Below, one piece after another: positions 1 through 64,000 of a stretch of DNA of 64,000 nucleotides; positions within the stretch are counted from its first letter, which is position 1, and each line of letters begins with the position of its first letter. The position numbers and the translations under genes were made by a program. The notes beneath the pieces were generated by a model. It worked only from the letters and a program-made list of their open reading frames with translations, did not search any database and was not told where the DNA came from. The stretch comes from a bacterium (GTDB taxonomy: Bacteria > Patescibacteriota > Minisyncoccia > Phycocordibacterales > JBBTRF01): assembly GCA_037130265.1 (NCBI GenBank), contig JBAXTI010000002.1:26870-90869 (forward strand), read 5' to 3'.

Positions 1-1
1 T

Positions 2-1684
2 GGACACCATCGTCTCTCGATCCTCGACATCGATCCGCGCTCGCATCAGCCGATGGCTTCGGCCGACGGAGCTTTGCGGATTGTTTTCAATGGCGAGATT
101 TACAATTTCAAGCAGGTGAAAGAACAGCTTTCCGGGAAATATCAATTCAAGACTACTTCAGATACGGAAGTGCTCCTGTGTGCCTATAAAGAATGGGGTG
201 TGAATATGACCGAGCAGATTCGCGGCATGTATGCTTTTGCGCTCTACGATACCGCACAGCAGAAGATCGTCCTCATGAGGGATCATGTGGGGATAAAGCC
301 GCTGTACTATTATGCGAAGGCCGGAGTGTTCGCCTTTGCTTCCGAAATGAAGGGTCTCACAGCACTTCTTTCAGCCAAAGGACTGTCTCTGAAGGTACTC
401 GCGGATTCCGTGGAGTTGTTCATTACCCTCGGGTATGTGCCGTCGCCGTACACTATCTACGAAGATGTCTTTCGAGTTGAGAGATCGTCCGTTGTAGAAT
501 ACGATCTCTCGGCAAGGGCAATTTCAAAAAAGGCGACATATCGCCAAAACGTTTCAGTAGTGAAAGGGGAAGAAGAATTTGCTCAATTACTAGAAACACA
601 AGTCCTCTCGCATCTTGTTTCTGACGTGCCGGTTGGGGTATTTTTTTCCGGCGGTACGGACTCCTCTCTCGTTGCCGCTATTTTGCAGAAGCATCGCATC
701 AGTTTGGAGACGTTTAGTATTGCCGTCGATCGAAAAGCTGAGGATCAGGCTTACTTCAAGCGTATTGGTGTGGCACTGCAACTGAAGACAAATGTGTTTT
801 CGTTTGGCGTCGACGAGTTTGATGCAGTGTACGAAGAGGTGATGTCGAAGATCGACGAGCCGACGCATGACAATTCTATTTTTCCGACCTATTTTGTCTC
901 GAAGAAGGCCGCCGAAAAAGTGAAGGTGGTGCTGTCTGGCGAAGGCGGTGATGAGTACTTTTTCGGTTATCACCGCGACACGGTATTGTCAAAGTTGTCT
1001 GCAAAGCAGGATTATAATATTACCTGGCTCGACCGCCTCTTTTTCCTGATGCCGAATGTGCGCTCGAAAAATGCACTCTTTGAGCGTTTTTTTATTCTTT
1101 TTGGCCAGCCGTTTAGTTTTTATCTGCTGCATATGTCGCCTTCGAAGGACCTCGCAAGTCTCGAGGGGTGGCGTCTCTGGAAGGGTTTGTTCAGGCAAAA
1201 TGCCACGACGCCACGTCTGCTCGATCAGGACTTTTATCTCGAAGGTGATCTGCTGAGAAAGACTGATTTTGCCACCTCGTATGTTTCGATAGAGGGTCGC
1301 GTACCACTCCTCGATGTAGATGTGGTGCGAAATAGTACACAATTTTCCGATCAGAGCCTTGTTGGAGGCGTTTCGAAAGCTTTTCTGAAAAAAATATTGA
1401 CACGATATTTGCCGAAGGAGCTGGTGTATCGCAACAAAAGCGGTTTCGGCATTGATCTCCGAGGCTTGTTCAAGAGCTCGCGCCTCTTGAAAAGAGAGTT
1501 GGTCGAGGCACAGCAATATCTGAGGGAACGCTTACTGTTGCGGCCGGAGCATGAGAACGCGGAGCGCTTGATGGCTCGTTATCCAAACCTGGCTTTCGCT
1601 CTCATCTCTTTATTCCGAGTGTTGAAGAATGTTGATTTCAGTGGTGGAGCCGATGACAGTCGTTCGTCTTCTGTATTTAAATAA
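2..1684 (+). CDS. asnB: asparagine synthase (glutamine-hydrolysing) family amidotransferase; 5' end lies outside the window
   Basis: The frame is open from position 2. The translation 'GHHRLSILDIDPRSHQPMASADGALRIVFNGEIYNF...SDTEVLL...' matches the AsnB glutaminase-domain core (RLSIIDLS..GHQPM...IVFNGEIYN). The downstream synthetase domain has the SGGTDSS PP-loop. The N-terminal Cys-containing start is missing at the window edge. Confidence 0.85.
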   Translation, partial: GHHRLSILDIDPRSHQPMASADGALRIVFNGEIYNFKQVKEQLSGKYQFKTTSDTEVLLCAYKEWGVNMTEQIRGMYAFALYDTAQQKIVLMRDHVGIKPLYYYAKAGVFAFASEMKGLTALLSAKGLSLKVLADSVELFITLGYVPSPYTIYEDVFRVERSSVVEYDLSARAISKKATYRQNVSVVKGEEEFAQLLETQVLSHLVSDVPVGVFFSGGTDSSLVAAILQKHRISLETFSIAVDRKAEDQAYFKRIGVALQLKTNVFSFGVDEFDAVYEEVMSKIDEPTHDNSIFPTYFVSKKAAEKVKVVLSGEGGDEYFFGYHRDTVLSKLSAKQDYNITWLDRLFFLMPNVRSKNALFERFFILFGQPFSFYLLHMSPSKDLASLEGWRLWKGLFRQNATTPRLLDQDFYLEGDLLRKTDFATSYVSIEGRVPLLDVDVVRNSTQFSDQSLVGGVSKAFLKKILTRYLPKELVYRNKSGFGIDLRGLFKSSRLLKRELVEAQQYLRERLLLRPEHENAERLMARYPNLAFALISLFRVLKNVDFSGGADDSRSSSVFK

Positions 1685-3875
1685 CATACGAATCAGCCTT
1701 CTTTTTGAAATGATGTCCTTGATTGTCGAAGTCCAAGTACAGTTCCTTTTTTTGAAAAGGGAATAGGCAGAGGAATAAAAAACGGGAGAACGGTTTCTTC
1801 GGATGTAATCTCAAAAAACGATTCAGTGTGAAAAATACAAGAAGTCTTTTTTCGAGAAAGAAGTTGTAGGGTGCAATAACCACTTGCTCCTTACGGTATT
1901 CTTCCATGTTCTCGCTCAATTGCCCCGCCCTCTTCCTAAAGGTGCTTACTTGTTTATTAAATGACCAAAGTGGTGCATGTTGGGAAAAAGCAAACCATAA
2001 AGCATAATCACCAGCAAGGCGATATTTTGAGATATCTGGACACGCCTTTTTCCAGAGTGATTTCTTCCAGAATACACTAGCCTGTTCCACAAAGTAAGCG
2101 CTTCGCCCGTAGGCTCCTTTCTGAAGCCAGTCACGTCGATATGTCAGACATGCCCCAGGAGAAATGACACTACCAACCTCATTGCTCGTTGAGTCGATTC
2201 CTTTAATCCACTCAACCTCTGGATCTGCAGAAAAAATGTTACAGACCGATGCAAAGGCGCCAGCAAGGTAGTTGTCGTCCGAATTAATGTAGGCGAATAT
2301 CTCGCCGGTTGCGCGGGCGAAGCCTTTTTCTATCGCATCGTACATCCCGCCATCTTTTTCGGAATACCACTTGAGCGTGACTTTTTTACAGCGTCCTGGA
2401 TACTCGCCTTTACACAACAGTTGCTCATAGGATTTCACAATGGCAATCGTTTCGTCGGTAGATCCACCATCTTGGATGATGTATTCAATTTCGAAATTGC
2501 CTTCTTGCGAAAGAACGCTATCCATTGTTTCTTTGATATATTTTTCGCCGTTGTAAACCGGGGTAATGATACTAAATTTTAATTCTTCCCCTGGTGTCAC
2601 TTTGCAAACGAACACTGCTTCGGTTCGGTAAAGATGCCTCTCTACTAGGGTGAAGCCAGCTCGAGTGAGTATCGATTCAACGGAAGATCGAACAGGGGAT
2701 CCTTTCGCGGAGTGTAGATGGAAAATAAGAGTGCTGTTGGTCACTGATCGTAACGTTAAAATGAGCTTCGTAGCGTCACGAAGTTCAGTAGGAGTGGTCG
2801 AACAGAACACAACATCTGCCGTTTTTTTATGCTGTTCAGATGATATGTCGATAACAGAAGTTGAAGTCGCTTCGAGTCTTCGTGCAAGGAGTGAATTTGA
2901 ATCATCAGACTTCCTTTTGTCAGTAAAGATCTCGGCAAACGATTTTCCTGGAACGTATCGTTGTATAAGAGCCTTTGCGTCTGGATGTTTCGGTCTCGTC
3001 ATGTTCCAGTTCATGGTCCAAAATATTTTGCGTACCATTTTGAAGATGAGACTTGAAAATGCTGGCGGGAGGCTACTGTACGTATACGAGGCTGCAAGTA
3101 GGTCCTTCATCGGTTCCCACTTGTCGCGTCTTTCGACAATGACCGTCCAGTTTTTTTTGAGAATAGGTAGAAGGCTTTCGTTGTTATCTCTCGCGTATCG
3201 ATGTACAAAAAGTTTCTGTCGCGGATTTTCATAGGGAAGACAGTCGATCAAAAACATAAACGAGGAATCTATGACGTGTATTTCTTCGGCATTCTCGATT
3301 ACGGTGCAATAGTCAAAAATGTTTTCCGTCAGGTTTTTATTTGGCTCGAACACTGCGCAATGTTTGCTTATCAACTCGCGCTTAATGAGATATTTTCTTT
3401 CCGGGTCTTCATGTAGAAAAGCGTAAGCCTCTTTGTGCGGGACTTTTTCAAAAAGGCCCCGCTCTCTTTCAAGATCCCTTTCAACAAAAAAGCTCTCCCA
3501 TTTTTTTAAGAGGGGGAGTCCGGCTATTTCGTAGAGCTGTTTTTCGAACTGGATACTATGTTTGCTCCAGATGAGATAGCTATGGCCAATGATCTTAATG
3601 ACATCAAATTCCATTTCTTCCTTTTGGGGATTGTCGAGAAAAACTGTATTCTCGTTGAGTTTCAAGGGTGTTTTGTCTATCTCGAAAACACGTAGATTTG
3701 TTAAGTCACGGTACATAAAGCGCACTGAAGGGTAGTTGTGTTTTTTGGCAAAAATGGTGACGTGTTCGTACTGCTTGCAATACTCCCTCACCATTCCATG
3801 GCATATGATCTGGTCACCCATTCCAAATGGGTAGTAGAGTAATACCTTGAGTGCTTTGTTGTTAGGGACATTCAT
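1677..3875 (-). CDS. multidomain glycosyltransferase: N-terminal GT9-like (heptosyltransferase-like) module, central unknown domain, C-terminal GT2 domain
   Basis: The N-terminal ~240 aa are paralogous to the adjacent 236-aa ORF and share the identical stretch EIHVIDSSFMFLIDCLPY. The GDxI motif near the N-terminus and the 'IDSSFMFL' motif resemble the GT9 'GNDSGPMHLAAA' region. The C-terminal ~300 aa read 'ITPVYNGEKYIKETMDSVLSQ...DGGSTDET...SDDNY', which is a GT2 signature, and are paralogous to the ORF at 20136-21077. The start could be the GTG at 3935; the ATG at 3875 aligns better with the paralog and avoids overlap with the upstream gene. Confidence 0.65.
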   Translation of the reverse strand: MNVPNNKALKVLLYYPFGMGDQIICHGMVREYCKQYEHVTIFAKKHNYPSVRFMYRDLTNLRVFEIDKTPLKLNENTVFLDNPQKEEMEFDVIKIIGHSYLIWSKHSIQFEKQLYEIAGLPLLKKWESFFVERDLERERGLFEKVPHKEAYAFLHEDPERKYLIKRELISKHCAVFEPNKNLTENIFDYCTVIENAEEIHVIDSSFMFLIDCLPYENPRQKLFVHRYARDNNESLLPILKKNWTVIVERRDKWEPMKDLLAASYTYSSLPPAFSSLIFKMVRKIFWTMNWNMTRPKHPDAKALIQRYVPGKSFAEIFTDKRKSDDSNSLLARRLEATSTSVIDISSEQHKKTADVVFCSTTPTELRDATKLILTLRSVTNSTLIFHLHSAKGSPVRSSVESILTRAGFTLVERHLYRTEAVFVCKVTPGEELKFSIITPVYNGEKYIKETMDSVLSQEGNFEIEYIIQDGGSTDETIAIVKSYEQLLCKGEYPGRCKKVTLKWYSEKDGGMYDAIEKGFARATGEIFAYINSDDNYLAGAFASVCNIFSADPEVEWIKGIDSTSNEVGSVISPGACLTYRRDWLQKGAYGRSAYFVEQASVFWKKSLWKKACPDISKYRLAGDYALWFAFSQHAPLWSFNKQVSTFRKRAGQLSENMEEYRKEQVVIAPYNFFLEKRLLVFFTLNRFLRLHPKKPFSRFLFLCLFPFQKKELYLDFDNQGHHFKKKADSYVI

Positions 3876-3886
3876 GGGGATCGTTT

Positions 3887-4597
3887 TTATTCGGTAATAA
3901 TAGTCCAACTCTTTTTCAGTATCGGGAGCTGCCACTCTGGGTTCTGTCGAGAATATCGATGTACAAAACGTTTCTGTTCAGGGTTCTTGTAAGGCAGGCA
4001 GTCAATAAGGAACATAAAAGAAGAGTCGATAACATGAATTTCCTTCGCTTTCTCTATGGTCCTACAATAGTCAAAAATATTGTCAGTGAGCTGTTTGTTG
4101 GGCGTAATAACGTAGTAATCTTTGCCGACATAGGTTCTTTTTATAACAAAGTTTCTACTTGGATCTTCGTGTAAGAATACGAAGTCCCCGATCGGTGCAA
4201 TCTGTCTAATGAGCGAATGTTCTCGATCAAGATCTCTTTTTACCAAAAAGCTCTCCCATTTTTTCTCCAACGGAACTTCGGCGATTGCATAGAATTGCTG
4301 TTCAATCTGAATTCCAGATGTTGCGTCCAGATTATCGAAACCAACAGTAAGAACTTTGTTGTATTTCAAATTCCCAAAACAGTTATTGAGAAAGATACGT
4401 ACTCGAGCCTGCGCATCGTCCCCCTTGATGACGGTAAGGTTTTGTAGGTCACGATACATGAAGGCTACCGAAGAATAGTTGTGGGCTTTTGCAAAGATAG
4501 TCACTCGATCATACCTTTTACAATACTCTCGGACGATGCCGTGGCACATGATGTGATCACCTAGCCCGAGGTGATGATAGATGAGAATACTAGACAT
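3887..4597 (-). CDS. GT9-like (heptosyltransferase-like) single-module protein, paralog of the N-terminal domain of the 1677-3875 gene
   Basis: The 236-aa ORF is by eye about half identical to the N-terminal domain of the neighbouring gene (LGLGDHIMCHGIVREYCKRY..., EIHVIDSSFMFLIDCLPYKNPEQKRFVHRY). It has an ATG start and the same orientation, indicating tandem duplication. Confidence 0.55.
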   Translation of the reverse strand: MSSILIYHHLGLGDHIMCHGIVREYCKRYDRVTIFAKAHNYSSVAFMYRDLQNLTVIKGDDAQARVRIFLNNCFGNLKYNKVLTVGFDNLDATSGIQIEQQFYAIAEVPLEKKWESFLVKRDLDREHSLIRQIAPIGDFVFLHEDPSRNFVIKRTYVGKDYYVITPNKQLTDNIFDYCRTIEKAKEIHVIDSSFMFLIDCLPYKNPEQKRFVHRYSRQNPEWQLPILKKSWTIITE

Positions 4598-4754
4598 AAT
4601 TCTTTTTTATTGTCTTAATTTATCTGCCATAGAAATGCACCATCTTCTGATGGGAGAAGTATAGCATTTCTTATATTTTATGCTAAAATGCCCGTATGAA
4701 CGAGGCTATTTGGGGGAATGGCGCTTGGCGTCGGAACTAAATTAACCGCATACT

Positions 4755-5495
4755 ATGAAGAAGATTCTCATTATAGGGGAAAGTTGTCGAGATATCTTTG
4801 TGTATTGCAAGGCGAATAGGTTGTGCCCCGATATTCCTGTTCCGGCACTCAGTATTGTGAGTCAAACAGAAAACCCGGGTATGGCAAAAAATGTCGAACG
4901 CAACATTCGGAGTATTTTTGAAAATTGCGACATTGTAACCAATGATGGTTGGGAGAAAGTGACAAAAACAAGATACATGCATCTCGATAGTAATCATATG
5001 TTCATTCGCGTCGACACCGACCACACTATTCCACGCATCGATGTTAAAAAAGTTCCTCTTGGATATGACATCGTCGGTATCTCTGATTACAACAAGGGCT
5101 TCCTCACTGACAAAGATATCCAATATCTTTGCGAACATCATCGTAATGTGTTTATTGATACAAAAAAAATACTGGGTGAGTGGGCAAACAAAGTGAAGTT
5201 CATCAAGATTAATAACTTCGAGTATGAACGCTCCAAGCACTCGATTCCGCCGAAACTCAAAAATAAGATTATCTATACAAAAGGAGAGGCGGGTGCGCAT
5301 TACAAGGGTAAGATGTACCCAGTAAGGCATAAAGTCGAAGTGAAGGATGTTTCCGGTGCGGGCGACAGTTTTTTCGCGGCACTTATCGTAAGGTATGCCG
5401 AGACGGAGGATATTGAAGAAGCTATCCATTTCGCGAATGAGTGCGCATCTAAGGTGGTGCAGCAAAAAGGGGTCTCGGTGATAAAAAGACCCTAG
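4755..5495 (+). CDS. PfkB-family sugar kinase (ribokinase/HldE-kinase-domain-like)
   Basis: The C-terminal 'DVSGAGDSFFAALIV' is the PfkB GAGD anion-hole motif. The N-terminus 'KILIIGESCRD' resembles the RfaE/HldE kinase-domain start. At 246 aa it is short for the family. Confidence 0.7.
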   Translation: MKKILIIGESCRDIFVYCKANRLCPDIPVPALSIVSQTENPGMAKNVERNIRSIFENCDIVTNDGWEKVTKTRYMHLDSNHMFIRVDTDHTIPRIDVKKVPLGYDIVGISDYNKGFLTDKDIQYLCEHHRNVFIDTKKILGEWANKVKFIKINNFEYERSKHSIPPKLKNKIIYTKGEAGAHYKGKMYPVRHKVEVKDVSGAGDSFFAALIVRYAETEDIEEAIHFANECASKVVQQKGVSVIKRP

Positions 5496-5608
5496 GTTCT
5501 TTCCTTAAATTTTGCTGCTGAATGAGGCTAGACACGGTGCTGTCCTTAGGATATTATTGCTCGGTAATTAGTGAATATAGCATATCTATTTTTTTACCTC
5601 GTTTTCTC

Positions 5609-6673
5609 ATGAAAGATCCGAAAAAGCCGATGAAAGCAGCTATTCTCGAGAAGATCGACGAACCTTTGGCGATTAGAGAGGTAGAGTTAACGGACCTTGT
5701 TTCTGGCCAGGTATTGGTTCGGGTGTTGGTGAGTGGTATTTGCGGAGCACAGCTTCAGGAGATTGCGGGCAATAAAGGCAATGCAAAATTCGTCCCTCAT
5801 CTCCTGGGTCACGAAGGCTGCGGCATTGTTGAGGCACACGCTCCCGATGTTACTACCGTGAAGGTTGGCGACAAGGTGGTCATGCATTGGATGAAAGGTG
5901 ATGGCATTGAGGCTGATTTTCCGGTCTATATTTTGAATGGTAAAAAAATCCGCAGTGGCAAGGTGACGACCTTTAGCGAATACTCAGTCGTCTCCGAGAA
6001 TCGCGTCACTGCCGTGCCACACGAGACGCCAAATGATCTCTGTGCGTTGCTTGGCTGCGGATTGTCGACGGCACTTGGAGTGATGGAGAATGAGGCACAG
6101 GTGAAGGTAGGTGAGAGTGTGATGATCGTGGGCGCCGGCGGCTTAGGACTCAATCTTTTGAACGCGGCGATAATCGCCGGCGCCAAGCCAATCATCCTCG
6201 TCGATGTACACGAAAGCAAACGCAAGATGGCGGAGGCTCTCGGCGCGCACCTTTTCATTAATTCAAAAGAAAAAGGTATCAAGGAAGAATTGATTGAAAA
6301 ACTGAATCTGAAAGATCTCGACGTCATTGTTGACACTTCTGGCAACAAGCACGCTGTGGAAGGAACCCTGCCATTGCTCGGCGGTAACGGCCGCTACATT
6401 TTTGTCGGCCAGCCGAAACCGGGTGAGACAATTGAGCTCAAGAACGCGCACCACATGTTTGACGGCAAGGGTAAGATGATTAAGGCCACTCAGGGCGGCA
6501 AATTCAATCCGACCAAGGACATCCCGCGTTATTTGCAAATGCATAAGACCGGCGCGCTTAAGATCCATCACATTATTAGCCACCGCATCGAGCTCGACAA
6601 GATTAACGAGGCGATTGACATGGTGCGCAACGGCCAGGCTGGCCGCATTATCATTGATATTTGCCCAGAATAA
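5609..6673 (+). CDS. zinc-dependent medium-chain alcohol/sugar dehydrogenase (MDR family)
   Basis: 'GICGAQLQEI', 'GHEGCGIVE' and 'GDKVV' are catalytic-Zn ligand region motifs. The Rossmann motif 'VMIVGAGGLGL' is present. The start is ambiguous among in-frame ATGs at 5522, 5609 and 5630 (MKAAIL). Confidence 0.8.
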   Translation: MKDPKKPMKAAILEKIDEPLAIREVELTDLVSGQVLVRVLVSGICGAQLQEIAGNKGNAKFVPHLLGHEGCGIVEAHAPDVTTVKVGDKVVMHWMKGDGIEADFPVYILNGKKIRSGKVTTFSEYSVVSENRVTAVPHETPNDLCALLGCGLSTALGVMENEAQVKVGESVMIVGAGGLGLNLLNAAIIAGAKPIILVDVHESKRKMAEALGAHLFINSKEKGIKEELIEKLNLKDLDVIVDTSGNKHAVEGTLPLLGGNGRYIFVGQPKPGETIELKNAHHMFDGKGKMIKATQGGKFNPTKDIPRYLQMHKTGALKIHHIISHRIELDKINEAIDMVRNGQAGRIIIDICPE

Positions 6674-6697
6674 AACGTTCTCCCGAGAACTCACCAC

Positions 6698-7690
6698 ATG
6701 ACTATCGTTGCTAAAACGAACAGTTCTAAAGCCTCTTCGCTTCTTGAGGCGTACAAAAAGATGCAGCTGATCCGCATCACAGAACAGGAGATCGCCAATT
6801 TTTATTTGGCAAACAAAGTGATGAGCTTCGTACACTTTTATGTCGGCCAAGAGGCGGTTGCGGTGGGTGTTTGTGCGGCGCTCGCAGCCGGCGACAAGGT
6901 CCTCGGCAACCATCGCTCGCACGGCCATTATTTAGCGAAGGGTGGCGACCTAAAGCGCATGGTCTGCGAGTTGCTTGGCAAATCGCACGGCTCTTCAAAA
7001 GGGAAGGGTGGCTCGATGCACATGATCGACAAGTCGGTGAATTTTGTCGGCTCGACCCCGATCCTCGGCAGCGTCGTGCCGCTCGCTTGCGGCGTCGCTT
7101 TCGAGCAGAAATATAATAAAAAGAATGATATTACTGTTTCGTTTGTCGGCGACGGCGCTTCCGAAGAGGGTGTGGTGTACGAGACAATCAACCTCGCGGC
7201 GTTGTTCAAGCTTCCGTACCTTATCGTCGTCGAGAACAATCTCTACTCGGTGAATTCAAAGATCAAAGACCGCCGGTCCGAAGGCTACAGCGTCGAAAAG
7301 ATCGTCACCGGTCTCGGTGCCCGTTACCTGAAAGCCGACGGTAACGACCTCGAAGACGTGCTCGCGATGGCGACCGAAGCAGTGAAGGTCATTCGCGCGG
7401 GTGGTGGACCAATAGTGCTCGAATGTATCACCTATCGTCACATGGCCCACAGTGCGCCGCTTTTTGACGACGCCCAAGGCTATCGCGAAGAAGATCCGAT
7501 TGAGAAGCGCTTGGAGCGCGACCCTATCAAGCGGTTGAAGCAGACCCTTTTAGCCGCCGACGTTTCGGAAGAGCAGTTCGCACAGATCGAAAAAGAGACT
7601 TTCGACACTATACTCGCCGCGATTGCTTTCGCGAAGGACGCACCATTTCCAGCGAAGGAGACTTTATATACTGACGTCTACGCGAAATAA
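6698..7690 (+). CDS. ThDP-dependent dehydrogenase E1 component alpha subunit (PDH/acetoin-DH E1-alpha-like)
   Basis: 'YVGQEAVAVG', 'HRSHGHYLAKGGD', 'GKGGSMHM', 'GDGASEEG' and 'YRHMAHS' fit the E1-alpha ThDP-binding fold. Confidence 0.8.
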   Translation: MTIVAKTNSSKASSLLEAYKKMQLIRITEQEIANFYLANKVMSFVHFYVGQEAVAVGVCAALAAGDKVLGNHRSHGHYLAKGGDLKRMVCELLGKSHGSSKGKGGSMHMIDKSVNFVGSTPILGSVVPLACGVAFEQKYNKKNDITVSFVGDGASEEGVVYETINLAALFKLPYLIVVENNLYSVNSKIKDRRSEGYSVEKIVTGLGARYLKADGNDLEDVLAMATEAVKVIRAGGGPIVLECITYRHMAHSAPLFDDAQGYREEDPIEKRLERDPIKRLKQTLLAADVSEEQFAQIEKETFDTILAAIAFAKDAPFPAKETLYTDVYAK

Positions 7691-7716
7691 AATCAGAATC
7701 ACGTTTCAATAAAAAC

Positions 7717-8790
7717 ATGCCCGAACGAATAATTAAATGTAACGAAGCGATTAAAGAAGCCACCGATCAAATGATGGCTGTTGACCCGAGTGTGTTCGTG
7801 ATCGGCCTCGGTGTTTCGTACAAGAATGGTGCGGACGGCACCACAGCAGGATTGAAAGCAAAATATCCGGAGCGAATCTTCGACGTCCCCGTCTCTGAAG
7901 CTGGCTTCACTGGCATGGCGGTGGGTGCGGCGATCAGTGGTTTGCGACCGATCGTTCATCATGGCCGTATCGAATTTGCCTTGCTCGCTTCTGATTTTAT
8001 TTTTACCCAAGCCGCAAAATGGAACTATATGTTTGGCGGCGACAATCCGGTGCCCGTGGTCTTCCGTATCGCCATCGGTCGTGCATGGGGCAATGGTCCG
8101 CAACACACACTCTCGACGTATTCGATGTTCGGCAATGTTCCAGGTTTGAAGGTGGTGATTCCGTCGACGCCGTACATGGCGAAAGGCTTGCTTGTCTCCG
8201 CTCTCCGCGACCGAAACCCTGTCGTATTCCTCGAGCCTCGCTATTCATATGCTATGAAGCAACACGTGCCCGAAGAGATCTACTCCGAACCGCTTGATAA
8301 GGCAAAGGTGTTTCGAACAGGGAAGAGTGTGACTGTTGTCGCGTACGGCGACGGATTTATTGGCGCGTTGCAGGCCTGTGAATTGCTCAATGCGGTAAAT
8401 GGCAATGGTACCGCCACCGCAGACCTTGCCGACATCGATCTGATCGACCTCGTGAGTATTAATCCCGTCGACCACGAGACTATCGCTCGCTCGGTGCAGA
8501 AGACCGGACACTTGTTGTGTATCGACACAACGATTGACTCGTTCAGCGTCGGTTCGGAAATAATCGCTAAGGTTGCGCAAAATACTGCGGTGCATTTGAA
8601 AAAGCCACCAGTTGCACTTGCCTGTCCGAATGTCGCGTGTCCAACCTCGACCGCACTCACCGAATCTTACTATCCGACCAAGGTGGATATCGCGAACGCC
8701 ATCCTCGCTCTGCAAGGGAAGCCGGCAATCACGCATCCGCTCACTTTTGATGATTTGCATACTCACGCGGCGTTTGTGATCCAGGGGTAA
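7717..8790 (+). CDS. ThDP-dependent dehydrogenase E1 component beta subunit (transketolase-like pyrimidine-binding plus C-terminal domain)
   Basis: 'DPSVFVIGLGVS', 'RIFDVPVSEAGFTGMAVGAAISGLRP', 'VVIPSTPYMAKGLL' and 'NPVVFLEP' fit E1-beta. The gene lies 27 nt downstream of the alpha gene, suggesting an operon. Confidence 0.8.
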   Translation: MPERIIKCNEAIKEATDQMMAVDPSVFVIGLGVSYKNGADGTTAGLKAKYPERIFDVPVSEAGFTGMAVGAAISGLRPIVHHGRIEFALLASDFIFTQAAKWNYMFGGDNPVPVVFRIAIGRAWGNGPQHTLSTYSMFGNVPGLKVVIPSTPYMAKGLLVSALRDRNPVVFLEPRYSYAMKQHVPEEIYSEPLDKAKVFRTGKSVTVVAYGDGFIGALQACELLNAVNGNGTATADLADIDLIDLVSINPVDHETIARSVQKTGHLLCIDTTIDSFSVGSEIIAKVAQNTAVHLKKPPVALACPNVACPTSTALTESYYPTKVDIANAILALQGKPAITHPLTFDDLHTHAAFVIQG

Positions 8791-8987
8791 AAAGGAGCTA
8801 GATCGTTCAGAAAAGCCCTAAAATTGGCCACAAAACTTCTATTGACAGTAGTATTGAAACATGCTACAACTCAACCTAGTCAGGAAATGCCCTGTTGGCA
8901 GGTCTTGAATTTTAAAAACGGCAAAAGCCGTAAAAAGCAACAAACCAGGCCCCAAAAAGGCCGCAAACCTCTTGAAAGGAGGCCGCA

Positions 8988-9788
8988 GTGCAACAGCACA
9001 CACTCAATGCCGTGACCCTTAACGTGGGCCGCGGATTTCCGGGTATCGAAAAGACGCTCGGGTTCTTCCATGGACAGGCCGCCGACGTCTTACTCTTGCA
9101 GGACCTTCGCGCCGATCACATCGGCGCGTTTCTCGTAATCTTCGGTCCTTCGGCGCATTTTGTGCCGATGTGTTACCACTTCTTCAGGGGTGGCATCGGC
9201 TGGGTGCCGGTCGGTGTCGGGATTTTCTCGAGACATCCACTGATCAACGTCTCGGCCTATGCCTACGTCGGTGCCGTGCAACCGGTCCAGAATCTGGATG
9301 GCTACGCACACGATGCTCAAGGTGCCTCCTTCGCGACGGACCTAGATCGTCTCCGCAAGACGGAATCTCGCCTCGCGGTCTTCGCCGACGTCGTCGTCCC
9401 GGGCTGTGTGCCCGTTCGTTTCGGTACCACTCACGGGGTTTGGACGCCCGGCGGTAAGGCCGACGATCATCAGCGCAAAGCCATGCGTATTCTCCGCAGT
9501 ATCATGGAGGAACGTATGATGGATGGTGCCGTAATGGCCGGCGACTTCAATGCCGCCGCTGGTGGCGAAATCCATCAGATGTTGACCGGATCCTCGGTTT
9601 ATAACTACCGGATGCCACACGGCATCACGAATACGGTGGATTGGGTGAAGCGTGGCAGATCCGGACCGCACTTGGTTGTGGACCAAATCTACGCTGCACA
9701 TCTCGACATTGCCGGTGTGGATGTGCATTCCGGAGTGAGCGATAACTTGGCGCTCACCTTCACGGTGCAGCTTCGGCCGGATCACTGA
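8988..9788 (+). CDS. endonuclease/exonuclease/phosphatase (EEP) family protein
   Basis: It has a GTG start preceded by AAAGGAGG 5 nt upstream. The motifs 'LNVGRG', 'VLLLQDL', 'AGDFNAA' and C-terminal 'SDNLALTF' (SDH-like) fit EEP. GC content is visibly higher here than in flanking genes, which explains the multiple overlapping spurious ORFs in other frames. Confidence 0.6.
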   Translation: MQQHTLNAVTLNVGRGFPGIEKTLGFFHGQAADVLLLQDLRADHIGAFLVIFGPSAHFVPMCYHFFRGGIGWVPVGVGIFSRHPLINVSAYAYVGAVQPVQNLDGYAHDAQGASFATDLDRLRKTESRLAVFADVVVPGCVPVRFGTTHGVWTPGGKADDHQRKAMRILRSIMEERMMDGAVMAGDFNAAAGGEIHQMLTGSSVYNYRMPHGITNTVDWVKRGRSGPHLVVDQIYAAHLDIAGVDVHSGVSDNLALTFTVQLRPDH

Positions 9789-9890
9789 TCGGCCTCATCC
9801 GCAACACTAATCCAAGCAGTTCTTTCGCGACTCCCCTGATCCCTTATCGGCCTTGCGGAGTTTTTTCTTTCCTTAGTTTCTCTGTCATTA

Positions 9891-10721
9891 CTACTTCCGC
9901 CACAGATACAGCGCGATTGGGAAGTAGTAGCTATTTTTGAATGTCTCTGCGATTTGAAAATTGAAATCACGATCAGCACCACGACCCATGAAAGACGGCC
10001 AGACTCTATTTTTAAGCTTTCTGAATTGCACTTTTTCTATGACCTCGCGCTTGAACATGGAGACACCAGCGGTGCCAGGGTAAGGTGATACGTTGCCGAA
10101 GAAGAGCTTGTTGAGCAGGCGCAGGCGTTTGTAGTGAAAGTGAGTCAATTCATTCAGGTGTGGAGAGATCTTGGCGACCAAACCTTTGGCTTTTTGTGAG
10201 AGCTTATAAATATCCGCTGGTCCAAGGATGTTACCGTCTATTTTGTATTCCGCTTTTGTGCCGACCAGATCTTCTTTGAAGCGTATGTAATCGGTAGTGA
10301 TATGTGTCGCGTTGTGTTTGATGAGAAGGTCGTGTTGAATCTCCAATCGGTTTAGTAGGGATGCATCATCGCCGTCTTGGAAGGTGATCAATTCGCCGCA
10401 CGCTTTGGCGAAGCCAAAATTGCGCGCGGCGTAACCGGCGTTGGTGTTTCGTTTCAGTATCGGATCGAGACGATCGACATCGTCGCTGGGTAAAGCATAG
10501 TAGTGGATCCGCGGATCTTCTTTTGATATTGCTTCCACAACCCGCCTCGTGTCGTCGATGCTATTGTCGTCCACCACGATCACCTCCATGTTCGTGTACG
10601 TCTGTCGAATGATTGATTCGATAGCTGTTTTGATCGTCGCACCATTGTTGTGCGCGGGAACAATGACCGAGATCAGTGGTCTTGCTGGAGTTGTCGCGGT
10701 ACTCGTCGAATCATTTTTCAT
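9891..10721 (-). CDS. family 2 glycosyltransferase
   Basis: 'ISVIVPAHNNGATIKTAIESIIRQTY..EVIVVDDNSIDDT' and 'FQDGDD' are the GT2 DXD region. Confidence 0.8.
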   Translation of the reverse strand: MKNDSTSTATTPARPLISVIVPAHNNGATIKTAIESIIRQTYTNMEVIVVDDNSIDDTRRVVEAISKEDPRIHYYALPSDDVDRLDPILKRNTNAGYAARNFGFAKACGELITFQDGDDASLLNRLEIQHDLLIKHNATHITTDYIRFKEDLVGTKAEYKIDGNILGPADIYKLSQKAKGLVAKISPHLNELTHFHYKRLRLLNKLFFGNVSPYPGTAGVSMFKREVIEKVQFRKLKNRVWPSFMGRGADRDFNFQIAETFKNSYYFPIALYLWRK

Positions 10722-12181
10722 GGGCGTAGTATATCATCAATGAATTGGCCGTAGGCGAAGGAAAAATGCTCTTTCGTGTGATGTTCTCGGACATAGTTCC
10801 AAGCAGCGCGCGCCATCTTTTCGAGCGTTTCCGGCGCTGTTTTTTCGATGGCACGCGCCTGGCGACAGATCGAATCTACTGTCGGCTTTTCTAGAATAAT
10901 CGCCGGTGCTTCTTCCAGTAAACCCGTCTGCTTGGTGACGATCGGAAACACGCCGGCGTGCATCGCCTGAATCACCGCCCCTGAAGTGCCTTCTGAGGCC
11001 GATGGGTAGATGAGGGTAGCACATGTATTTGCGATTGCGATGAATGTTGTATTTCCGACTACCATGTCCCCAGCCTTGTCTATCCTCGGTCGCGGATAGC
11101 AAGAGATGTTCGGTAATGTCAGTTCCTGAGCGTACGTCGATCGAAACTCTTTTTCGTATGTCGCAGGACCAACAATATGCAAGTGCAAATCCGGCATGGT
11201 CGCAAATGCTTCCACTACTAGATCGAGACCTTTGAGAATAGCGCCACCACCGCTGAAAAAGAGGAAGTGTTTTCGGGCTTCTGCGAAATTCTTGCTCGAG
11301 ATCTCAGAGATTTCAAATGTCTGTGTGACCGATATCGGAATATGTCGGATCGGCTTGTTGAATCGTGCGAACGTCGCGTGCACTGTTTTGTTGCCGAAGC
11401 CTTCGAGAAAATCGGCGTAAGCGGGGTTGTTTAGTCCAGCCTCGACTCTTTGTGCAGGTATAATAACGCCATGCCGCTGCTTCAGGTCGGCGAGTCGCGC
11501 GGCTTCAGCGGCATTCTGAAAGCCGCTCTCCGATGAAGTGATATGCATCACTTTTTTGCACGAAGCCTGAAGGGGTGAGGTGCCGTTGGCACTGGCGGTA
11601 CACCACCGCTCCAGATTTTGGCGGACATCGACGACGACGTTGTACGGCTTTCGAGGCATAAAAGAGGTATTCGACGCATCGATTACGTCGACTTCATACC
11701 CTCGCATCGAAAAGAGTCGCGCAATCTCGGAACATTCCCAATAGTTGGTGTGCGGGTCGGTGAACCTCTGCCAAGGAAGCAATGAAAAAGGGCCGGTGAG
11801 ATAGGATAAGAGCACTGTACCACGTCTCTGTGTCTTCGTGTGAATCGTTACCGTGCCATACAGTCGCCTGCGAACCTTGTTTCGATAAGTGATGAAGACT
11901 CGATAGTACCATTTTAGCCGTTCGAAGTGCACAGTGTCACTTTTTATCCATCGACGGATCTGCTGCCTGATTAGTGTTACTTGCGAACGAAAAATTTTCT
12001 CATAAAAAGCGTGGCCATATTCTTTGGAGAGCGTGACCCCGGTCGGCGTGCGCAGGCCATTGGCGACCACGAATGGTTGTTGAGGCCACCACGCCCATAT
12101 CTCCGCGAACACTTTTTTCGTATATTCCGGTCTACAGAAAATGATAAAAGCGACCGGTGAGGTGTTTTTATTCGGCGACAT
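10718..12181 (-). CDS. GT4-type (GT-B fold) glycosyltransferase with N-terminal extension
   Basis: The C-terminal 'YPSASEGTSGAVIQAMHAGVFPIV' is the GT4 EX7E-type motif. There is a 4-nt overlap with the downstream GT2 gene and a 14-nt overlap with the upstream asnB, suggesting an operon. Confidence 0.75.
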   Translation of the reverse strand: MSPNKNTSPVAFIIFCRPEYTKKVFAEIWAWWPQQPFVVANGLRTPTGVTLSKEYGHAFYEKIFRSQVTLIRQQIRRWIKSDTVHFERLKWYYRVFITYRNKVRRRLYGTVTIHTKTQRRGTVLLSYLTGPFSLLPWQRFTDPHTNYWECSEIARLFSMRGYEVDVIDASNTSFMPRKPYNVVVDVRQNLERWCTASANGTSPLQASCKKVMHITSSESGFQNAAEAARLADLKQRHGVIIPAQRVEAGLNNPAYADFLEGFGNKTVHATFARFNKPIRHIPISVTQTFEISEISSKNFAEARKHFLFFSGGGAILKGLDLVVEAFATMPDLHLHIVGPATYEKEFRSTYAQELTLPNISCYPRPRIDKAGDMVVGNTTFIAIANTCATLIYPSASEGTSGAVIQAMHAGVFPIVTKQTGLLEEAPAIILEKPTVDSICRQARAIEKTAPETLEKMARAAWNYVREHHTKEHFSFAYGQFIDDILRP

Positions 12182-13958
12182 GATATTTTTTGTGAGACTG
12201 CAACCAGATCTCTAGGCAGTAGAGCACCCAAATCTTGTAATTATATTCGTCACGGCCCTCATCGAAAAAGTGGTGGAGCATTTGATCTACGAACAGTTTA
12301 TTCAAGAAGGAAAATACCTCAGCCTGCGGATTGCCGAGCGTCTTTCGCACCTCTGCCTTGAAGCCGCCGGCGCGCAACCACTTTTTTACCGGCGCGCCAA
12401 AGCCCTGCTTGCGTCGATGTACGAACTCCTTCGGCATTACTTCGCCGAGGAGGTCTTTCAGAATGCGCTTATACATCACGTTGTTCGTCTTGTATTCTTC
12501 CGGCAGGTTATAGACATATTCAGCGAGTTTATGATCCAAAAAAGGCGAGCGGATCTCGAGCGAATTCATCATGCCCGCGCGGTCTGCCTTCACCAAAAGT
12601 AGGCCGGGCAGGTAGGTGGTGAGGTCGAACATATTTATTTTTTCAGCGGATGAAAGTTTCGAGTCTTTTACCTGCGAATTGAGGATGCTGATTTTGCTGG
12701 CGCACGAAGACGCAACCTTCCACAATTGCTTTCGCTCCGACGGGCTGAACACGCACACCATCTGTAAATAGCCTGACAAGGGATTCTGGAACATTTTTTC
12801 CACAAAGTTCTTTCGATACGACAAATTCTTGTGCCGAGTGTACCAGCCGTAGCCTAAAAAGAGTTCGTCTGCGCCGTCGCCGGACAGCGCCACTTTCACC
12901 TTGCTTGCCGCGAGACGTGATACTAGAAATTGCGGAAAATCCGAAGAATCAGCATGCGGCTCGTCGAAGTAGGCGATAGTCGAACGTAATTCATGGATCG
13001 CATCGTCTTTCGCTTGCAGCGGGTAGTGGTCCGTACCGATCTTCTTCGACGCCTCGAGTGCAAAGGGAAGTTCGTTGATGTAGTCCTGGTAGCCGACAGA
13101 AAAGGTTTTGATCGGCGCTTTCGAAAATGACTGCGCAATGTGGGTGACCAAGGTCGAGTCCACACCGCCCGACAGGAACGAGCCGATCTCGACGTCCGCA
13201 ATCATACGCTTTTTTACCGCTGCAGTGAGTAGGGTGCGCACCGTCTCGCGCGCCTCTTCATAAGTTGGGATTTTCTTTGTCCGTTTTTCCAGCTGCCAAT
13301 ATCGGGAAATTGAAAGTTTGCCTGAGTCCACAGTCGCCTGCGATGCTGGCGGCAAAGTATGCACATTCTTGTACACGGTCCTCCATGGTGGAATGTACAT
13401 GAGGGTTAAGTAGTCATCGAGCGCGCTTGGGTCGAGAACACCCTTGACCATGCCACTTTCGAAGATTGCCTTGATTTCCGAGGCAAAAATTAGCGCGCCG
13501 TGTTCATCGTGCGCATAATAGAGCGGTTTTTTGCCGAAGCGGTCGCGCGCCAAAAAGAGTCGCTGCTTCGCTTCGTCCCAGATCGCGAAAGCGAACATAC
13601 CTTCCAAATGGATCGGGCAGTCCTCGCCGTACTCCTGGTACGCCTTCAAAATGACCTCGGTGTCGGAGTTTGTCGAAAAAACGTGGCCTTTCGCAGTAAG
13701 TTCAGTGCGTAGTTCGCGATAGTTGTAGATCTCACCGTTGAAAGTGATCGTGAGCGGCGCTTTGTTGTCGCGCATTGGCTGATGTCCACCGGAGAGGTCA
13801 ATGATCGAGAGGCGAGTCTGGGCGAGGATGCATTGATCGAATTGCACAATCCCTTTGTCGTCCGGACCTCTCTTTGCCAAAGTGCCGAGCATCCGGGCGA
13901 GCGCCGCGTCGTCGTAGCTTTCAAGACTGATGCCGCTGATGCCGAGGATGCCGCACAT
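12168..13958 (-). CDS. asnB: asparagine synthase (glutamine-hydrolysing) family amidotransferase, full length
   Basis: The N-terminus 'MCGILGI' carries the Ntn Cys2. The motifs 'RLSIIDLSGGHQPM', 'ITFNGEIYNY' and PP-loop 'SGGVDSTLV' are present. This is the second AsnB paralog in the window. Confidence 0.9.
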   Translation of the reverse strand: MCGILGISGISLESYDDAALARMLGTLAKRGPDDKGIVQFDQCILAQTRLSIIDLSGGHQPMRDNKAPLTITFNGEIYNYRELRTELTAKGHVFSTNSDTEVILKAYQEYGEDCPIHLEGMFAFAIWDEAKQRLFLARDRFGKKPLYYAHDEHGALIFASEIKAIFESGMVKGVLDPSALDDYLTLMYIPPWRTVYKNVHTLPPASQATVDSGKLSISRYWQLEKRTKKIPTYEEARETVRTLLTAAVKKRMIADVEIGSFLSGGVDSTLVTHIAQSFSKAPIKTFSVGYQDYINELPFALEASKKIGTDHYPLQAKDDAIHELRSTIAYFDEPHADSSDFPQFLVSRLAASKVKVALSGDGADELFLGYGWYTRHKNLSYRKNFVEKMFQNPLSGYLQMVCVFSPSERKQLWKVASSCASKISILNSQVKDSKLSSAEKINMFDLTTYLPGLLLVKADRAGMMNSLEIRSPFLDHKLAEYVYNLPEEYKTNNVMYKRILKDLLGEVMPKEFVHRRKQGFGAPVKKWLRAGGFKAEVRKTLGNPQAEVFSFLNKLFVDQMLHHFFDEGRDEYNYKIWVLYCLEIWLQSHKKYHVAE

Positions 13959-13962
13959 AGGA

Positions 13963-15246
13963 TTATGGTTTTTGGGTAAATTGGAAATCGAACATTATTT
14001 TGGTCTGCGGAGGCGGAAGCTTCTTTGTGCGGTAGAATCCGTTGTTATCGAGGTTTATTACGGTCGCATCGAGGACTTTGTCAAAGACCTCGGAGTGCAT
14101 ACTGTCTGATGCCATGAAAAGGCTGAGCAAGTACTCGCCGCTCTGGAAATTGATATTTTTGACTTCCACCGAGATCTCTCCTTCGCCCGGTCGAAAATCC
14201 AGCCTCTGCTCGAGGACGTTGTTGGTGATGTTGGTGAGGTCTTCACCCTTGGTATTTTTGATATCGATGGATATCTTGGTGTCCTTGAACGTCTCATTCG
14301 TTTTATTGAAATAGGCGATGTCTAAAACGAGCGAGCCTTTTTCGTTCAAACCGCCACCTCGCAACTCGCATGAAGTGAAGCGCACCTTGCCGCTCCCTTT
14401 GCGGTCCTTGCGCGCACTGAGGTCCGCTTCGCCGAGTTCTTTTCGGGTGTGGAGGTAGAAGTCGATGACGTCCTTGGTGGAACCGACCATCTTCACCTTG
14501 CCGCCTTCTATGAGCACGCACTTGCTGCACAGTTTTTCAATCGCCGCCATGTTGTGGCTAACAAATAGAATGGTGCGACCCGTCTCCCTCACCACCTCTC
14601 CCATCTTGCCAAGACACTTCTTTTGGAAATCGGCATCACCGACGGCGAGCACTTCATCTACGAGTAAAATATCCGGCTCCATGTGTGCGGCAACAGAAAA
14701 GGCGAGGCGGACATACATGCCGCTGGAGTAATAGCGGACGGGCGTGTCGAGGAATTTTTCGACGCCAGAGAAGGCGACAATTTCGTCGAATTTTTTGGCG
14801 ATCTCATTCCGCGGCATGCCCAAGATCGCGCCATTCAAAAAGATATTTTCTCGTCCGGTCAATTCAGGATGAAAACCGGTACCCACCTCAAGCAGGGAAG
14901 CCACGCGGCCGCGCATGATGATCTCGCCTTCAGTCGGCGGAGTGATGCCTGTGAGGATTTTCAGTAAAGTGGATTTGCCCGCGCCGTTGGAGCCGATGAT
15001 GCCGATGATCTCGCCTCGCTGGACATGTAAATCGATATTTCTTAGTGCCCAAAACTCCTCTTTGGTATCCATACCGATCGCGGCTTTCGCTCTCAGCTTC
15101 ATGTAACGAAAAGGGTTTTTGAACATCGATGCGAGCACATCGCGTAACGCGACATAGCCGCCGCGATTGTGGCTGATTACATACTTCTTGCCGACGCCCT
15201 TAATTTCGATAATTGGTTGCATATTTTTTGGTGTGATTTCAATCAT
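13963..15246 (-). CDS. wzt: polysaccharide ABC exporter ATP-binding protein (Wzt/TagH-like) with C-terminal glycan-binding domain
   Basis: Walker A 'GSNGAGKST', the signature 'YSSGMYVRLAF' and Walker B 'ILLVDE' are present. An extra ~170-aa C-terminal beta-rich domain is typical of Wzt. The gene lies 9 nt downstream of the permease gene. Confidence 0.85.
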   Translation of the reverse strand: MIEITPKNMQPIIEIKGVGKKYVISHNRGGYVALRDVLASMFKNPFRYMKLRAKAAIGMDTKEEFWALRNIDLHVQRGEIIGIIGSNGAGKSTLLKILTGITPPTEGEIIMRGRVASLLEVGTGFHPELTGRENIFLNGAILGMPRNEIAKKFDEIVAFSGVEKFLDTPVRYYSSGMYVRLAFSVAAHMEPDILLVDEVLAVGDADFQKKCLGKMGEVVRETGRTILFVSHNMAAIEKLCSKCVLIEGGKVKMVGSTKDVIDFYLHTRKELGEADLSARKDRKGSGKVRFTSCELRGGGLNEKGSLVLDIAYFNKTNETFKDTKISIDIKNTKGEDLTNITNNVLEQRLDFRPGEGEISVEVKNINFQSGEYLLSLFMASDSMHSEVFDKVLDATVINLDNNGFYRTKKLPPPQTKIMFDFQFTQKP

Positions 15247-15255
15247 GGTATTTGC

Positions 15256-16092
15256 CTACAGGACATCAGCGAAATATTGTTCGACTTTTTTGAAATATAC
15301 CGTGCCGATCACTAGTAGGACGAGGCAAGCAGCAAAAGAGATCGACACGAGCTGCCAATTGATTGGCGCAGTTTCCAAAAGGGTGGCGCGCGCGGTCTGA
15401 ATGACCCCCATCATCGGATTGAGGGCGAGGAGCCAAGAGTATTTGCCAGCAATGCTCGCCGGATAGATCACCGGGGTCACGAAGAGCAGGGTTTGGATGA
15501 AGAATGGCAACACAAATCGCACATCGCGATATTTCACATTGAGCGCCGCGAGGAAAAGCCCGCCGCCGACCGCCGCCATAAAGGTGATCACTAGGAGGAG
15601 TGGGATGATTGCAATGCTGGCAAGGCCGGGAACATAGTCATAGTAGATCATCATGCCGGCGAGGATCACTGCGGCAATGGCGAAGTCTACGAGTTTGGTC
15701 GCCACTGATGAAAGCGGTAAAATTAATCGAGGAAAGTATACTTTAGTGATGATCGATTTATTGGAAATAAGAACGCTGCTGGTATCACTCAGTGCACCGG
15801 AGAAGAATTGCCAGAACAACAGGCCGACATACACGAAGATCGGGTAAGGCACGCCGTCGGAGGGAATGTTGGCAAGCTTACCGAAGAACAAGCTGAACAC
15901 CACCATGGTGATGAACGGCTGGAAGATCGCCCAGAGCGCGCCGATGCTGGTCTCTTTGTAGCGCACTTTCAGATCGCGCCAAGTGAAAAAGTAGAGCAGT
16001 TCTTTGTAGCGCCAGACCTCCTGTAAATCTTCGAAAGTTAGCACCTTTTTTGGGCGGATGAAGGTCTCGATTGTCTCAGTGTGTGTGTCCAT
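15256..16092 (-). CDS. wzm: ABC-2 type polysaccharide exporter permease (Wzm-like)
   Basis: It has six predicted TM segments. 'RDLKVRYKETSIGALWAIFQP' is the ABC-2/Wzm consensus. Confidence 0.85.
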   Translation of the reverse strand: MDTHTETIETFIRPKKVLTFEDLQEVWRYKELLYFFTWRDLKVRYKETSIGALWAIFQPFITMVVFSLFFGKLANIPSDGVPYPIFVYVGLLFWQFFSGALSDTSSVLISNKSIITKVYFPRLILPLSSVATKLVDFAIAAVILAGMMIYYDYVPGLASIAIIPLLLVITFMAAVGGGLFLAALNVKYRDVRFVLPFFIQTLLFVTPVIYPASIAGKYSWLLALNPMMGVIQTARATLLETAPINWQLVSISFAACLVLLVIGTVYFKKVEQYFADVL

Positions 16093-16122
16093 TGGTGTGT
16101 TGCGAAAAAGAATATTGAAATA

Positions 16123-16407
16123 TTACCACCTATTGAGCTTTTCCACGACCCCCTTTTTGGCGCTCAAGTAAGTGCGGGCGGCACCGCGTTCGAGTTCTGG
16201 AGAAACGAGGCGGAGTATCTCCTTGCCGAGAATACGGTATTGGCCGCCGACTTTGTTGGCACGCAACAAACCACGCTTCAGGAGGCGCTTGATTGTACTT
16301 TCGCTGATCCGCAAGATATCCTGTGTTTCGTTGGTCGTGTAGATACCAAGCGGCGCGACCCCAGTGACACCATTTTTAACGGAGACATTTTGTGACCCTT
16401 TGCTCAT
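16123..16407 (-). CDS. small helix-turn-helix DNA-binding protein (excisionase/MerR-superfamily HTH)
   Basis: 'DILRISESTIKRLLKRGLLRANKVGGQYRI' is an excisionase-family HTH. The ATG at 16407 is preferred over the ORF-track start. It is divergent from the GT2-GtrA gene. Confidence 0.5.
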   Translation of the reverse strand: MSKGSQNVSVKNGVTGVAPLGIYTTNETQDILRISESTIKRLLKRGLLRANKVGGQYRILGKEILRLVSPELERGAARTYLSAKKGVVEKLNRW

Positions 16408-16427
16408 ATATATTAATAATAACAAAA

Positions 16428-16457
16428 ATGTCAAAACATGTCAAAAGGTGTCAAGAT
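16428..16457. promoter_or_regulatory. three tandem 10-bp direct repeats (ATGTCAAAAC / ATGTCAAAAG / GTGTCAAGAT), candidate operator of the adjacent HTH protein
   Basis: Read directly. A fourth copy, ATGTCAAAA, overlaps the ATG of the GT2-GtrA gene at 16521. An inverted copy, GACATTTT, lies at 16384-16391 inside the 5' end of the HTH gene. Confidence 0.4.
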
Positions 16458-16520
16458 ACATTCAACCTCCAACTTCAATAATTGTCCCCTTCTTCCAAAT
16501 CTGCTATTCTAAAGCCTCAT

Positions 16521-17669
16521 ATGTCAAAATTGTCGATCATTATCCCTTGTTTCAACGAGGTGCGGACTATAGATGTCCTCATTGCTAGGGTGGAAGCGGC
16601 ACCCCTACCGAAAGGCTGGCAGAAGGAGCTGGTGATTGTTGATGATTACTCTACTGACGGGACTCGAGGTAAGCTTACGGCGTACGAAGGTAAACATACT
16701 GTCGTCTATCGAGAAAAGAATGGTGGCAAAGGCGCCGGTTTGAAGAGCGGCATGTTGAAGGTGTCGGGTGACTACGTCATCATTCAAGATGCCGATTTTG
16801 AATACGACCCCAACGAGTACCAGCTAATTTTGGGCGAGTTGGAGAAAAGCGGTCGAAAAAATGCAGTGGTTTTCGGCTCGCGCCTCATTGGGCAGAATAA
16901 ATTTTTTAACGCCGTCTATTTTTATGGCAATCGGACGATGACCGCGGCCTTCAATTTTCTGTTTGGTAGCCATATCACCGACATCACCACTTGCTACAAG
17001 CTCTTTCCTCGAGAAGCAGTACCTTTTCTCATGCGCTGGTCGGAGGATGGTTTTGTGTACGATGCAGTGTATCTGACCTACGAGCTTTTCCGTTTTGACA
17101 ATCACATCATTGAAGTGCCAATCACCTACACCGCGCGTACGCGAAAAGAGGGGAAGAAGGTCAATTGGAAGCACGGAGTGAAGGCATTCTACGCTATGGC
17201 TCATGTGAAGGTTGTCGAATCGATGATTGGCCGACCGATTGCCGATCTCTTTGCAAAATACGCCCAAATCGTGCGCTTTTTCATCTCCGGTGGCGCAGGG
17301 GTATTCACCAACCTGTTTTTACTCTACGTCCTCACGGAACTCGTGCATATTCACTATCTCGTATCAGCAACCGTCTCGTTCCTCGCAGCTGTTTGCGTGA
17401 ATTTTTTGATGCAAAAATTCTGGGCCTTCAAAGACGACCATGCCGACGCCGAGAAAGACGACCGCGAGCAGAAAGCCACATATATCCAGGCGATCCATTT
17501 TTTTGTAGTGCAGCTGGTGAATCTCATTGCGAATACTGGCCTGCTATATGTTGCTGTGACTCATCTCGGTTTACAGTACCTCTGGTCCGAAGCCATCATT
17601 TCCGCGTTACTTGCCTCCGTGACCTATTTTGTAAGTAAAAAATACATCTTTTCCAGCCAGAAAAATTAA
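16521..17669 (+). CDS. polyprenyl-phosphate glycosyltransferase (GT2, DPM1/ArnC/GtrB-like) fused to a C-terminal GtrA-like membrane domain
   Basis: 'LSIIIPCFNE', 'VIVDDYSTDGT' and 'IIQDADFEYDP' are GT2 signatures. The C-terminal ~130 aa have four hydrophobic helices typical of GtrA. The ORF-track start at 16482 is a TTG; the ATG at 16521 is preferred. Confidence 0.8.
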   Translation: MSKLSIIIPCFNEVRTIDVLIARVEAAPLPKGWQKELVIVDDYSTDGTRGKLTAYEGKHTVVYREKNGGKGAGLKSGMLKVSGDYVIIQDADFEYDPNEYQLILGELEKSGRKNAVVFGSRLIGQNKFFNAVYFYGNRTMTAAFNFLFGSHITDITTCYKLFPREAVPFLMRWSEDGFVYDAVYLTYELFRFDNHIIEVPITYTARTRKEGKKVNWKHGVKAFYAMAHVKVVESMIGRPIADLFAKYAQIVRFFISGGAGVFTNLFLLYVLTELVHIHYLVSATVSFLAAVCVNFLMQKFWAFKDDHADAEKDDREQKATYIQAIHFFVVQLVNLIANTGLLYVAVTHLGLQYLWSEAIISALLASVTYFVSKKYIFSSQKN

Positions 17670-19405
17670 CGCACCTTTCGAATCGTGTACAAGCTACCGA
17701 GGTGTTCGGCTTGTAAGAATTCTCTCAGAGGATGTGGCTCTTGGGGTGTCCAGCGGTAGCGGCCTTCTGAATGGAAACAGGTTTGTTTCTCGAGTTCAGT
17801 TGCGTTACAAGGTCTTTCGTCATCTTGCGTGATGAGCCAGATTGTTTTTGTTCCGAGATTCGTCTCCGGTGAAGTAAGCTTTTTCATTATAGTACCGAGC
17901 TCTTCTTGGTTGTATGCGAGGTAGGTGAGCGGCTTAAAGGCGACCTGCTCCTTCACAACGCCTGGATGCTGCATCAAAAAATCGAAACGGCCCATGCTTT
18001 GACGTTTTGGATCAAGTATGAGCATGGATCGGTCGTTCACTGGCAAGGTCATACGCAGCGCTGACCAATGTTCGACGAAGGCAATGCTTGGATCGTTGTA
18101 TTTTTTCATCAGCGTTTCGAGGAGTAGTTTTTCAGTCGACGGTTTCCAGTACAAAGAGATGGATTGAGTACCGATCACGAGGAAGAGGGTCGAGGCTAGC
18201 ACGATACCGCTCCAGCGTATGCACACACCCTGTTCGGAGATCCGTGCATCGAGTAATTCTGCCAATACCGCGATTGAAAAGGCACAGGCGGTGGTGAAAA
18301 TGACACTATACCGTGGTGCTGATCCAAAACCGATGGCTATATGGAAGATCAGATATACAAAAATCGGATGAGTGCATGCAATGAGTAGATACAGTCGGTC
18401 CTTTTTTTGGTTGGTTGCGCTATCGTCGAATTTTTTCATCAAGAAATAAATACCGATTAGCGCCAGGACAATATAGAGGAAGACTAGCGGCTGGCTCTGG
18501 ACTGCGGTGATCGCCGGCTTGTAGATGCGCGAGAGCCAGTCAATATGAACATCATCGCTTTTGTAGGAAATATTCGAAAATGAGCCACTCATCCAATTCA
18601 TGAAGATCGCGCGATAGATGAAGGAGATCTGCGTTATGCCGGCCACGATCACCCAGTACCAGTATTTTTTTACGTGCCGCCAGAGGTCGGCGAAGGTGAA
18701 GTGTTTCAGTGCGAGCGCGTAGATGCCGATGAGACCGATCGAAGCGGCGCCGACATAATTTTGGCAGAATGCGAGCACACCCATCCAGAAGAGCAATGCT
18801 ACGTATCGGTCCTTCTTCATAAATGGCTGGCCGAGGTGGCTCTGGTGTGTCTGATAATACTGTTGGGCGATAAATAGCGCGCTCGCCACCGCCATCAGCA
18901 TGAGGTGCGTTACCCAGACCTTTGCGGTGTGGAGCATCTGTAGCAGTAATACGTCAGAAAGTAGGAGTATGGCAAACAACGAGAGGGTGAGACCGAGTGT
19001 TTGCGGAATTTGCTTCTTTCGAAAGAAGAAGATACTGCCTGCCAGTGCGAAAAGAGCGGTTGCGCCGTTGATGAGGCGTAAAAAATGCAGTAATTCGCCA
19101 GTGTGAAGGGCGATATACACTTTGGTTGTCAGGATAGAGAAGCCCGACTTCAATACGATAGCAGTGATTATTGGGAGGATGGCCAAGGTGTCGATGTAAG
19201 TTTGCACGCCACCATAATAGTTGCCCGAATAGGAGAATTCCCAGCCCGGGAGGGTGCCTTTTTGGATCGCCGAGAGCGAGCTTGTGAGAAAGTAACTCTC
19301 ATCGACGATGATGTCGGGGTTATTGCCGTAGGGATTTGGTGAGAGGGTTGTTACGACAATAAACATTGCCACCAGTGCGACAAGGGTATGTTGTATATTC
19401 TTCAT
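17666..19405 (-). CDS. GT-C fold polytopic membrane glycosyltransferase (PMT/ArnT, GT39/GT83-like)
   Basis: It has more than 10 predicted TM helices in the first ~430 aa, then a soluble C-terminal domain. It is convergent with, and overlaps by 4 nt, the lipid-sugar synthase gene, which is the classic donor-synthase/GT-C pairing. The ATG at 19405 (MKNIQHT...) is preferred over 19570. Confidence 0.6.
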   Translation of the reverse strand: MKNIQHTLVALVAMFIVVTTLSPNPYGNNPDIIVDESYFLTSSLSAIQKGTLPGWEFSYSGNYYGGVQTYIDTLAILPIITAIVLKSGFSILTTKVYIALHTGELLHFLRLINGATALFALAGSIFFFRKKQIPQTLGLTLSLFAILLLSDVLLLQMLHTAKVWVTHLMLMAVASALFIAQQYYQTHQSHLGQPFMKKDRYVALLFWMGVLAFCQNYVGAASIGLIGIYALALKHFTFADLWRHVKKYWYWVIVAGITQISFIYRAIFMNWMSGSFSNISYKSDDVHIDWLSRIYKPAITAVQSQPLVFLYIVLALIGIYFLMKKFDDSATNQKKDRLYLLIACTHPIFVYLIFHIAIGFGSAPRYSVIFTTACAFSIAVLAELLDARISEQGVCIRWSGIVLASTLFLVIGTQSISLYWKPSTEKLLLETLMKKYNDPSIAFVEHWSALRMTLPVNDRSMLILDPKRQSMGRFDFLMQHPGVVKEQVAFKPLTYLAYNQEELGTIMKKLTSPETNLGTKTIWLITQDDERPCNATELEKQTCFHSEGRYRWTPQEPHPLREFLQAEHLGSLYTIRKVR

Positions 19406-19466
19406 TTCAGAATTGTAGCATGGCTGATATATGCACGGTGCCGCTCCAGTGTTGTATAATGCTTCA

Positions 19467-20102
19467 ATGCATACTGTGGCATGGAAAATCTGGCGCGGGC
19501 AGTCTCTGGCGAGGATCTTGATGAACCGAGCGTTGTCAGCATACACGATCACCGGAAGGGTGGTGGACATTGGCGGTGGACGTTCGCCGGATTATTTTGA
19601 GTATCTGAAAAAAGAAAAATTCACATCGATCGAGCTGGTAGACTTTTCTTTCTCAAGGATCGATTTCGAAAAGGATGCTCTACCATTTGCTGATGCGAGC
19701 GTCGATACAGTGCTCTGCATGAATACCCTTGAGCACGTCTACAATTATCGCTTTCTTACCGCCCAGATGTACCGCGTCCTTAAAAAAGACGGCAAGCTGA
19801 TCGGATTCGTGCCCTTTCTCATAAACTATCATCCCGACCCCCACGATTTTTTCAGGTATACCAAGGAATCCCTGACCAAGATATTTATTGAAGCTGGTTT
19901 TGCCGATATCTCGATTCGCTCTGTCGGTGGTGGGTCTTTTTTGGTGAACTACAATATGATCATGTTATCGCTGCCGAAGGTATTGCGCGTACTGATGTTC
20001 CCTTGTTATCTCATTCTCGACAGGCTTTTTTTGAAATTTAGGCCAAAGGCGGCTGAGCGCTATCCGCTCGGCTACGTCTTTGTCGCCACCACGCCAAAAT
20101 AG
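19467..20102 (+). CDS. class I SAM-dependent methyltransferase
   Basis: 'VVDIGGGRS' is motif I. 'VDTVLCMNTLEHV' and 'LKKDGKLI' are present. TATAAT at 19455-19460 lies 6 nt before ATG 19467, so the transcript may be leaderless. Confidence 0.7.
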   Translation: MHTVAWKIWRGQSLARILMNRALSAYTITGRVVDIGGGRSPDYFEYLKKEKFTSIELVDFSFSRIDFEKDALPFADASVDTVLCMNTLEHVYNYRFLTAQMYRVLKKDGKLIGFVPFLINYHPDPHDFFRYTKESLTKIFIEAGFADISIRSVGGGSFLVNYNMIMLSLPKVLRVLMFPCYLILDRLFLKFRPKAAERYPLGYVFVATTPK

Positions 20103-20135
20103 TCCTGAGCCATCAATATTCGTTATTTTTCGTGT

Positions 20136-21077
20136 ATGCTTAATGCTATGTCCTCACAATTCTACCCAAGAATTTCCATCGTTACCGTATGTTTTAATCG
20201 TGCGCAGTATATCGCCGAAACCATCGAGTCGGTGCTTTCTCAGGGTTATCCCAATTTGGAATACATCGTTATCGATGATAATTCGACCGACGGGAGCTGG
20301 GAAGTCATTCAGAAATACAAAGACAAACTCGCATACATTGAGCAAATTCCTGGAAAGCGGGATACGCCAGTGGAGTCCCTCAACTATGGCCTTTCAAAAA
20401 CAACCGGCGAGATCATGGCCACGATAAATGATAAGAATATTTACATGCCAAAAAGCCTTTTTGCTGTGGCCGGAGTATTTTCGGCTTTCCCTCAAGTAGA
20501 ATGGCTTACGGGTGTGGGTCTCATTATAGACAAGGGCGGTATTATTACTAATATTATCCCGATACGGAAGGGTTTTTATGAGCATCTTATCAATCTGCCT
20601 TGGAACATCCAGCACGAGTCCACTTTTTGGAGGCGTTCACTCTGGAAACGTACCGGTTCTCAGTACGACCCAAAGTATTCCTGGGTCTTCGACATGGGAT
20701 TATGGCGAAAATTCTTTTTTGAGGCACCACTATATCATCTCAATACGGTGGTGGGAGCCTATCGAAAGTTGCCTTCGGCTCGTACAACACTGAACAAGGA
20801 AGAATTCTATCATTACTGTGCTCTTGCACGCCAAGACATGCGCACGCAAGCAAAAAAAACAGATCTCGCATATGCAGAATTGTATCGAGCACTTAGATAT
20901 TTCAAGCCAATCTTGCGAAACATTCCCGACGCTGTATACGCAAGAATTCCTTTTTTAAAAAAAATGTCACACGATTCGATTGCCTTTCAAAACGTTACAA
21001 TTGATGACTTCGGTCCGGGCCACTTAAGGTTCCGTCGGTACAAAAGAAACCCATTCCGCACCATGTTTCCATGGTAA
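20136..21077 (+). CDS. family 2 glycosyltransferase, paralog of the C-terminal domain of the 1677-3875 gene
   Basis: 'ISIVTVCFNRAQYIAETIESVLSQ..EYIVIDDNSTDGS'. The conserved 'VEWLTG...FWRRSLWKR' block is shared with the 752-aa protein. Confidence 0.8.
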   Translation: MLNAMSSQFYPRISIVTVCFNRAQYIAETIESVLSQGYPNLEYIVIDDNSTDGSWEVIQKYKDKLAYIEQIPGKRDTPVESLNYGLSKTTGEIMATINDKNIYMPKSLFAVAGVFSAFPQVEWLTGVGLIIDKGGIITNIIPIRKGFYEHLINLPWNIQHESTFWRRSLWKRTGSQYDPKYSWVFDMGLWRKFFFEAPLYHLNTVVGAYRKLPSARTTLNKEEFYHYCALARQDMRTQAKKTDLAYAELYRALRYFKPILRNIPDAVYARIPFLKKMSHDSIAFQNVTIDDFGPGHLRFRRYKRNPFRTMFPW

Positions 21078-21089
21078 TTGCCTAGTATA

Positions 21090-22073
21090 TTAATAGAGCA
21101 TGATGGTCAGGTATTTGTTGGGGAAGTATGTTTTTTTGTTGAGATAGTAGTTCCAGTCCATTACCTCATTTTTTGCAATAACGTGTGGAATATCACCGTA
21201 GTAAGCCGCAAAATGGCTTAATGTACTGTCTGAGCCAATTACCGCATTGCACGAAGCCAGTGTAAAAAGGTCGGTGACAACATCATTCTTGCTCACGGTT
21301 ACATTGAGTTCGTAAAACAGCGAAAGGTCAACGGGTCCGTCCGAGGCGACGACGAATCCGACCTCCTGAGCACTCTTTCCGTAGTTCCGTAAATATTCTC
21401 TGAGGATTTCGACAAATCTCACCTGATCAACGAAATATTTTCCGTTCTTGAAGGTCTTGTAGTCGCTCTGACGGATGTGAACGCCTACGACGTGCGCGTA
21501 TTTTGAACGCAAAGGTTCAAGTAGGCTATCGACTTTTTTAGAAATACTCATCGTTGGGGCAATTATCCCCACTATTTTATGGTGATGCTTCCGTATACCG
21601 TCAGGATTACGAAATACACCACCATTTATCGCAGAAAAAAAAAGTATATCCTTATTCGAACCCTCCATTTTTTCAAGCAGATCGATTTTTTTAGAAGTTG
21701 CAACTGTCGGTGGTAGGTAATAGGGGTCAGTTGAACTTTCGTTCGAGTACACGATTGAATTTTTTCGAAAAAAAGTGATTGGCCTAACTACCACAGTTTT
21801 GTATCCGGTTCGCCAAAGACGGACGAACAATGATCCTTTTCTAAAATTTCTCAATCCAATTCGACGAAATGGCACGGAGAAAAAACGAAGTGTCCAGTTT
21901 TTAGAACAGAAGCCGTGAAAAGATGAAGTATGCTCAAAGAAAGAGTAATTTATACAAGGGTAATTTCGTTCAATGGCGTATGCTAAAATACTAATGTAAT
22001 TCCAGAGCTGGTTGGCTAACTCCCCGCCGTCGTGTTGGAGAATAATGACTCTCTTCAAATTCTTTTGCCTCAT
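21090..22073 (-). CDS. GT11-like alpha-1,2-fucosyltransferase family protein
   Basis: 'VGVHIRQSDY' matches HxRRGDY. 'GSDSTLSHFAAYYG' matches the GT11 C-terminal SxFxxxAAWL motif. The N-terminus 'VIILQHDGGELANQLWNY' resembles the GT11 'GGLGNQMFQY' start. The ATG at 22073 is preferred over the upstream ORF-track start at 22181. Confidence 0.65.
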   Translation of the reverse strand: MRQKNLKRVIILQHDGGELANQLWNYISILAYAIERNYPCINYSFFEHTSSFHGFCSKNWTLRFFSVPFRRIGLRNFRKGSLFVRLWRTGYKTVVVRPITFFRKNSIVYSNESSTDPYYLPPTVATSKKIDLLEKMEGSNKDILFFSAINGGVFRNPDGIRKHHHKIVGIIAPTMSISKKVDSLLEPLRSKYAHVVGVHIRQSDYKTFKNGKYFVDQVRFVEILREYLRNYGKSAQEVGFVVASDGPVDLSLFYELNVTVSKNDVVTDLFTLASCNAVIGSDSTLSHFAAYYGDIPHVIAKNEVMDWNYYLNKKTYFPNKYLTIMLY

Positions 22074-22205
22074 TTCGCTCTTCCCAACTAGCCACTTCAA
22101 AGGATTTTTAGACATATCCAAAAAGTATAAGGTGTATGGTCGGGTTTGTAAAATATTAAGCTCGGACTGAAAAGGTGGCACCTTCGGCTTCGGTGCGGTA
22201 TAGTT

Positions 22206-24488
22206 ATGCGCATGAATACTGAATATATTGCAAAATGGGTGGCGCGCATTGGCGTGTTCCTGCTCTTGGTGGTTCCGTTTGTTGTGGCCGACGGCAGTCT
22301 TTTTCCCAACTCATTCTTCCCGTTTATTACCGGCAAGGCATTCGTCTTCCGTATCCTTACGGAGATTATTTTGGCAGCGTGGCTCGTCCTCGCCTTTGTA
22401 GATGAACATTATCGCCCTCGCTCATCCTGGATCGCTCGGGCGGTTGGCATCTTCCTCCTTGTAATGTTTATTGCCGACCTCGGCAGTGCCAATCCATTTA
22501 AGAGTTTTTGGTCTAACTTCGAGCGCATGGAGGGTTTTGTTACCTTAGCGCACCTCGGCGCTCTTTTTCTTGCGGCCGGCTCGCTTTTGAAGACTGAAGC
22601 ACTGTGGAATCGTTTTTGGCAGAGCTCTTTGGTGGCGAGCGTGCTGATGGCGGCATACGGTTTCTTCCAGCTCGCTGGTTGGGCGGCGATCCATCAGGGG
22701 AGTACACGTCTTGATGCGGCACTTGGCAACTCTGCGTACCTCGCGGTGTACATGATCTTCCACGTCTTTATTGCGATTTTCCTCTTGCTTCGATACGTAA
22801 AAAAGTATGCAGGCACTACGCAGTGGTCGGCATGGTTGCCTTCTTTGTACGGCGTCGTAGCCCTGATTGATTTTATTGTTTTGTACTATACGGCAACACG
22901 AGGAGCTTTAATCGGTGTTGTCGCCGGCGTTCTTGTGATCGCTCTTGGATTGACCTTGGGGACTTTCTTTTCCTCGACATTGTCCGACAAAGAGCAGGTG
23001 TTGTTGCGAAAAATCGGTGGAAGCATTTTGATTGTTGTCCTACTCGGTATTGGCGCACTCTTTCTTGGTAAGAACAGCGACTTTGTGAAAAAGAGCGAGG
23101 TACTTTCTCGATTTAGTAATCTCGCTACTTTCAAAGTTGCGTCAATTGCTGAAGGCGAAGGGAAGTCCCGTTTCAATATCTGGTCAATGGCATTAGATGG
23201 GGTAAAAGAGCGACCGATCCTTGGTTGGGGACAGGAAAGTTTCAATTATCTCTTCTACAAGTACTACTCACCAGAGATGTACGACCAGGAGCCGTGGTTT
23301 GATCGCGCACACAACGTGTTTCTCGACTGGCTTGTGGCCGGTGGTTTTCTTGGCCTGCTTTCATACCTGTCGATTTTCGCAGCACTCATTGTATTGGTCT
23401 GGAAAAAACACATGCCATTCAGTTTGCCAGAGCGTCTCACTCTCATGGCATTGGTGGTTGCGTATTTTGTCCACAATATCTTCGTGTTCGATCAGCTCGT
23501 GAGTTATCTCTACTTCTTCCTTGTTCTCGCGTACATTCATGCGCTGTATCATCACACCCGCGAAGGGCAGGGTACGACCAAGATGGGTGAGTGGTGGAAG
23601 TCTCATCAAAAAACCCTTCAGGAAGGCGGTACCCCTATCGTTCTTGTGCTGTTTGTCGTGGTCGTGTGGTCGGTAAATTGGAGTGGTTTCGTGCAGGCGA
23701 CTGGCTTGATCGATGCTTTGACCCCACAGAAAGAAGGCTTGGCGAAAAATATCGGGATCTTCAAGGATCTGCTCGATCGACGCACTATGGGATTGTACGA
23801 GACACGCGAGCGTTTGGCGGAAGTGGCGGTGCAGATGAGTCGGGCCAATGTTGACCAGACACAAAAGACGGAGATCTTCAACCTTGCGTATGCTGAACTG
23901 AAAAAGCAGACCGAAGAGATTCCAACTGATGTTCGATATCTGTATTTCATCTCGTCGTTCCTGTCTTCGTATCAGCGATATTCCGAGGCGTTGCCGTATG
24001 CGATGAAGGCGGTGGAGTTGTCGCCAAAGAAGCAAATGCTCCTCATGAATCTCGGCAGCATTTATTTGAACATTGGCCAGGTGAAGGAAGCGTCGGCAGC
24101 ATACAAGACTGCATTTGATCTTGAGCCGAAGTATGAAGAGGCGCGATTGTCGTATGCGTTGTCTGCGGTATATGCGGGCGATGAAGTGCTGCAAAAACAG
24201 CTTCTCCAGTCGGTGTACGGAACAACCTTGATGAGCGATCAGCGATTCTTGCAGGCATATATCAATACAAAACAGCCGCAGAAAGCGATTCATGCTTTGA
24301 GTGCCTTGGTGGCGTCTACGGTTCCGGACGATATTCAACTTCGTCTGAAGTTGGCGTCGCTGTATCTGCAGATTGGAGACAAGGCGGGGGCGATAGCTCA
24401 GGTGAAAAAGGCTGGTGAGCTCCATCCGGAATTTGCTCAGGAGGTGCCAGGGTATCTGAAGGAGATTGCGAACTACAAAGGGAATTGA
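22206..24488 (+). CDS. O-antigen ligase / Wzy_C-family polytopic membrane protein with C-terminal TPR repeats (WaaL/PglL-like)
   Basis: About 12 TM helices are predicted. 'RAHNVFLDWLVAGGFLGLLSYL' matches the Wzy_C catalytic-loop region. The C-terminal ~250 aa contain TPR-like repeats (AYKTAFDLEPKYEEARLSYA...). Confidence 0.75.
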   Translation: MRMNTEYIAKWVARIGVFLLLVVPFVVADGSLFPNSFFPFITGKAFVFRILTEIILAAWLVLAFVDEHYRPRSSWIARAVGIFLLVMFIADLGSANPFKSFWSNFERMEGFVTLAHLGALFLAAGSLLKTEALWNRFWQSSLVASVLMAAYGFFQLAGWAAIHQGSTRLDAALGNSAYLAVYMIFHVFIAIFLLLRYVKKYAGTTQWSAWLPSLYGVVALIDFIVLYYTATRGALIGVVAGVLVIALGLTLGTFFSSTLSDKEQVLLRKIGGSILIVVLLGIGALFLGKNSDFVKKSEVLSRFSNLATFKVASIAEGEGKSRFNIWSMALDGVKERPILGWGQESFNYLFYKYYSPEMYDQEPWFDRAHNVFLDWLVAGGFLGLLSYLSIFAALIVLVWKKHMPFSLPERLTLMALVVAYFVHNIFVFDQLVSYLYFFLVLAYIHALYHHTREGQGTTKMGEWWKSHQKTLQEGGTPIVLVLFVVVVWSVNWSGFVQATGLIDALTPQKEGLAKNIGIFKDLLDRRTMGLYETRERLAEVAVQMSRANVDQTQKTEIFNLAYAELKKQTEEIPTDVRYLYFISSFLSSYQRYSEALPYAMKAVELSPKKQMLLMNLGSIYLNIGQVKEASAAYKTAFDLEPKYEEARLSYALSAVYAGDEVLQKQLLQSVYGTTLMSDQRFLQAYINTKQPQKAIHALSALVASTVPDDIQLRLKLASLYLQIGDKAGAIAQVKKAGELHPEFAQEVPGYLKEIANYKGN

Positions 24489-24546
24489 TAGAATAGGTAG
24501 GTGAGTGACTGACAACCTGTTGGACACCCAAAAAATGTATACGTGA

Positions 24547-24576
24547 GCCCCCGCCTTGGCGGGGTTTCGCGTTTTT
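24547..24576 (+). terminator. rho-independent terminator candidate after the ligase gene
   Basis: A GC-rich hairpin GCCCCCGCC-TTG-GCGGGG is followed by TTTCGCGTTTTT. Confidence 0.5.
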
Positions 24577-24774
24577 GGCCGGCGCGGTATGATAGTGGGA
24601 CGAGCGATACGGAGAGCTCGCCAAGGGACCTTTTGAGGTCCGTTGTGTCCGGCGATGGTGAGCGGCTGCACTCACATAATACATTACATTGGAGCCGACT
24701 CCGCTCACCATCACTCGACGCAATGCCGACCATCGACACCGCCTTTTGTTTTCCAACGCAATATATTTCCTGAC

Positions 24775-25830
24775 ATGATTGTTATCAAAAAAAATGTGCC
24801 ACTGGCCAGCCTGACAACATTCCGCGTCGGCGGGGAAGCCGCGTTTTTTTGCGAGGTGCGCACGACGGCGGAATTGGCGGAGGCGGCTGCTTTGTTTGCA
24901 AAAAATCGAGAACAATATCGAACATTTTATATTCTCGGCGAAGGTTCGAATACGCTGGTGTCTGATGGGGGGTATTCTGGCTTGGCGGTGCGCGTGTTGA
25001 TCAAGGGGGTGAAGTGGAAAGAAATCGTCGATGCCGCTGCGTGCGACAAAGTGGAGGTGGTGTCTGGTGCAGGCGAGCATTGGGATGATCTTGTCGGACT
25101 CGCGGTGGGCAAGGGGTACTATGGATTGGAAAATCTTTCCGGTATTCCTGGTACGGTCGGTGCGTCGCCTGTGCAGAATATCGGTGCATATGGTGCCGAG
25201 GTGAAAGACACCATTTCTTTTGTTGAAGCATTTCATTTTGAAACCGGCGAGACTCGCATGTTTACTCCAGAGGAGTGTTGTTTTGGATATCGAAGTAGTT
25301 TTTTCAAAAGTGTAGAAGGAAAAAAATGGGTGATCACGAAGGTTGGTTTTTTGCTCGACAAAAAAGGTAGGGTCAATATTGGCTACAAGGATCTGAAAGC
25401 GCGTTTTGCGGAGCGATATTCGAGTCAGGTGTCTCTTACTGAGGTGCGTGAAGCGGTGTTGGAGATTCGAAAGAATAAATTGCCGGATATTTCGCTACTT
25501 GGGACGGCCGGATCGTTTTTCAAGAACCCGATCATCCGTGCGGAATTGTACAAGGAGCTGCTGGAGGAATATCCAAGTATGCCAGGGTTCGCGGAGAGCG
25601 ATGGGCGAGTGAAAGTGCCGTTGGCGTGGGTGCTCGACAATGTGTGCGGGTTGAAAGGGTGGAAAGGTGACAACGGTCAAGTCGGTCTGTACGAGAAGCA
25701 GCCGCTCGCGCTGGTGAATTTTGGCGGCGCGACGGCTCAGGAAGTGTCCGACGCAGCTGAAATGGTCGCGGCGAAGGTGAAAGATATGACAGGGATTGAG
25801 GTGGAATGGGAAGTGCAAAAGCTCGGCTAG
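24775..25830 (+). CDS. murB: UDP-N-acetylenolpyruvoylglucosamine reductase
   Basis: 'LTTFRVGGEAAFF', 'ILGEGSNTLV' and 'GLENLSGIPGTVGASPVQNIGAYG' fit the FAD-binding MurB. The ATG at 24775 (MIVIKKNVPL) is preferred over the ORF-track extension. Confidence 0.85.
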   Translation: MIVIKKNVPLASLTTFRVGGEAAFFCEVRTTAELAEAAALFAKNREQYRTFYILGEGSNTLVSDGGYSGLAVRVLIKGVKWKEIVDAAACDKVEVVSGAGEHWDDLVGLAVGKGYYGLENLSGIPGTVGASPVQNIGAYGAEVKDTISFVEAFHFETGETRMFTPEECCFGYRSSFFKSVEGKKWVITKVGFLLDKKGRVNIGYKDLKARFAERYSSQVSLTEVREAVLEIRKNKLPDISLLGTAGSFFKNPIIRAELYKELLEEYPSMPGFAESDGRVKVPLAWVLDNVCGLKGWKGDNGQVGLYEKQPLALVNFGGATAQEVSDAAEMVAAKVKDMTGIEVEWEVQKLG

Positions 25831-25852
25831 GTATGCTACTATTGTCCGACCA

Positions 25853-28453
25853 ATGAAACCGACTGTTTTAGAGCGATTTGGCAAGCTATTTGGTGATGAC
25901 AACGAGAAAGCCTTGAAAAAGGTGCGTCTTTTGGTGCCCAAAATCAACGCCCTTGAGCCGGAAATAGAGAAGTTGACCAATGAGCAGCTCAAGGCAAAAA
26001 CAGCTGAATTTAAAGCACGTGTGGTGGCAGCGGGAGAAACTAGCGAGGCTCGAAAGGCTGCTCTAGATGCGTTGATTCCAGAAGCCTTCGCTGTTGTTCG
26101 TGAGGCGTCCCGTCGTACCCTCGGCCAGCGACATTTTGATGTTCAGCTAGTGGGCGGTGCGATTATCCACGGCGGGGGTATTGCGGAAATGCGTACCGGC
26201 GAGGGCAAGACCTTGGTGGCGACCTTGCCGGCATATTTGAATGCCCTCGCCGGTAAGGGCGTGCACGTGGTGACCGTAAACGACTACCTTTCTCGGCGAG
26301 ATGCGGTGTGGATGGGCAAGATTTATTCATTCCTTGGTCTATCGGTGAGTGTGCTCAATCACGAAACGTCTTATTTGTATGATCCAGCGCATGTCGCGCC
26401 GACCCAAACTGAAGCCGAAGTGCTCGAGAAGAAGGAAAGTGAACAAGGATTTTTCAAGGTGGTGCATGAATTCATGCGACCATGTAGCCGACGCGACGCG
26501 TATCTCGCTGATATTACTTATGGTACCAATCACGAATTCGGTTTCGATTATCTGCGCGACAATATTGAGTATGAATCAAAAATGCTCCGTCAGCGGGCGC
26601 CGTTCTGTGCCATCGTCGACGAGATCGATTCTATTTTGATCGACGAAGCGCGTACACCGCTTATTATCTCCGCGCCATCACGCGACTCTGGAGAAATGTA
26701 TGCGCAGTTTGCAAAGATTGCCACCACTCTCGAGCAAGAGACCGATTATACTGTCGACGAAAAATTCCGCTCGATTTCTTTGACCGATGCAGGTATTACT
26801 AAAGCCGAGAAGGCTCTCGGTGTCGACAATATTTATACTGAAAAAGGCATCGCCTATGTACATCATCTCGAGACGGCAGTACGAGCGAAGGCGCTGTATC
26901 ATCGCGAGAAGGAGTATGTGGTGAAAGATGGTGAGGTAATGATTGTGGATGAATTCACTGGTCGTCTTCAGCCTGGCCGCCGATGGTCCGAAGGATTGCA
27001 TCAGGCTGTCGAAGCAAAAGAAGGCGTGAAAGTACAGCAGGAATCTCGCACCTATGCTTCGATCACGTATCAAAATCTCTTCCGATTGTACCCAAAACTT
27101 TCCGGTATGACCGGTACTGCACTTACCTCAAAAGAGGAGTTTTTCAAAGTGTATGGATTGGAGACTGTTTCAATCCCAACCCATCGCGAGATCACGCGAA
27201 AGGATCACAACGACCAGATCTTCCAGACTGAGGCGGGGAAGTTTCAGGCGATTGCGCGCAAGGTGAAGGAGCTCAACACCAAAGGACAGCCGGTGCTCAT
27301 TGGTACGGTATCGATCGAGAAAAATCAGCTCTTGTCGGCCTTTTTGAAGCAGGAAGGTGTGAAGCATGAGTTGTTGAATGCGAAGCCCGAATACGCGGAG
27401 CGAGAGGGCGAGATCGTGGCACAGGCGGGCAAGCGCGGTGCGGTGACCATTTCGACCAACATGGCCGGCCGAGGCGTGGATATTAAATTGGGCGGTGCTA
27501 CCGCAACACCCGCTGAATACGAAGAAGTGAAGGCGCTCGGTGGTTTGTTTGTGCTCGGTACTGAGCGCCATGAAGCGCGTCGCATCGACAACCAGCTTCG
27601 AGGTCGCGCCGGCCGACAAGGTGACCCAGGAGACACGCAGTTCTTCGTCTCACTTGAGGACAATTTGATGCGTATTTTTGCTTCGGACACCGTGAAGAAG
27701 ATGATGGGCCGTTTGAATATTCCGGAAGATCAGGCGATCGAAAATATCATCATCACCAAATCGCTTGAAAGTGCACAGACGAAGATCGAAGGTTTTCATT
27801 TTGACGCCCGAAAGCAGGTGCTCGAATATGATGATGTGTTGAATCTTCAGCGATTGAGTATTTACGAGAAGCGCCGAAAAGTTTTGCTCGGTTCGCAATC
27901 TGATGTAGATGCCGCGCTCGAACAGTACGTCGCCGATTCTGGATCTGTCGAATTGGCTGAGGCGATCCGCAAAGTGATAGCAGAAAAGCGTGAGAAGCTC
28001 GGCGAGGCGGAATTTTATGCCACGATCCGCCGCTTGTTGCTCCAATCGGCCGACCTTTTCTGGGTGGAGCATCTCGAGGCGATGGATTATATCCGATCAA
28101 GTGTACGTTTACGTGCGTATGGTCAGCGTGATCCGCTCGTGGAATACAAGAAGGAGGGTTTGTTGTTGTTCAAGCAGATGGGGCTCAGTGTTCGCGAGCA
28201 GGTGTTGAAGCTGTTGCCAAACATTGGCGCTGGTGCCTTTGTGGCCGACGAAAAAGCGATGCGTGAAACACAGAAAAAGATGCATTTGGTCAGTGGCGAT
28301 GAGTCTGCGCCGGCCAATGCTGCGGCCTCGGCGGCAAATGCTGGAAGGACTGCGGGCGGTGGCGCTGCCGACGGCACCTTCGCCAAAGTCGGCCGAAACG
28401 ACGATTGTCCTTGTGGTAGCGGGAAGAAGTACAAGAAGTGTCATGGGCAGTAA
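25853..28453 (+). CDS. secA: preprotein translocase ATPase SecA
   Basis: 'MRTGEGKTLVATLPAYLNAL', 'TNMAGRGVDIKLGG' and the C-terminal zinc finger 'CPCGSGKKYKKCHGQ' are present. The ATG at 25853 is preferred over the TTG at 25796, which would overlap murB. Confidence 0.95.
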   Translation: MKPTVLERFGKLFGDDNEKALKKVRLLVPKINALEPEIEKLTNEQLKAKTAEFKARVVAAGETSEARKAALDALIPEAFAVVREASRRTLGQRHFDVQLVGGAIIHGGGIAEMRTGEGKTLVATLPAYLNALAGKGVHVVTVNDYLSRRDAVWMGKIYSFLGLSVSVLNHETSYLYDPAHVAPTQTEAEVLEKKESEQGFFKVVHEFMRPCSRRDAYLADITYGTNHEFGFDYLRDNIEYESKMLRQRAPFCAIVDEIDSILIDEARTPLIISAPSRDSGEMYAQFAKIATTLEQETDYTVDEKFRSISLTDAGITKAEKALGVDNIYTEKGIAYVHHLETAVRAKALYHREKEYVVKDGEVMIVDEFTGRLQPGRRWSEGLHQAVEAKEGVKVQQESRTYASITYQNLFRLYPKLSGMTGTALTSKEEFFKVYGLETVSIPTHREITRKDHNDQIFQTEAGKFQAIARKVKELNTKGQPVLIGTVSIEKNQLLSAFLKQEGVKHELLNAKPEYAEREGEIVAQAGKRGAVTISTNMAGRGVDIKLGGATATPAEYEEVKALGGLFVLGTERHEARRIDNQLRGRAGRQGDPGDTQFFVSLEDNLMRIFASDTVKKMMGRLNIPEDQAIENIIITKSLESAQTKIEGFHFDARKQVLEYDDVLNLQRLSIYEKRRKVLLGSQSDVDAALEQYVADSGSVELAEAIRKVIAEKREKLGEAEFYATIRRLLLQSADLFWVEHLEAMDYIRSSVRLRAYGQRDPLVEYKKEGLLLFKQMGLSVREQVLKLLPNIGAGAFVADEKAMRETQKKMHLVSGDESAPANAAASAANAGRTAGGGAADGTFAKVGRNDDCPCGSGKKYKKCHGQ

Positions 28454-28459
28454 AAAGTA

Positions 28460-29545
28460 ATGTCCGAACAAACTCACGACTGGAAATTCTATCTCACCTC
28501 GGCGGAGGCCTGGGAGGGGATGTTGTCTGTGTGCGAGCAGGCAAAGTCCTCGATCGATTTTGAAGAGTTTATTTTTGAGAATGATGCTGTGGGGGCGCGC
28601 TTTGCGGAGGTGCTTTCACGCAAAGCGCGCGAGGGCGTTCGTGTCCGCCTACTCATCGATATGGTCGGTAGTCTTTTCTTGCTTGGTGCACTGATTATCA
28701 ATCAGATGCGCGACGCGGGTGTCGAGGTGGTCTTTTTTAGTCCGGTTCGCCCTTGGAAATTTTTGCGTTTCAAAGTGTGGCTCCTGCGTGACCATCGCAA
28801 GCTCATGATAGTGGATCGTCACGTCGGCTTTGTTGGTGGGGTTTGTGTCGGCGAGCGCTATGCGGATTGGCGCGACACTTTTGTGCGCATCGAGGGGGCT
28901 ATCGTTGTACATATTCAGGAGGCTTTTGATCATATGTGGTGGACAGCGAAGAAAGATTCCGAAAAAGTGTTTCGTTTTCCGGAACATCGTACAACCGAAG
29001 ATGGTTTTCGTCTGCTCACGAATGCTCCGCATGCTCGCCAGCGCTTCATCAATTCGACCTTTGTGGACGTGATGCGCAACGCGAAACGCTCACTGTATCT
29101 CACTACGCCGTATTTTGTACCTGATCGAAAGTTCTTCCGTGTGCTCCGTCTCGCGGCTCGCCGTGGCGTGGATGTGCGGCTGTTGCTCCCCGAACGCTCG
29201 GATCACCCGTACGTGGATCTGGCATCGAACGCTCACTTCCGCAAAGCGCTGAAGTCTGGCGTGCGCATCTATCGGTATCCGAAGGTGATGATCCATTCCA
29301 AGACGATGATTGTGGATGACGAATGGTGTTCGGTGGGTAGTGCAAACCTCGATAACCTTAGCTCGTTTTCGAATTATGAGCTCAATCTCACCTCCGTGGA
29401 ACGTCGTTTTGTTGAAGAATTGCGGAATCAGTTTTTGGGCGATATCGCCGGCGCCAAAGAGGTGAAAGCCGAGGAATGGAAGAACCGCCCGGCCATCTTG
29501 AAGTTGCTCGAAACCCTCTGTTTGCCATTTGGTAGGTTCTTTTGA
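28460..29545 (+). CDS. phospholipase D / cardiolipin synthase family protein (two HKD motifs, no N-terminal TM)
   Basis: 'HRKLMIVD' and 'HSKTMIVDDEWCSVGSANLD' are the HKD motifs. It starts 6 nt after the secA stop. Confidence 0.8.
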   Translation: MSEQTHDWKFYLTSAEAWEGMLSVCEQAKSSIDFEEFIFENDAVGARFAEVLSRKAREGVRVRLLIDMVGSLFLLGALIINQMRDAGVEVVFFSPVRPWKFLRFKVWLLRDHRKLMIVDRHVGFVGGVCVGERYADWRDTFVRIEGAIVVHIQEAFDHMWWTAKKDSEKVFRFPEHRTTEDGFRLLTNAPHARQRFINSTFVDVMRNAKRSLYLTTPYFVPDRKFFRVLRLAARRGVDVRLLLPERSDHPYVDLASNAHFRKALKSGVRIYRYPKVMIHSKTMIVDDEWCSVGSANLDNLSSFSNYELNLTSVERRFVEELRNQFLGDIAGAKEVKAEEWKNRPAILKLLETLCLPFGRFF

Positions 29546-29591
29546 TATGATTCTCCTCGCACTCTCGATTTTGAGATGTCGCGCTGTTTAG

Positions 29592-30986
<1,395 letters not shown>

Positions 30987-31078
30987 TTAGGACATGCACG
31001 AGTCTTTTTTGGTCTTGCGTCTTTCTAATGGTTCGTCTATAATAATACTACTCTAGCCGTAAATCCGGCTCCGAGATT

Positions 31079-31108
31079 CCTCCCAGCGATGGGAGGTTTC
31101 GTTTTTTT
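31079..31108 (+). terminator. rho-independent terminator candidate after eno
   Basis: The hairpin CCTCCCAGCGATGGGAGG is followed by TTTCGTTTTTTT. Confidence 0.55.
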
Positions 31109-31505
31109 AGAAACTGCTCTTAATACTTTCCAATAATTTTTCAAAAGGATTTAGGTCCATCCTCCACATTTTTCGCAAAAGTCTCTGAGCACTTATTGTT
31201 CGTAATTGTGAAAAGATGATCCCTCGATACACTCCTTCATGAAGATGTTTGTAGATGTAACGATCGTCCTTTTCTTTTCCTGTCAGCGGAGCGATCAGAA
31301 GCTTGTCCTTATTATATTTTTTCAAGACGATGACAGGTCTCTCGAATTTTTCATGCTTTCCATCCTCCTCTCTTCCAACGTTAACGCCCAAGCTCGCCCA
31401 CCACACCTCGCGTACATTGAAAGGGGTAGAAAATTGAGCATGGTTAAGCTCTTTCTTCACGATATTCCACCTGTCGAAATCTTTCAGGTATTCCTGCGGG
31501 TTCAT
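31107..31505 (-). CDS. PemK/MazF-family endoribonuclease toxin-like protein with ~30-aa N-terminal extension; no adjacent antitoxin ORF
   Basis: 'VREVWWASLGVNVGREEDGK..ERPVIVL..LLIAPLTGK...SQLRTISAQRL' aligns motif-by-motif with MazF/EndoA (GDVYFADLSPVVGSEQGG..RPVLVIQ...IVAAIT...EQIRTIDKQRL). Confidence 0.65.
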   Translation of the reverse strand: MNPQEYLKDFDRWNIVKKELNHAQFSTPFNVREVWWASLGVNVGREEDGKHEKFERPVIVLKKYNKDKLLIAPLTGKEKDDRYIYKHLHEGVYRGIIFSQLRTISAQRLLRKMWRMDLNPFEKLLESIKSSF

Positions 31506-31527
31506 CTATCTAGCCTAACAAAACAGC

Positions 31528-31563
31528 GATAAAGAAACTGCTAAAAAAGGCTAAAGAAATACC
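31528..31563 (-). promoter_or_regulatory. two TTTCTTTA-type direct repeats about 22 bp apart upstream of the PemK-like gene
   Basis: The minus strand reads GGTATTTCTTTAGCC...CAGTTTCTTTATCGC. The same motif family recurs upstream of the second PemK-like paralog at 63813-63869. Confidence 0.35.
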
Positions 31564-31584
31564 TAATTTTTGTTAAAGGAATCA

Positions 31585-31623
31585 TTAAAATAAAAAACGC
31601 ACGGAGAACTAAATCTCCGCGCG
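31585..31623 (-). terminator. rho-independent terminator candidate for the MFS gene
   Basis: On the minus strand the hairpin CGCGCGGAGA-TTTAGT-TCTCCGTGCG is followed by TTTTTTATTTT. Confidence 0.5.
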
Positions 31624-31653
31624 TTTGCGTTTTCTCTCGATGTTACTCGAACG

Positions 31654-32874
31654 CTACTCCCGCAGCTTCCGATACCTTCGGCACAGCCACCAGGCGCCGA
31701 GCGCGAGCGAGGCGCCTGACCAAGCCCATGTCACAGGAATTCCGGCATATTTTGCCGAAAGTCCGGAGAGTCCTAGGCCGATTGCCCCGCCAATATGGTG
31801 TGCCATCTTTGCACAAGACTCTGTCGTTGCACGGATTTCCGAGTCGGTGATCATGCGATGTATTGTCGTCTGAGAGACAGGTCCAAACACGCCTCGAGGT
31901 ATCTGGCTCAGGGTGAACAAGATCAACGAGAAGGGGAAGGGGCAGACCGCACTTGCTATGACCAATATGCCTGTCCACACCATTGACCTCTTCAATGTCG
32001 AGATAGGCTCTGTTTTTGTGCCACCGAAACGCAGGGCGACCTCACCCCCGACAGCACCACAGACCATCCACAGGCTCAAGAGACCCGCAAGCCAAAACAC
32101 AGACACGTGTTCTTTGAAGAGTGGCTGCCAGAGCATGTTGGTGCCCATACAAGCGAACGATTGTATGGCTGAGAGGAGTGCGAGTGTTCTAATCGTCGGG
32201 TCTTTCCGCGCGAAGGTGACACTGGCGCAAACTTTTCGTTTTAGTTCAACCCAGTGCGCGCGTATCGCGTGCGACTTGCGGACGAAGTAGTTTTCCTGCA
32301 TCAGGTATTTTGCAAGTATGGCGTGCCCGAGCATGAGGATGCCACTGACAATCCAACAGCCGGGCGGATAGAGCGAATATATCCATGCGCCGGTGAGGCT
32401 GCCGAAGATCCCGAACACGACCCCCACGCTATTTTCTCGTGTGAACAGGCGTGCTTTGTATGCCTCAAGTTCATCGCCACTCATGCCGGCATGTTTCAAG
32501 CTGTCTACTAGCCAAGCGCCGAAGGCACCCGACACGCAGGTGCTGCCGATCGCCAAGATCGCTTCGGCTGTGGCGAATCCAATGAAGGAGTCGGACAATC
32601 CGTAGATGATGAGACCAAGTGACCACAGGAGACTCGCCAACACATACAATGATTTTCGTCCGAACGTGTCAGCGTAAGCGCCGGTCGGTATTTCTGCCAG
32701 AAAAAGTGTGCAGAAGAACGCGATGTTAACGCCGTTGGCGAGGGCGTAGTCGTGCAGGTGGTTCATCAGGAAGTCCATATAGACTGCTCCGTGAAATGAA
32801 CTACCGCAAAACGTGCCAACGCCTTCGAGCCCGAGGTAGAGTAGGCCGATCTGTCGAGGTGAATGCTGTTTCAT
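31654..32874 (-). CDS. MFS transporter
   Basis: Twelve TM helices are predicted. 'GAYADTFGRK' matches the MFS motif A region between TM2 and TM3. Confidence 0.8.
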   Translation of the reverse strand: MKQHSPRQIGLLYLGLEGVGTFCGSSFHGAVYMDFLMNHLHDYALANGVNIAFFCTLFLAEIPTGAYADTFGRKSLYVLASLLWSLGLIIYGLSDSFIGFATAEAILAIGSTCVSGAFGAWLVDSLKHAGMSGDELEAYKARLFTRENSVGVVFGIFGSLTGAWIYSLYPPGCWIVSGILMLGHAILAKYLMQENYFVRKSHAIRAHWVELKRKVCASVTFARKDPTIRTLALLSAIQSFACMGTNMLWQPLFKEHVSVFWLAGLLSLWMVCGAVGGEVALRFGGTKTEPISTLKRSMVWTGILVIASAVCPFPFSLILFTLSQIPRGVFGPVSQTTIHRMITDSEIRATTESCAKMAHHIGGAIGLGLSGLSAKYAGIPVTWAWSGASLALGAWWLCRRYRKLRE

Positions 32875-32945
32875 AACGATGTGACCGCTGTATTTTGTTG
32901 TGAAGAACTACACGGCCGCAAGATCATTCTTGCTAGTTGAACCGT

Positions 32946-32990
32946 ACTGAACGCGGAACGAAAAATCCCGACTTCGTTCAGTCGGGATTT
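32946..32990. promoter_or_regulatory. perfect 11-bp inverted repeat (AAATCCCGACT-tcgttc-AGTCGGGATTT) with an overlapping alternative 8-bp inverted repeat, in the divergent MFS/gpmI intergenic region
   Basis: Read directly. ACTGAACG (32946-32953) pairs with CGTTCAGT (32975-32982) as a mutually exclusive alternative structure. Confidence 0.3.
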
Positions 32991-33227
32991 GTCTAAATGG
33001 TATTGGTCTCAGAATTACTGATTACAATAGGGATTTACACACATTGCGACTGAATAAAATGGGCTGTCGGTGTCCTTTCGGGACGCGACAAAGGCGCCAT
33101 AGAGGGTGGCGTTTGATCCAATATTCATATGTTCGCATGGGTAATGCATGGGGCGAATTATAGCACTTATCAATACTAAAGTCAACACTAGAAATGCGAA
33201 GCGAATACGAGGTAGAATAGATGTTCT

Positions 33228-34844
33228 ATGATACAAAAAAAGACCCAAGTCACCCTCATTATCCTCGACGGTTGGGGCTATCGAGAAGACTCGAAAGATA
33301 ATGCAATCGCATCGGCAAAGACGCCGAACTTCACGCGACTGTGGAATGCCTCGCCACATGCGTTGCTCCAGGCGAGCGGTGAATATGTCGGTTTGCCAGA
33401 TGGGCAGATGGGCAATAGTGAGATCGGCCACGCCACGATTGGTGCGGGAAAAGTGATCGACACCGAGCTTGTGCGTATCGGCAAGGCAATCCGTACTGGC
33501 GAGTTCGACAAGAATCCTGCTTTCATCGCGCTCTTCGATCATGTCAAAAAGAATCACTCGACACTGCACGTGCAGGGGCTGCTTTCCGATGGCGGAGTAC
33601 ATAGCCATCAGGAGCACCTTTACGCATTTTTGAAGGCCGCGAAGAAAAATGGTGTCACTCGTGTTGCTATTCACGCTTTCACCGACGGTCGAGACACGCC
33701 ACCTCAGAGTGCGGCGAAGTATTTGAAGAATCTCGAAAAGGTTCTCGCCGAAGTCGGCGTTGGTTTTATCGCGACAGTGTCTGGCCGATTCTACGCGATG
33801 GATCGCGACAACAATTGGGACCGTCTCGCCAAGGCAGAGCAGGCGATGTTTGAATGCAAGGGCAATGTCTGCACGATCAAGCCGTCGGCACATGTGGAGG
33901 CGCTCTACAAGCAGGGCAAGCTCGACGAACATCTTGAGCCGATCGTGTGCATGGGTCTCAGTGCCGATGGGTCCGAGGGTTCAGGGCCAGGTGCAAACGG
34001 CTGTGCTATCGAGGAAAACGACGCGGTCCTCTTCTTCAACTTCCGCGCTGACCGTGCACGCATGCTCTCACAGAAAATGCTCGAGAAGCAAGCGAAGAAC
34101 AATGTCTGCTTCGCTACTTTTACCGAATATTCGACTGAGTTCAAATGTCTCGTGGCGTTTCCGCCAGCGACCATCGAGACTACACTTGCCGGCGAAATTT
34201 CCAAAGCAGGTCTGACCCAGGCCCACATCGCGGAGACTGAAAAATTCCCACATGCTACCTACTTCCTCAACGGCGGACGCGAGGAGCCGTACGCAGGCGA
34301 GCGACATATTATGCTCGCGAGCCGTAAAGATGTGCCAACCCACGACCTCGCACCAAAGATGCGCGCAGAAGCTATTGCTGACAAGGCGATTGAGGAAATC
34401 AGTGCAGGTACGGACTTTATTTTCATCAACTTCGCCAATCCCGACATGGTGGGACACACGGCCAATGTTCCAGCGATCATCGAAGCGATCGAAGAGACCG
34501 ACAAACAGCTCGGCCGAGTGATGGATGCAATTGTTGCGCGTGCTGCCAAGGCGGGTACCAGAAACCTGGCGTTTATTACCGCCGATCACGGCAATGCGGA
34601 GATCAACATTGACCCAATCACCGGCACCAAGCACACTTCGCATACGTTGAGCCCGGTCCCTGCGATTTTGGCTGGCGCAGTGGGGCAGGGCGCGGTTGGA
34701 CAGGCGAGTACGACAAATGACTCGAAAAACGCCGCATCTTTGCCAAAAATCCACGATGGTGGCCTCTCCGATATTGCACCGACTATTCTAGCACTCATGA
34801 ATCTTCCACAGCCTGCGACAATGACAGGAAAAAGTCTGCTATAA
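33228..34844 (+). CDS. gpmI: 2,3-bisphosphoglycerate-independent phosphoglycerate mutase
   Basis: 'LIILDGWGY', 'GNSEIGHATIGAGKV', 'SDGGVHSH' and 'ITADHGNAE' are present. It has a BPG-independent PGM N-terminal domain. Confidence 0.9.
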   Translation: MIQKKTQVTLIILDGWGYREDSKDNAIASAKTPNFTRLWNASPHALLQASGEYVGLPDGQMGNSEIGHATIGAGKVIDTELVRIGKAIRTGEFDKNPAFIALFDHVKKNHSTLHVQGLLSDGGVHSHQEHLYAFLKAAKKNGVTRVAIHAFTDGRDTPPQSAAKYLKNLEKVLAEVGVGFIATVSGRFYAMDRDNNWDRLAKAEQAMFECKGNVCTIKPSAHVEALYKQGKLDEHLEPIVCMGLSADGSEGSGPGANGCAIEENDAVLFFNFRADRARMLSQKMLEKQAKNNVCFATFTEYSTEFKCLVAFPPATIETTLAGEISKAGLTQAHIAETEKFPHATYFLNGGREEPYAGERHIMLASRKDVPTHDLAPKMRAEAIADKAIEEISAGTDFIFINFANPDMVGHTANVPAIIEAIEETDKQLGRVMDAIVARAAKAGTRNLAFITADHGNAEINIDPITGTKHTSHTLSPVPAILAGAVGQGAVGQASTTNDSKNAASLPKIHDGGLSDIAPTILALMNLPQPATMTGKSLL

Positions 34845-34851
34845 TCTGAGC

Positions 34852-35907
34852 ATGTCGATTGCTCCTCCGAATCGTCTCCAACTGAATTTTTTTTACGTTC
34901 TCCTCGCGGTAATTTCTTTGACGTGTGTGCTTATTTTTCTTCCGTACGTCAGCGCGTTGTTTTTGGCGCTGGTGTTGTCGGTGATTTTTTACCCGCTCTA
35001 CCAGAGGCTTCGAAAGATGACATTCGGGTTCGATAGTGTCGCATCGGCGGCGACTGTAGTTTGTATCAGTATTCTTATTTTGGTGCCGTTGAGCATCTTG
35101 CTGTACTTCCTTTTTCAAGAAGTGAAGTCGGTATACAGCTACTTCACCGATGGTGGCGGCAGTGTCGTGTGGGCGGATTATCTCGGCCGAATGCAGGGGT
35201 TGCTCGGCCGTGTGTTGCCTGATAATTTGGTACCAGAAACAACGATTGGTGATTTGGAAAATTATCTCAACCAATTTTATCAGTGGATCGGTGCGCACTT
35301 CCAAGTCATTTTCACCAATGTACTGAGTATCTCCGGCAACCTATTCATTTTCGTTTTAGGATTGTATTTCTTCTTTCGAGATGGTGATAAGTTTCGAAAG
35401 ATGGTGCTCAAATTGTCGCCACTCAATGACCGCTACGACGAAACAATTTTGAGACGAATGGCCGTGTCCGTGAACTCCGTCGTGAAAGGTTCGCTTTTTG
35501 TGGCTGTGTTGCAGGGCGTATTGATGGGTATTGGTTTTTGGGTATTCGGCGTACCGAACCCTGTCCTCTGGGGCATGGTCTCGGTGCTTGTATCGCTGGT
35601 TCCTGGCGTCGGTATTGCAATCACTTTTGTGCCGGCCGCTCTGTATCTCGCACTCTCGCACGGACTCGGTTCAGCGGCCGGCATCTTTATCTGGAGTATG
35701 TGTGTTGTTGGGGTAACAGACAATATTGTCCGCCCACTCATTATCGAGCGTGGTGTGGCGATTCATCCATTCTTGATTCTCCTTTCCGTATTCGGCGGTC
35801 TCGGTCTCTTCGGCATTATCGGCTTCTTGGTAGGTCCAATCATCCTCAGCCTTCTTTTCGTGCTTATGGAAATGTACTCAGACATTGTCACTCCTCGGGC
35901 GGAATAA
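34852..35907 (+). CDS. AI-2E family transporter (PerM/YhhT-like, UPF0118)
   Basis: About 8 TM helices are predicted. 'NIVRPLII' and 'HPFLILLSVFGGLGLFG' are conserved C-terminal motifs. Confidence 0.7.
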   Translation: MSIAPPNRLQLNFFYVLLAVISLTCVLIFLPYVSALFLALVLSVIFYPLYQRLRKMTFGFDSVASAATVVCISILILVPLSILLYFLFQEVKSVYSYFTDGGGSVVWADYLGRMQGLLGRVLPDNLVPETTIGDLENYLNQFYQWIGAHFQVIFTNVLSISGNLFIFVLGLYFFFRDGDKFRKMVLKLSPLNDRYDETILRRMAVSVNSVVKGSLFVAVLQGVLMGIGFWVFGVPNPVLWGMVSVLVSLVPGVGIAITFVPAALYLALSHGLGSAAGIFIWSMCVVGVTDNIVRPLIIERGVAIHPFLILLSVFGGLGLFGIIGFLVGPIILSLLFVLMEMYSDIVTPRAE

Positions 35908-35948
35908 AGATATCCCCAAGTGGCAGGTCGGTATGCTATATTGAGTGG

Positions 35949-36857
35949 ATGAAATGGTTTCAAACAACGTGCATTGTTGCGCATAGTGGCAGTTTCCATC
36001 CCGACGACCTGTTGTCGGTGGCCACACTCCGGGCGCTACTCAAGGCTCGAGGTGTACGCTGTGTGAAGGTGGTGCGTACGCGTGAGCAGTCGGAAATCGC
36101 GAAGGCAGATTTTGTTGTTGATGTCGGTGGAGAATACGATCCTTCACGAAATCGATTTGATCATCACCAGGCCGCAGGTGCCGGTGTGCGGGCAAATGGT
36201 ATTCCGTACGCTTCTTTTGGTTTGGTGTGGAAGGCATATGGTGCAGAGTTGTGCGGTTCGGAGAAAGTGGCAGCCGCGATCGATGGTGAATTGGTGCAGG
36301 TAGTGGACGCGATTGATAACGGTGTGGAAATTTGTTCGTCGGTCATCGGCGATGTGCACCCGTATTCTTTTGGGCACGCACTTTCCGCCTTTTTGCCAAG
36401 CTGGAAAGAGCTCGCCGATACCAAGGTGACAGCAGACACTGCTTTTGCTGAAGCGCTAGTATTCGCTGAGACGGTGCTGACTCGAGAGATCATTCGCACA
36501 AAAGATGCCGAAGAGGGTCGGGTGAATGTGGAGAGGGCGTATCGAGAGGCGGTAGATAAGAGAGTTGTTGTGCTCGATCAGTCCTACGTGTGGGGTGACG
36601 TGCTTCGTGGGTACTCAGAGCCGCTCTACGTAATCTATCCGCAGGGTGGAGAAAAGTGGCATGTAAAGGCAGTGCGCAATGATCCGAATTCATTTAAGAA
36701 TCGCAAGGATTTTCCAGTGTCGTGGGCGGGGAAGCGTGATGCAGAATTCGCCCAATTGACCGGCGTTTCTGATGCGCTCTTTTGCCACAAGAACCTATTT
36801 CTGGCAGTGGCCAGTTCGCTCGAAGGAGCCAAAAAGCTCGCGAAATTGGCCATTTAG
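35949..36857 (+). CDS. MYG1-family (UPF0160) metal-dependent hydrolase
   Basis: 'VAHSGSFHPDDLLSVATLRALL' matches the MYG1 'GTHNGTFHCDEALACALLR' N-terminal motif. The ORF-track N-terminal extension from 35538 overlaps the previous gene in another frame and is rejected. Confidence 0.6.
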   Translation: MKWFQTTCIVAHSGSFHPDDLLSVATLRALLKARGVRCVKVVRTREQSEIAKADFVVDVGGEYDPSRNRFDHHQAAGAGVRANGIPYASFGLVWKAYGAELCGSEKVAAAIDGELVQVVDAIDNGVEICSSVIGDVHPYSFGHALSAFLPSWKELADTKVTADTAFAEALVFAETVLTREIIRTKDAEEGRVNVERAYREAVDKRVVVLDQSYVWGDVLRGYSEPLYVIYPQGGEKWHVKAVRNDPNSFKNRKDFPVSWAGKRDAEFAQLTGVSDALFCHKNLFLAVASSLEGAKKLAKLAI

Positions 36858-36884
36858 GCGTTTTTAACGTATAGTGTTGGAACT

Positions 36885-37922
36885 ATGGCCTTTATAGACG
36901 ACATTGTTATTCATTTGAAGGCCGGCAACGGCGGTCACGGCGTGGTCCGTTGGCGTGCAGAAAAGGGCAAGCCAAAGGCGGGTGCCGCAGGCGGAAACGG
37001 TGGCCACGGGGGCTCGGTTTTTCTGCATGCGATCCGTGATATCGGTGTGTTGGTACGCTATGCCACCGAGAAGAAATTTAGCTCGGAAGATGGCCTTTCT
37101 GGCATGAAGAAGAGTATGGATGGTCGCGGCGGCAAGGATTTACATCTCGATATCCCGCTCGGCTCGATTGTCACCAACATGACGACTGGCGATGTCTATC
37201 AATTTTTGAAAGATGGCGAAGACATCTGTGTGCTTGATGGTGGTCGCGGTGGTCTCGGTAATGAATATTTCAAATCATCGACCAACGTCACCCCACTTCA
37301 GCAGACCGATGGTAAAAAGGGGCAGGAGGCGGATTTTCATATCGAATTGCAGCTTATCGTAGACGCGGGTTTTGCGGGCTTTCCCAATGCCGGCAAATCC
37401 AGCCTTTTGAACGCGCTCACGAATGCTCGCGCGAAGGTGGCGAGCTATCAATTTACCACACTCGAACCAAACCTCGGCGACTTTTACGGTTTCATTCTCG
37501 CGGATATTCCAGGACTCATCGAAGGTGCGTCGGCTGGCAAAGGTCTCGGTCATAAATTTTTGCGACACATCGCCCGCACCAAACTCGTATTTCATTGCAT
37601 TTCTCTCGAGAATGAAGACATCATGCAGGCGTACAAGACGATTCGTGGTGAGCTCGAGGCATACAGTCCTGAATTGGCTGAGAAAAAAGAGCTCATTATT
37701 CTCACAAAGACCGACGTGCTCACTCCCGAGCAGGTAGAGACTGCTGTGAAGAAGATGAAGAAGCTCAAGAAAGATGTGCTCACTGTTACCATTGCAGATG
37801 ATGCTTCAGTAAAGGCGTTTGCCGATAAGCTCGTTGCGATTTTGCGAGCAGAAGAGAAGGCTTTTGCGGTGGCGGCGGAAAAAGCGGCTCTCGAAAATGA
37901 AGGCGAGTTCAAGAAAGACTAA
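36885..37922 (+). CDS. obg: GTPase Obg/CgtA
   Basis: The Obg fold N-terminus 'FIDDIVIHLKAGNGGHGVV...GGNGGHGG' is present. G1 is 'GFPNAGKSSLL' and G3 is 'DIPGLIEGA'. Confidence 0.9.
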   Translation: MAFIDDIVIHLKAGNGGHGVVRWRAEKGKPKAGAAGGNGGHGGSVFLHAIRDIGVLVRYATEKKFSSEDGLSGMKKSMDGRGGKDLHLDIPLGSIVTNMTTGDVYQFLKDGEDICVLDGGRGGLGNEYFKSSTNVTPLQQTDGKKGQEADFHIELQLIVDAGFAGFPNAGKSSLLNALTNARAKVASYQFTTLEPNLGDFYGFILADIPGLIEGASAGKGLGHKFLRHIARTKLVFHCISLENEDIMQAYKTIRGELEAYSPELAEKKELIILTKTDVLTPEQVETAVKKMKKLKKDVLTVTIADDASVKAFADKLVAILRAEEKAFAVAAEKAALENEGEFKKD

Positions 37923-37992
37923 AGAAAAGATCAAGGAGAGATAGAGAAATGTGAGAGGGGCAAAATTATCAGAGATATGAGAGAATAGCGGT

Positions 37993-39474
37993 ATGACGAA
38001 GTATATCCCTACAATCGGATTGGAGATTCATGCGGAGCTCGCGACGCGGACGAAAATGTTCTGCGCCTGCACGAACAATACCGACGAGAAATCGCCCAAC
38101 ACTAATGTCTGTCCAGTCTGCATGGGACACCCAGGCACCCTACCGGTGATCAATAAGCAGGCAGTGAAGCTCGTGCTCAAAATGGGGGCGGCTGCCGGTG
38201 GCAAGCTCGCAGATTTCACAGAATTTGATCGAAAGAATTATTTTTATCCGGATATCCCGAAGGGGTACCAAATCAGCCAATACAAATATCCGCTCGTGCA
38301 AGGTGGGGAGATTGGTGGTGTTGCGCTCACACGCATTCATCTCGAGGAAGATACTGCAAAATCAACACACGACGCTGGTCTGGATAGTCTGGTGGATTTC
38401 AATCGCGCAGGGTTGCCGCTCATGGAATTGGTGACTGAGCCAGTGATTCACGACGCGCAGACCGCTTCTCGTTTTGCGAAAGAATTGCAGCTCCTCCTCC
38501 AGAGCCTCGGCGCGGGCGAAGCTAACATGGAAAAGGGTGAGATGCGTGTAGAAGCAAACATTTCGATCGCTCCCGAAGGTGCGACGACGTTCGGTACGAA
38601 GGTGGAGGTGAAAAATCTCAATTCGTTCCGTGCGGTGGAGCGAGCGATTGCATACGAAATCGCCCGACATACGAAGATTCTCGATGCTGCCGAACATGCG
38701 AAAGGCGCGGGCAGTGCAGTTCCGACAGAAAAGATCGTTCAGGAAACTCGTGGCTGGGACGAAAAAACGCAGTCGACTTTTTCTCAGCGTGCCAAGGAAG
38801 ATTCGCATGACTATCGATACTTTCCTGACCCTGATCTGCCGAAGCTCTATATCAGCGAGATCCCAGAATTTTCTCTCGCAACTCTGACGGCCGAATTGCC
38901 AGAGCTTCCGTGGCAGAAACGTGAGCGATACCAGAAGACATATGGACTTACACCAAAAGAAGCCGAAGTGCTGGTCGGTAGTCCAGAAATCGGCTCGTAC
39001 TTTGAGTCAATTTTGAAGGGGTTACCTACCGCCGATTCAAAAAGCGTGAAGCTTGCGGCGAATTACCTCCTCTCAGATTACGTAGGATTACTCAAGTCGG
39101 TCGCCGTAGGGGGCGAGATTTCTGCTGAAATGCTTGCAAAGATTCCGGCAGTAGCTTTTTCAGAATTGATCCAAATGATCGCTGGCGGGAAGCTTTCGTC
39201 TCGGGCTGCAAAAGATATTATTGCGATCATGTACAAAGAGGGTGGTACGCCGCAAAAAATCGCCGATTCTCTAGGACTCATCCAGAAAAGTGATGAGGGT
39301 GAGCTCAAGAAAATCATGGCGGATATTATTGCGCAGAATGCAAAAGTGGTGGCGGATTATCGTGCTGGCAAGGCGGCAGCGCTGCAGTCGTTCATCGGAC
39401 AAGGTATGAAGGCAACAAAAGGCGGCGCGAACCCGGAAATTCTCAAAAAAATCGCTCTCGAGCTACTCGCATAA
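37993..39474 (+). CDS. gatB: Asp-tRNA(Asn)/Glu-tRNA(Gln) amidotransferase subunit B
   Basis: 'IGLEIHAEL', 'MFCAC', 'NTNVCPVCMGHPGTLP' and 'FDRKNYFYPDIPKGYQISQ' are present. Confidence 0.9.
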   Translation: MTKYIPTIGLEIHAELATRTKMFCACTNNTDEKSPNTNVCPVCMGHPGTLPVINKQAVKLVLKMGAAAGGKLADFTEFDRKNYFYPDIPKGYQISQYKYPLVQGGEIGGVALTRIHLEEDTAKSTHDAGLDSLVDFNRAGLPLMELVTEPVIHDAQTASRFAKELQLLLQSLGAGEANMEKGEMRVEANISIAPEGATTFGTKVEVKNLNSFRAVERAIAYEIARHTKILDAAEHAKGAGSAVPTEKIVQETRGWDEKTQSTFSQRAKEDSHDYRYFPDPDLPKLYISEIPEFSLATLTAELPELPWQKRERYQKTYGLTPKEAEVLVGSPEIGSYFESILKGLPTADSKSVKLAANYLLSDYVGLLKSVAVGGEISAEMLAKIPAVAFSELIQMIAGGKLSSRAAKDIIAIMYKEGGTPQKIADSLGLIQKSDEGELKKIMADIIAQNAKVVADYRAGKAAALQSFIGQGMKATKGGANPEILKKIALELLA

Positions 39475-39582
39475 GTAATTCCTTCGAGTTGTCCACACTT
39501 TTGGTGAAAAAAAGCTGGGGGTAAGGAATGATTTTTGTAGTATACTATGTGTATTCGGTCCTTCCGTAATATATACATAATA

Positions 39583-40032
39583 ATGATGAGCAAAATTGGA
39601 AATGTTGCGGCGGTCGGTCTCCTGGTAGCTGCGGGGTACTCTCTTTCGCTGGGAAGTGAAGGGCGGGCACAATTGGCGGCCGCTTCGATGGTCGTCGTTG
39701 ATTCTGGTTCATCAATATTGGCCAGCGCTCGAGATTTTACCGGAGAGTTTTCTGAAGCCGTCCAGCACCTTTCTTTTGCGAATGTGTATGCGATAGTTGG
39801 CGAGCTCTCTGGAATAGCTTCTCCAGATAAGCAAACGTCTGAGGGGTTGGTTGTTGCCGAAAAAACAGATGGGCTCGCGGATGCAAATCAGGAGGAGAAG
39901 ATACGGAGTTCTTTTTCTGACAAAGTGATCATTCATCAGGATGCTTCAAAAAAATCCGGGACGATTACGCCGGTGTTCAGAGGCGAAGAGGGTGATAAGT
40001 ATATGTACGTGATGGTTCCAGTAAAGAAATAA
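39583..40032 (+). CDS. hypothetical small membrane-anchored/secreted protein
   Basis: It has an N-terminal hydrophobic helix (MMSKIGNVAAVGLLVAAGYSL) and no recognisable motif. It is the first gene of a co-directional surface-protein array. Confidence 0.4.
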   Translation: MMSKIGNVAAVGLLVAAGYSLSLGSEGRAQLAAASMVVVDSGSSILASARDFTGEFSEAVQHLSFANVYAIVGELSGIASPDKQTSEGLVVAEKTDGLADANQEEKIRSSFSDKVIIHQDASKKSGTITPVFRGEEGDKYMYVMVPVKK

Positions 40033-40046
40033 ACTAAATAAACAAA

Positions 40047-40721
40047 ATGAACATTCAGGTGAAAAACAACATTGGCCAATCAGTCGCCCTTTCCTTGGTG
40101 GTCAGTCTCGTCATGTTTGCTTTTTTCCCGATTTTTGAGCCGGGATTCGCGGTCGCGGCTACGGCTGCGGATAACGTCGTTGTTACATTAAACGTCAGTG
40201 CCGGTATTTCGATCACTTCACCAACTGACGCCACGATGAGTAATACGATCGGCGTGTCGGTAAACAAAGCGATTGCCACCACCACGTGGAACGTGAAGAC
40301 TAATAACGTCGCCGGCTACACACTTGCCTTGAAATCTGCGACTTCTTCTACCCCGGCAATGAAGCAGGATACTGACAACACAAAAGTGATTGCGGACAAT
40401 ACCACAGGTGCCGTCACTCCAGCCTTGTGGGGTACGATGGGGGCGAGTACCGCTGAGTTTGGTTACAGTGGATACGGCACCGATGTGTCGTCGGGGACGT
40501 ACGGATCGGATACTAGCTGTGGTGCGACAAGCACTCCCTCGACGGCACTCAAGTACACTTCTTTGAGAGTCACCGACCGGACGCTTTCTTCTCGTTCGTC
40601 GACCACCACCCAGGCAGGGGTCGATACCGTCGTGTGCTACGCCGTGGAGCAGGGTAGTAACTTCTACATCGCCTCTGGAACCTACACAGCCACCCTTACG
40701 GCCACTGCTACAACTCAGTAA
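40047..40721 (+). CDS. secreted WxL-domain-like surface protein (paralog A)
   Basis: It has a Sec signal peptide with AxA site. 'TWNVKTNNVAGYTLALKSA' resembles the proximal WxL block (aGWxLtVsas) with W replaced by Y. The C-terminus 'SGTYTATLTATATTQ' resembles the distal 'GTYxgtLTWTLxD' block with W replaced by A. It is paralogous to the ORF at 41746-42501. Confidence 0.5.
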   Translation: MNIQVKNNIGQSVALSLVVSLVMFAFFPIFEPGFAVAATAADNVVVTLNVSAGISITSPTDATMSNTIGVSVNKAIATTTWNVKTNNVAGYTLALKSATSSTPAMKQDTDNTKVIADNTTGAVTPALWGTMGASTAEFGYSGYGTDVSSGTYGSDTSCGATSTPSTALKYTSLRVTDRTLSSRSSTTTQAGVDTVVCYAVEQGSNFYIASGTYTATLTATATTQ

Positions 40722-40745
40722 TAACTAGGTGTATAATACGAGTAT

Positions 40746-41735
40746 ATGAAACCCATATTTTCGCCATCTTTCCTCATACTCATCAGTGCATTTTCCATCG
40801 GCTCAATTGCGTTGCCATTTTCTTTTGCGGCAGCAGCGAATTCGGATTTTCAAATCAGTCCGGTGAATGTGGAGTCAGTAGGGGACTTTGTTCTTGAGCC
40901 AGGAAAGATTGATCTATATCTTGAGCCGGGAGAGACTGTCACGCGGACGATTTTTGTGACGAATCGTAATCCACGAAAAGTGGCATTTAAGATTGAGACA
41001 GAAGATATCGAAGGAAACAATGATCCAATAAACCCAGTCACCCTCCTTGGTAGTAAGGTGGGACCATATCCGTTCAAGGACGCTCTCCGTACGCCTAGTG
41101 ATCGATTTACTCTGGATTTTGGAGAGAAGGTTGCTATCCCGATCCAAATCAAGATCCCGCAAAATGCCTCGCCGGGTGGACACTACGCCGCGGTGATTAT
41201 TTCTAACGAACCGGACAAGGCAGAGAAAAATGTCGGCGGTGCTCGAGTAATCTCACGTCTCGGTGCTCTGTTTTTTGTGAGAGTAAAGGGTGAAATAAAA
41301 GAAGAGGGTCAGCTGAAAGAGATCCGCATTGCTGGTCCGTCGCATTGGTTTTACGAAAAAGGGCCATTCACTTTTGAAACGCTATTTGAAAATACCGGTA
41401 CGGTGCATCTCGTGCCGTATGGACAGATTCGATTGAAAAACATTTTCGGTGAAACAGTTGGTAGTGTCCCCGTAGACGGATACTTCTCTCTCCCTGGTTC
41501 TCTGAGGTACCGACAGGTGGCGTGGTCGTCTGGTTTTCTACTCGGCAGATATACAGCTACTGCAGAAATGTATCGAGGGTACAAAAACTCGAACGACATC
41601 AGCGATACAAGAACTGTTTCTTTTTGGGTGATACCAAAAATGCTGTTGCTTGAAATATTTGTAGTGATATTGCTGATTGTTCTTGCGATTCGCTACGTTT
41701 CGACTCACTTCGAATTCCGAAAGCGCGAAGTATAA
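40746..41735 (+). CDS. DUF916/DUF3324-like cell-surface protein with signal peptide and C-terminal TM anchor plus basic tail
   Basis: It has a signal peptide, a ~270-aa beta-rich ectodomain, a C-terminal helix 'LLLEIFVVILLIVLAI' and the tail 'RYVSTHFEFRKREV'. The architecture and the position between two WxL-like genes match CscA-type proteins. This is a sequence-level inference only. Confidence 0.5.
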   Translation: MKPIFSPSFLILISAFSIGSIALPFSFAAAANSDFQISPVNVESVGDFVLEPGKIDLYLEPGETVTRTIFVTNRNPRKVAFKIETEDIEGNNDPINPVTLLGSKVGPYPFKDALRTPSDRFTLDFGEKVAIPIQIKIPQNASPGGHYAAVIISNEPDKAEKNVGGARVISRLGALFFVRVKGEIKEEGQLKEIRIAGPSHWFYEKGPFTFETLFENTGTVHLVPYGQIRLKNIFGETVGSVPVDGYFSLPGSLRYRQVAWSSGFLLGRYTATAEMYRGYKNSNDISDTRTVSFWVIPKMLLLEIFVVILLIVLAIRYVSTHFEFRKREV

Positions 41736-41745
41736 TAAGGCTTTT

Positions 41746-42501
41746 ATGAGAACTCTGCTCCTTTCGATTCTGAGCCTTTGCGTCATCTCAGTCGCGTTTC
41801 CGCTCACTGTTTTTTCTGCAGTGATGAGTAGTGGAAGCTATCAGATCCAGCTCGACTCAGTGAATGTCGGAGGTCTCGATTCCGCAAGTGCAAGTTATGC
41901 GAGTCAAGATACGTTGGGTGAAACGGGGAGTGGTGGCTCTGCAAGTGCCTCCTACAATCTGAATGCTGGGTATCAGCAGATGGAACCTTCCAGCATCTCA
42001 ATCACTAGTCCGTCGGGTGCTACGATGGGGGCCGTGAGTGGATTTTCCGGTGGGACAAGTAATGGTTCCACTACATGGACAGTCATCACGGATAATTCTG
42101 CCGGATATTCGCTTTCAGTGAGGGCGTCGAGTGCTCCGGCGATGCTGGGTCAATTGAACGGCAGTTTTATTGCGAATTATGTGCCAGCCACTTCTGATCC
42201 AGATTATACTTTCGGTGTTGGTTCCGCGAGTTCGGTTTTCGCGTATACACCAGAAGGGAATCATGTGGTGCAGCGATACAAAGATAATGGCGCCGCGTGC
42301 AATGTGGGGAGCGGAACGACGGCGGATGCTTGTTGGGATGGCTTCTCGACATCAAACGTGCAAGTGTCGGGTAGTGCCAGTGCAAACATGCCGTCAGGCA
42401 CAGATACGACACTAAAATATCGTGTCGGTATCGGCGCTTCAAAATTCCAAGACTCCGGTACCTATGAGGCGACTATCATCGTGACAGCAACGACGTTATA
42501 A
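41746..42501 (+). CDS. secreted WxL-domain-like surface protein (paralog B)
   Basis: A signal peptide is present. It carries 'TWTVITDNSAGYSLSVRASS' and C-terminal 'SGTYEATIIVTATTL'. TATAAT at 41731-41736 lies 9 nt upstream of the ATG. Confidence 0.5.
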   Translation: MRTLLLSILSLCVISVAFPLTVFSAVMSSGSYQIQLDSVNVGGLDSASASYASQDTLGETGSGGSASASYNLNAGYQQMEPSSISITSPSGATMGAVSGFSGGTSNGSTTWTVITDNSAGYSLSVRASSAPAMLGQLNGSFIANYVPATSDPDYTFGVGSASSVFAYTPEGNHVVQRYKDNGAACNVGSGTTADACWDGFSTSNVQVSGSASANMPSGTDTTLKYRVGIGASKFQDSGTYEATIIVTATTL

Positions 42502-42508
42502 TACCAGC

Positions 42509-43951
42509 ATGCTCAGATTTGCTATTTGTGCCGCGTTCATATTTGCAACGCCACTCTCGCTTTTTGCGGCGACAGATTCTGATTCGGTGCAGATCCTTCT
42601 CAGTGTCAATAACATTGCTTCGACAAGCGCGACCACTACTCCACCGACAGATGGCGGGGGGCATTCGAACGCCGCTACTACAGGGAATGGTTCTCCTGTC
42701 GGACCAATTTCTCCGACTGGAAATACAAAGATTACCGTACCGATTTTTGATGGGAATGTGGTGGTTGTACCAGTGCAAAAAGAGCCCGGCACTCTGATAT
42801 TTCGATGGAAAACAACAGTCCCTGTGACGGGAACGCTAGAGTGGGGAGAAACTATTTTATATGAGATTGGGAGTAGGAACATTGCCAAAAATGTGGCTCA
42901 AAATAAGGCTAATTTTGAATACACATATCAGCAGACAGTAAAAACATTTCAACCTGGAGAGCGATATTTTTATCGTGTCAAGGTTACCGATGAAGACGGT
43001 AGGGTGTCCGGATATCAGGGGGTGTATGATGTGCCACTGTCACCGGCGATCGGTCCTCTAGAAAACGTGTCTGGTTTCTCGATTAAAAAAACAAAATATG
43101 ATTCTGAAAAACGCGAAGGTCGGGTGTTGCTGAAGTGGCAGAATCCAGATTCAGATACTTTTTCTGAAGTACGAGTGGTTCGCTCACCGTTTCATTTTCC
43201 GAAAGATGTACTCGATGGAAAGGTGGTGTACGAAGGAGGCGATGAAGCGGTGCTGGATGTGATACCTGCGCCCGCAGAGGATCAATATTACTATGCAGTA
43301 TTTGCAAAAACAAAAGACGGAAGATATTCTTCAGGCTCGATAGCAACATCTCGTCAGGTATTTGGGGGTACCGATACGTTCGAAAAAACAAGTCGCGTAA
43401 AGGACGGACTTGCACATTTTTCGCATCTCACTGCAAATAATTTTATGTTCATACGGCACGATGGGACGGATAGGGTGCCACTCTCAGCATTGTCTTTGGC
43501 ACCAGCGCAGGTGGAGGCGGGCGAAGTGGTCACCCTCTCCGCAGACTACGAATTGTTTCCCGAAGTGTTGAAGACGATATTGGTACATATTACGCCATCA
43601 AAATTCTCGTCAGCGATACTTCCTGATGCTGCTGGGCCGGCCAAAAATACCGAAAGTTTTTTGCTCAGTGTCAATGCCGACAGTAGTTCGTATGAAGCCA
43701 CGTTTTTCGTGCCAAGTGAAGGAGGTAGGTATGACATCGAGGTGCAAATTCTTGACTATCACAACGATATGTTGCAAAAAATCGTCACTCAAAACGCTTT
43801 TGAGGTAGAGGAATCTAAAACGAAGTTTGATGTTGCATTAAAAAACGCCAAGAGTCAATTTTTTGTAGATAAAAAACCCTTACTGTTAGCCATATTTTTA
43901 CTATTCATCCTCCTGACTCTTGCGCTTCGCAAAATAGTGAGTTTTTCTTAG
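42509..43951 (+). CDS. secreted fibronectin-III/Ig-like repeat protein with C-terminal transmembrane anchor
   Basis: It has a signal peptide and a Thr/Pro/Gly-rich linker. FN3-like segments include WKTTVPVTGTLEWGE...YFYRVKVTDEDG. The C-terminal helix is 'LLLAIFLLFILLTLAL' followed by RK. Confidence 0.5.
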   Translation: MLRFAICAAFIFATPLSLFAATDSDSVQILLSVNNIASTSATTTPPTDGGGHSNAATTGNGSPVGPISPTGNTKITVPIFDGNVVVVPVQKEPGTLIFRWKTTVPVTGTLEWGETILYEIGSRNIAKNVAQNKANFEYTYQQTVKTFQPGERYFYRVKVTDEDGRVSGYQGVYDVPLSPAIGPLENVSGFSIKKTKYDSEKREGRVLLKWQNPDSDTFSEVRVVRSPFHFPKDVLDGKVVYEGGDEAVLDVIPAPAEDQYYYAVFAKTKDGRYSSGSIATSRQVFGGTDTFEKTSRVKDGLAHFSHLTANNFMFIRHDGTDRVPLSALSLAPAQVEAGEVVTLSADYELFPEVLKTILVHITPSKFSSAILPDAAGPAKNTESFLLSVNADSSSYEATFFVPSEGGRYDIEVQILDYHNDMLQKIVTQNAFEVEESKTKFDVALKNAKSQFFVDKKPLLLAIFLLFILLTLALRKIVSFS

Positions 43952-44002
43952 AAAAAAGTCGATATAATCCACAGTCTGAATTGTCAAAATACTGCTAAAA
44001 TA

Positions 44003-44011
44003 AAGGCTAAT
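44003..44011 (+). promoter_or_regulatory. extended -10 element TGCTAAAAT upstream of the giant ORF
   Basis: Read directly. It lies 22 nt upstream of ATG 44034. The same TGnTA(T/A)AAT form recurs before the LamG and gap genes. Confidence 0.3.
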
Positions 44012-44033
44012 CGGACGGAAACGACGATTAGAA

Positions 44034-47000
44034 ATGAAGCGTGTTTTTCACACAATTTCTTCGAGCGTAAAAAAAGCCTTTCTGGTCTTTTTCCTACTCA
44101 ACTTTGTTTTCTCTCCAGTCTTCAACGATATCCTTCTCAGCTCGAATCTCGGCGCTCCTTTGGCGGCGAGTGTTGCAGAGGCAGCTTTCAATCAGCAGAT
44201 CAACTACCAGGGCAAGCTCACCGACACATCCAACGTGGCTGTGTCAAATGGTTCGTACAACATCGAATTCAAGTTGTACACCTCGCTCACCGGCGGCACT
44301 GCGATCTGGACCGAGACTTGGTGTAAGGGAACTTCGTGTTCCGGTACTGGCACTGACAGCCGTGTCACTGTTTCAAACGGCTTGTTCAGTACGATGCTCG
44401 GCAGCACGACGGCTTTGACTGGTGTAGATTTCAATCAGCCATTGTATCTCGGTGTAAATATCGGTGGATCGGCAAGTACCCCAACTTGGGATGGTGAAAT
44501 GACCCCGCGAAAAATTCTCGGTGCAGTCCCGGCTGCATTCGAAGCGAAGCGACTCAACGGTTTGAACGACACACAGTTCTTGCGAACCGATACCACCAAT
44601 GCAACCTCGACCGCATCGACGTTCATCACTCTCACGCAGTCTGGTGCTGGAAATATTTTGAATCTCGTCGGACAAGGTTCCGCGAGTGTCTTCACCGCAC
44701 TCTCAAGCGGCAACGTCGGCATCGGCACCACCTCCCCTGGCCAGAAGCTTTCAGTCGCCGGAGATATTTTGGGAAACAACATTATCGGTAGTTATTTTAC
44801 GGCGACAACTTCAACTGCCACTTCGACTTTTAAAGGCTTGAGCGCAACTGCTATTGCTGCCAACAAATACATTACCTCCGACGGTACATTCCAATTCACC
44901 TCACCATACGCGGGGACACTCAATGTCACTACTCAACAGATTGGTCAAAACGCAATACTCAGCGCGACATCGCAGACGGGTAAGATTTTCAGCTTCGTCT
45001 CCAACGATACTTTGGCAACCATTAGTACTCAACCCGGTGTGCCGCTCGTGTTGAATACTGCGGGCAGTGAGAGGATTCGAATCGGTACCGCTGGTCTTGT
45101 CGGTATCGGAACTACAACCCCATGGAGGACCCTTTCCGTCAACGGCTCATCAGACCTCGGCACCAACGCTCTTGCTGGATACTTCACCGCCACCTCATCA
45201 ACCGCCTCCGTCTTCCCATACGCCTCCACCACCGCACTCACGGTATCTGGTACCAATGGTCTCCAGCTCGCATCAGCATTGAACGGTCCTCTTCAGGCAA
45301 ATGGGGGACTTGTCTCTGCCACCACCTCAGTCGGCGTTTTGTACGGTGGCACCGGCCTCACCTCTGCGCCTTCATACGGTCAGCTTCTCATGGGCAATGC
45401 CTCAAATGGATACACTTTGTCTGCCACCTCTTCTCTCGGCCTTCTCGGTTCATCGACGGTCTCGTCACTCACCTCAAGCTATGTGCCAAAGTGGGGAGGT
45501 TCAGCGTTTTCAAATAGCAATCTGTATGATGATGGGACAAATATCGGTATTGGAACCACGACCGGACTGTCGAAACTTACCGTAAACGGCATCGCACGGT
45601 TTAACAGCAATCAGGATCCAGGCGATTATTTCTACACCAATGGGATTTCAAGTGATGGTCGTATTGAATTCCGTTCTGCTGATAATGGCAACGGCGGAAA
45701 TCAGCGAATATTTATGTCTTCTGGGTACAGTACTGGTTGTGTCGGATTTGGAAATAGTGCCGATAGCGCTTCCAATAACTCTTTGAGTTGTGGAGGTAGT
45801 ACGGGCAACTCCATCGTCGCGACTCCAGGTGCACTTTCGATGGTTTCGGTGAATATTGGAGGTATTCCTGGTGTTGGAACAACTAAGGGTTTAAACATCG
45901 CTACTCCATATAGTGCAAGTGGCATCTCAACTAGCTCAAATAGTATGGTCGACATTAGTACTTTTTCAGTCATTGCAAACGCCGCAACAGGTCAACGTCC
46001 GGGTATTCATTTTACAGCGCTTCAGTACGCTTTTGGTGTCGGTGATACGTACGCAGGTGCCGGTGATGGTTACAGTACTCGGGCAATGACGATCGCAAGT
46101 AGTACTGAGATTGGTATCGGTACCAGTACTCCATACGCAAAGCTCTCACTTCTCGGCACTTCTGCGACAATGTCGACCTTTGCGCTTGTGCCAAAGGCTT
46201 CTCAGACCGCGAATATTTTGGATATTTACAACACCGCCTCGACTCCTGTCCTTACCTCGGTGATTACTGCCGCAGGCAAGTGGGGTATCGGCACTACTTC
46301 TCCAGGACAGATGTTGTCTGTCGGCGGAGATATCTTGGGTAATGTCCACATCGGTACATACTTCACTGCAACCTCCACTGCCGTGGCTTCTACCTTCCCA
46401 TACGCCTCAACCACTGCACTCTCAGTCTCTGGAGCTTCATACTTCACTGGCCTTTCAACCTTCGCCAACCTCCTCGCAACCGGCTCCTCAACTCTCCAAA
46501 ACCTCACTTTCATCAACGCCACTGGTACCAACGCGACGACAACGAACTTCTTCGCGACCACCGCTTCATCGACAAATCTCTTTGCTTCAAATCTTGCGGT
46601 GGGAGGAAACGTGCTGACAACAAGTGGGGGAAATGTCGGCATCGGGACGGCGAGTCCAAATGCTAAATTACACGTATCTGCTCCTTTAGATGATTTAGCT
46701 CCTCCCGCTCTCGGCACAATTAGTGCAAACACATCGGCATATTTCACAAATCAAAATCCACTCTACGGTTTGATGGTTGGAAGTTTGACAGGTGGCCCTA
46801 CTTATTTGCAAGTACAAAGAACAGATAGTGCCACAGCGTATAGTTTATTGTTGAATCCAAACGCAGGCAACGTCGGCATCGGCACCACTTCTCCAGCCAC
46901 CACTTTGTCTGTTGCCGGCTCTGGATACTTCACTACTGGTATTGGTGCGGGTGTACTCAATACCACCACAGGTACTATCAAGGCAAGCGTGAGCTATGAC

Positions 47001-50000
47001 ACGTCAGATTCTACTGGTCTGTACAAGATAAATGGCTCAACGATGTTGTCTGCTTCGACCACTAACGCCAACTATTTCTTCGGTACGAGCCCGGCAACGC
47101 TTCAAACAACCTTCTCAGGCACAAACAACTTTGGCCTCGGCTTGAACGACCTCAACGCCAATACCACAGGCTCTGGAAACGTCGCGATGGGTCGAGACGC
47201 GATGTTGGCAAATACTACGGGCGCCACAAACGTGGCGATCGGTTATTTGGCGTTCCGCAATGCAACCACTTCAGGTTCTGATAACGTGGCGATCGGTAAC
47301 TTGGCGCTTGCGGGGACGGCGAGCGTTGCAAACACGGGCAGTAACAACGTTGCCATTGGTCCATCAGCTCTGTTTGCTAACACATCGGGTGCTAGTAATG
47401 TCGCTATTGGTCCGAGTGCGCTCGCCTCAAACACCACCGGACAATTCAATATCGGTATTGGAAATCAGGCCATGACATCAAACGCGGCAGGACAGAACAA
47501 CACGGTCCTCGGTGTCAGCTCGATGAAGTATACGAAAACGGGTAACTACAACGTTGCCATCGGTACTTCGGCGAACCAGTACAACATGTCAGCTACCTCT
47601 ACGACTATCGTTGGAGAAGAGGCTGCGCAGGGTGTGAATAATGTTTCTTACTTCCAAAATGTAACTGCTTTGGGGTACCGTTCGTTGTATGCCATTACAA
47701 CAGCAGATGACACCACGGCTGTCGGTTATGGTTCTGGTGGGTCAGTAACGAGTGGAGTACAAAACACCTTTGTGGGTTCAAACTCAGGTGGAGGTGTTAC
47801 GACGGGTTCAGGCAACACACTCATTGGATACAACACAACCGCGACCGGAGCTACAATCTCAAATGCTATCGCTATCGGTTCGGGAGCGTCGGTAGGTTGT
47901 TCGAACTGTGCGGTGTTGGGCGGTACGAGTGGATCCGCAGTGATTGTCGGTGTGGGCACTTCTACTCCATATGCAAAGTTGAGTATTCAAAACGGTGTTG
48001 CCGCTACTACTACTATGGCACTTGTTCCTGCTGCTTTACAAACTGCCAACATCCTCGACATCTACAACACCGCCTCGACTCCTGTCCTTACCTCGGTGAT
48101 TACTTCCGCAGGCAAGTGGGGTATCGGCACCACTTCTCCAGGACAGATGTTGTCTGTCGGCGGCGACATCTTGGGTAACGTCCATATCGGTACATACTTC
48201 ACCGCGACCTCAACTACCGTCGCCTCAACCTTCCCATACGCTTCTACTACAGCACTCTCAGTCTCTGGAGCTTCATACTTCACCGGCCTTGCCACCCTTG
48301 GTAACGCTTCTACCACCCAGATCGGCTCGACCGGTTCTGCTTACTTCGTGACAAGTGGAACGGGAAGTGTGGGTATCGGCACCACCTCTCCCGCTACCAC
48401 ACTCTCTGTCGTTGGTAGCATTTACAATACAGGCGGTATCGGAGTAGGAAAGCTAAATACTACAGCCAACACCATTGACCTCGGTGTGGGTGCCACAGGT
48501 GCTACGTCAGGACTATACAAAATCAACGGTACCACTGTCGTCTCCGCTTCCTCGACCCTCAGTAACTTCTTCTTTGGAACGCTTCCTCCAACACTCAGTA
48601 CAACCATGACAGGTTCTAACAACAACGGTATCGGTGCTGGTGCATTAAACTCTCTCACCACAGGTCTTGAGAACAATGCTATCGGAGTAAACGCTGCTGC
48701 AAACCTCACAACTGGACAGTACAACATCGCTATTGGGCGAGATGCGATGCTCGCTAATACCGTCGGTAATAGAAACATTGCTATTGGCTATTTGGCAGAC
48801 CGAAACGCTACATCTTCATCTGTAGATAACATTATGATTGGTCAGAGTGCGGGTGCAGGTGTTGCGGCGAGTGGTCGAATCAGCACCTCTATTGGAAACA
48901 TCGGTATTGGTAACAGTTCCCTAAAACTTGTAACGTCTGGTACATATAATACGGCGGTTGGGTATGGCACTGCTTCAAACCTAGCAGATGGTTCACAGAA
49001 TATGTTCTTCGGAGCCTTTTCGGGAGCAGCCATGACTTCGGGAGGAGGAAACGCTGCGATTGGGTACAATGCAATGGGACTCACAACGTCGGGTTCAAAC
49101 AACCTAGCAGTCGGCACGAATTCTCTAATGGGAAACATCACAGGTATACGAAACGTATGTGTCGGTACGGGCTGTTCACAGTATAACCAATCAGCAACTT
49201 CCACTGTTGCCATTGGATATGCGGCGGCACAGGGTTCAAGTAACTACAGCGCACAAGGTATCGTAGCAATAGGAGATGCGGCACTCAGCTCGGTAACAAC
49301 AGCTTCGGACTACAATACCGCTATCGGGTATCAAGCTGGATACAGCAACGCAAACGGTACAGGAAATACATACATTGGCGCAAGTGCTGGTGTCAACAAT
49401 ACGTCAGGTTCAAATAACATCATGATTGGGCGAGCTACAGACTTTGCTGGCAACATTTCCTACTACATGAACATTGGAAACTTCCTATACGCTACCTCAA
49501 CAACGGCAGGAAGTGCCTTCGGGTCGTTCGGCATCGCTACCACAACACCTTCTGCTCGGTTCTCAATTAAGGGACTAGGTACTGGTACTGGTCGTTTACT
49601 CGCTTTCTCCGACTCAAGCAACGTGGAGCGACTGACGATGTTTGATAACGGTAATGTCGGCATCGGCACCACTTCTCCATGGCGAACACTTTCGGTGAAC
49701 GGCTCATCTGACCTCGGTACCAACGCTCTCGCTGGATACTTCACCGCAACCTCGACCACCGCTTCCACCCTCCCATACGCTTCCACCACCGCACTCTCCG
49801 TCTCCGGAGCTTCATACTTCACCGGCCTTTCAACCTTTGCCAACCTCCTCGCAACCGGCTCCACCACCCTCCAAAACTTCACCTTCGTAAATGCAACTGG
49901 TACCAGTGCTACCACCACCAACTTCTTTGCAACCACGGCGTCTTCAACTAACCTCTTTGCAAGTACCGCCAATCTCAACGCAGCAACCATCGGTACTACT

Positions 50001-53000
50001 CTCGGAGTCACCGGTGCTACTACTCTCTCCTCAACTCTCAATGTCACCGGCCTCACCACCCTTGGCAACGCTTCTACTACCCAGATCGGCTCAACCGGTT
50101 CTGCGTACTTTGCGACGAGTGGGGGGAATGTGGGCATCGGGACGACATCGCCTGGTTCGAAACTTGATGTAAACGGAGATATCAATGCGAACACTTATTA
50201 TCGTTATAAAGGCGGGATATTTGTCAACGCATCATCAACTAAACAGAATATGTTCGTCGGTATGGGTGCTGGAAATCTCACCACAACTGGAATTGGTAAT
50301 ACTGCGATTGGATATAATTCTGGCGCTGCACTAACAACTCAAAATGCCAGCATTAATCCTTTTCCAGTTCAAGCTGACACATTCATTGGAACGAACGCTG
50401 GCGCAGCGAATACTTCAGGAGATTCTAACGTTTTTGTAGGTTACAATGCTGGCGCAGTAAATACTTGTGGTCGCTCGACAGTTGCAATCGGTGCCTATGC
50501 TGGGGCGAGCTATGTGAGTGAGCCTGGATGTCCAGATATTGAAAATGGACTAAACGTCTTTATCGGTTCAGCTGCTGGACAATATATTACTGCTGGTTTG
50601 CATAACGTCTTTATTGGTGAAGATACTGGGCTACTCATGCAAAGTGGCTCGAACAACACCTTCCTTGGTTCGCATGCGGGCACAGGAATACTTACTGGCA
50701 ATGAAAGCACATACATCGGCGGTAGTGCTGGAGATTTCGCTTCAACTACTGGTGATGGAAACATCGGTATCGGAGTAAGATCTGCTCTATATCTTGATGG
50801 TTCCGCACAGTATAACGTTTTTCTTGGGAATGGCGCTGGCGCAGGTACTGAGGCTAATCCTAACGTAGCTTCGTTTAACACAGCTGTTGGTACTGGGGCA
50901 GGTTATCTGTTGACTACAGCCACTGGCGCAACTTTCTTGGGCTATCAAGCTGGATTGCAGGTCACCACTGGATACAGTAACACTCTTGTCGGTTATCAAG
51001 CCGGGTGGAATCTAGTGAGCGGTGTAAATAACACCTTCTTGGGTTATCAGGCTGGTTATAATACAACTGGTTCAGCAAATATTTTCCTTGGTGATCAGGC
51101 GGGAGCTTCTAATACTACTGGCTCAAACCAGTTTGTGGCCGGTGGAGATCATGCAAACTATCTCATTAGCGATGTATATTTCGGTCGAGGTATAAACAGC
51201 GCGACTCCTAGCACGTACACTATCCACGGAACTGGTGGCCTCGGTACAAATATTACTGGTGGTGATATCAATATTGCTGGTGGAGCAGGAACAGGATCTG
51301 GAGTGGGTGGAAATATCATTTTCCAGACTTCGAATACTGGGAGCTCAGGAACTACTTTGAATACGCTCTCCGAAAAAATAAGAATTACTAATTCTGGGAA
51401 AATAGGCATCGGTACTACAACCCCATGGAGGACGCTCTCCGTGAACGGATCATCCGATCTCGGTACCAACGCTCTCGCTGGATACTTCACCGCAACCTCG
51501 ACCACCGCTTCCACCCTCCCATACGCTTCCACCACCGCACTCTCCGTCTCCGGAGCTTCATACTTCACCGGCCTTTCAACCTTTGCCAACCTCCTCGCCA
51601 CCGGATCTTCCACCCTCCAGAACTTCACCTTCGTGAATGCTACTGGTACCTCAGCTACCACCACCAACTTCTTTGCTACTACTGCATCTTCTACTAACCT
51701 CTTCGCAAGTACCGCTACATTCAACGCCGCTTCAATTGGTACCACTCTTTCAGTCACTGGCCTTACCACTCTCGGCAACGCTTCTACTACTCAGATTGGT
51801 TCAACTGGTTCTGCATACTTTGCGACGAGTGGGGGGAATGTGGGCATCGGGACGACGACGCCAGATGGAAATTTAACTGTATATAATCCGTCAGGAGCAA
51901 GCACAGTAGATATTATGGGAAGTAGTGCTGGGTCATTGCTTAGGATTTCCCAGGGAAGCACTTTGGCTCAAGGAACAATTGATTTGGGAGTACACTCACC
52001 ACAGGCTGGTTTATTCCGTAGTGGCGGCACAAGTGGATTTGTTGCGTACGATACTGGGACTGGTGACACTATATTGAATAATGTTTTCGGTGGATCTAGT
52101 TTGTTGAGATTAAATTACGGTGGGACTACGGCTTTGGCAATAAATAGTAGTGGCAACGTCGGCATCGGCACCACCTCTCCTGGCCAGAAGCTTTCAGTGG
52201 CGGGAGATATCTTGGGTAATGTCCACATCGGTACATACTTCACTGCAACCTCCACTGCCGTGGCTTCTACCTTCCCATACGCCTCAACCACTGCACTCTC
52301 AGTCTCTGGAGCTTCATACTTCACCGGCCTTTCAACCTTTGCCAACCTCCTCGCAACCGGCTCCACCACCCTCCAAAACTTCACCTTCGTAAATGCAACA
52401 GGAACTAATGCAACGACAACGAATTTCTTTGCAACTACGGCGAGTTCAACTAATCTTTTTGCTTCAACTGCCACCCTCAACACTGCTTCAATTGCAAATA
52501 CTCTCAATGTCACCGGCCTCACCACCCTTGGCAACGCTTCTACTACCCAGATCGGCTCAACCGGTTCTGCGTACTTTGCGACGAGTGGGGGGAATGTGGG
52601 CATCGGGACGACGAGCCCGACGACGGCTTTGTTGGCAATCCAAAATAGTTCTGGACATTCATTCGATATATTTAGCACCGCAAATGGTTCTGCTGGGACA
52701 GCGATGACGATCAATGTAAATACTAGTTCAGCAAAAGCTCTGCAGATCAATTCAAATACGACAGACACCCCAATTACTGTGACTCACGTAGATCCTGGAA
52801 ACGTCCGAAATGCGGATATTTTCGGTATCAATATAAGTGAGACCCTAAACTCGATTGGCAATATCGGTGCCAATGATTACAAGTACGGTGGCGGAAACTT
52901 TGAGGTAACACAAAATGCTTCACCAGCTACTGCAAAAGATGTGTTCGGTGTTCGAGGAGTTTCAACAGCAAACAATGTTAATTTTACTGCGTACGGCGGA

Positions 53001-56000
53001 TATTTTAGTGGTAACTCAACGAACGGTACAGCTTACGGTGTCTATTCAGCTGCCGGAAAGAACTATTTTAACGGCAACCTCGGCATCGGCACCACCACTC
53101 CAGGCCAGAAGCTTTCGGTAGCGGGGGATATTTTGGGTAACAATATTATCGGCTCATACTTCACGGCGACTTCGACAACCGCTTCCTCGACTCTCAATTC
53201 CGCCCTTGGCATCGGCACGACAACCCCAAGTGCACGTTTGGCGATCACTGGATACGGCACCGCTGACACTGGCCGAGCTTTTGCGATCGCCAATAGTTCA
53301 AATGCTGAAAAGCTTTACGTGACAGACAGTGGCAAGACACGATTCAGTAATTTTGTGGCAATTAACTCTGATCCAAGCACAAACAACGGCACCGGCGCGA
53401 CTCTGTACGTAAAGCAGACTACGGGCTCGACAGGGTTCCCGTTCCAGGTTGTGAACACTTCAGATACAAACCTGTTCAGTGTAGATACATCTGGAAATAC
53501 AAACACAGCTGGCTCCGTCACCGCTTCTGCAAATGGATTCATTACTTCGTCCAGTGGAGGCGCTGCCTTCTTGCGCTTGACGCATACCTCCGGACGCTCA
53601 TTTGAAGTTCGCAGTAATAGTTCTTCGTATTTCTCTATCTACGACGCGACAGCTTCTGCTGATCGGTTGGTTGTGGCTGGCATTGGCACTGTTGGTATCG
53701 GCACCACCACCCCCTACGCTCAACTTTCTATTGTCAGCGGTGCCGCAGCCACCACCACTCTTGCCCTCAAGCCAGCCGCATCTCAAACCGCCAATATCCT
53801 GGATATCTACAGCAATGACGCAACTCCTGTCTTGAAATCGGTCATCACAGCGGCGGGCAAGTTCGGCCTCGGCACCACCTCCCCTTGGCGCACCCTCTCC
53901 GTGAACGGCTCATCAGACCTCGGTACCAACGCTCTTGCAGGGTACTTCACAGCTACTTCATCAACTGCCTCAGTCTTCACATATGCATCGACGACCGCAA
54001 TCTCTGCATCGGGTTCGGCATACTTTGCTACGAGTGGGGGAAATGTGGGTATCGGCACCACCTCTCCTTGGCGAACTCTCTCGGTCAACGGCTCATCCGA
54101 CCTCGGTACCAACGCTCTCGCTGGTTCCTTTACCGCAACTTCTACGACTGCCACTTCCACCTTTGCTGGCTTTATTGACGTCAATGGTACCGGCTCCAAT
54201 GCCACTTCCACCTTTGCTTCAAATCTTTGGGTGAAGGGTGCGATGAAGATCGGTACAAACTCGATCTATCTGAATGGTGCAGCGACTTCCACCTTCGGTG
54301 CAGGTATCAATCTCACCACTGGCTGCTTCTCGGTGAACGGTACTTGTGTTGGTGGTTCGAGTGCGGCAGTGGCAATTGGTAGTGCTATTACTGGCGGTAC
54401 CGCTGGCTCAGCGCTTTTCGTGGACGTTTCTGGAAATATTGCTCAGGACAATACGAATTTCTTCTGGGACAACTCGAGCAAATATTTAGGAATCCAAACT
54501 GCCACCCCAGGGTATCCTCTTGATGTAAATGGCACCGCTCATGCGACGACCTTGAACGCGGGCACCATTACCGACGGTGCAGGCTTTACTGTTACCGGAG
54601 GCACTATTGGTGGGGGTGTATGGAACGGCACAGCAATCGGTACAACGTACGGTGGCACTGGTATTAACTCTTCAGGCTCAACTGGTGTGGCTCAGATATC
54701 TTCAGGAACCTGGAGCGTCGGAGCTATCGATATTAGTTCCTCAAGCAATGTCACGGGCACATTGTCAGTGGCAAATGGCGGTACTGGCGCGACCTCATAC
54801 ACCGCTGGGTCAATTACTTTCTCAGATGGTACGAATCTTACGCAGGATAATGCAAACCTGTTCTGGAACAACTCGAGCAAATATTTAGGAATCCAAACTG
54901 CCACCCCAGGGTATCCTCTTGATGTAAATGGCACCGCTCATGCGACGACCTTGAACGCGGGCACCATTACCGACGGTGCAGGCTTTACTGTTACCGGAGG
55001 CACTATTGGTGGGGGTGTATGGAACGGCACAGCAATCGGTACAACGTACGGTGGCACTGGTATTAACTCTTCAGGCTCAACTGGTGTGGCTCAGATATCT
55101 TCAGGAACCTGGAGCGTCGGAGCTATCGATATTAGTTCCTCAAGCAATGTCACGGGCACATTGTCAGTGGCAAATGGCGGTACTGGCGCGACCTCATACA
55201 CCGCTGGGTCAATTACTTTCTCAGATGGTACGAATCTTACGCAGGATAATGCAAACCTGTTCTGGAATAATTCCACAAAGGCTTTGGGAATTGGCGATAC
55301 TGCTCCTGGTGCGAAGCTTTCGGTAGTGGGTAATGCATCGATTGGTTATGCGACTGGTCAGACCGCGCCGACAAACGGATTGTTAGTGGCTGGTAGTGTC
55401 GGCATCGCCACCACTTCTCCAAGCCTCGCAACGTTTACTGTTGAGGGAGGTTCAGGTGCCACAACAGCTTTCTTCACAGGGAGCGTCAATAGCTATCAGG
55501 AGGTGCTTAATCAAAATCGAAGCAATGGTACGAGTGCTTCGACTGACTTTGTTGCAGTAAACAATATCGGTAATGCAAGTTCTTACTACGTGAATTTGGG
55601 TATTAATAGTTCTGGTAATGCCGACCCTTCTTACACCCTCTTCTCCGCAAATGACGCCTACCTATACTCGAGTGATTCAGCCTTAAACCTCGGTACTGCA
55701 AGCACTACCAACACGAACGCAGTCATCAAATTCTTCACTGCTGGCACGGTCGCTGGCAAGGAGCGTGCCCGGTTCAGTTCGACGGGTAACTTCGGCATCG
55801 GCACGACCTCCCCTGGCCAGCTCCTTTCAGTCGCAGGTGATATTTTGGGCAACAATATTATTGGCAGCTACTTTACGGCGACGAGTACGACAGCGACATC
55901 GACCCTCGCTGGGGGATTTACCATGGGTTCAAGTGGTCTTAATGCGTATGCAAACGGCAAGGTTGGCATCGGCACAACCACCCCACAGTGGCTGCTCAAC

Positions 56001-58466
56001 TTGCAGTCATCGACCGCTCCACAGCTTGCTTTGTCGGCTGGTGCAGGTATAGCACAGTGGGCATTTAGAAATGCCGGTGGCGACCTCTACTTTTCTACCA
56101 CCACCACCGCCGGTACAGCGACCACGAGCACCGCCGCTTTCTCGGTCTCTGGTTCCGGCTTCGGTACCACCACTCTTCGCGGGTTGACCATCTCTGGCCA
56201 GGCAACCTCAACTTCGAATGTCGGCTTCAATCTCACAGCGGGTTGCTTCGCGGTGAACGGCACTTGTGTTGGAAGCAATAATGGTACTTCTCAGTGGACC
56301 ACTACGGGTTCAGATATTTACTACACCACCGGCAAAGTGGGTGTAGGCACCACAACTCCATGGGCTAACTTCTCAGTGGGTACTCATAACCTGGCGATCA
56401 CCACACCGTCTTTCGTGATTGCTTCTTCGTCGGCGGCCCTCGCGACGTCAACTCAGTTTATTGTCACAAATGGCAAGGTCGGAATAGGTACTTCGACTCC
56501 AAACTGGATGCTCCAGGTGGCGAACACCCGTCCGTCCTTTGCGCTTTCTGACACCAATGCCGGTGCCAACTTGAAACACTGGACACTTTCGTCGCAGGGC
56601 GGTAATTTCTACTTTGCAACATCTTCCGATGCGTTGGCAACATCGACCACCCCGGCAGGCATGTTTAATAGCAGTGGTTGGTTTGGTATCGGTACCACCT
56701 CACCATGGGCACCGCTGTCGGTTGCCGGTATTAGTGCGGCTACTTCTTTCTACGCCACCGCGACTACTTCGACTTCTACTATGGCCGGCAGCTTGAATGT
56801 GGGTAACGGTGCGCTCTTCTACGATTATGCCGGTGCGTACACTAGTATCGACAACTTGCAGATCGGTGCGATGGCTTTCGATACCAACGCCGGTGCTGTG
56901 AGCTGGGCAGATATGCCAATCACTTCAGCGGCTGCCGCAAGTACTACGGAAAGCTACACCGCACAGTTGGGAGGTAATGCCGTGCTCACTATCTACGGTG
57001 AAGCTGATGGCGCCGGCGGCGTGAACACCCTCCGTGTTGGTATCGGTACCACCTCTCCGGCTGGTGCTGCGGCTGGTCCGCTCACCATGGCTTCGGGGGC
57101 GTATGTTACTACCGGTGGTACTTGGACCAACGCTTCGAGCCGAGCTGGGAAGGAGAATTTTACAGCACTCGATTCACTTGATGTGTTGCAGAAGATCAAC
57201 GCCCTTGATGTGACCCGATGGAATTACAAGAGTGAGTCAGCAGGTACTACTCATATTGGTCCAGTGGCAGAGGACTTCTACGCTGCGTTTGGTACTGGTA
57301 GTGGTCCAGGTTCTATCTCGACCATCGACCCTTCCGGTGTCGCGCTTATTGGTATACAGGCGCTGTCTCGAGGCTTTGATATCTCTCATGCAGGTACAAC
57401 CACCCCTTCTATTCAGTCACTCTTTGTGGGCACCACCACTCCGGCTCTTTCGATCGACGCTGCTGGCAATATCGGTATCGGTACTTCCTCTCCGGCATAC
57501 AAGCTTCATGTGTTAGGTGATATCGCGGCAACTTCTTTTGTAAATATCAGTACACGTGAGGCCAAGAAGGATATTAGCTATCTCTCAGCAGCGGAAAACG
57601 AAAGCGCACTGAACAAAATAAAGGGCCTCAATGTTGCGACGTATCGATACAATATTGAGTCGGAAAGTAACCCGCTTCGACTGGGTCTCATCGCTGAGGA
57701 GGCACCTGCCGAGATCCTCGCGGCTTCAGGAAAGGGTGTGGATATTTACAAGCTTTCAACCTTTATCCTCGCCGGAGTGAAGGCACAGCAGGTGAAAATC
57801 GAGTCCCTCGAATCTCGAGTCGCGCACCTCGAGGCGGTGCAGGGCGGTGGTTCAACATCGAATGGTGCCGCCGGCATTGCCGAATATCTCAGCTCGATGG
57901 GCGCCCAGCTCTCCGCTTCGGTGTCACGATTCCGCAATGTCCTCGCTGAGTCCCTCACCGTCGGTACTGCCGAGAAGCCATCGGGCATCACTCTCTATGA
58001 CGAAGTCACCAAGCAGCCATACTGCTTGAAGATTTCTGGTGGTGCACCGGTGAGTGTGCCTGGCGAATGTGCTGCAGTATCTGCAGGCGGTACTTCAGGT
58101 ACCACTAATACCACGACAGGCGGGACCACTCCTGGTGGTTCAGGGACTACGACTACTCCAGTGGTAGGTGATACCGTTGCACCGGTCATTACAATCAATG
58201 GCAACAACCCGGCAAATATCGACAAGGGGGCTTCGTATAATGACCTCGGCGTAACCGTGACCGATAATATCGATAATAACCTCGGTATTACCACCACAGG
58301 CGATCAGATAGACACCACCGTTGCAGGCACTTATACTGTTCATTACAGTGCGACAGACGCAGCAGGGAATACCACAAATGCAACTCGCACGGTGATTGTG
58401 TCAGAAGTCTCTGTACCGAGTGCGGCTCCTGATGTCTCTGTGTCTACGAGCACAACTACTCCATAA
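44034..58466 (+). CDS. giant (4810 aa) repeat-rich secreted/anchored surface fibre protein with two tandem peptidase-S74-like intramolecular chaperone segments and a C-terminal DUF5011-like Ig domain
   Basis: It is a single uninterrupted ORF with an N-terminal hydrophobic segment. About 4300 aa of Gly/Thr/Ser/Ala/Asn-rich degenerate repeats follow, built on 'GNVGIGTTSPGxKLSVAGDILGN' and 'WRTLSVNGSSDLGTNALAGYFTATS' modules. A 'LSVANGGTGATS' motif is present. Residues ~4366-4445 (NASSRAGKENF...IGIQAL) and ~4505-4600 (NISTREAKKDI...ESRVAHLE) each carry the S-x-R-x-x-K Ser-Lys dyad pattern and downstream blocks typical of tail-spike chaperone domains. The C-terminus 'VITINGNNPANIDKGASYNDLGVTVTDNID..GTYTVHYSATDAAGNTTNATRTVIV' is DUF5011-like. 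Confidence 0.85.
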   Translation: MKRVFHTISSSVKKAFLVFFLLNFVFSPVFNDILLSSNLGAPLAASVAEAAFNQQINYQGKLTDTSNVAVSNGSYNIEFKLYTSLTGGTAIWTETWCKGTSCSGTGTDSRVTVSNGLFSTMLGSTTALTGVDFNQPLYLGVNIGGSASTPTWDGEMTPRKILGAVPAAFEAKRLNGLNDTQFLRTDTTNATSTASTFITLTQSGAGNILNLVGQGSASVFTALSSGNVGIGTTSPGQKLSVAGDILGNNIIGSYFTATTSTATSTFKGLSATAIAANKYITSDGTFQFTSPYAGTLNVTTQQIGQNAILSATSQTGKIFSFVSNDTLATISTQPGVPLVLNTAGSERIRIGTAGLVGIGTTTPWRTLSVNGSSDLGTNALAGYFTATSSTASVFPYASTTALTVSGTNGLQLASALNGPLQANGGLVSATTSVGVLYGGTGLTSAPSYGQLLMGNASNGYTLSATSSLGLLGSSTVSSLTSSYVPKWGGSAFSNSNLYDDGTNIGIGTTTGLSKLTVNGIARFNSNQDPGDYFYTNGISSDGRIEFRSADNGNGGNQRIFMSSGYSTGCVGFGNSADSASNNSLSCGGSTGNSIVATPGALSMVSVNIGGIPGVGTTKGLNIATPYSASGISTSSNSMVDISTFSVIANAATGQRPGIHFTALQYAFGVGDTYAGAGDGYSTRAMTIASSTEIGIGTSTPYAKLSLLGTSATMSTFALVPKASQTANILDIYNTASTPVLTSVITAAGKWGIGTTSPGQMLSVGGDILGNVHIGTYFTATSTAVASTFPYASTTALSVSGASYFTGLSTFANLLATGSSTLQNLTFINATGTNATTTNFFATTASSTNLFASNLAVGGNVLTTSGGNVGIGTASPNAKLHVSAPLDDLAPPALGTISANTSAYFTNQNPLYGLMVGSLTGGPTYLQVQRTDSATAYSLLLNPNAGNVGIGTTSPATTLSVAGSGYFTTGIGAGVLNTTTGTIKASVSYDTSDSTGLYKINGSTMLSASTTNANYFFGTSPATLQTTFSGTNNFGLGLNDLNANTTGSGNVAMGRDAMLANTTGATNVAIGYLAFRNATTSGSDNVAIGNLALAGTASVANTGSNNVAIGPSALFANTSGASNVAIGPSALASNTTGQFNIGIGNQAMTSNAAGQNNTVLGVSSMKYTKTGNYNVAIGTSANQYNMSATSTTIVGEEAAQGVNNVSYFQNVTALGYRSLYAITTADDTTAVGYGSGGSVTSGVQNTFVGSNSGGGVTTGSGNTLIGYNTTATGATISNAIAIGSGASVGCSNCAVLGGTSGSAVIVGVGTSTPYAKLSIQNGVAATTTMALVPAALQTANILDIYNTASTPVLTSVITSAGKWGIGTTSPGQMLSVGGDILGNVHIGTYFTATSTTVASTFPYASTTALSVSGASYFTGLATLGNASTTQIGSTGSAYFVTSGTGSVGIGTTSPATTLSVVGSIYNTGGIGVGKLNTTANTIDLGVGATGATSGLYKINGTTVVSASSTLSNFFFGTLPPTLSTTMTGSNNNGIGAGALNSLTTGLENNAIGVNAAANLTTGQYNIAIGRDAMLANTVGNRNIAIGYLADRNATSSSVDNIMIGQSAGAGVAASGRISTSIGNIGIGNSSLKLVTSGTYNTAVGYGTASNLADGSQNMFFGAFSGAAMTSGGGNAAIGYNAMGLTTSGSNNLAVGTNSLMGNITGIRNVCVGTGCSQYNQSATSTVAIGYAAAQGSSNYSAQGIVAIGDAALSSVTTASDYNTAIGYQAGYSNANGTGNTYIGASAGVNNTSGSNNIMIGRATDFAGNISYYMNIGNFLYATSTTAGSAFGSFGIATTTPSARFSIKGLGTGTGRLLAFSDSSNVERLTMFDNGNVGIGTTSPWRTLSVNGSSDLGTNALAGYFTATSTTASTLPYASTTALSVSGASYFTGLSTFANLLATGSTTLQNFTFVNATGTSATTTNFFATTASSTNLFASTANLNAATIGTTLGVTGATTLSSTLNVTGLTTLGNASTTQIGSTGSAYFATSGGNVGIGTTSPGSKLDVNGDINANTYYRYKGGIFVNASSTKQNMFVGMGAGNLTTTGIGNTAIGYNSGAALTTQNASINPFPVQADTFIGTNAGAANTSGDSNVFVGYNAGAVNTCGRSTVAIGAYAGASYVSEPGCPDIENGLNVFIGSAAGQYITAGLHNVFIGEDTGLLMQSGSNNTFLGSHAGTGILTGNESTYIGGSAGDFASTTGDGNIGIGVRSALYLDGSAQYNVFLGNGAGAGTEANPNVASFNTAVGTGAGYLLTTATGATFLGYQAGLQVTTGYSNTLVGYQAGWNLVSGVNNTFLGYQAGYNTTGSANIFLGDQAGASNTTGSNQFVAGGDHANYLISDVYFGRGINSATPSTYTIHGTGGLGTNITGGDINIAGGAGTGSGVGGNIIFQTSNTGSSGTTLNTLSEKIRITNSGKIGIGTTTPWRTLSVNGSSDLGTNALAGYFTATSTTASTLPYASTTALSVSGASYFTGLSTFANLLATGSSTLQNFTFVNATGTSATTTNFFATTASSTNLFASTATFNAASIGTTLSVTGLTTLGNASTTQIGSTGSAYFATSGGNVGIGTTTPDGNLTVYNPSGASTVDIMGSSAGSLLRISQGSTLAQGTIDLGVHSPQAGLFRSGGTSGFVAYDTGTGDTILNNVFGGSSLLRLNYGGTTALAINSSGNVGIGTTSPGQKLSVAGDILGNVHIGTYFTATSTAVASTFPYASTTALSVSGASYFTGLSTFANLLATGSTTLQNFTFVNATGTNATTTNFFATTASSTNLFASTATLNTASIANTLNVTGLTTLGNASTTQIGSTGSAYFATSGGNVGIGTTSPTTALLAIQNSSGHSFDIFSTANGSAGTAMTINVNTSSAKALQINSNTTDTPITVTHVDPGNVRNADIFGINISETLNSIGNIGANDYKYGGGNFEVTQNASPATAKDVFGVRGVSTANNVNFTAYGGYFSGNSTNGTAYGVYSAAGKNYFNGNLGIGTTTPGQKLSVAGDILGNNIIGSYFTATSTTASSTLNSALGIGTTTPSARLAITGYGTADTGRAFAIANSSNAEKLYVTDSGKTRFSNFVAINSDPSTNNGTGATLYVKQTTGSTGFPFQVVNTSDTNLFSVDTSGNTNTAGSVTASANGFITSSSGGAAFLRLTHTSGRSFEVRSNSSSYFSIYDATASADRLVVAGIGTVGIGTTTPYAQLSIVSGAAATTTLALKPAASQTANILDIYSNDATPVLKSVITAAGKFGLGTTSPWRTLSVNGSSDLGTNALAGYFTATSSTASVFTYASTTAISASGSAYFATSGGNVGIGTTSPWRTLSVNGSSDLGTNALAGSFTATSTTATSTFAGFIDVNGTGSNATSTFASNLWVKGAMKIGTNSIYLNGAATSTFGAGINLTTGCFSVNGTCVGGSSAAVAIGSAITGGTAGSALFVDVSGNIAQDNTNFFWDNSSKYLGIQTATPGYPLDVNGTAHATTLNAGTITDGAGFTVTGGTIGGGVWNGTAIGTTYGGTGINSSGSTGVAQISSGTWSVGAIDISSSSNVTGTLSVANGGTGATSYTAGSITFSDGTNLTQDNANLFWNNSSKYLGIQTATPGYPLDVNGTAHATTLNAGTITDGAGFTVTGGTIGGGVWNGTAIGTTYGGTGINSSGSTGVAQISSGTWSVGAIDISSSSNVTGTLSVANGGTGATSYTAGSITFSDGTNLTQDNANLFWNNSTKALGIGDTAPGAKLSVVGNASIGYATGQTAPTNGLLVAGSVGIATTSPSLATFTVEGGSGATTAFFTGSVNSYQEVLNQNRSNGTSASTDFVAVNNIGNASSYYVNLGINSSGNADPSYTLFSANDAYLYSSDSALNLGTASTTNTNAVIKFFTAGTVAGKERARFSSTGNFGIGTTSPGQLLSVAGDILGNNIIGSYFTATSTTATSTLAGGFTMGSSGLNAYANGKVGIGTTTPQWLLNLQSSTAPQLALSAGAGIAQWAFRNAGGDLYFSTTTTAGTATTSTAAFSVSGSGFGTTTLRGLTISGQATSTSNVGFNLTAGCFAVNGTCVGSNNGTSQWTTTGSDIYYTTGKVGVGTTTPWANFSVGTHNLAITTPSFVIASSSAALATSTQFIVTNGKVGIGTSTPNWMLQVANTRPSFALSDTNAGANLKHWTLSSQGGNFYFATSSDALATSTTPAGMFNSSGWFGIGTTSPWAPLSVAGISAATSFYATATTSTSTMAGSLNVGNGALFYDYAGAYTSIDNLQIGAMAFDTNAGAVSWADMPITSAAAASTTESYTAQLGGNAVLTIYGEADGAGGVNTLRVGIGTTSPAGAAAGPLTMASGAYVTTGGTWTNASSRAGKENFTALDSLDVLQKINALDVTRWNYKSESAGTTHIGPVAEDFYAAFGTGSGPGSISTIDPSGVALIGIQALSRGFDISHAGTTTPSIQSLFVGTTTPALSIDAAGNIGIGTSSPAYKLHVLGDIAATSFVNISTREAKKDISYLSAAENESALNKIKGLNVATYRYNIESESNPLRLGLIAEEAPAEILAASGKGVDIYKLSTFILAGVKAQQVKIESLESRVAHLEAVQGGGSTSNGAAGIAEYLSSMGAQLSASVSRFRNVLAESLTVGTAEKPSGITLYDEVTKQPYCLKISGGAPVSVPGECAAVSAGGTSGTTNTTTGGTTPGGSGTTTTPVVGDTVAPVITINGNNPANIDKGASYNDLGVTVTDNIDNNLGITTTGDQIDTTVAGTYTVHYSATDAAGNTTNATRTVIVSEVSVPSAAPDVSVSTSTTTP
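54468..55267 (+). repeat. perfect tandem duplication of a ~399-bp (133-codon) unit inside the giant ORF
   Basis: The two ORF-track entries 54577-54888 and 54976-55326 have identical translations offset by exactly 399 nt. Direct comparison shows sequence identity from about 54468 to about 55267. Confidence 0.8.
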
Positions 58467-58471
58467 TCCAC

Positions 58472-60565
58472 ATGCACACTTACTTCTCTAAAATTTGTTT
58501 CGGCGTCAGTCTCACGGTTCTTTTATTGTGCAGTGTGGTTCCTGTGTATGGAGCTGCAAAAATCAATACACCAGTGACTGGTCAAATGAATACAGGGCTT
58601 GTTGGGTACTGGACATTCGATGCTCCTGATACGAGTTTTGTATCGAATACTGTTACTGACAAGTCGGGAAGTGGTAATACCGGAACAATGATCAGTATGG
58701 CTACAAGCACCTCACGAGTCCTCGGCAAGCTTGGACAGGCACTCTCTTTTGATGGGGTGGCGAAATATATCTCATTGCCAAATCTCGATAGGCAGGCCCC
58801 TTTGTCCATCGCTTTTTGGACAAAAAGAGGGAGAACCGGGCAGGCGAGTGACAACATTATTGGGGGGAGTTGCGGATCGTGGGGGATTGGATTCAATGCA
58901 AATAATACACTTTTTTTGACAAACACGTGCGTGAATGTCGCAAACTCAACGGGTACTATTGCGGATACTACAAAATGGCATCATGTAGTCGTCACCTACG
59001 ATGGTTCGAATGCTCGTTTTTATTTCGACGGAGCTCTGGATTCTTCTCCGGTGTATGCAAGCGGTACGTTCAATAGTAGTGCGGTGGCGTATACGATTGG
59101 CAGAGTAAATGTTACTGCCTATTACAAGGGTTCGCTCGATGATGTGCGTGTGTACAGTAAAGTTTTGAGTCAGAGAGAGGTGACCACTTTGTATACACTT
59201 GGCCAAGAAACCATCCAGAAGTCACAGAATAATAAGGTGACTAGCGGCCTGACGCATCTGTGGACATTTGATGGTGCTGATCTCAATACAATTACAAAAA
59301 CCGTGTATGATCGAGCTGGGACCACCAACGGTACTATTGTGGCTTTGGCGACAAGTACTCAGTTGGTAAACGGCGCTCTTGGTCAGGCTTTTAATTTTAA
59401 TGGAACTAGTCAGTATGCTTCTTTAGCCGATATTAATACAGCCCTTAATCCACCGGCAAGTATTGCTCTATGGATAAAGCGCGGACAAACCAGCGCTGCC
59501 GCTGATGAGGGTATAATCGGGTACTCCGGTTCTGGATGCACCGGTCAAAATGTGTGGGGGGTCGGTATTGCTTCTGGAGCGAATGCGAATAAACCATTTC
59601 TTACTGAGGTTGGTATTGGCGCGCAGTATCCAACAGGCACTATTACCGATCGTAATTGGCATCATTTGGTACTAACGCTAGATGGTACGAATATTCGTTT
59701 CTATATTGATGGAGTTTTGGACTCCACGGTGGCAAATGCTACTACCTTTACCTGCGTTGCTTCTTCTGCGTTTGCCATTGGAACAGTTAATACTAGTGGT
59801 TGGTACAAGGGAGCGGTCGATGACATCCGTATGTATAATAGAGTTTTGTCTGCGAATGAGGTTAAAAGTCTCTATTCGATTGGTAAATCTACCATCCAGA
59901 AATCACAGAATACAAAGGTAAATACGGGGCTTGTTGGACTATGGTCTTTTGATGGGGCAGACATGACTTCAACTGTAGCCACCGACCGAAGTGGCAATGG
60001 TTATAATGGCACACTCACGAACATGACCCTCAAGAATGTAGTCACCCCAGGAAAGATTGGCCAGGCTCTCCAGTTTCAAGGTGGTTCGGCGTATATACTC
60101 ACCGCTAACGATATTATGAGTAATCCGACCGGTCTAACGATCGCATTTTGGATGAAGTCGGCCACTATCCCTGCATCAACCCAACGCGTGTTCTCCGTTG
60201 AAGGAGCTTACGTGATCACTCTGACCACGGCCGGCAAACTGCAGGGCATTGTGGATGGTGCAGAAGCCGAGTACGCGCAGACTTCTGTTATCAGCGATAA
60301 CAAGTGGCACCACGTCGCGTTTACGCATAATGGCGCAATTGCGGGTGGAAGGATCTATGTCGATGGGGTGGCGAGTAGTACGTTTACGGGTTCCTCGTAT
60401 AGTGGATTCTATAATATTAACTCTCTGACACGCCCTGTCGCCATCGGTGGAAATGTTTCCCCGAACCCCATCTCGCCATTTATTGGCTCGCTCGACGATG
60501 TTCGGCTGTATAATAGAGTCATCACCAATGCAGAGATCACTCGTCTCTATAGCATAGGAAAATAA
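58472..60565 (+). CDS. secreted protein with three tandem LamG-like (concanavalin A-like lectin/glucanase, Laminin_G_3-type) domains
   Basis: A signal peptide is present. Three repeats each begin 'GL(V/T)G(Y/L)W(T/S)FDGAD' and end 'DDVR(V/M)Y(S/N)(K/R)VLS..E(V/I)..LY'. It lies 5 nt after the giant ORF stop. Confidence 0.8.
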   Translation: MHTYFSKICFGVSLTVLLLCSVVPVYGAAKINTPVTGQMNTGLVGYWTFDAPDTSFVSNTVTDKSGSGNTGTMISMATSTSRVLGKLGQALSFDGVAKYISLPNLDRQAPLSIAFWTKRGRTGQASDNIIGGSCGSWGIGFNANNTLFLTNTCVNVANSTGTIADTTKWHHVVVTYDGSNARFYFDGALDSSPVYASGTFNSSAVAYTIGRVNVTAYYKGSLDDVRVYSKVLSQREVTTLYTLGQETIQKSQNNKVTSGLTHLWTFDGADLNTITKTVYDRAGTTNGTIVALATSTQLVNGALGQAFNFNGTSQYASLADINTALNPPASIALWIKRGQTSAAADEGIIGYSGSGCTGQNVWGVGIASGANANKPFLTEVGIGAQYPTGTITDRNWHHLVLTLDGTNIRFYIDGVLDSTVANATTFTCVASSAFAIGTVNTSGWYKGAVDDIRMYNRVLSANEVKSLYSIGKSTIQKSQNTKVNTGLVGLWSFDGADMTSTVATDRSGNGYNGTLTNMTLKNVVTPGKIGQALQFQGGSAYILTANDIMSNPTGLTIAFWMKSATIPASTQRVFSVEGAYVITLTTAGKLQGIVDGAEAEYAQTSVISDNKWHHVAFTHNGAIAGGRIYVDGVASSTFTGSSYSGFYNINSLTRPVAIGGNVSPNPISPFIGSLDDVRLYNRVITNAEITRLYSIGK

Positions 60566-60589
60566 ATTACGCACGTTTGAAGAAAACAC

Positions 60590-60598
60590 TGCTATAAT
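60590..60598 (+). promoter_or_regulatory. extended -10 element TGCTATAAT upstream of the second LamG gene
   Basis: Read directly. It lies 13 nt before ATG 60612. An identical 12-mer, CTGCTATAATTA, sits at 62690-62701. Confidence 0.35.
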
Positions 60599-60611
60599 TA
60601 ATTCCACTCTA

Positions 60612-62687
60612 ATGATCAGAGAGACTTACAAAAATTCCTCACCTCTGGCAGTTTTATTCCTGCTCGGGACCATTTTCTTGCCGATTTTTGCCCACGCATC
60701 AGCGAAGGTGAATGTCTTGGCTCGACCGAAAAACACCTCAGGCCTCATAGGGTATTGGTCTCTGAATGGTGCGGATATGAACGCTACAACTGCATTCGAT
60801 CGTAGTGGAAATGGATACGACGGGACTTTTCAAGCCATGGGCCTCAGGAATGTTATATCGGGAAAAGTCGGACAAGCTCTTTCTTTCGATGGTTCAACTG
60901 CGTATATTTCACTTCCGAACCTTGATCGTCAAGCACCTCTTACGTGGTCATTTTGGGTAAAGCGAGCAAGATTGGGCCAGGCGAACGAGGATTTTTTTGG
61001 CGGTGACAGTAGTGGTGCGTGGGGTTTTGGATTCAATGCTGACAATACGATGTTTCTTACAAACGTCGGAATTAACAGCGTGAGTTCGACTGGTGCCATT
61101 GCAGATACAGACTGGCACCATATTGTGGTGACGTATGATGGATCAGACGTCAGTTTTTATTTTGATGGAGTTTTGGACTCGGCGCTGAGCTATTCCAGCG
61201 GCACGTATAATAGTAGCGGTGCCGCATATGCAATCGGCAGGGTGAATGTCAGTGCATATTTTGAGGGTAGGCTTGATGAAGTGCGCATGTATGATCGTGT
61301 ATTGGCTGCCCCCGAGGTGAGGACTTTGTATCAGGACTCGGCAGCGAAAATTTTAGGTCCATCGTCTGGGAACTCTAATGTGTCTAGTGGTCTTATTGGT
61401 TTTTGGTCTTTCAATAAGGAGGATGTGGTAAATGGAGCGCTTGTCGATCGAAGTATTTCGGGAAATACAGCATATCTTCAAAATATTGCTACTTCAACGG
61501 TTTACAGCGCTGGTCGTATTGGGCGAGGCCTTACTTTTGATGGTTCTGATGACTATGCGGTGACAGGCGCTACGACCTGGGGTATTACGAACACTCTTTC
61601 GATGTCTGCGTGGATTAAGACAACGGCTAATGCTGTTTCGATCGCTGAGCTTGGGCGCGTCACTGTCTTGGACGAGGCTTTGCTGTACATTCATAATAAC
61701 AGTGCGGCAATCTTCTTTTCTCAAGGGGCTGGTGTATATACTGGAGTATATGGTTCTAGGCAGGTCAATGACGGTCAGTGGCATCACGTGGTCGCTGTTT
61801 CGACTGGGCCAAGTATTGCCTGTGCAAATGTAAGGATATATGTGGACGGTGTTCGTGATACTGAGAATTGTATTACTGAAAATGTGTCGAGTCTAAGTGA
61901 CGCATCGCCACGCAGATTCTTTATTGGTTGGCGAGCTTGGGGTGGTGGTACCTCTGAGATATACAATGGTAGTGTCGATGACGTGCGTCTGTATGGTCGT
62001 GCGATAAGTGCTAGTGAAGCTCTGCAGCTGTACCGCATGGGAATTACTACAAAAGCCAATGTTTCGCAGAATACTAAGGGTCGTAACGGTCTCGTGGGTC
62101 TATGGTCTTTTGACGGGGCCGATATGGTGGCCGGGACAACAGCGTATGATAGGAGTGGTAATGGGTATGATGGCATATTGAGTGGTCTGTCTGCTCCGAA
62201 GATTGGCGTGGGAAAAATTGGTCAAGCGCTTCGGCTGCATGGGACGAGCGGTTATGTAAGTGTCTCCAATCTCGATATGAACACCTTAAGTACTTTTGGT
62301 TGGATTAACACGACTGTAGTGGGCAATCAGGTTATCGTGGCGACTCTGGCAAATGGTGGGTGGTCATTCTTCCTAGGGGCAGGTAATAACCTCACATTTC
62401 TCAAGAGAGGTATCGGTGGGGTGACTTCAAGTGCTACTATCGGGACTAATGGCTGGCATTATGTCGGGGTTACCTATGATGGTGCGACGGCAAAATTTTA
62501 CATCGACGGTGTTTTGGATAGTTCAAATGCCTATAGTCAGACATTCAACAATGGCTCCGTTGGGTACGGTTTGGGTGGTATTGAGATCGGTGGATACACC
62601 GTCACTGGCCGACTTGATGATGTTCGCGTCTATAATAGGGTCCTCACGGCGAGCGAAATTAGAACGATGTATAACCAAGCTAAATAA
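60612..62687 (+). CDS. secreted triple LamG-like domain protein, paralog of 58472-60565
   Basis: It has the same signal peptide plus three-repeat organisation (GLIGYWSLNGADM..., DDVRLYGRAISASE..., DDVRVYNRVLTASEIRTMY). Confidence 0.8.
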   Translation: MIRETYKNSSPLAVLFLLGTIFLPIFAHASAKVNVLARPKNTSGLIGYWSLNGADMNATTAFDRSGNGYDGTFQAMGLRNVISGKVGQALSFDGSTAYISLPNLDRQAPLTWSFWVKRARLGQANEDFFGGDSSGAWGFGFNADNTMFLTNVGINSVSSTGAIADTDWHHIVVTYDGSDVSFYFDGVLDSALSYSSGTYNSSGAAYAIGRVNVSAYFEGRLDEVRMYDRVLAAPEVRTLYQDSAAKILGPSSGNSNVSSGLIGFWSFNKEDVVNGALVDRSISGNTAYLQNIATSTVYSAGRIGRGLTFDGSDDYAVTGATTWGITNTLSMSAWIKTTANAVSIAELGRVTVLDEALLYIHNNSAAIFFSQGAGVYTGVYGSRQVNDGQWHHVVAVSTGPSIACANVRIYVDGVRDTENCITENVSSLSDASPRRFFIGWRAWGGGTSEIYNGSVDDVRLYGRAISASEALQLYRMGITTKANVSQNTKGRNGLVGLWSFDGADMVAGTTAYDRSGNGYDGILSGLSAPKIGVGKIGQALRLHGTSGYVSVSNLDMNTLSTFGWINTTVVGNQVIVATLANGGWSFFLGAGNNLTFLKRGIGGVTSSATIGTNGWHYVGVTYDGATAKFYIDGVLDSSNAYSQTFNNGSVGYGLGGIEIGGYTVTGRLDDVRVYNRVLTASEIRTMYNQAK

Positions 62688-62700
62688 TTCTGCTATAATT

Positions 62701-63774
62701 ATGACCATGAAAAAAACACGAGTAGCGATTAATGGTTTCGGGCGAATCGGACGAGCTTTTTTGAAGGTTGCACGCGAGCGAGCGTTGAGTGGCGAGACGG
62801 GTGCAGATGATCTCGAGGTTGTGGCGATCAATGACCTTGGTGATATCAAGAGTTTTGCATACTTGCTCAAATATGACACTGCGTATGGTCCGAGTGGAAT
62901 CGATGTGAAAGTGAAGGCCGACAATTCCGCACTTATTATAGACGGCAAGGAGGTGGCGTTTGTGAGCGAGAAAGACGCGACAAAATTGCCTTGGATGAAG
63001 CTCGGTGTTGATGTGGTAGTGGAATCGACTGGCCTGTTCACGAGCTACGACAAGGCTCAGGTGCATATCACTGCAGGAGCGAAGCGTGTGGTAATTTCCG
63101 CGCCGGCGAAGGACGAAGCCGGAGTCGCCGGCGCACCTGCTGTGAAGGGCGAAACTGTTTTAATGGCCATGAACGAAGAGATGCTCGCCACTTGCCAGAT
63201 CACTTCAAATGCATCTTGTACTACCAATGCGGGCTCTCCTTTGTTGGCAATCTTGGACGAAGCTTTGGGTGTAGAAAAAGCGTTACTCAACACTGTGCAT
63301 GGTTACACTGCCAGCCAGTCTTTGGTAGATGGACCAAATAAGAAAGATTTCCGTGAGGGTCGTGCAGCTGCTCAAAACATCGTCCCATCTTCGACTGGTG
63401 CGGCAATCGCCGTCACCAAAATCATCACTCATTTGCAAGGGCTTTTTGACGGCGTGTCGATGCGCGTTCCTGTGGTGACTGGCTCTATTGTTGACGTCAC
63501 TTTTATATCGAAGAAAAATACTACCACTGAGGAAGTGAATACCATTTTGAAGAACGCCGCTCGCGCGCCACGCTGGAAGGGTATTTTTACCGTCACCGAG
63601 GAGCCTTTGGTCTCGAGCGATATCATTGGCAATCCGCATGCCTCTATCGCCGACCTCGCCTTCACTCGTGTCGTCGGTGGCAATTTGGTCAAAGTGATGG
63701 CTTGGTACGACAACGAAATGGGGTACACCTACACCCTCGTGGATCATGTGGCGAAGGTGGGGAAGTTGGTCTAA
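62701..63774 (+). CDS. gap: glyceraldehyde-3-phosphate dehydrogenase
   Basis: 'RVAINGFGRIGRAFLK' is the NAD-binding region. 'SNASCTTN' is the catalytic Cys motif. 'WYDNEMGY' is at the C-terminus. TGCTATAAT abuts the ATG at 62701, so the true start may be the next in-frame ATG at 62707 (MKKTRV) as a leaderless transcript. Confidence 0.9.
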   Translation: MTMKKTRVAINGFGRIGRAFLKVARERALSGETGADDLEVVAINDLGDIKSFAYLLKYDTAYGPSGIDVKVKADNSALIIDGKEVAFVSEKDATKLPWMKLGVDVVVESTGLFTSYDKAQVHITAGAKRVVISAPAKDEAGVAGAPAVKGETVLMAMNEEMLATCQITSNASCTTNAGSPLLAILDEALGVEKALLNTVHGYTASQSLVDGPNKKDFREGRAAAQNIVPSSTGAAIAVTKIITHLQGLFDGVSMRVPVVTGSIVDVTFISKKNTTTEEVNTILKNAARAPRWKGIFTVTEEPLVSSDIIGNPHASIADLAFTRVVGGNLVKVMAWYDNEMGYTYTLVDHVAKVGKLV

Positions 63775-63812
63775 TACTGCCCTAATTTTCTTTTTAGCTA
63801 GAACTCATCAAA

Positions 63813-63869
63813 ACTTGAGCATTTCTTAGTCGTTTCTTTAACATTTCTTAGCGATTTCTTGATCGGACG
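63813..63869 (+). promoter_or_regulatory. array of four or five (A/G)TTTCTT(A/T)(G/A) direct repeats at ~11-bp periodicity upstream of the second PemK-like gene
   Basis: ATTTCTTAG (63813), GTTTCTTTA (63824), ATTTCTTAG (63835), ATTTCTTGA (63846) and GTTTCCTAT (63861) are followed by TATAAT at 63875-63880. The motif is the same as upstream of the first paralog. Confidence 0.35.
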
Positions 63870-63886
63870 TTTCCTATAATAGAGGG

Positions 63887-64000
63887 ATGTCTCAAAAAGA
63901 TTTTGATGGGTGGAGCGAAGTTAAAAAACGCACAAATGCTGAGTCGCCACGACTCTACACGGTACGTGAGATTTGGTGGTGCCGACTTGGAGTAAATATT
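63887..64000 (+). CDS. PemK/MazF-like toxin paralog, 3' end lies outside the window
   Basis: The translation 'MSQKDFDGWSEVKKRTNAESPRLYTVREIWWCRLGVNI' parallels 'KDFDRWNIVKKELNHAQFSTPFNVREVWWASLGVNV' of the 31107-31505 gene, including the unusual N-terminal extension. Confidence 0.5.
   Translation, partial: MSQKDFDGWSEVKKRTNAESPRLYTVREIWWCRLGVNI

Follow-up and report, generated by a model that had tools for sequence, protein, structure and literature searches.

Tandem repeats of a −35-like unit in the promoter of an HTH_17 gene form a candidate autoregulatory operator at surface-glycan loci of Patescibacteria

In the 64-kb stretch of Patescibacteria DNA analyzed here (the window), three contiguous 10-bp units at 16428–16457 occupy the promoter of a small HTH_17 gene, and we consider it reasonably likely that they form an autoregulatory direct-repeat operator governing the HTH-wzm-wzt operon, probably in a repressive manner. 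The three back-to-back 10-bp repeats described in the first-pass annotation were recovered by Tandem Repeats Finder (period 10, 3.3 copies, score 43), and the flanking genes, encoding a 94-aa HTH_17 protein on the minus strand and a GT2-GtrA fusion on the plus strand, are as described there according to Pfam. What had been overlooked, and became evident from the promoter scan, is that on the minus strand, i.e. the strand of the HTH gene, every array unit reads TTGACA(C/T)nTT. As each repeat holds a TTGACA on this strand, the array is embedded in the −35 region and spacer of the HTH gene's own promoter (Table 1).

This predicted promoter, TTGACA-17-TGnTATTAT, scores 11/12 with a near-consensus extended −10 element and has the layout of a sigma-70-type promoter, with TTGACA and TATTAT hexamers and a spacer of 17 nt, inside the range of 16–18 nt. 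Its 3' end lies 8 nt before the HTH ATG and, with the transcription start placed from sequence, the HTH mRNA is probably leaderless; in 43 of 67 related loci, 6–9 nt separate the −10 hexamer from the start codon. A second promoter starting from copy 3 was considered and discarded, since no acceptable −10 element is found at 16–18 nt. Gene callers can extend the open reading frame into the operator, as seen for a 103-aa TTG-start ORF in the window and for an in-frame 'HLLTPFD' in relatives. Positions 15900–16900 gave no Rfam covariance-model match at E up to 1.

Table 1. Coordinates of genes, repeat units and promoter elements in the window.
Feature	Position	Strand	Remarks
Asparagine-synthase-like gene	12168..13958	−	Next same-strand gene; followed by glycosyltransferase genes
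wzt-like ABC ATPase with Wzt_C domain	13963..15246	−	Pfam; synteny
wzm-like ABC-2 permease	15256..16092	−	Pfam ABC2_membrane; 30 nt past the HTH stop codon
HTH_17 gene, 94 aa	16123..16407	−	BldC/Xis-like winged HTH, then long C-terminal helix; presumed array binder
Predicted transcription start	16407..16409	−	7–9 nt past the −10 hexamer; at the A of the ATG or 2 nt before
Extended −10 element	16416..16424	−	TGtTATTAT; TG 16424..16423 (flagged by the scan), hexamer 16421..16416
Repeat copy 3	16428..16437	−	Reads GTTTTGACAT (plus strand ATGTCAAAAC); TTGACA 16434..16429, within the 17-nt promoter spacer
Repeat copy 2	16438..16447	−	Reads CTTTTGACAT (plus strand ATGTCAAAAG); TTGACA 16444..16439, predicted −35 hexamer
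Repeat copy 1 (distal, ~−45)	16448..16457	−	Reads ATCTTGACAC (plus strand GTGTCAAGAT); TTGACA 16454..16449
GT2-GtrA fusion (synthase)	16521-17669	+	Pfam; divergent neighbour of the HTH gene

The evidence that the array is more than chance comes from conservation. Upstream of orthologous HTH_17 genes, 2–4 units are found 10 bp apart with the consensus TTGACACCTT; of 71 distinct upstream regions from Patescibacteria, 69 have at least two units and 46 have at least three. The distance from unit to unit is exactly 10 bp in 119 of 127 cases, i.e. precisely one helical turn, bearing out the helical-phase spacing claimed at first pass. Of 88 related loci, 69 have the exact dyad TTGAC-N5-TTGAC upstream of the orthologous HTH gene. 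Over 399 kb of HTH loci we counted 84 exact dyads, 81 of them on the strand of the HTH gene and no more than 160 nt upstream of it, compared with 2 in 629 kb of unrelated loci; this control comprised the loci of GT2-GtrA matches in GTDB genomes, 35–48% identical and from other phyla. With best matches of this kind, the GT2-GtrA protein itself was useless as a route to close relatives for synteny. The first-pass annotation had named absence from relatives as an outcome that would speak against it, and the repeats are present in orthologous regions. In this conservation, in their one-turn spacing and in being tied to an excisionase-type wHTH gene, they behave as the operator array that had been proposed.

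Across the orthologous loci, the consensus reads TTGACACCTTTTGACAC followed by TGnTAnnAT, the latter motif being kept in the relatives according to the alignment. The counterpart of copy 1 is a more degenerate first copy in relatives (ATGACA, TTGACC or GTGAAC). The columns of copy 2 are invariant in our alignment (A2), and the penultimate copy provides the −35 box in 45 of 67 loci. In copy 3, the TTTGAC columns are invariant, with an information content of 1.3–2.0 bits, at least as much as the −35 copy. RNA polymerase has no need of the sequence of this spacer copy, yet it is conserved like the −35 copy.

The encoded protein scores 44.8 bits over residues 23–67 with Pfam HTH_17 (PF12728; cut-off 27), and falls just under the cut-off of TIGR01764 ('excise'; 28.3 versus 28.8). 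We counted 2343 homologues; among the 120 matches listed, identity to the window protein is 58–90%. Neither the recognition helix nor the wing varies within the family, matching the near-invariant DNA unit, and the C-terminal segment is conserved as well, with an invariant terminal Trp. No protein-site covariation was visible, because protein and site are both nearly invariant. The AF2 model has a pLDDT of 90 or more over the wHTH and predicts an extra helix at residues 70–93 (24 residues, pLDDT ~66–80) and a disordered stretch of 13 residues at the N-terminus. In a Foldseek search with this model, the top five hits were all BldC chains (6ama and 6amk, DNA complexes), with an rmsd of 1.3–1.7 Å over 50–51 columns, TM 0.73–0.84, probability 1.00 and 25–26% identity; given the shortness of the domain, the E-values are weak (~1e-2). 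RacA, Pukovnik Xis (4j2n) and RdfS (8dgl) are among the matches that follow. Searching the PDB sequences with a profile of the family returned no significant match, the window holds no paralogue of the HTH gene, and the literature covered by our search contained nothing relevant on a described HTH/repeat system of Patescibacteria.

Downstream, the sequence scan detected no minus-strand terminator-like site between the HTH gene and wzm, and judged from the sequence the two are probably co-transcribed. The predicted operon would run, on the minus strand, from the HTH gene through wzm, wzt and the asnB-like gene into glycosyltransferase genes, and the closest relative has the identical gene order. 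Downstream of the HTH gene and co-directional with it, 31 of 70 loci have wzm/wzt, and the others have different genes for glycan export or biosynthesis; in the loci examined, the HTH gene is always the first gene of a surface-glycan export or biosynthesis operon.

Of the earlier proposals, autoregulation is therefore the best-supported part, as the conserved repeats are tied to a wHTH gene of excisionase type whose product is predicted to have a BldC-like fold. According to our model, HTH_17 would bind the units head-to-tail as a cooperative multimer, with one protomer per helical turn, and the bound protein and sigma region 4 would be competitors for the DNA of the −35 box and spacer, the outcome being negative autoregulation of the HTH gene together with its downstream operon. 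We infer the binder, the head-to-tail mode and the repressive sign alike, linking protein and array by their co-occurrence and by analogy of fold. Some features sit less easily with this model: the 24-residue C-terminal helix, if it formed a MerR-like antiparallel coiled coil, would favour palindromic sites, and the unit period is 10 bp instead of the 9 bp of BldC. Concerning the sign, BldC and MerR proteins can activate by distorting DNA.

Accordingly, the HTH_17 protein might bind the array but activate transcription, either through DNA bending or untwisting in the manner of MerR and BldC, or through recruitment of polymerase from the −45 copy. BldC deforms DNA and has both positive and negative effects on its targets (PMC5859096, PMC6428758), and copy 1 is positioned where class I/II activators bind. 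However, the core promoter already comes close to consensus, its 17-nt spacer being optimal and its −10 element extended, and would not need an activator, which favours repression; it is devoid of the 19–20-nt spacer required for MerR-type activation, and occupancy of the −35 region and spacer normally blocks sigma region 4. We thus regard activation as unlikely.

The array could also be the operator of another factor, for example an OmpR/PhoB-type response regulator, with the HTH_17 protein serving a different role. Direct repeats at or near −35 indeed have the textbook likeness of a Pho box, and it is by analogy that we assign the HTH_17 protein to the array. Yet the site strictly accompanies the HTH_17 gene, even at loci where the genes on both sides are different, the neighbourhood gene tables examined contain no response-regulator gene, and the HTH fold class is one known for direct-repeat binding, so that we consider a foreign regulator distinctly unlikely.

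Alternatively, the repeats might be a promoter feature only, that is, tandem −35 boxes that arose by slippage duplication and were kept because they offer polymerase several docking options, with no dedicated regulator involved. The sigma-70 −35 consensus in every unit, the variation in copy number from 2 to 4 across loci and the 9/10 identity of copies 2 and 3 in the window, suggestive of recent slippage, would all fit. On this account, however, it is hard to see why a suitably spaced −10 element exists for just one copy, why the spacer copy is invariant at a position that polymerase does not read, and why conservation reaches past the hexamer to TTGACAC plus CTT. Moreover, a copy-3 promoter would start within the coding sequence of leaderless genes, and the dyad is missing from other promoters in the 399 kb of flanks and in the 64-kb window. 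We rate this explanation as quite improbable.

Least probable of all is the original version, in which the HTH protein uses the array mainly to control the GT2-GtrA synthase on the divergent side, together with the membrane glycosyltransferase that partners it: the HTH and synthase genes do share a 113-nt intergenic region with the array 64–93 nt ahead of the synthase ATG, a weak promoter-like site on the plus strand (16392-16420; 9/12 in the promoter scan) would put the array in the synthase leader and an exact ATGTCAAAA overlies the synthase start codon, but among the compared loci a GT2-GtrA homologue adjoins the HTH gene in this window only, the closest relatives have a Wzy_C-TPR gene in the divergent position and are missing the five-gene block at 16.5–22.2 kb, the upstream neighbour of the HTH gene is divergent in 29 and co-directional in 22 of 51 loci, and the conserved partner is the co-directional downstream operon.

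The remaining copies of the repeat look like chance. The fourth, at 16521–16529, is indeed an exact 9-mer at the synthase start, as had been noted, but it is a single unit that is not conserved and is explained by coding sequence, comprising the first three codons of the synthase gene (Met-Ser-Lys). In the window we found the 9-mer 4 times versus 0.94 expected, a count of 4 being reached in 1 of 100 shuffles, whereas single TTGACAC motifs are at background (8 found versus 9.9 expected); only the tandem arrangement stands above chance, as judged by its conservation. What had been taken for an inverted copy inside the HTH gene is a mere 8-nt complement (GACATTTT at 16384–16391 versus AAAATGTC at 16425–16432) that spans half a unit plus flank and falls in the codons Gln-Asn-Val; it is absent from the three closest relatives (L082, L084, L090), and we dropped it as a real element. 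Nor does the 9-mer mark a visible regulon within the 64-kb window: the copy at 33541 lies within a gene and out of its reading frame, exact dyads are confined to the two overlapping ones of the array, and two dyad matches with one mismatch (10134 and 61764) are intragenic, with 4 found versus 5.3 expected, i.e. below chance.

To our knowledge, Patescibacteria (CPR) have very few recognizable transcription factors, and almost nothing is known of their gene regulation. Here, a near-invariant small DNA-binding protein and a near-invariant cis-element are paired at the head of glycan loci in dozens of lineages, providing a concrete, testable regulatory circuit for cell-surface polymers that are likely to matter in host attachment. 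Carried further, and this we put forward as speculation that we ourselves rather doubt, HTH_17 (82–94 aa) could be a phylum-wide master switch for surface-glycan loci of Patescibacteria, forming a BldC-like head-to-tail filament on 2–4 tandem −35 boxes, recognizing the very hexamer of sigma region 4 and competing directly with polymerase, while 10-bp slippage (2, 3 or 4 copies by lineage) would tune or switch the polymers shown to hosts. If true, the autoregulatory reading would bring head-to-tail direct-repeat binding of the BldC/Xis kind into a phylum new to it and onto an operator composed of −35 boxes.

Among known systems, plasmid iterons likewise are tandem direct repeats adjoining a gene for a DNA-binding protein that could autoregulate; with a typical length of 17–22 bp, they are found on the flanks of a rep gene and origin. 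The label "iteron-like" given at first pass does not suit the array, which consists of 10-bp units without a rep gene, has glycan genes as neighbours and sits at the HTH promoter in chromosomal contigs, and we rejected a plasmid origin on these grounds. Pho boxes stand in for a poor −35 box and are activating. The array shares with these sites of the OmpR family an overlap with the −35 region and direct repeats spaced by roughly one helical turn, but its units are perfect −35 boxes in a near-consensus promoter with no response-regulator gene associated. A classical MerR-type operator, a palindrome in a 19–20 bp spacer, was set aside as well, the repeats being direct and the spacer 17 nt. Excisionase-type factors such as lambda Xis, Pukovnik Xis, RdfS and D29 Gp36, which double as transcriptional regulators, form cooperative filaments on direct repeats. 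With these recombination directionality factors the window protein has the HTH_17 Pfam family or fold class in common, whereas its gene is chromosomal, phylum-wide and tied to cell-surface glycan genes, in a context free of integrases and mobile elements; a role as Xis was rejected because no integrase gene lies within 6 kb on either side of the HTH gene and the loci share a conserved chromosomal context of glycan genes. For the excisionase-like D29 Gp36, repression through direct repeats has been described (PMC12266134). The closest parallel may be BldC of Streptomyces, which binds as head-to-tail cooperative multimers to 2–4 direct repeats in promoters, each 9-bp unit, AATTXXXX(C), joining an A/T tract to a specific C-G pair (PMC5859096). 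Both are small winged-HTH proteins, BldC being the best structural match to the HTH_17 model, which predicts the same MerR-like wHTH fold, and the T4 tract plus GAC core of the units is reminiscent of the A/T tract plus C-G pair. BldC differs in consisting of the wHTH alone, while HTH_17 has the long C-terminal helix and, in the subfamily of the window, a 12-residue N-terminal extension; the unit here is 10 bp long and carries the −35 consensus, as opposed to the 9-bp repeat, and whereas BldC runs a developmental regulon, the candidate site of HTH_17 lies in front of a glycan operon, at the promoter of the HTH_17 gene itself.

On the minus strand, where the gene for the 94-aa HTH protein lies, every unit of the array contains TTGACA, the σ70 −35 consensus; this was overlooked in the first-pass annotation. 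In the promoter predicted for this gene by the promoter scan (17-nt spacer, 11 of 12 matches, extended −10), copy 2 is the −35 box, copy 3 falls within the spacer and copy 1 at about −45. As the −10 hexamer ends 8 nt before the HTH ATG and reading of the sequence ahead of this codon revealed no Shine-Dalgarno sequence, the HTH mRNA is probably leaderless. The array as first described, three back-to-back 10-bp repeats, was confirmed by the sequence (the units abut with zero gap), by Tandem Repeats Finder (score 43, period 10, 3.3 copies) and by a separate repeat search of the region that returned the same three units; an Rfam search of the region gave zero family matches. The intergenic segment 16408-16520 has a G+C content of 31% versus 49% for the window, and T4 tracts phased at 10 bp along the array predict intrinsically curved DNA.

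Features of the array, the predicted HTH promoter and the surrounding genes
Feature	Coordinates	Strand	Remarks
Repeat unit, copy 3	16428-16437		ATGTCAAAAC
Repeat unit, copy 2	16438-16447		ATGTCAAAAG
Repeat unit, copy 1	16448-16457		GTGTCAAGAT
−35 hexamer TTGACA	16444..16439	minus	promoter scan; within copy 2
−10 hexamer TATTAT	16421..16416	minus	promoter scan; TG one base upstream
HTH_17 gene	ATG 16407, stop 16123-16125	minus	94 aa
ABC-2 permease, wzm-like	15256-16092	minus	30-nt gap after HTH gene
ABC ATPase with Wzt_C domain	13963-15246	minus	
Asparagine-synthase-like gene	12168-13958	minus	
Glycosyltransferase genes	beyond asparagine-synthase-like gene	minus	
GT2 + GtrA fusion gene (synthase)	16521-17669	plus	domain search
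Multi-pass membrane protein	17666-19570	minus	634 aa; source gene caller: 579 aa
Wzy_C-TPR gene	22206-24488		

The outlying copies fared less well. A fourth ATGTCAAAA copy (16521-16529) does match exactly over the synthase start codon, but its supposed role as an operator unit was not upheld, as it is a single unit formed by the ATG plus two codons (Met-Ser-Lys). The gene concerned lacks a counterpart in relatives, the 9-mer occurs four times in 64 kb (0.94 expected), and the first nine bases of the orthologous HTH gene in the related locus L150 are identical to this copy. The ‘inverted copy’ is weaker than claimed, namely an 8-nt complement (GACATTTT, 16384-16391, versus AAAATGTC, 16425-16432) that occupies the HTH-gene codons Gln-Asn-Val and is gone in the related loci L082, L084 and L090, where the corresponding codons differ. 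On the sequence evidence, we treat both elements as chance.

Conservation in relatives, a check proposed with the original annotation, was evident upon comparison of upstream regions gathered via protein look-up loci and via a metagenome scan that used the family alignment. Calling units at no more than two mismatches to TTGACAC and chaining them at 9–11 bp, we found at least two units in 69 of 71 distinct upstream regions and three or four in 46, with an inter-unit spacing of exactly 10 bp in 119 of 127 cases and the consensus aatTGAcACCttTTGACACCTTTTGACACtTttg.TataaT. The best −10 element at 16–18 nt belongs to the penultimate copy in 45 of 67 loci, and its distance to the start codon is 6–9 nt in 43 of 67. 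Since unit count, spacing, −35 copy and −10 placement recur across loci, the predicted window architecture is canonical for the HTH family. When ten diverse loci were aligned with MAFFT, TTGACA of copy 2, TTTGAC of copy 3 and TGnTAnnAT were invariant. The spacer copy is conserved at least as strongly as the −35 copy (1.3–2.0 bits per position); RNA polymerase does not read the spacer position, and its conservation thus calls for another explanation.

Often the putative operator shares the reading frame of the HTH gene, translating as ‘HLLTPFD’ (16407-16434, minus strand, in the window; also L082, L084, L090, L096, L097 and others), and ORF finders can therefore run the gene into its own promoter, as exemplified by a 103-aa TTG-start ORF (16123-16434). 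In a minority of lineages (L128, L130, L131, L141, L144, L147, L151 and L160), the repeat and promoter module does not abut the ATG but lies 40–70 nt ahead of it, so the HTH gene would be leaderless in most lineages and carry a leader in some. The L090–L092 orthologue begins with GTG (3001, 1592 and 3001, respectively) where relatives have a leaderless ATG, an unusual codon for leaderless initiation; this lineage differs in either its transcription start or its start codon.

Exact TTGAC-N5-TTGAC dyads numbered 84 in 399 kb of HTH loci (both strands counted), 81 of them on the strand of the HTH gene and no more than 160 nt ahead of it, compared with 2 in 629 kb of unrelated control loci. The remaining dyads are two in L153, 217 and 227 nt ahead of the HTH gene, and one in L162, 1 kb upstream. 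These sites (L153, 1523-1547; L162, 1961-1975) are the only tandem dyads not right beside an HTH start, for which a long leader, misassignment of the start codon or rearrangement may account. The window holds only two dyads, overlapping and both of this array, single TTGACAC units are at background (8 versus 9.9 expected), and both dyads with one mismatch (10134 and 61764) are intragenic. Hence the dyad and unit scans of the available sequence gave no sign of the regulon initially envisaged, and the dyad is a predicted mark of one promoter, that of the HTH gene.

By analogy with known direct-repeat binders, we consider it fairly probable that the HTH protein would bind the 10-bp units head-to-tail with one protomer per turn, cover the −45 to −20 region and compete with σ region 4, a competition that would repress both the leaderless HTH transcript and the export operon transcribed with it. 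Weighing against this are the extra C-terminal helix of the model, which might dimerize in MerR-like fashion and would then favor palindromes, and the array period of 10 bp rather than 9 bp. Activation instead of repression appears unlikely, as the core promoter is near-consensus, with optimal spacer and extended −10, and so needs no help. Occupation of the array by another factor, for example an OmpR-type regulator, is quite unlikely and would leave the strict linkage to the HTH gene unexplained; a duplication serving the promoter only is similarly unlikely, leaving both the invariant spacer copy and the extended unit unaccounted for. The least probable option is control of the GT2-GtrA pair, the target first assigned to an excisionase-type HTH protein: an added local effect on it is conceivable, with the array lying 64–93 nt upstream of the synthase ATG and a weak promoter-like site on the plus strand (16392-16420; promoter scan) that would place the array in the synthase leader, but synteny lends no support, as tblastn of the HTH loci placed a GT2-GtrA homologue close to the HTH gene in the window's contig alone.

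In the nearest relatives, MurB and Wzy_C-TPR diverge from HTH_17, wzm, wzt and glycan genes, and in the closest ones, L082 and L084, the HTH gene and the Wzy_C-TPR gene lie next to each other and diverge. Five genes separate the two in the window (16521-22181; GT2-GtrA, the 634-aa membrane protein, methyltransferase, GT2 and a GT11-like gene), a block that, given this adjacency in L082 and L084, appears to be an insertion in the glycan locus specific to the lineage. The 634-aa membrane gene converges on the GT2-GtrA gene with a 4-nt overlap; its putative product gave zero Pfam or NCBIfam matches and may be the GT-C-like partner assumed in the first reading. Downstream sequence sufficed for 70 loci, of which 29 have a co-directional wzm homologue at most 1.5 kb downstream, and adding L132 and L149 (wzm and wzt downstream) gives 31. 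In ten others, the first downstream gene encodes a type-I ABC exporter, GDP-mannose dehydratase, Wzx-like flippase, SDR, GT1 glycosyltransferase or NeuB. The upstream neighbor, its orientation called by an ORF heuristic, is divergent in 29 and co-directional in 22 distinct loci. Because wzm/wzt or other glycan genes recur downstream and GT2-GtrA lies near the HTH gene only in the window, synteny identifies the predicted surface-glycan operon headed by the HTH gene, not the divergent neighbor, as its conserved partner.

The HTH protein matches Pfam HTH_17 with 44.8 bits (cut-off 27) and falls slightly below the cut-off of TIGR01764 ‘excise’. An identical protein is encoded on a 165-kb ENA metagenome contig (protein look-up), and a protein search yielded 2343 homologues. 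Those listed, 120 in number, share 58–90% identity with the HTH protein, are mostly 82 aa long and, where named, mostly derive from Patescibacteria/Paceibacterota; aligned, they show 34 invariant columns, among which are the recognition helix (S-x-S-T-x-K-R) and the wing (R-A-N-K-x-G-G-Q-Y-R). The AF2 model based on the family alignment (mean pLDDT 77.5; about 90 or more at residues 21–60) has a strand-helix-helix-hairpin, i.e., winged HTH, fold followed by helix 61–68 and a long helix 70–93. All top five Foldseek matches in the PDB were chains from two BldC-DNA complexes, 6ama and 6amk (rmsd 1.3–1.7 Å over 50–51 columns, TM 0.73–0.84, identity 25–26%), followed by RacA, NmlR, Pukovnik Xis and RdfS, with E-values that are weak (about 1e-2) because the HTH domain is short; a profile search of PDB sequences with the HTH family gave zero matches.

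The literature searched contained no account of this Patescibacteria protein/repeat pair; the predicted pair would give a phylum with almost no known regulatory circuits a concrete one. BldC, structurally close to Xis, binds two to four direct 9-bp repeats head-to-tail as cooperative multimers (PMC5859096), and phage D29 has an excisionase-like protein, Gp36, that represses genes via direct repeats (PMC12266134). Since both act through direct repeats, the modeled fold class matches the geometry of the site. The BldC/Xis-type direct-repeat layout appears to be shared, and the T4 tract that each unit holds in phase with the helix may recall the reading of A/T-narrowed minor grooves by BldC. However, BldC consists of the wHTH only, a defining feature that the HTH protein fails, and with excisionases it shares Pfam HTH_17 but not their mobile-element context.

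Follow-up and report, generated by a model that had tools for sequence, protein, structure and literature searches.

Known enzymes close to the ligase considered here include WaaL and the Gram-negative protein O-oligosaccharyltransferases (O-OTases) of the PglL type. An arginine in the small loop and an arginine and a histidine in the large loop are essential in both enzymes (E. coli WaaL R215, R288 and H338; PglL R224, R298 and H349; PMC3643930), and the residues of this triad are essential in WaaL and in O-OTases (PMC3643930, PMC9829042). PglL has its own specific residues (Q178, N180, G316, G318, H400, E404 and P406; PMC3643930, PMC12800693) and carries a C-terminal TPR motif (PMC2943079), and a pilin gene is adjacent to 21 of 31 PglL genes (PMC3643930). 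The characterised Wzy_C ligases of monoderms, WsaB of Geobacillus stearothermophilus and WsfB of Paenibacillus alvei, are S-layer O-OTases, that is, enzymes with protein acceptors. WsfB has a C-terminal TPR, the TPR protein WsaA is encoded next door to WsaB, and the P. alvei cluster includes the asparagine-synthase homologue WsfA (PMC2943079).

A candidate ligase of the same kind is encoded in the 64-kb window (the whole stretch of patescibacterial DNA analysed) at positions 22206-24488 of the forward strand. The open reading frame starts with ATG and encodes 760 aa; public gene calls begin two codons downstream, at 22212, and give a 100% identical product of 758 aa (P0001). It is regarded as a real gene because more than 4,000 homologs are present in the databases, hundreds of them covering 97-100% of its length. 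The Pfam Wzy_C domain (PF04932) was matched at 22857-23369 (+; aa 218-388) with E=3.1e-21 and 76.2 bits (gathering cutoff 31.7), and at aa ~530-745 the TPR_8, TPR_2, TPR_14, TPR_19 and TPR_16 profiles each scored above their own cutoffs. In the AF2 model, 13 long hydrophobic helices precede about 14 short ones, which are antiparallel and form about seven TPR-like pairs (aa 512-755). The product had been called a Wzy_C membrane protein with a long C-terminal TPR domain in the preliminary description, and both parts of this assignment were confirmed. The best and sole curated NCBIfam match was IctB (TIGR00947, "putative bicarbonate transporter"; 53.6 bits, E=1.8e-14, aa 51-417), a score far under the equivalog cutoff of 366.4 bits. 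The protein itself is not unusual: it is an ordinary member of a family already annotated as "O-antigen ligase family protein".

Hydropathy and the DSSP assignment of the AF2 model give nine transmembrane (TM) helices before the big loop and 13 overall. TM1-TM9 (22218-23066, +; aa 5-287), for which invariant alignment columns were used as well, have short outward loops with the invariant motifs W102-S-N-x-E-R-M-E-G110, Q164/R168/D170/G174/N175 and T229-x-x-R232. The TM9-TM10 loop (23067-23315, +; aa 288-370), predicted to be extracytoplasmic and catalytic, is the best-conserved region of the protein (60% identity) and holds R302, R322, P337-x-x-G340-W-G342, E362 and F365-D-R-x-H369-N. By hydropathy and DSSP, TM10-TM12 (23316-23552, +; aa 371-449) complete a 12-TM WaaL-like core, with invariant N424 and D429 at the outer turn between TM11 and TM12. 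Then follow a variable, basic cytoplasmic linker (23553-23606, +; aa 450-467; 6% identity, four K/R) and an extra helix, TM13 (23607-23720, +; aa 468-~496), a single long helix running to aa 505. The TPR domain (23721-24485, +; aa 506-760, about seven helix pairs by Pfam and AF2) would be brought outside by TM13, where the catalytic loop also lies. About 19 K/R fall in the predicted inner loops and about four in the short outer loops, and the invariant polar residues are all on the predicted outer side. A cytoplasmic TPR domain, the arrangement that the preliminary description had named as contrary to its proposal, is thus not what hydropathy and the AF2 model predict.

The catalytic triad could be assigned by hhalign. 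The R232 codon (22899-22901, +) aligns with R215 of E. coli WaaL (PglL R224), the R322 codon (23169-23171, +) with R288 (PglL R298) and the H369 codon (23310-23312, +) with the catalytic H338 (PglL H349); H369 stands within the motif H-N-x9-G-x-x-G. This alignment is statistically weak by itself (E=0.06), which counts against the assignment of WaaL-type residues; the three residues are invariant among 76 homologs. The conserved Wzy_C catalytic residues, whose absence had been a concern, were therefore both aligned and found to be family-invariant. Judged from its sequence, the product is a WaaL/PglL-superfamily ligase with an invariant R/R/H triad, not a degenerate relic. Foldseek matched the model to WaaL (7tpg_B, E=5.9e-5, TMt 0.65), the closest solved structure, and the 12-TM core with a large extracytoplasmic TM9-TM10 loop is that of the superfamily. 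A search of the PDB with the whole protein sequence returned TPR proteins only, and no PDB match was obtained with the membrane domain alone or with a 16-sequence profile of it, so the link to WaaL rests on structure and on the profile-to-sequence alignment with E. coli WaaL.

Identity to WaaL (E. coli K-12; Cupriavidus metallidurans, PDB 7TPG/7TPJ) is about 14-19%. Unlike WaaL, the window ligase has TM13 and, facing outward, a TPR domain of 250 aa. Its neighbours are murB, secA, a PLD-type gene and a glycan locus, not the genes of an LPS core (waa) locus; within the 64-kb window, neither waa nor lpx genes were found. A lipid A-core acceptor would be unavailable, since Patescibacteria are regarded as LPS-less. 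The window family shares the Wzy_C domain and the essential histidine with the Gram-negative protein O-OTases PglL, PglS, TfpO and TfpM, and a relaxed glycan specificity like theirs is predicted for it. It differs from PglL in a much larger TPR domain and in lacking detectable PglL_A (PF15864) and Wzy_C_2 domains (Pfam, even at E<=1), and no pilin gene adjoins the window ligase. By published numbering and spacing only, invariant D429 lies 60 residues past the histidine, compared with 55 for PglL E404. A glycosyltransferase module is likewise combined with a TPR superhelix for protein substrates in OGT/SPY, in TMTC1-4 and in TfpW of P. aeruginosa; however, their catalytic folds (GT-B for OGT/SPY; GT-C of the PMT/ArnT type for TMTC and TfpW) are unrelated to that of the window ligase, and the likeness is one of analogy. 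The IctB family of cyanobacteria is another Wzy_C family conserved throughout a lineage. Its 425-position profile spans the whole membrane domain of the window ligase but not the TPR domain, and its hosts are diderms with LPS.

Upstream of the ligase gene lies a variable glycan locus (9891-22181, mixed strands). Its minus-strand genes encode a GT2 (9891-10721), a GT1 (10718-12181), an AsnB-like protein (12168-13958), Wzt with a Wzt_C domain (13963-15246), Wzm (15256-16092), an HTH_17 protein (16123-16407), a polytopic membrane protein (17666-19570) and a GT11-like protein (21090-22181); the plus strand encodes a GT2+GtrA protein (16482-17669), a methyltransferase (19431-20102) and a GT2 (20136-21077). 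With its Wzm/Wzt, glycosyltransferases, methyltransferase and AsnB-like gene, the locus is similar, by published description only, to the clusters for S-layer glycans in Geobacillus and Paenibacillus. The window ligase, itself a candidate, would correspond to WsfB and WsaB as a monoderm Wzy_C enzyme; in contrast to them, it has no recognisable structural gene for an S-layer next to it, and its family is conserved throughout the class at a fixed chromosomal position by murB-secA.

The family, whose members in hundreds of ultra-small Patescibacteria have nearly the same architecture, probably joins sugar chains, once exported, to an acceptor at the cell surface, for which a protein is the leading guess. 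The WaaL-type (Wzy_C, GT-C-like) core would place the active site at the outside of the cytoplasmic membrane. There, the pyrophosphate of an undecaprenyl-PP-glycan could be gripped by R232 and R322, with H369 as the catalytic base. Any finished glycan exported by the neighbouring variable locus could be the donor; in the window this would be the Wzm/Wzt-exported polymer, probably methyl-capped. The glycan would then be moved en bloc onto the acceptor, most likely a Ser, Thr or Tyr residue of a surface protein that is exported by Sec and bound by the TPR arm. In the window, secreted Ser/Thr-rich proteins (40047-43951) would be candidate acceptors. The analysis shows the family, the fold, the conserved catalytic residues, the predicted topology and the genomic linkage to exporters, whereas we infer the donor chemistry, the en bloc transfer and, most tentatively, that the acceptor is a protein.

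That this ligase of lipid-linked glycans acts as an O-OTase on a surface protein, in the manner of WsfB/WsaB or PglL, is the leading reading, with the chances for and against it about evenly balanced. It is consistent with the C-terminal TPR motifs of WsfB and PglL and the TPR neighbour WsaA of WsaB, and with the presence of an AsnB homologue in the window locus as in the S-layer glycan clusters of G. stearothermophilus and P. alvei (PMC2943079). In structure, the nearest counterparts of the TPR domain are OGT-type and consensus TPRs; its likeness to the TPRs by which OGT and SPY bind their substrates points to a protein partner. Compared by eye only, the spacing of P337-x-x-G340-x-G342 equals that of the PglL-specific P313/G316/G318 (PMC3643930). 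In three loci (two of Lloydbacteria, one labelled Parcubacteria), a surface protein of about 1,240 aa with an LTD domain is encoded on the same strand and ends 236-483 nt upstream of the ligase gene; such a large LTD protein is the immediate upstream gene in only three of 67 loci. Against a protein acceptor stands the lack of detectable PglL_A and Wzy_C_2. Nor does any pilin or recognised S-layer gene adjoin the ligase gene, no prepilin motif or pilin gene being found within the 64-kb window, and the giant protein of 4,810 aa is encoded at a distance of 20 kb. Co-occurrence with giant surface proteins, which the preliminary description had proposed as a check, is rare and not general: an upstream ORF of at least 800 aa is present in five of 57 loci. 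The polar residues E532, E535, D575, R577, K609, Q610 and Y650 of the TPR domain are invariant, which points to a ligand that is itself conserved and not to surface proteins that evolve fast.

The same chemistry (en bloc transfer of an Und-PP-linked glycan at the outer face) could instead serve a sugar hydroxyl, a possible but less likely reading. The TPR arm would then anchor the ligase to the machinery of wall synthesis or of export. The acceptor could be a glycolipid or lipoglycan anchor, which would amount to a WaaL-like reaction without LPS, or peptidoglycan/lipid II, which would amount to a fixing of wall polysaccharide independent of LCP enzymes. A sugar acceptor is favoured by gene order. 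Full-length homologs with 40-49% identity are found in at least 594 species of Patescibacteria, and the close homologs are all from this group; usually, a glycan locus of high variability precedes their gene and murB-secA follows it closely. Among 58 loci, murB follows directly in 36, and secA is found downstream in 51. Such conserved partners, rather than a candidate glycoprotein, argue against a protein acceptor and keep a cell-wall or glycolipid acceptor under consideration. The closest solved structure is that of WaaL, an enzyme with a sugar acceptor; the PglL_A motif is absent; the invariant polar TPR residues, found throughout the class, fit a conserved, non-protein or housekeeping partner; and LpoP and YbgF are among the structural neighbours of the TPR domain. 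The top curated match, although far below its cutoff, is IctB, a Wzy_C protein conserved across cyanobacteria for which, to our knowledge, no protein substrate is known.

On the other hand, the murB/secA synteny may be mere conserved gene order. In the window, murB (24775-25830, +) and secA (25853-28453, +) follow the ligase gene after a gap of about 290 nt. Just past the stop codon, a GC-rich hairpin followed by a U-run (24541-24576, +) could be an intrinsic terminator, although it does not stand out statistically (z = -1.2). The hairpin with its U-run, together with the gap, makes a shared operon with murB unlikely. No Rfam families or tRNA genes were found in the ligase-murB gap or elsewhere in the 64-kb window. 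Moreover, fusions of TPR and glycosyltransferase modules mostly mark protein substrates (OGT, SPY), and we know of no WaaL-type wall or glycolipid ligase in any monoderm. The protein acceptors of WsaB and WsfB (PMC2943079) also count against a sugar acceptor. A more specific form of the sugar-acceptor proposal seems rather doubtful: Paceibacteria would have the Wzy_C-TPR enzyme as their general ligase for surface glycans, with a conserved non-protein acceptor (peptidoglycan/lipid II or a glycolipid anchor made from scavenged lipid), and the TPR domain would dock to the wall-synthesis or Sec machinery represented by murB and secA.

The exporters found near the ligase gene bear on whether it ligates chains at all. 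The immediate upstream gene encodes a glycan exporter in 30 of 67 loci, of the Wzx, PglK/MsbA-like ABC or Wzm class; fused ABC exporters stand beside the ligase gene in 10 loci and Wzx in 15-22. In the 57 upstream loci, Wzm was found in 11 and a Wzx-type flippase in 22, never both. The pairing with a Wzm/Wzt exporter proposed in the preliminary description holds in the window, where both belong to the same glycan locus, but not as a property of the family, in which relatives are accompanied by Wzx or a fused ABC exporter. The association of one ligase with three exporter classes and variable loci points to a glycan-promiscuous ligase of the final step, not to a polymerase. A Wzy-type repeat-unit polymerase, which would extend the chain rather than ligate it, could be imagined from the 22 loci with a Wzx-type flippase, since Pfam Wzy_C covers some polymerases too, but this is very improbable. 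Wzy polymerases belong to Wzx-dependent pathways only; they follow the structure of the repeat unit and diverge strongly. The present gene, however, is found in Wzm/Wzt loci (the window and 11 others), whose chains are finished in the cytoplasm, and beside fused ABC exporters; identity of 40-49% is held across species with unrelated sets of glycan genes, and the ligase-type triad and the H-N-x9-G-x-x-G motif are invariant. Polymerase activity was rejected because of the co-occurrence with ABC exporters and the high conservation.

Patescibacteria (CPR) are mostly uncultured episymbionts with an essentially unknown surface chemistry. No paper treating their Wzy_C-TPR family was found in the literature. 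A single conserved ligase at a fixed chromosomal position, with a hypervariable glycan locus alongside and three export routes, offers a handle on the surface decoration, on which attachment to hosts and recognition by phages probably depend. If the enzyme is an O-OTase, its predicted relaxed glycan specificity and outward TPR arm might serve bioconjugation.

A non-catalytic or non-glycan function (for instance as a scaffold or, in line with an early proposal for IctB, as a transporter), with the likeness to Wzy_C being misleading, is suggested by the IctB match and is very improbable, given the low score of that match, the invariant triad in a protein whose outer loop is its most conserved part, and the tight linkage of the gene to glycan exporters and glycosyltransferases.

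The open reading frame proposed in the preliminary description (22206-24488, + strand) was recovered exactly, with an ATG start and a product of 760 aa; a public MAG protein, annotated as "O-antigen ligase family protein", matches it with 100% identity and starts two codons later (22212, 758 aa). Both domains ascribed to this ligase were found in Pfam: Wzy_C (PF04932, aa 218-388, E=3.1e-21, 76.2 bits, cutoff 31.7) and a long C-terminal TPR domain, represented by multiple TPR families at aa ~530-745, several of them above their cutoffs. NCBIfam returned only sub-threshold matches, namely TPR proteins and IctB, an identity that was rejected since its score is far below the cutoff (53.6 vs 366 bits). 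The database contains more than 4,000 relatives of the ligase, hundreds of which show 97-100% length coverage, 39-45% identity and a common architecture of ~725-745 aa; the named ones belong to Parcubacteria/Paceibacteria lineages (e.g., Lloyd-, Yonath-, Campbell- and Taylorbacteria). When GTDB was scanned with one genome per species, at least 594 genomes proved to encode a relative, and the best 80 of these matches are all Patescibacteria MAGs with 40-49% identity over aa 1-505. The ligase gene is thus an ordinary member of a family that is large, conserved and very widespread, and annotated already though uncharacterised; literature searches found no paper on this Patescibacteria family.

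[quoted passage not shown] When the E. coli K-12 waaL product was aligned to a 16-sequence profile of the ligase membrane domain, the three residues fell on R232, R322 and H369, respectively. This alignment is weak alone (E=0.06) and is consistent with the Pfam match and a structural match. All three positions are invariant in 76 homologs, H369 lying within the motif H-N-x9-G-x-x-G. The catalytic residues, on whose presence the preliminary description made its proposal of a protein O-oligosaccharyltransferase depend, therefore appear to be retained.

The membrane layout was derived from hydropathy and an AlphaFold2 model (mean pLDDT 92.4, pTM 0.89), which agree. TM helices 1-9 span aa 5-287. 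After them come a large loop containing short helices (aa 288-370), three further TM helices (aa 371-449), a short basic linker (aa 450-467), TM13 (aa 468-~496, a single long helix running on to aa 505) and the TPR domain of ~14 antiparallel helices (aa 512-755). With the N-terminus inside, ~19 K/R residues fall in the predicted inner loops against ~4 in the short outer ones. The core matches the WaaL arrangement, a 12-TM core with a big loop after TM9, so the additional TM13 is predicted to carry the TPR domain outside, on the side of the catalytic loop, the opposite of the cytoplasmic placement that would have spoken against the earlier proposal. Identity to the query is highest in the outer loop (60%), followed by the TM core (46%), the TPR domain (35%) and the cytoplasmic linker (6%). 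Further invariant residues on the predicted outer face are W102-S-N-x-E-R-M-E-G110, Q164/R168/D170/G174/N175, R302, P337-x-x-G340-W-G342, E362 and D429; in the TPR domain, the polar residues E532, E535, D575, R577, K609, Q610 and Y650 are invariant class-wide.

All features tested place the ligase in the Wzy_C/O-antigen ligase superfamily. It differs from WaaL sensu stricto by the lack of an LPS context, the added TM13 and the TPR domain. PglL-family membership could not be demonstrated, since the defining PglL_A motif was sought and not found. In its working the ligase would most resemble WsfB/WsaB or PglL.

In four homolog loci (~42% identity), the ligase gene is followed by murB and secA, and the upstream content differs from one to the next: Wzm/Wzt, flippases of the Wzx type, or a pair of ~1,200-aa surface proteins. 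Together with 80 species loci these formed the comparative set. Where 5 kb or more of downstream sequence was available (58 loci), secA follows within 6 kb in the same orientation in 51, and in 36 of these murB stands between the two genes. Another 8 kb or more of sequence on the upstream side was available in 57 loci; among these, tblastn detected Wzm in 11, a Wzx-type flippase in 22, both in none and neither in 24. The nearest upstream neighbor, assigned by Pfam in 67 loci, is an exporter in 30, belonging to three mechanistic classes: Wzx-type Polysacc_synt (15), a fused ABC_membrane+ABC_tran protein of PglK/MsbA-like architecture (10) and Wzm (5); among the others, sugar-nucleotide enzymes, methyltransferases and glycosyltransferases predominate. 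The fused exporter (~595 aa) lies mostly on the ligase strand, e.g., in loci L008 (8086-9870), L016 (7700-9481) and L072 (8120-9919), and may be a flippase for lipid-linked oligosaccharides; it would then add a third export route to those that supply the ligase. In loci L003 (615-9712) and L019 of Lloydbacteria and L075, labelled Parcubacteria, two tandem proteins of ~1,210-1,245 aa on the ligase strand replace the variable glycan locus, with a Lamin Tail Domain (LTD) on the ligase-proximal member. The ligase gene sits where a conserved housekeeping block meets a hypervariable glycan locus, and it stays conserved as glycan genes and export route vary.

The acceptor could be a protein, a reading by analogy to which we give about even chances. 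To our knowledge, among Wzy_C ligases of monoderms only the S-layer O-oligosaccharyltransferases WsaB and WsfB have been characterised, which argues for it. The TPR arms of OGT and SPY hold substrate, and both enzymes are among the structural neighbors of the ligase TPR domain. In three loci, an LTD-domain protein of ~1,240 aa encoded on the same strand ends 236-483 nt before the ligase gene, which points the same way. Further support comes from the C-terminal TPR motif reported for WsfB and PglL, from the TPR protein WsaA adjoining WsaB, and from the asparagine-synthase homologue WsfA in the P. alvei S-layer glycan cluster (PMC2943079), a type of gene also present in the window glycan locus. 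In addition, the PglL-specific residues P313, G316 and G318 (PMC3643930) have, by numbering, the same spacing as the invariant P337-x-x-G340-x-G342.

Against a protein acceptor, Pfam detected neither PglL_A nor Wzy_C_2 in the ligase, and no prepilin motif was found in the window. Co-occurrence with giant surface proteins, suggested earlier as a check, proved rare, with upstream ORFs of 800 aa or more in 5 of 57 loci. The window itself encodes a giant secreted protein of 4,810 aa (44034-58466, +; 27% Ser+Thr, Peptidase_S74 intramolecular chaperone domains, C-terminal Bact_surface_Ig-like) and two ~695-aa proteins with three lectin-like Laminin_G_3 domains each (58472-60565 and 60612-62687, +), but these lie 20 kb from the ligase. 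Four consecutive ORFs (40047-43951, +) lack Pfam matches and combine a signal-peptide-like N-terminus with low-complexity stretches rich in Ser, Thr, Ala and Gly; their products are plausible surface proteins and candidate targets of O-glycosylation. A sugar acceptor, either a glycolipid or peptidoglycan/lipid II, is somewhat less probable but a serious alternative: the conserved partners of the ligase are murB and secA, and the invariant polar TPR residues are easier to reconcile with a conserved ligand or partner than with rapidly evolving adhesins. Regulators of peptidoglycan synthases and scaffolds for polysaccharide export likewise use TPR domains, examples being the further structural matches LpoP, YbgF and PilF. 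The earlier interpretation is a reasonable one; even with the catalytic residues aligned and the TPR domain predicted outside, its central claim, the protein acceptor, is something that we infer.

Given the family and fold, the residues observed, the predicted topology and the linkage to exporters, transfer itself would, by homology, most probably proceed as follows. A polyprenyl-PP-linked glycan would be taken at the outward side of the membrane, R232 and R322 would hold the pyrophosphate, H369 would act as the base, and the glycan would be passed en bloc to the acceptor, which the TPR arm would help present. WaaL and PglL are glycan-promiscuous last-step ligases, while a Wzy polymerase is superfluous where export uses an ABC transporter, and it usually diverges along with the repeat unit. 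Conservation of the ligase across changing glycan genes and export routes is as expected for an enzyme of the former type and leads to the en-bloc transferase reading; a Wzy polymerase, despite the shared superfamily, is very improbable given the loci with ABC-transporter routes. A non-glycan function is just as improbable. Beyond the preliminary description, the analysis adds class-wide conservation, the fixed position by murB-secA at the edge of the hypervariable glycan locus and the coupling to three exporter types, which make the family a good and directly testable entry to Patescibacteria surface glycobiology.

The glycan locus upstream of the ligase (~9.9-22.2 kb) includes GT2 and GT1 genes, Wzm and Wzt (with a Wzt_C domain) as exporter genes, a methyltransferase, a further GT2 and a GT11-like gene. 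An AsnB-like amidotransferase gene (12168-13958, -) overlaps the GT1 gene and adjoins Wzt; a second one lies at 53-1684 (+), and the two, with the WsfA parallel, suggest an amidated sugar. A small HTH_17 (excisionase-type) gene (16123-16407, -), adjoining the Wzm/Wzt genes and also present in the glycan locus of a ~42%-identity relative (L004, 8585-8833, -), could be a regulator of the locus or a remnant of mobility. At 16482-17669 (+), a GT2 carries a fused TM domain of the GtrA/DPMS type; its gene is convergent, tail-to-tail, with that of a polytopic membrane protein (17666-19570, -; ~580-630 aa, at least 8 hydrophobic segments, ~170-aa soluble C-terminus, no Pfam match). Together they resemble a polyprenyl-phosphate-sugar synthase and an as yet unrecognised extracytoplasmic transferase of the GT-C type; in that case the locus would encode a second, separate extracytoplasmic glycosylation step. 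Glycosyltransferase genes also flank a group of enzyme genes at 4755-8790 (+): a PfkB-like kinase fragment, a Zn-dependent dehydrogenase, and an E1 alpha/beta pair that is thiamine-dependent (E1_dh; Transket_pyr + Transketolase_C). These may make an unusual sugar, branched or keto, instead of acting in central metabolism.

On the other side, the ligase is separated from murB by a non-coding gap of ~290 nt (24489-24774; 165-290 nt in relatives), in which no Rfam family or tRNA was found; a GC hairpin with a U-run (24541-24576) is statistically not distinctive. The gap is followed by murB, secA and, directly 3' of secA, a two-domain PLD-type (cardiolipin-synthase-like) gene (28460-29545, +), which tblastn detected downstream in 1 of 84 related loci.

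Follow-up and report, generated by a model that had tools for sequence, protein, structure and literature searches.

The window, that is, the whole 64,000-nt stretch of DNA that was analysed, carries one complete PemK/MazF-like toxin gene and the beginning of a second. Copy 1 (31107..31505, minus strand) encodes a protein of 132 aa in which an N-terminal helix (residues 3-22) precedes the MazF core, and is neighboured by an MFS transporter gene and an enolase gene. Copy 2 (63887..64000, plus strand) is represented by its first 38 codons and runs past the window end; its full ORF of 128 aa lies on the same contig (L002:11187-11573), with a GAPDH gene and rpiB as neighbours. Pfam PemK_toxin (PF02452, cutoff 23.1 bits) matched residues 32-131 of copy 1 with 30.3 bits and the full copy 2 ORF with 45.1 bits, and the two proteins share 37% identity (E 1e-24) as well as a KDFD(R/G)W..VKK motif preceding the MazF core, which corroborates the sequence-only reading of this DNA as holding two paralogs with a common N-terminal extension. 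No ORF for a protein antitoxin adjoins either copy, and the small ORFs nearby are spurious. The upstream MFS transporter gene ends in an intrinsic terminator (31595..31626, minus strand; a 13-bp stem followed by a T-run in the terminator scan) that is predicted to shield the copy 1 promoter from read-through.

Fold, residues and neighbourhood of the toxin subfamily

An AF2 model of copy 1 (mean pLDDT 83) found its best PDB folds in MazF of S. aureus and B. subtilis, and the top 50 Foldseek matches in the PDB were all members of the MazF family (MazF, YdcE, MoxT, mRNA interferase; target-normalised TM ~0.7). Loss of the catalytic Arg and Thr had been named in the sequence-only reading as a sign of a non-toxic scaffold, and these residues were checked: R56, which corresponds to the catalytic R25 of B. 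subtilis in an HMM alignment to 4mdx and 1ne8, is invariant in the subfamily, and T75, the counterpart of the B. subtilis catalytic Thr/Ser T48, is kept in at least 90% of sequences, the sequence of copy 2 reading Ser at this position. W13, K17, W35 and W36 are likewise invariant in the subfamily alignment. The N-terminal extension is predicted to form an alpha-helix family-wide, with F10, W13 and K17 conserved throughout, and the loop between strands 1 and 2 is ~5 residues longer in the subfamily. Homologues with full-length coverage at E<=1e-30 fell into 341 clusters (50% identity), and at E<=1e-10 there were at least 2,498 clusters (90% identity), those with a named source being Patescibacteria. 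Both toxin genes belong to a large, mostly Patescibacteria subfamily of putative MazF-fold endoribonuclease toxins without a protein antitoxin.

Across the 80 homologous genome loci closest to copy 1, the neighbouring genes were variable and mostly large housekeeping genes, small flanking ORFs were spurious or unrelated, and neither a conserved neighbouring ORF nor an antitoxin of the MazE/PemI/AbrB/RHH type was found. The earlier claim that an adjacent protein antitoxin is absent therefore holds at both copies and in these 80 loci, and I agree that neither gene forms part of a canonical mazEF operon.

No NCBIfam family was assigned to the toxin, and PHROGs matched only 'MazF-like growth inhibitor'. 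A phage origin of the toxin was rejected, a collection of 2.9 million viral contigs having yielded a single relative. This single match, the lack of any PADLOC match below E 0.01, and the location of the subfamily genes on chromosomes, amid core metabolic genes and often in operons with them, would all suit an alternative in which the PemK-like protein is a non-toxic housekeeping or RNA-processing nuclease and the RNA element at its 3' end (described below) is a terminator or insulator, a toxin 3'-UTR element or a small RNA whose targets lie elsewhere. I regard this alternative as improbable; the intact catalytic residues speak against it, as do several properties of the RNA.

Phased repeats and the predicted leaderless promoter

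Both toxin genes are preceded by T-rich direct repeats and a -10 element, the latter read from the sequence in each case. The extended -10 element of copy 1, TGTTAGGCT (31512..31520, minus strand), ends 6 nt before the ATG. Its putative operator comprises three direct 11-bp units, ATTTCTTTAGC, CTTTTTTAGCA and GTTTCTTTATCG (31527..31560, minus strand), of which the middle one is degenerate, and the proximal TTTC begins 20 nt ahead of the -10 hexamer. Copy 2 has four such units in its putative operator, ATTTCTTAGTC, GTTTCTTTAAC, ATTTCTTAGCG and ATTTCTTGATC (63821..63864, plus strand), followed by the -10 hexamer TATAAT (63875..63880, plus strand) 6 nt before the ATG, with the spacing seen in the family; degenerate units flank this clean array, one of them at 63784-63797. 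The repeat motif noted earlier upstream of both genes is thus real and has 11-bp phasing, with three units rather than two for copy 1, and the four to five units counted for copy 2 agree with four clean ones plus degenerate flanking ones. Pairs of the motif were strongly enriched in the 64-kb window, with 3 matches of RTTTCTT-N4-RTTTCTT (0.14 expected) and 3 of TTTCTT-N12-16-TTTCTT (0.02 expected), all of them upstream of the two toxin genes and nowhere else.

The same arrangement recurs in the family, where 5-mer autocorrelation peaks at offsets of 11, 22 and 33 (z 12.7, 13.9 and 4.3), and where TGnTAnnnT sits 6-7 nt ahead of the ATG in 24 of the 28 homolog loci that have the element. Since the -10 element ends so close to the ATG, the toxin mRNA is predicted to be leaderless. 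The repeats lie ahead of the predicted -10 and transcription start and would therefore act as DNA; for the same reason, their interpretation as an RNA array of the type III kind was rejected.

A third gene on the same contig, unrelated and PBECR3-like, has the same repeats, -10 promoter and small RNA, a combination found again at its ortholog in a second genome. The cassette, as it is predicted here, is therefore not tied to one toxin family. That the same repeats precede this gene, which lacks the N-terminal extension of the PemK-like toxins, lends support to the suggestion that a common trans-acting regulator binds them and weakens the competing one, that the extension itself does so. An OmpR/PhoB-type repeat binder was sought by tblastn with PhoB (query sequence approximate), giving no match in ~100 kb of the contig, a result that says nothing on the rest of the genome.

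These data bear on the model originally put forward, namely that the toxins have no antitoxin and that their extension, a fused DNA-binding or auto-inhibitory segment, either binds the TTTCTT repeats or blocks the active site. The family-wide conservation of the predicted helix (F10, W13, K17) and the presence of repeats in ~40% of loci are in its favour, and the acidic-plus-Trp motif DFDxW recalls C-terminal segments of MazE, which I take as a lead only. However, besides the PBECR3-like gene with the same operator and promoter but no extension, ~60% of the family retain the extension and lack repeats, many of these genes being co-transcribed with upstream housekeeping genes, a helix of ~20 residues does not correspond to any recognised DNA-binding domain, and the model leaves a near-universal small RNA unaccounted for. 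I consider it very improbable.

A predicted convergent small RNA gene at the toxin stop codon

A predicted small RNA gene of ~59 nt (31048..31108, plus strand; predicted start near 31050) converges on copy 1 and was matched by a covariance model with 49 bits (E 2e-16). Its predicted promoter (31015..31043, plus strand), read from the sequence as TTGCGT, a 17-nt spacer and TATAAT, aligns with 45 homologous elements; a simple promoter scan missed it because the -35 matches at only 3 of 6 positions. The RNA consists of hairpin 1 (AGCCG..CGGCU), a CCGAGA junction, hairpin 2, which is also the terminator (CCUCCCA..UGGGAGG), and a U-tail overlapping the copy 1 stop codon (31107-31109), and it folds with -23.3 kcal/mol (z -3.8). 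The terminator scan also supports the 3' terminator, which in the window could serve the enolase gene too, a point in favour of the non-antitoxin alternative. The convergent RNA of copy 2 (L002 ~11549-11627, minus strand, outside the window) is strongly diverged (10.8 bits), and a predicted bidirectional terminator over the stop codon is common to the toxin and RNA transcripts. No match to Rfam (4,227 covariance models, gathering thresholds) was found in the window, nor at E<=1 on the element in four loci with canonical copies, and the window contains no tRNA or tmRNA.

The small RNA proved to be a feature of the family. More than 20 of the 80 genome loci contain the exact 10-mer CCGAGATTCC on the opposite strand just beyond the stop codon, the element is recognisable in nearly every downstream region of the homolog loci, and of 79 species-level genome loci 74 gave a full-length covariance model match at the stop codon; as the loci were chosen by similarity to copy 1, the association may be weaker in distant members. 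The genes had been read as partner-less, a view that cannot be upheld since nearly all family members have a conserved RNA gene converging on their stop codon, and the sequence-only reading as a whole is partly supported. Alignment of 45 elements revealed a near-invariant promoter, TTGAC-N17-(TG)nTAnnnT, with TTG at the -35, and a T-tail downstream. The typical RNA is predicted to be ~55 nt long, with two covarying hairpins, the invariant CCGAGA junction and an intrinsic terminator; its promoter, start and termination were called from consensus, the promoters of the host organisms being poorly characterised. Covariation among 92 matches amounted to 212 double compensatory cells, compared with 60 in shuffled and 18-36 in slid controls, and G.U pairs outnumbered A.C pairs on the proposed RNA strand (18 vs 7).

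The modelled 3' end of the RNA reaches or overlaps the end of the toxin ORF in 64 of 78 instances (modal overlap 2 nt), 45 of these 64 overlapping by just 0-12 nt at the stop codon. In the reverse direction, a DNA-only metagenome scan with a 19-mer from the RNA returned 45 genuine instances, ~30 beside intact PemK-like genes, ~9 beside PemK remnants and 6 beside other genes, so that the toxin-RNA association holds from either search direction. Toxins without the RNA are rare and RNAs without a toxin do occur, an asymmetry that an antitoxin would be expected to show. The persistence of RNA copies beside decayed toxin remnants also argues against the non-antitoxin alternative, as does the constancy of the toxin-RNA pair among varying neighbours. 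So too does the near-consensus promoter, which faces the toxin gene, meets a terminator after ~55 nt and would therefore serve no other gene.

Two further identities of the element were rejected. A small peptide encoded by the RNA is contradicted by the alignment, where at least 9 of 45 sequences lack the AUG close to the 5' end and indels do not come in multiples of three. An integron attC or REP-like DNA element is contradicted by the conserved sigma-70 promoter, the lack of an R'/R'' consensus and the occurrence as single dispersed sites.

In five loci (L025, L070, L109, L127 and L135) the sole RNA copy lies upstream of the toxin in divergent orientation, which makes pairing in cis impossible there and leaves action in trans, and four others (L004, L014, L075 and L116) carry tandem copies. 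Across phylum-level divergence the CCGAGA junction does not vary, a constancy that a purely cis-antisense mechanism would not require and that suggests that some protein recognises the RNA. When trans pairing was tried against the leading 60 nt of the toxin mRNA, no signal emerged, cognate and non-cognate energies being equal (z ~0.1), and 5-mers derived from the junction, as a possible hint of a cleavage motif, were not clearly depleted in the toxin ORFs.

The divergent loci and the tandem copies fit a type III-like explanation, in which the RNA antitoxin would work without mRNA pairing, by direct binding to the toxin protein in the role of pseudo-substrate or inhibitor, comparable to ToxI with ToxN. 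The near-invariance of the C-CCGAGA junction and hairpin 1 beside toxins of just 40-50% identity points the same way, and toxins of the ToxN type have a MazF/Kid fold. Against it, the same RNA stands beside the unrelated PBECR3-like protein in two genomes, which would not be expected of a protein-specific inhibitor, and placing the RNA 3' end exactly on the stop codon has no use for protein binding. Moreover, the RNA is normally single-copy, downstream and on the opposite strand, whereas the repeats of known type III systems (ToxIN, CptIN, TenpIN) form an RNA array on the toxin's own strand, ahead of the gene and with a terminator in between. I hold this explanation to be unlikely, although it deserves some weight.

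Proposed module and comparison with known toxin-antitoxin systems

The best reading, which I consider slightly favoured on balance, is a MazF-fold toxin paired with a cis-antisense RNA antitoxin in a three-part cassette. The first part would be two to five T-rich direct repeats phased at 11 bp, followed by an extended -10 element giving a leaderless toxin mRNA; the second, the toxin ORF; and the third, a convergent RNA gene of ~55-60 nt with its own strong sigma-70-type promoter and a terminator U-tail complementary to the region of the toxin stop codon. The cassette and its three parts are conserved over hundreds of species, with covarying RNA helices, and the small RNA is likely the toxin's antitoxin. 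Having no terminator of its own, the toxin transcript would have to read through the RNA gene and thus carry ~55 nt of perfect complement. Abundant small RNA may then pair with the 3' end of the toxin mRNA in type I style, leading to duplex cleavage or decay and possibly to a non-stop mRNA, or it may act by transcriptional interference. The repeats would be the operator through which a putative trans-acting DNA-binding factor jointly controls every such cassette of a genome, and the N-terminal helix would be part of the subfamily toxin fold and not an operator binder.

Literature searches found no description of this toxin and small RNA module. I tentatively propose, at somewhat short of an even chance, that it represents an undescribed class of toxin-antitoxin module widespread in Patescibacteria, in which a promoter-bearing RNA of ~55 nt converges on the stop codons of RNase toxins, mostly of MazF fold and PBECR3-like in at least one lineage, and in which a portable antitoxin independent of toxin family is combined with a phased-repeat operator and a leaderless promoter. 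MazF serves as the textbook example of a type II toxin, and MazF genes found 'solitary' tend to be written off as orphans. If true, this would be the first case of a MazF-family toxin being neutralised by RNA, blurring the boundary between the type I and type III classes. Should the RNA be the antitoxin, RNA control of a type I-like or type III-like form would be acting on a type II toxin fold, a new architecture, and the RNA and promoter cassette would be reusable with another nuclease toxin. Hundreds of Patescibacteria species, organisms with reduced genomes known largely from metagenomes, carry a MazF subfamily without partner proteins but with an RNA gene that is conserved in sequence and structure and absent from Rfam, and the work yields a concrete candidate for a non-coding RNA family of this group together with a candidate regulon marked by the 11-bp phased repeats.

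Compared with type II MazEF/PemIK (Kid-Kis), the toxin agrees in family (PF02452), MazF fold and retained catalytic Arg and Thr, but no MazE/PemI/AbrB-type gene is adjacent in the window or the 80 homolog loci, and the subfamily adds the N-terminal helix, the longer loop, a predicted leaderless promoter of its own and the convergent small RNA. With type III systems it shares a Kid/MazF-like putative endoribonuclease toxin, a non-coding RNA, the lack of a protein antitoxin and occasional tandem RNA copies; apart from the placement of the RNA, it differs in that the toxin is PemK and not ToxN/AbiQ, Pfam reporting PemK_toxin only.

A similar layout is found among type I systems with convergent antisense RNAs overlapping at the 3' end, such as bsrG/SR4 and txpA/RatA of B. 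subtilis and par of pAD1, where Fst RNA I and RNA II have a common terminator. As in these, a small RNA with a strong promoter is predicted to converge on the toxin gene and overlap its 3' end, an antisense small RNA gene reaching or overlapping the toxin ORF end being found in the 64 of 78 instances given above (transcription predicted), and the predicted bidirectional terminator of copy 2 resembles that of par. Type I toxins, however, are small (< ~60 aa), hydrophobic, membrane-active peptides, unlike the soluble MazF-fold proteins of 128-132 aa (putative RNases) described here; conservation of RNA sequence across a phylum is unusual for cis-antisense RNAs, and complementarity to the 5' end of the toxin mRNA was looked for and not found. 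SymE/SymR and RalR/RalA are described as type I systems with nuclease-like toxins, SymR overlapping the 5' end and RalA acting in trans with 16 nt of complementarity. Their toxin folds differ from that of the present subfamily, and the likeness lies in what is proposed here, an enzyme-type toxin under the control of a small RNA.

Two PemK/MazF-like genes in one contig

Copy 1 (31107-31505, minus strand, 132 aa) matched Pfam PemK_toxin over residues 32-131 with 30.3 bits (curated cutoff 23.1), behind an N-terminal extension of ~31 residues. The window cuts off copy 2, which starts at 63887 on the plus strand, after its first 38 residues (MSQKDFDGWSEVKKRTNAESPRLYTVREIWWCRLGVNI). The complete gene (L002:11187-11573, 128 aa, PemK_toxin 45.1 bits; L002 is the stretch of the contig from about window 52701 onwards) was read from the parent 165-kb metagenome-assembled contig in ENA/NCBI, which was reached via the neighbouring GAPDH protein and on which the window occupies positions 37875-101874. 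The two proteins were 37% identical (E 1e-24) and had KDFD(R/G)W..VKK in common, which bears out the sequence-only reading of two paralogous PemK/MazF-like genes with a shared N-terminal extension.

A profile search returned 341 clusters (50% identity) at E≤1e-30, with full-length matches that included the extension, and 1,887 at E≤1e-10, while a second search gave 2,498 clusters at 90% identity. The extension thus belongs to the subfamily at large and is not peculiar to the two copies. The named sources of these clusters are Patescibacteria (Wolfebacteria, Magasanikbacteria, Uhrbacteria, Moranbacteria and others), and at least 516 loci, taking one genome per species, encode a relative. The module sits on the chromosome, and a viral contig collection contained a single relative.

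Loss of the catalytic Arg/Thr had been named as evidence against a toxin, and both were retained: in an HMM alignment to B. subtilis MazF, R56 falls on catalytic R25 and T75 on T48. R56 is invariant in the family alignment together with W13, K17, W35, W36, G40, N42, E46, G49, K50, P73, R108, and L109, while T75, F10 and others are kept in ≥90% of family sequences; copy 2 has Ser at the Thr position, by reading of the sequence. In an AlphaFold2 model (mean pLDDT 83), residues 3-22 form an alpha-helix that precedes the MazF barrel, and the top 50 Foldseek matches in the PDB were all MazF-family toxin structures. The toxin is thus an ordinary PemK/MazF family member by sequence and fold. In two relatives (L031:1949-2356 and L046:2995-3381) the conserved N-terminal region is interrupted by one in-frame stop codon, which might reflect a pseudogene, an assembly error or recoding.

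Copy 1 is flanked by an MFS transporter gene and enolase, and copy 2 by GAPDH and rpiB. Both cassettes, each comprising phased repeats with a promoter, a toxin ORF and a convergent small RNA gene, sit among central carbon metabolism genes (window 29643-34844 and 62700-64000): one stands between enolase and iPGM, and the other separates GAPDH from rpiB-rpe-transketolase. Synteny at the enolase/iPGM site extends to a related genome (L004), which is without the window's MFS transporter gene. Immediately upstream of GAPDH lie two paralogous ~690-aa Laminin_G_3 proteins, preceded by a giant predicted surface protein (≥4,810 aa) that matches Bact_surface_Ig-like and, weakly, Peptidase_S74 (window 58472-62687; L002:1-9987, starting at about window 52701).

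A predicted small RNA gene converging on the toxin stop codon

The genes had been described as apparently antitoxin-less, which held for protein antitoxins in the window and at 80 species-level loci, but missed a convergent small RNA gene as candidate partner. No plausible small ORF adjoined copy 1 or copy 2. Flanking ORFs at the 80 loci ranged from 40 to >900 aa on either strand, with pheS and other housekeeping genes among them, and in about ten loci the toxin gene begins ≤5 nt from a large upstream gene. The 40 small flanking ORFs that were checked were mostly spurious, and none recurred between loci.

A conserved element directly 3' of the stop codon came to light when copy 1 was set against its syntenic ortholog in L004 (73% identical); the element is duplicated in L004, and its hairpin shows compensatory changes. 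The element was visible in almost every downstream region, and the 10-mer CCGAGATTCC occurred just beyond the stop codon, on the opposite strand, in >20 of the 80 genome loci. Aligning 45 copies on the strand opposite the toxin yielded a -35 (TTGAC, with TTG kept in ≥90%), a 17-nt spacer often with a terminal TG, a -10 (TAnnnT, last T invariant) and a predicted RNA start ~7 nt past the -10, near ACAAAUGG. The RNA then runs through hairpin 1 (e.g. GGCC-UUCG-GGCC), the invariant junction C-CCGAGA, a long GC-rich hairpin 2 and the tail UUUCGUUUU. From these promoter elements, hairpins and tail, the element is predicted to be a gene for a small RNA, transcribed from a promoter of its own and ended by an intrinsic terminator.

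RNAalifold recovered both helices, with a compensatory change in 8 of 9 pairs. Of 79 genome loci, 74 gave a full-length match to a covariance model of the RNA (R1), placed at the stop codon of the toxin gene on the opposite strand (17.6 to 72.7 bits); Rfam had no matching family, either at gathering thresholds or at E≤1. On the R1 alignment, 89% of cells were pairing and 212 showed changes on both sides, compared with 60 ± 5.5 in shuffles and 18-36 with slid partners; this count was made on a model-fitted alignment, and the independent MAFFT and alifold result concurs. The stems hold 18 G.U pairs versus 7 A.C, an excess that, together with the promoter and T-tail, marks the strand opposite the toxin as that of the RNA.

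The window's own RNA at copy 1 lies at 31048-31107 on the strand opposite the toxin (R1 49 bits), its terminator at 31079-31096 in a terminator scan (CCTCCCAGCGATGGGAGG then TTTCGTTTTT), and the 63-nt RNA folds at -23.3 kcal/mol (z -3.8). In 64 of 78 instances the modelled RNA 3' end reached the end of the toxin ORF or ran into it, most often by 2 nt, so that the stop codon UAA is the complement of the RNA U-tail; in 19 of those 64 the toxin ORF continues into the RNA region. Such ORFs without a stop before the RNA (19 of all 78 modelled genome instances) also occurred at several metagenome loci; read-through loci include L009, L022, L036, L048, L058, L084, L085, L096, L098, L100, L112 and others, and predicted read-through gives recurring C-terminal tails, e.g. 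..KNETPP..GGESRRPKP or ..GNLGGRSH.

On copy 2, R1 scored only 10.8 bits (L002 11549-11627, minus strand). Hairpin 1 (UUGGCUUCGGCCU) and an antisense TATAAT are kept, the junction is altered, and a different hairpin (GTCGCC..GGCGAC) spans the stop codon with T-runs on both strands, which suggests a bidirectional terminator. Copy 2 probably keeps a diverged RNA partner, at lower confidence than for copy 1.

Tandem small RNAs were found downstream of one toxin gene at L004:5398-5576, L014:3380-3528, L075:3396-3538 and L116:1671-2629, in two copies or, in L116, three. The promoter-proximal L004 copy is without a U-tail, and both L004 copies could be co-transcribed as a dimeric precursor.

Phased repeats and an exchangeable toxin ORF

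The repeat arrays exceed chance and are specific to the two genes: the window has 3 matches to RTTTCTT-N4-RTTTCTT versus 0.14 expected and 3 to TTTCTT-N12-16-TTTCTT versus 0.02, all of them upstream of copy 1 or copy 2. The arrays noticed earlier were confirmed with a corrected unit count, copy 1 having three 11-bp units with a degenerate middle one (31527-31560), not two, and copy 2 four clean 11-bp units (63821-63864). Shared 5-mers in the 78-nt stretches ahead of 82 family genes peaked sharply at offsets 11, 22, and 33 only (z 12.7, 13.9, and 4.3), and 33 loci had such repeats, with the core words TTTAT, TTTCT, TTCTT, and TTATC. Of the 28 loci with the extended -10 TGnTAnnnT, 24 place its end 6-7 nt ahead of the ATG, so the toxin mRNAs are predicted to be leaderless. 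The start of the proximal TTTC is, by my own count, exactly 20 nt upstream of the -10 hexamer in each of copy 1, copy 2, L004, a PBECR3-like gene and its ortholog L138. Lying upstream of the predicted transcription start, the repeats would act as DNA. Cooperative binders such as OmpR/PhoB-type or ribbon-helix-helix proteins typically use direct repeats spaced by one helical turn, which makes them candidates here; no PhoB-like gene was present in the ~100 kb of contig searched.

The PBECR3-like gene (L002:13051-13569, 172 aa; PBECR3 nuclease match sub-threshold at 25.2 bits versus a cutoff of 30) lies ~2 kb past the window end, in a third cassette at L002:12990-13690 (equivalent to window 65690-66390, just past the window end). 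This cassette carries the TTTCTTTATC repeats common to the PemK cassettes, the same upstream sequence as copy 1 (TTAACAAAAATTAGG ... TTAGCAGTTTCTTTATCG, then the extended -10 TGCTACGAT) and a convergent canonical RNA (L002:13586-13639, R1 50 bits). An ortholog from a second genome (L138, 67% identical) carries the -10 and the RNA together with four TTTCTT repeats, while distant PBECR3-like homologs are without the RNA and follow a gene of ~250-280 aa instead. The promoter/operator and RNA thus frame an exchangeable toxin ORF, and the cassette is independent of toxin family. The sequence-only reading had offered either a common trans-acting regulator or the N-terminal extension itself as a fused, antitoxin-like binder of the repeats. 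Since a PBECR3-like gene shares the frame, a shared trans-acting factor is favoured, and the PemK extension is very unlikely to be the operator binder.

Proposed control of the toxin and place among known systems

A search of metagenome contigs with a 19-mer of the RNA, made independently of any protein, matched 49 stretches, four of which (L091, L103, L132, and L136) were rejected as chance matches inside high-GC coding sequence. Among the 45 genuine RNAs, ~30 converge on an intact PemK-like gene, ~9 adjoin recognisable PemK remnants or truncations and six have other surroundings: a ClpS gene, a RhuM-like gene, a class II aminoacyl-tRNA synthetase-like gene (assigned by reading of the sequence), an unknown 133-aa ORF and, in two cases, no clear adjacent gene. 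Toxins without the RNA were rare (5/79) whereas RNAs without a toxin do occur, the asymmetry expected of an antitoxin; that the RNA is not an antitoxin is considered unlikely. One orphan RNA lies ~350 nt downstream of an ORF that resembles RNase III (rnc) by reading of the sequence (L089:82-810), which is probably a coincidence, though relevant to the duplex cleavage considered below.

As far as sequence comparison goes, the three-part architecture and the RNA structure are conserved. The toxin transcript appears to meet no terminator before the RNA gene, the hairpin in the toxin direction being preceded by A's and not followed by U's, and would hence carry a ~55-nt perfect complement to a small RNA that would be made from a near-consensus promoter. 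A type I kind of control through 3' overlap would be the most economical reading, and I lean slightly towards the small RNA being an antitoxin that acts in this way. Possible routes are duplex cleavage, decay, or transcriptional interference; more speculatively, cleavage at the stop codon might leave a non-stop mRNA and a toxin tagged for degradation.

The CCGAGA junction is invariant across the phylum, and at five loci (L025, L070, L109, L127, and L135) the sole RNA copy lies upstream of the PemK-like gene and divergent from it, a placement incompatible with pairing in cis. Both observations argue against a purely cis model and hint at protein recognition. The divergent RNA of this sub-clade is often beside a decayed toxin 3' remnant. 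No trans complementarity of the RNA to the 5' end of the toxin mRNA was found. An RNA that acts by protein binding, as in type III systems, is considered rather unlikely, and action through the 3' overlap is the preferred reading.

A description of this module was not found in Rfam or in the literature, where coverage was partial and a prior description is possible. Compared with known systems, the module is without the protein antitoxin that defines type II and without the small hydrophobic toxin that is one of the defining features of type I, and its locus plan differs from that of type III.

Follow-up and report, generated by a model that had tools for sequence, protein, structure and literature searches.

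The window, a stretch of 64,000 nucleotides of DNA from a bacterium of the Patescibacteriota, contains five co-directional ORFs within positions 39547-43951 (Table 1). The last four of them, named here gA, gB, gC and gD, are the four consecutive secreted proteins that an earlier note on this DNA had read as a surface cluster of the Csc/WxL type. All cassette proteins hold an N-terminal, hydrophobic, Sec-type signal segment in a hydropathy scan, and only gB (residues 295-313) and gD (459-477) show a second, C-terminal transmembrane (TM) segment. The genes gA/gB, gB/gC and gC/gD are separated by 24, 10 and 7 nt, respectively, and the ATG start of gC is the same as that of the database protein P0001. 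A gene for a giant protein begins 82 nt past the end of gD, so that the cassette indeed lies directly upstream of a giant fibre gene. The flanking ORFs covered by a Pfam scan (~16.5-39.5 kb and 58.5-63.8 kb) have housekeeping functions or serve envelope biosynthesis.

The first of the five ORFs, g0, has a hydrophobic N-terminal segment according to the hydropathy scan and no match in Pfam or NCBIfam. It is placed outside the conserved core because it was found in just 9 of 80 related loci, jackhmmer searches included. Position 39583, at which the earlier note began the cluster, falls inside this ORF.

Table 1. Genes and sequence features of the cassette and its neighbours (positions in the window).
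Feature	Position	Strand	Description
g0	39547..40032	+	161-aa membrane protein; accessory neighbour outside the conserved core
gA	40047..40721	+	224 aa; small secreted pilin-like protein, candidate polymerising subunit
gA residues 42-50 (DNVVVTLNV)	40170..40196	+	candidate N-terminal donor strand, just past the predicted signal-peptide cleavage site
gB	40746..41735	+	329 aa; WxLIP/PapD-like membrane-anchored chaperone candidate
gB residues 170-182 (SRLGALFFVRVKG)	41253..41291	+	invariant; preceded by a flexible loop (155-169); candidate for a complementing (G1-like) strand
gB C-terminal transmembrane helix	41628..41708	+	followed by the conserved tail RFEF(K/R)K
gC	41746..42501	+	251 aa; small secreted PamT-like pilin
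gC residues 27-80	41824..41985	+	conserved N-terminal extension S-x-x-Y-x-I-Q-S-D-S-I-N-x-G-G ...
gD	42509..43951	+	480 aa; PamR-like tether or terminator candidate
gD N-terminal strand, residues 25-33	42581..42607	+	[DN]-x-I-x-V-x-L-x-V motif
Giant secreted fibre protein	44034..58466	+	4810 aa; conserved cassette neighbour
Two LamG proteins	58472..62687	+	697 and 691 aa; secreted; directly 3' of the giant gene

A survey of recurrence beside giant proteins, as suggested in the earlier note, has revealed that 80 species-level CPR genomes repeat the order gA-gB-gC-gD-large fibre protein. Every relative with a name is a MAG of the Patescibacteria/Paceibacteria type, in agreement with the proposal of a surface cluster outside Firmicutes. 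The genes gA, gB and gC are present in 80/80 loci and gD in 73/80, always after gC, and the order is constant. The N-terminal domain of the fibre protein is encoded downstream of gD in 60 of these loci, while many of the other contigs stop too soon past gD to tell. In other CPR, in-frame and topologically viable gB-gC fusion ORFs have been found, which points to a functional coupling of both proteins. The related CPR cluster L089 consists of such a fusion and gD only, with no fibre gene. A C-terminal motif like that of g0 is also observed upstream of this fused cluster.

The two small proteins, gA and gC, had been described as paralogues, and the comparisons bear this out. BLASTP aligns them with E=2e-12 and 30% identity across 164 aa, and their family profiles align in hhalign over 167 columns with E=3.8e-37 and a probability of 99.9%. 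To judge from their sequences, they are paralogous single-domain proteins, a relationship far beyond chance. The gA family comprises 317 representatives (E<=1e-3) among 1.84 billion proteins, and gA holds a conserved Cys pair (C158/C197). All sequences of both families terminate 11 residues past a conserved Tyr. The strand at the N terminus of gA, a candidate donor strand, follows the motif D-x-V-[VI]-V-T-L-x-V, in which L and V are found in 37/37 sequences.

The strings quoted in the earlier note were located in the proteins to which it had assigned them ('AGYTLALKSA' and the C-terminal 'GTYTATLTATATTQ' in gA; 'AGYSLSVRAS' and 'GTYEATIIVTATTL' in gC), but their reading as WxL blocks in which Tyr or Ala substitutes for Trp did not hold. 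In hhalign alignments, 'AGY.L' is not placed on 'AGW.L', and only the last β-strand aligns. Neither gA, gC nor the 35 gC relatives matched PF13731 at E<=10, and the probability in hhalign against 35 PF13731 proteins, with signal peptides removed, was ~1%. The suggested structural comparison with WxL models likewise gave the small proteins no WxL fold match, and their fold matches that of pilins. A true WxL complex was judged improbable from the lack of a PF13731 match, the hhalign probability and the match of gC to PamT, the CPR pilus tip pilin.

This match was obtained with the NCBIfam model NF058579, which gC hits at positions 4-130 (E=9e-10, 38 bits) and which is also matched by 33 of 35 gC relatives, some of them aligning over 9-239 of its 241 positions. 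As the score is far under the equivalog cut-off of 240 bits, gC is best considered a remote homologue, rather than an orthologue, of PamT, to which gA is connected solely through its paralogy with gC. The extension at residues 27-80 of gC has strongly conserved columns and lies inside the coverage of the PamT model, with a low-confidence pLDDT of 45-51. Larger relatives keep it at the junction of their lectin-type domains with the pilin domain, and it may act as a linker or donor. Units of the gC type are fused behind Laminin_G_3 or DUF2341 domains in relatives, an adhesin-like architecture.

The predicted fold of gA and gC resembles that of donor-strand pilins, whose Ig fold is incomplete, and the match list of the fold search is headed and dominated by chaperone-usher pilins, both classical and archaic. 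In Pfam, the two proteins match no fimbrial, SCPU or PapD family, nor do they or the gC relatives match PF12389 (TasA). It is highly improbable that the locus encodes a fibre of the TasA or archaeal bundling-pilus type, formed without a chaperone, or unrelated Ig-fold surface proteins co-encoded by chance. Apart from the missing PF12389 match, chaperone-usher pilins outscore such fibres in the fold search, and a PapD/WxLIP-like gene sits between both pilin genes in all 80 loci, sometimes fused to gC. Moreover, no signal peptidase, including a dedicated one of the SipW type, was found among the flanking ORFs scanned with Pfam (~16.5-39.5 kb and 58.5-63.8 kb).

The protein encoded between the small pilins, gB, has two Ig-like domains between a signal peptide and a C-terminal TM helix, which spans residues 298-321 in the AF2 model and is followed by a tail with invariant F322 and E323. 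The description of this protein as DUF916-like and membrane-anchored has been upheld. The sole significant PDB match of the gB family profile is the solved WxLIP1 of Enterococcus faecium (EfmWxLIP1; E=1.6e-4), and WxLIP is also the best two-domain match of the predicted structure. Against eight WxLIPs, hhalign gave a probability of 85.5% in local and 92% in global mode, with a reversed control at <=3.7%. Of the profiles that the earlier note had proposed to search, PF06030 (DUF916) was the top Pfam family of gB, although under threshold (17.6 bits against a cut-off of 27.3; 14 of 35 relatives match), while PF11797 (DUF3324) was not detected in gB and PF13731 was matched by neither small protein. 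According to these data, gB is a WxLIP homologue at the superfamily level, judged by profile comparison, and not a member at the Pfam threshold. The proposed extension of the WxL system to a new lineage is supported as regards the relationship of the central protein to WxLIP/DUF916, but not for the small proteins, which are not detectable WxL domains. Of the two observations that the earlier note held to speak against its claim, a pilin-type fold of the small proteins was found, whereas a lack of DUF916 similarity was not.

In addition, the model of gB appears structurally similar to PapD-type chaperones, with no match to Pfam PapD_N. Its pLDDT drops at residues 151-170, before a strand at 171-180, and S170, R171, G173, L175, R179 and G182 are invariant among 35 sequences. 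The region 170-182 aligns with the loop-plus-strand region of EfmWxLIP1, and in WxLIP this region is predicted to insert into WxL, completing its sandwich (PMC10599100). A comparable role as a complementing strand may be postulated for gB.

The array ends, as the earlier note stated, with a membrane-anchored FN3 protein. This protein, gD, holds a signal peptide, an N-terminal strand, a linker, FN3 domains, a third domain and a C-terminal TM helix with a basic tail, and its family profile matches the FN3 domains of titin and neogenin (E=2e-15). It lacks an LPXTG motif, and its terminal helix agrees with the proposed use of TM anchoring in place of sortase. The Leu of its N-terminal strand motif is kept in 36 of 37 sequences. 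A strand of the type [VI]x[VI]xLxV is common to the N termini of gA and gD, whose HMMs cross-match at E ~0.006-0.008. By architecture only, and judged by the description given in the preprint on the Pam pilus, gD resembles the tether PamR.

In a weaker form of the earlier note's reading, the locus could encode a non-filamentous complex of the WxL/Csc type, in which gB, like WxLIP, would be a permanent membrane scaffold holding gA and gC at the surface by strand insertion, and gD and the giant protein would be further members of a static adhesion complex, with no polymerisation. WxLIP is the closest relative of gB in both sequence and structure, WxL clusters share the order small protein, WxLIP, large surface protein, and the binding of WxLIP to WxL is stable enough for a co-crystal (PDB 9i25). 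The minimal cluster, with its gB-gC fusion and gD, is equally compatible with a long pilus and with a short anchored complex. Nevertheless, Pfam, hhalign and the fold search all failed to identify gA or gC as WxL domains. Their fold matches that of polymerising pilins, and gC is a PamT homologue. The strand motif shared by gA and gD would be superfluous in a static complex, and an LPXTG partner is missing from the locus, as is any large protein bearing a domain of the gA or gC kind. A complex of this kind is consequently considered unlikely.

The giant protein contains two Peptidase_S74 domains and a C-terminal Bact_surface_Ig-like domain, and its fibre repeats match those of the Bdellovibrio Bd2133 'cell wall surface anchor' fibres (E=1e-8). 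Its mature N terminus is nearly invariant (A-[IF]-N-K-Q-I-N-Y-Q-G-K-L-T), and the N-terminal domain has no PDB match. The LamG proteins hold N-terminal signal segments and three Laminin_G_3 lectin-type domains each (Pfam PF13385; E=9e-73 and 1e-67), and their position suggests that they could be part of the system. The gA and gC HMMs found no domain in the giant or LamG proteins.

These features raise the possibility that the cassette is mainly an export, anchoring or display platform, with gA, gC and gD as a short basal adaptor that captures the invariant N terminus of the fibre and fixes it to the membrane, the fibre being the functional appendage. This would fit the near-invariance of that N terminus, the resemblance to prey-recognition fibres of Bdellovibrio, the signal segment as the only membrane anchor of the giant protein in the hydropathy scan, and the presence of a large protein with the same N-terminal domain after gD in those 60 of 80 loci, many other contigs being too short there. 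However, the fibre N terminus shows no detectable likeness to the gA/gD strand motif, the giant protein has no pilin domain, and clusters of the L089 type lack a fibre gene, all of which make such a platform quite unlikely.

The interpretation that we favour, with a probability of roughly 0.55, is that the locus encodes an usher-less, chaperone-assisted surface appendage that follows the logic of the CPR Pam pilus and, more distantly, that of chaperone-usher pili. It would represent a Paceibacteria-type variant of a donor-strand (Pam-like) pilus, a distant and differently composed relative of Pam, whose chaperone ties it to the Firmicute WxL/Csc loci and whose subunits would form filaments. 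In this mechanism, the invariant strand 170-182 of gB would cap the incomplete Ig fold of gA and gC right after their export, and the subunits would then join by donor-strand exchange through the N-terminal strand of gA. The PamT-like gC could occupy a distal position or serve as an adaptor, and gD would insert the same N-terminal strand motif into the last subunit, tying the structure to the membrane. This putative assignment of strands to grooves is read only from motif patterns. The giant fibre and the LamG proteins might be displayed with the appendage or work beside it, and the appendage would serve to attach the episymbiotic CPR cell to a host. A pilus of PamT-like subunits alone is an extrapolation, because PamT has been described as lacking the donor linker (bioRxiv 10.64898/2026.03.03.709456).

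The ultra-small CPR/Patescibacteria are thought to live attached to hosts, and their attachment organelles are almost unknown. The cassette, a differently built but equally conserved relative of Pam, occurs in at least 80 species-level genomes with Parcubacteria/Paceibacteria-type names. This conservation, together with its placement before a large fibre gene, marks it as a strong candidate for the structure by which that clade contacts its hosts. The chaperone-like protein gB has detectable sequence homology to WxLIP (DUF916), a link drawn neither in the WxL/WxLIP accounts compared nor in the Pam preprint. A wider proposal, which we put forward tentatively, is that WxLIP, PamC/D and gB are homologous, and that bacteria without an outer membrane share one ancient usher-less system of chaperone action and strand complementation, built around a membrane-anchored two-Ig protein. 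If so, WxLIP would act as a chaperone of the PapD type, or as a platform for assembly, in the membrane of the bacterium itself; contrary to current proposals, it would neither bind peptidoglycan or the host nor send a helix into the host membrane. Donor-strand complementation or exchange would then build the WxL 'surface complexes', and the Paceibacteria system would also mount giant prey- or host-recognition fibres. For the WxL/Csc loci, the function of which has been unclear since 2006, the homology of gB to WxLIP offers a concrete and testable mechanism, namely strand complementation by a membrane-anchored PapD-like protein.

Among known systems, the Pam pilus of Candidatus Mycosynbacter amalyticus (CPR, Saccharimonadia) is the first dedicated CPR pilus, reported for Saccharimonadia and Microgenomatia in a preprint of 2026 (Troman et al., bioRxiv 10.64898/2026.03.03.709456). 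Its filaments, which have been structurally solved, are formed by the major pilins PamA and PamB, each with a β-sandwich N-terminal domain, a linker strand and a truncated Ig C-terminal domain, and a tail-fibre-like gene lies beside the pam operons (same preprint). The cassette shares with it the CPR lineage, a PamT-type small pilin (gC, by sequence), conserved Cys pairs in pilins, and the absence of an usher or any trans-envelope machine. Both systems also have a PapD-like chaperone (here gB) and an FnIII tether (here gD), each ending in a TM helix, the tether with an additional strand at its N terminus, and a gene of the tail-fibre type lies next to both (here that of the giant protein with Peptidase_S74). 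However, the cassette has two single-domain paralogues instead of the two-domain pilins PamA, PamB and PamE. No gene for a two-domain major pilin lies between 39.5 and 62.7 kb, and the larger pilin relatives found elsewhere are gB-gC fusions or fusions of lectin-type domains with pilin units. Pam has two chaperones, PamC and PamD, described as PapD/FimC-like with a C-terminal TM helix, and the cassette has one. Both gB and gD correspond to Pam proteins by architecture and fold only, with no NCBIfam match to any other Pam model, and the gC score remains far under the PamT equivalog cut-off. Furthermore, gD is larger than PamR (stated as 32.8 kDa) and has a third domain, the ORFs checked within ~25 kb upstream of the cassette contain no ATP synthase genes, and the Paceibacteria/Parcubacteria-type host clade is not named in the preprint.

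The WxL/Csc clusters of Lactobacillales and Listeria encode a small WxL protein, a large WxL protein, WxLIP (DUF916+DUF3324+TM) and an LPXTG protein (PMC1534035, PMC9772566, PMC10599100). WxLIP and gB share their size, the domain order signal peptide, Ig, Ig, TM, and sequence similarity in the DUF916 domain. Both loci present the order small secreted protein, WxLIP-like protein, large surface protein, and in both a strand of the Ig protein is predicted to complete its partners. WxL/Csc clusters are defined by at least two proteins with WxL domains, which carry two Trp-x-Leu motifs, and by non-covalent binding to peptidoglycan. In gA and gC there are no such motifs and no profile or fold match, and they stop exactly at the last strand, past which WxL proteins run on. 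Unlike the WxL/Csc clusters, the cassette encodes no LPXTG protein, and its large protein does not end in a WxL-like domain.

CPR cells are usually regarded as having no outer membrane. The archaic (sigma) chaperone-usher pili, such as Csu of Acinetobacter and CupE of Pseudomonas, are built of SCPU pilins; Csu-type pilins likewise have an alternating hydrophobic strand at their start and a strand of the G-x-Y-x-D-T-[LV]-x-V-T-V type at their end. The pairing of incomplete-Ig pilins with a two-Ig chaperone fits the cassette at the level of predicted folds only. The archaic chaperone is soluble and gB is membrane-anchored, and no further large gene of the β-barrel type, as expected for an outer-membrane usher, lies at the locus (flanks scanned at ~16.5-63.8 kb). 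For the giant gene alone, the closest parallel is given by the fibres of Bdellovibrio bacteriovorus (Bd2133; PDB 8ond, 8ol4 and 8ojn), with which it shares repeat units of the form G-N-V-G-I-G-T-T-x-P-x-x-K-L-x-V. The owners of both proteins attach to other bacteria, and the giant CPR protein, ~10 times longer than these fibres, differs in its two Peptidase_S74 domains and in a conserved N-terminal domain of its own.

The locus is a tightly packed array of consecutive forward-strand ORFs, g0 and gA to gD, which leads into the gene of a giant fibre protein and two genes encoding Laminin_G_3 proteins (LamG genes). According to a hydropathy scan, every protein of the array holds an N-terminal signal segment, and an extra C-terminal membrane segment is found in gB and gD only, in concordance with the AF2 model in the case of gB. 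The gene cluster and the topology described in the earlier note were thus confirmed, and all of the sequence strings quoted there were found in proteins of the window. One point is amended: g0, which lies inside the interval given, was rejected as a component of the system, since it was recovered in only 9 of 80 related loci even by jackhmmer. No tRNA or Rfam features were found across the window.

Features of the locus and its neighbourhood (window coordinates)
Feature	Position	Strand	Description
g0	39547-40032	+	ORF in the array
gA	40047-40721	+	224 aa
gB	40746-41735	+	329 aa
gC	41746-42501	+	251 aa; identical to database entry P0001 when read from the ATG start
gD	42509-43951	+	480 aa
Giant gene	44034-58466	+	4810 aa; directly after gD
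LamG gene 1	58472-60565		Secreted, ~695 aa; three Laminin_G_3 (ConA-like lectin) domains; gap of 5 nt after giant gene
LamG gene 2	60612-62687		Paralogous, secreted, ~695 aa; three Laminin_G_3 domains; gap of 46 nt after LamG gene 1
gB cytoplasmic tail	41709-41735		Behind the membrane helix
Tandem duplication	54462-55267		399 bp, 2.0 copies; inside giant gene
TATAAT, gB	40732-40737
TATAAT, gC	41731-41736
TATAAT, gD	42497-42502
TATAAT, second LamG gene	60593-60598
TATAAT, AI-2E transporter gene	34840-34845

The middle protein, gB, had been proposed to be DUF916-like, and this proposal was borne out. Its top Pfam family is WxLIP_PGBD (DUF916, PF06030), the family of the Firmicute WxL-interacting proteins, with a sub-threshold score (17.6 bits versus 27.3), and PF06030 is also the commonest family among 35 gB relatives, 14 of which are matched. 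When the gB family profile was compared with all PDB sequences, the sole significant match was WxLIP1 from E. faecium (9i25_C, 9i1y_A; E=1.6e-4, with the runner-up at 0.15). Alignment by hhalign to eight annotated WxLIPs from Enterococcus, Listeria, Lactococcus and Lactiplantibacillus plasmids gave a probability of 85.5% over 96 columns within the DUF916 domain (92% in global mode), against at most 3.7% for the reversed control. In the AF2 model (pLDDT 88.9), two domains of beta-sandwich type are joined by a helix at the terminus. Because of these Pfam, PDB, hhalign and AF2 results, gB is regarded as a WxLIP homologue of PapD-like architecture. The family conserves an invariant strand, S-R-x-G-x-L-x-x-x-R, preceded by a flexible loop; the equivalent WxLIP region is predicted to insert into WxL, completing the WxL sandwich (PMC10599100). 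The cytoplasmic tail of gB carries the motif R-F-E-F-[KR]-K, in which F322 and E323 are invariant in 35 sequences, which points to a conserved cytoplasmic contact.

The small proteins gA and gC, which flank gB, match each other in BLASTP (E=2e-12) and through their family profiles (E=3.8e-37, 167 columns), so that they are true paralogues, as had been claimed. Their interpretation as WxL domains with a substituted Trp did not survive. The WxL Pfam model PF13731 matched neither gA nor gC nor any of 35 gC-family relatives. An initial hhalign signal of gA and gC (P=0.004-0.0004) against a 35-sequence WxL alignment, built from PF13731-bearing proteins, was traced to the signal peptides; after trimming it fell to ~1% probability with reversed-profile controls, and only the last beta-strand still aligned (Y-x-A-T-I-T-x-T-A versus Y-x-T-T-I-T-W-T-L). 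Because the trimmed signal is this low, an 8-sequence MAFFT alignment in which the WxL motifs apparently matched was discounted as evidence. The solved WxL chain 9i25_A was not among the matches of gA or gC, even though it is present in the PDB copy searched.

In turn, the NCBIfam model of PamT ("CPR-type pilus protein") matches gC (E=9e-10) and 33 of its 35 relatives, in some of which nearly the whole model is spanned. Of the two outcomes that the earlier note had set against its own reading, a pilin match of the small proteins was therefore found for gC, whereas a lack of DUF916 similarity was not, given the likeness between gB and WxLIP. The reading that gB holds together a static WxL-like complex, to which this likeness is favourable and the behaviour of gA and gC in the WxL searches unfavourable, is considered unlikely. 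The PDB sequence search with the gA and gC profiles returned no solved Pam pilins; the sole match of the gC profile was the non-significant 9jdi_C "BtpiA" (E=0.09), aligned over "...W-T-v-t-T-D-n-s-a-G-Y-s-L...". Every gA and gC sequence ends exactly 11 residues past a conserved Tyr, in which WxL proteins differ. In chaperone-usher systems, it is the pilin C-terminus that is held by the chaperone.

The N-terminal strand of gA follows the pattern D-x-V-[VI]-V-T-L-x-V. A comparable strand, [DN]-x-I-x-V-x-L-x-V, appears directly after the signal peptide in gD and is conserved in 37 relatives, and the HMMs of gA and gD match each other in this region. The gD family profile also matches FN3 domains (E=2e-15). 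In most gD homologues (alignment A7, e.g., L011 11775-13058), the N-terminal strand is followed by a four-Cys module, G-C-N-N-N-G-I-C-E-x-G-E-x4-C-P-x-D-C, in place of which gD from the window and its closest relative (L005) hold a Ser/Thr/Pro/Gly-rich linker.

The giant protein contains two Peptidase_S74 (endosialidase/intramolecular chaperone) domains, one at ~residue 4368 and the other beyond it, as well as a Bact_surface_Ig-like domain at the C-terminus. Its fibre repeats resemble Bdellovibrio Bd2133-type surface fibres (8ond, E=1e-8). The mature protein begins with A-[IF]-N-K-Q-I-N-Y-Q-G-K-L-T, a sequence that hardly varies among 32 relatives and matches nothing in PDB or Pfam. The tandem duplication inside the gene (copies 99% identical) doubles a fibre segment of 133 aa and has the appearance of a recent expansion. 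A GAPDH gene lies downstream of the LamG pair.

With respect to expression, almost none of 35 genes shows a Shine-Dalgarno motif. The start codon (ATG) of gB, gC, gD, the second LamG gene and the AI-2E transporter gene is preceded, at a distance of 12-19 nt, by a perfect TATAAT. The looser pattern TAnA[AT]T occurs at -22 to -10 in 8 of the 35 genes, against a background of 2.1%, and in related loci it stays enriched for gD alone (11/35), not for gC. These motifs might reflect leaderless or very short-leader transcripts. Scanning the locus for promoters and terminators gave nothing beyond shuffled expectation.

Relatives of gB and gC come only from metagenome-assembled genomes, and those that are specifically named are assigned to Patescibacteria, Paceibacterota, Minisyncoccia, Pacebacteria or Kaiserbacteria. 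A scan with the gB profile, using one genome per GTDB species, yielded 80 loci, most of them under Parcubacteria/Paceibacteria-type names such as Taylorbacteria, Nomurabacteria and Nealsonbacteria. Four contigs with the full cassette (L025, L038, L057 and L077) were deposited as Burkholderiales, "uncultured archaeon", Bdellovibrionales and Saccharofermentanales MAGs, and many others carry a "Candidatus Saccharibacteria" label from an automated pipeline; these odd labels probably go back to mis-binning or mislabelling of contigs from CPR. The gene order is constant across loci, with gA, gB and gC present in all 80 and gD in 73, and a large protein with the N-terminal domain of the giant protein is found in 60, many apparent absences being contigs that end shortly past gD. 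The cassette thus recurs in related genomes next to large fibre genes, a point for which the earlier note had proposed a survey.

Elsewhere in the CPR, gB and gC occur as a single in-frame fusion, as seen in five cluster representatives (P0451, P0462, P0492, P0495 and P0508) and in L089 (8001-9602). The junction joins the gB membrane helix, a short basic loop (KIIKK) and the gC signal peptide, an arrangement whose predicted topology is viable. In the L089 cluster, the fusion is accompanied by a g0-like gene and by a gD-like gene of 686 aa whose tail is of the CarboxypepD_reg type, and both gA and a fibre gene are absent; with the fusion and the gD-like gene retained, the minimal core would therefore be a chaperone, a PamT-like subunit and a tether. 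That the cassette is a platform on which the giant fibre is mounted, a reading to which the recurrent fibre genes lend themselves and the L089 cluster does not, is judged quite improbable. Other metagenomic relatives hold Laminin_G_3 (P0413, P0464, P0510) or DUF2341 (P0482, P0505) domains before or inserted into a gC-type unit, an architecture reminiscent of two-domain tip adhesins. Relatives of gA of 390-610 aa were rejected as PamA-like pilins, as five are gB-gC fusions and others combine Laminin_G_3 or DUF2341 with a gC-type unit. The fusions and adhesin-type architectures lend extra support to functional coupling and adhesion, as do the domains and fibre repeats of the giant protein and the LamG pair behind it.

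Gene content, topology and the constant order of the genes count as shown, and so do the predicted folds, the gB-gC fusions and the homologies of gC to PamT and of gB to WxLIP. The mechanism favoured here is an inference from them, with a probability of roughly 55%, namely that gB acts as a membrane-anchored chaperone complementing gA and gC, that gA polymerises via its own N-terminal strand, that gC takes a distal position or serves as an adaptor, and that gD terminates and anchors the structure, which would serve in host attachment. Chaperone-independent TasA-like fibres, or a set of unrelated proteins, are very improbable.

The closest known system is the Pam pilus, described in a 2026 preprint that solved two filaments from Ca. 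Mycosynbacter amalyticus, a CPR bacterium (bioRxiv 10.64898/2026.03.03.709456). The pam operon encodes the two-domain pilins PamA, PamB and PamE, linked by donor-strand exchange, the single-domain tip pilin PamT, the PapD/FimC-like chaperones PamC and PamD with a C-terminal membrane helix, and the tether PamR, an FnIII protein that has an additional strand at its N-terminus and a membrane helix at its C-terminus; the operon also has a tail-fibre-like neighbour (bioRxiv 10.64898/2026.03.03.709456). The present cassette shows the same cast, minus the two-domain pilins. In NCBIfam, neither the gB nor the gD family matched any other Pam model. An usher-less CPR pilus based on a chaperone and donor strands is thus already known, from that preprint only, with another composition and from other classes. 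What is new is a variant of Paceibacteria type that combines two single-domain pilins with one chaperone and is fixed ahead of giant fibre genes, together with the gB-gC fusions and the detectable homology of the putative chaperone gB to WxLIP, a link absent from the Pam preprint and from the two WxL/WxLIP papers compared. It may tentatively be proposed, as a possibility still short of being likely, that WxL/Csc loci, Pam pili and the present cassette represent one ancient system of chaperone and strand complementation in bacteria without an outer membrane.
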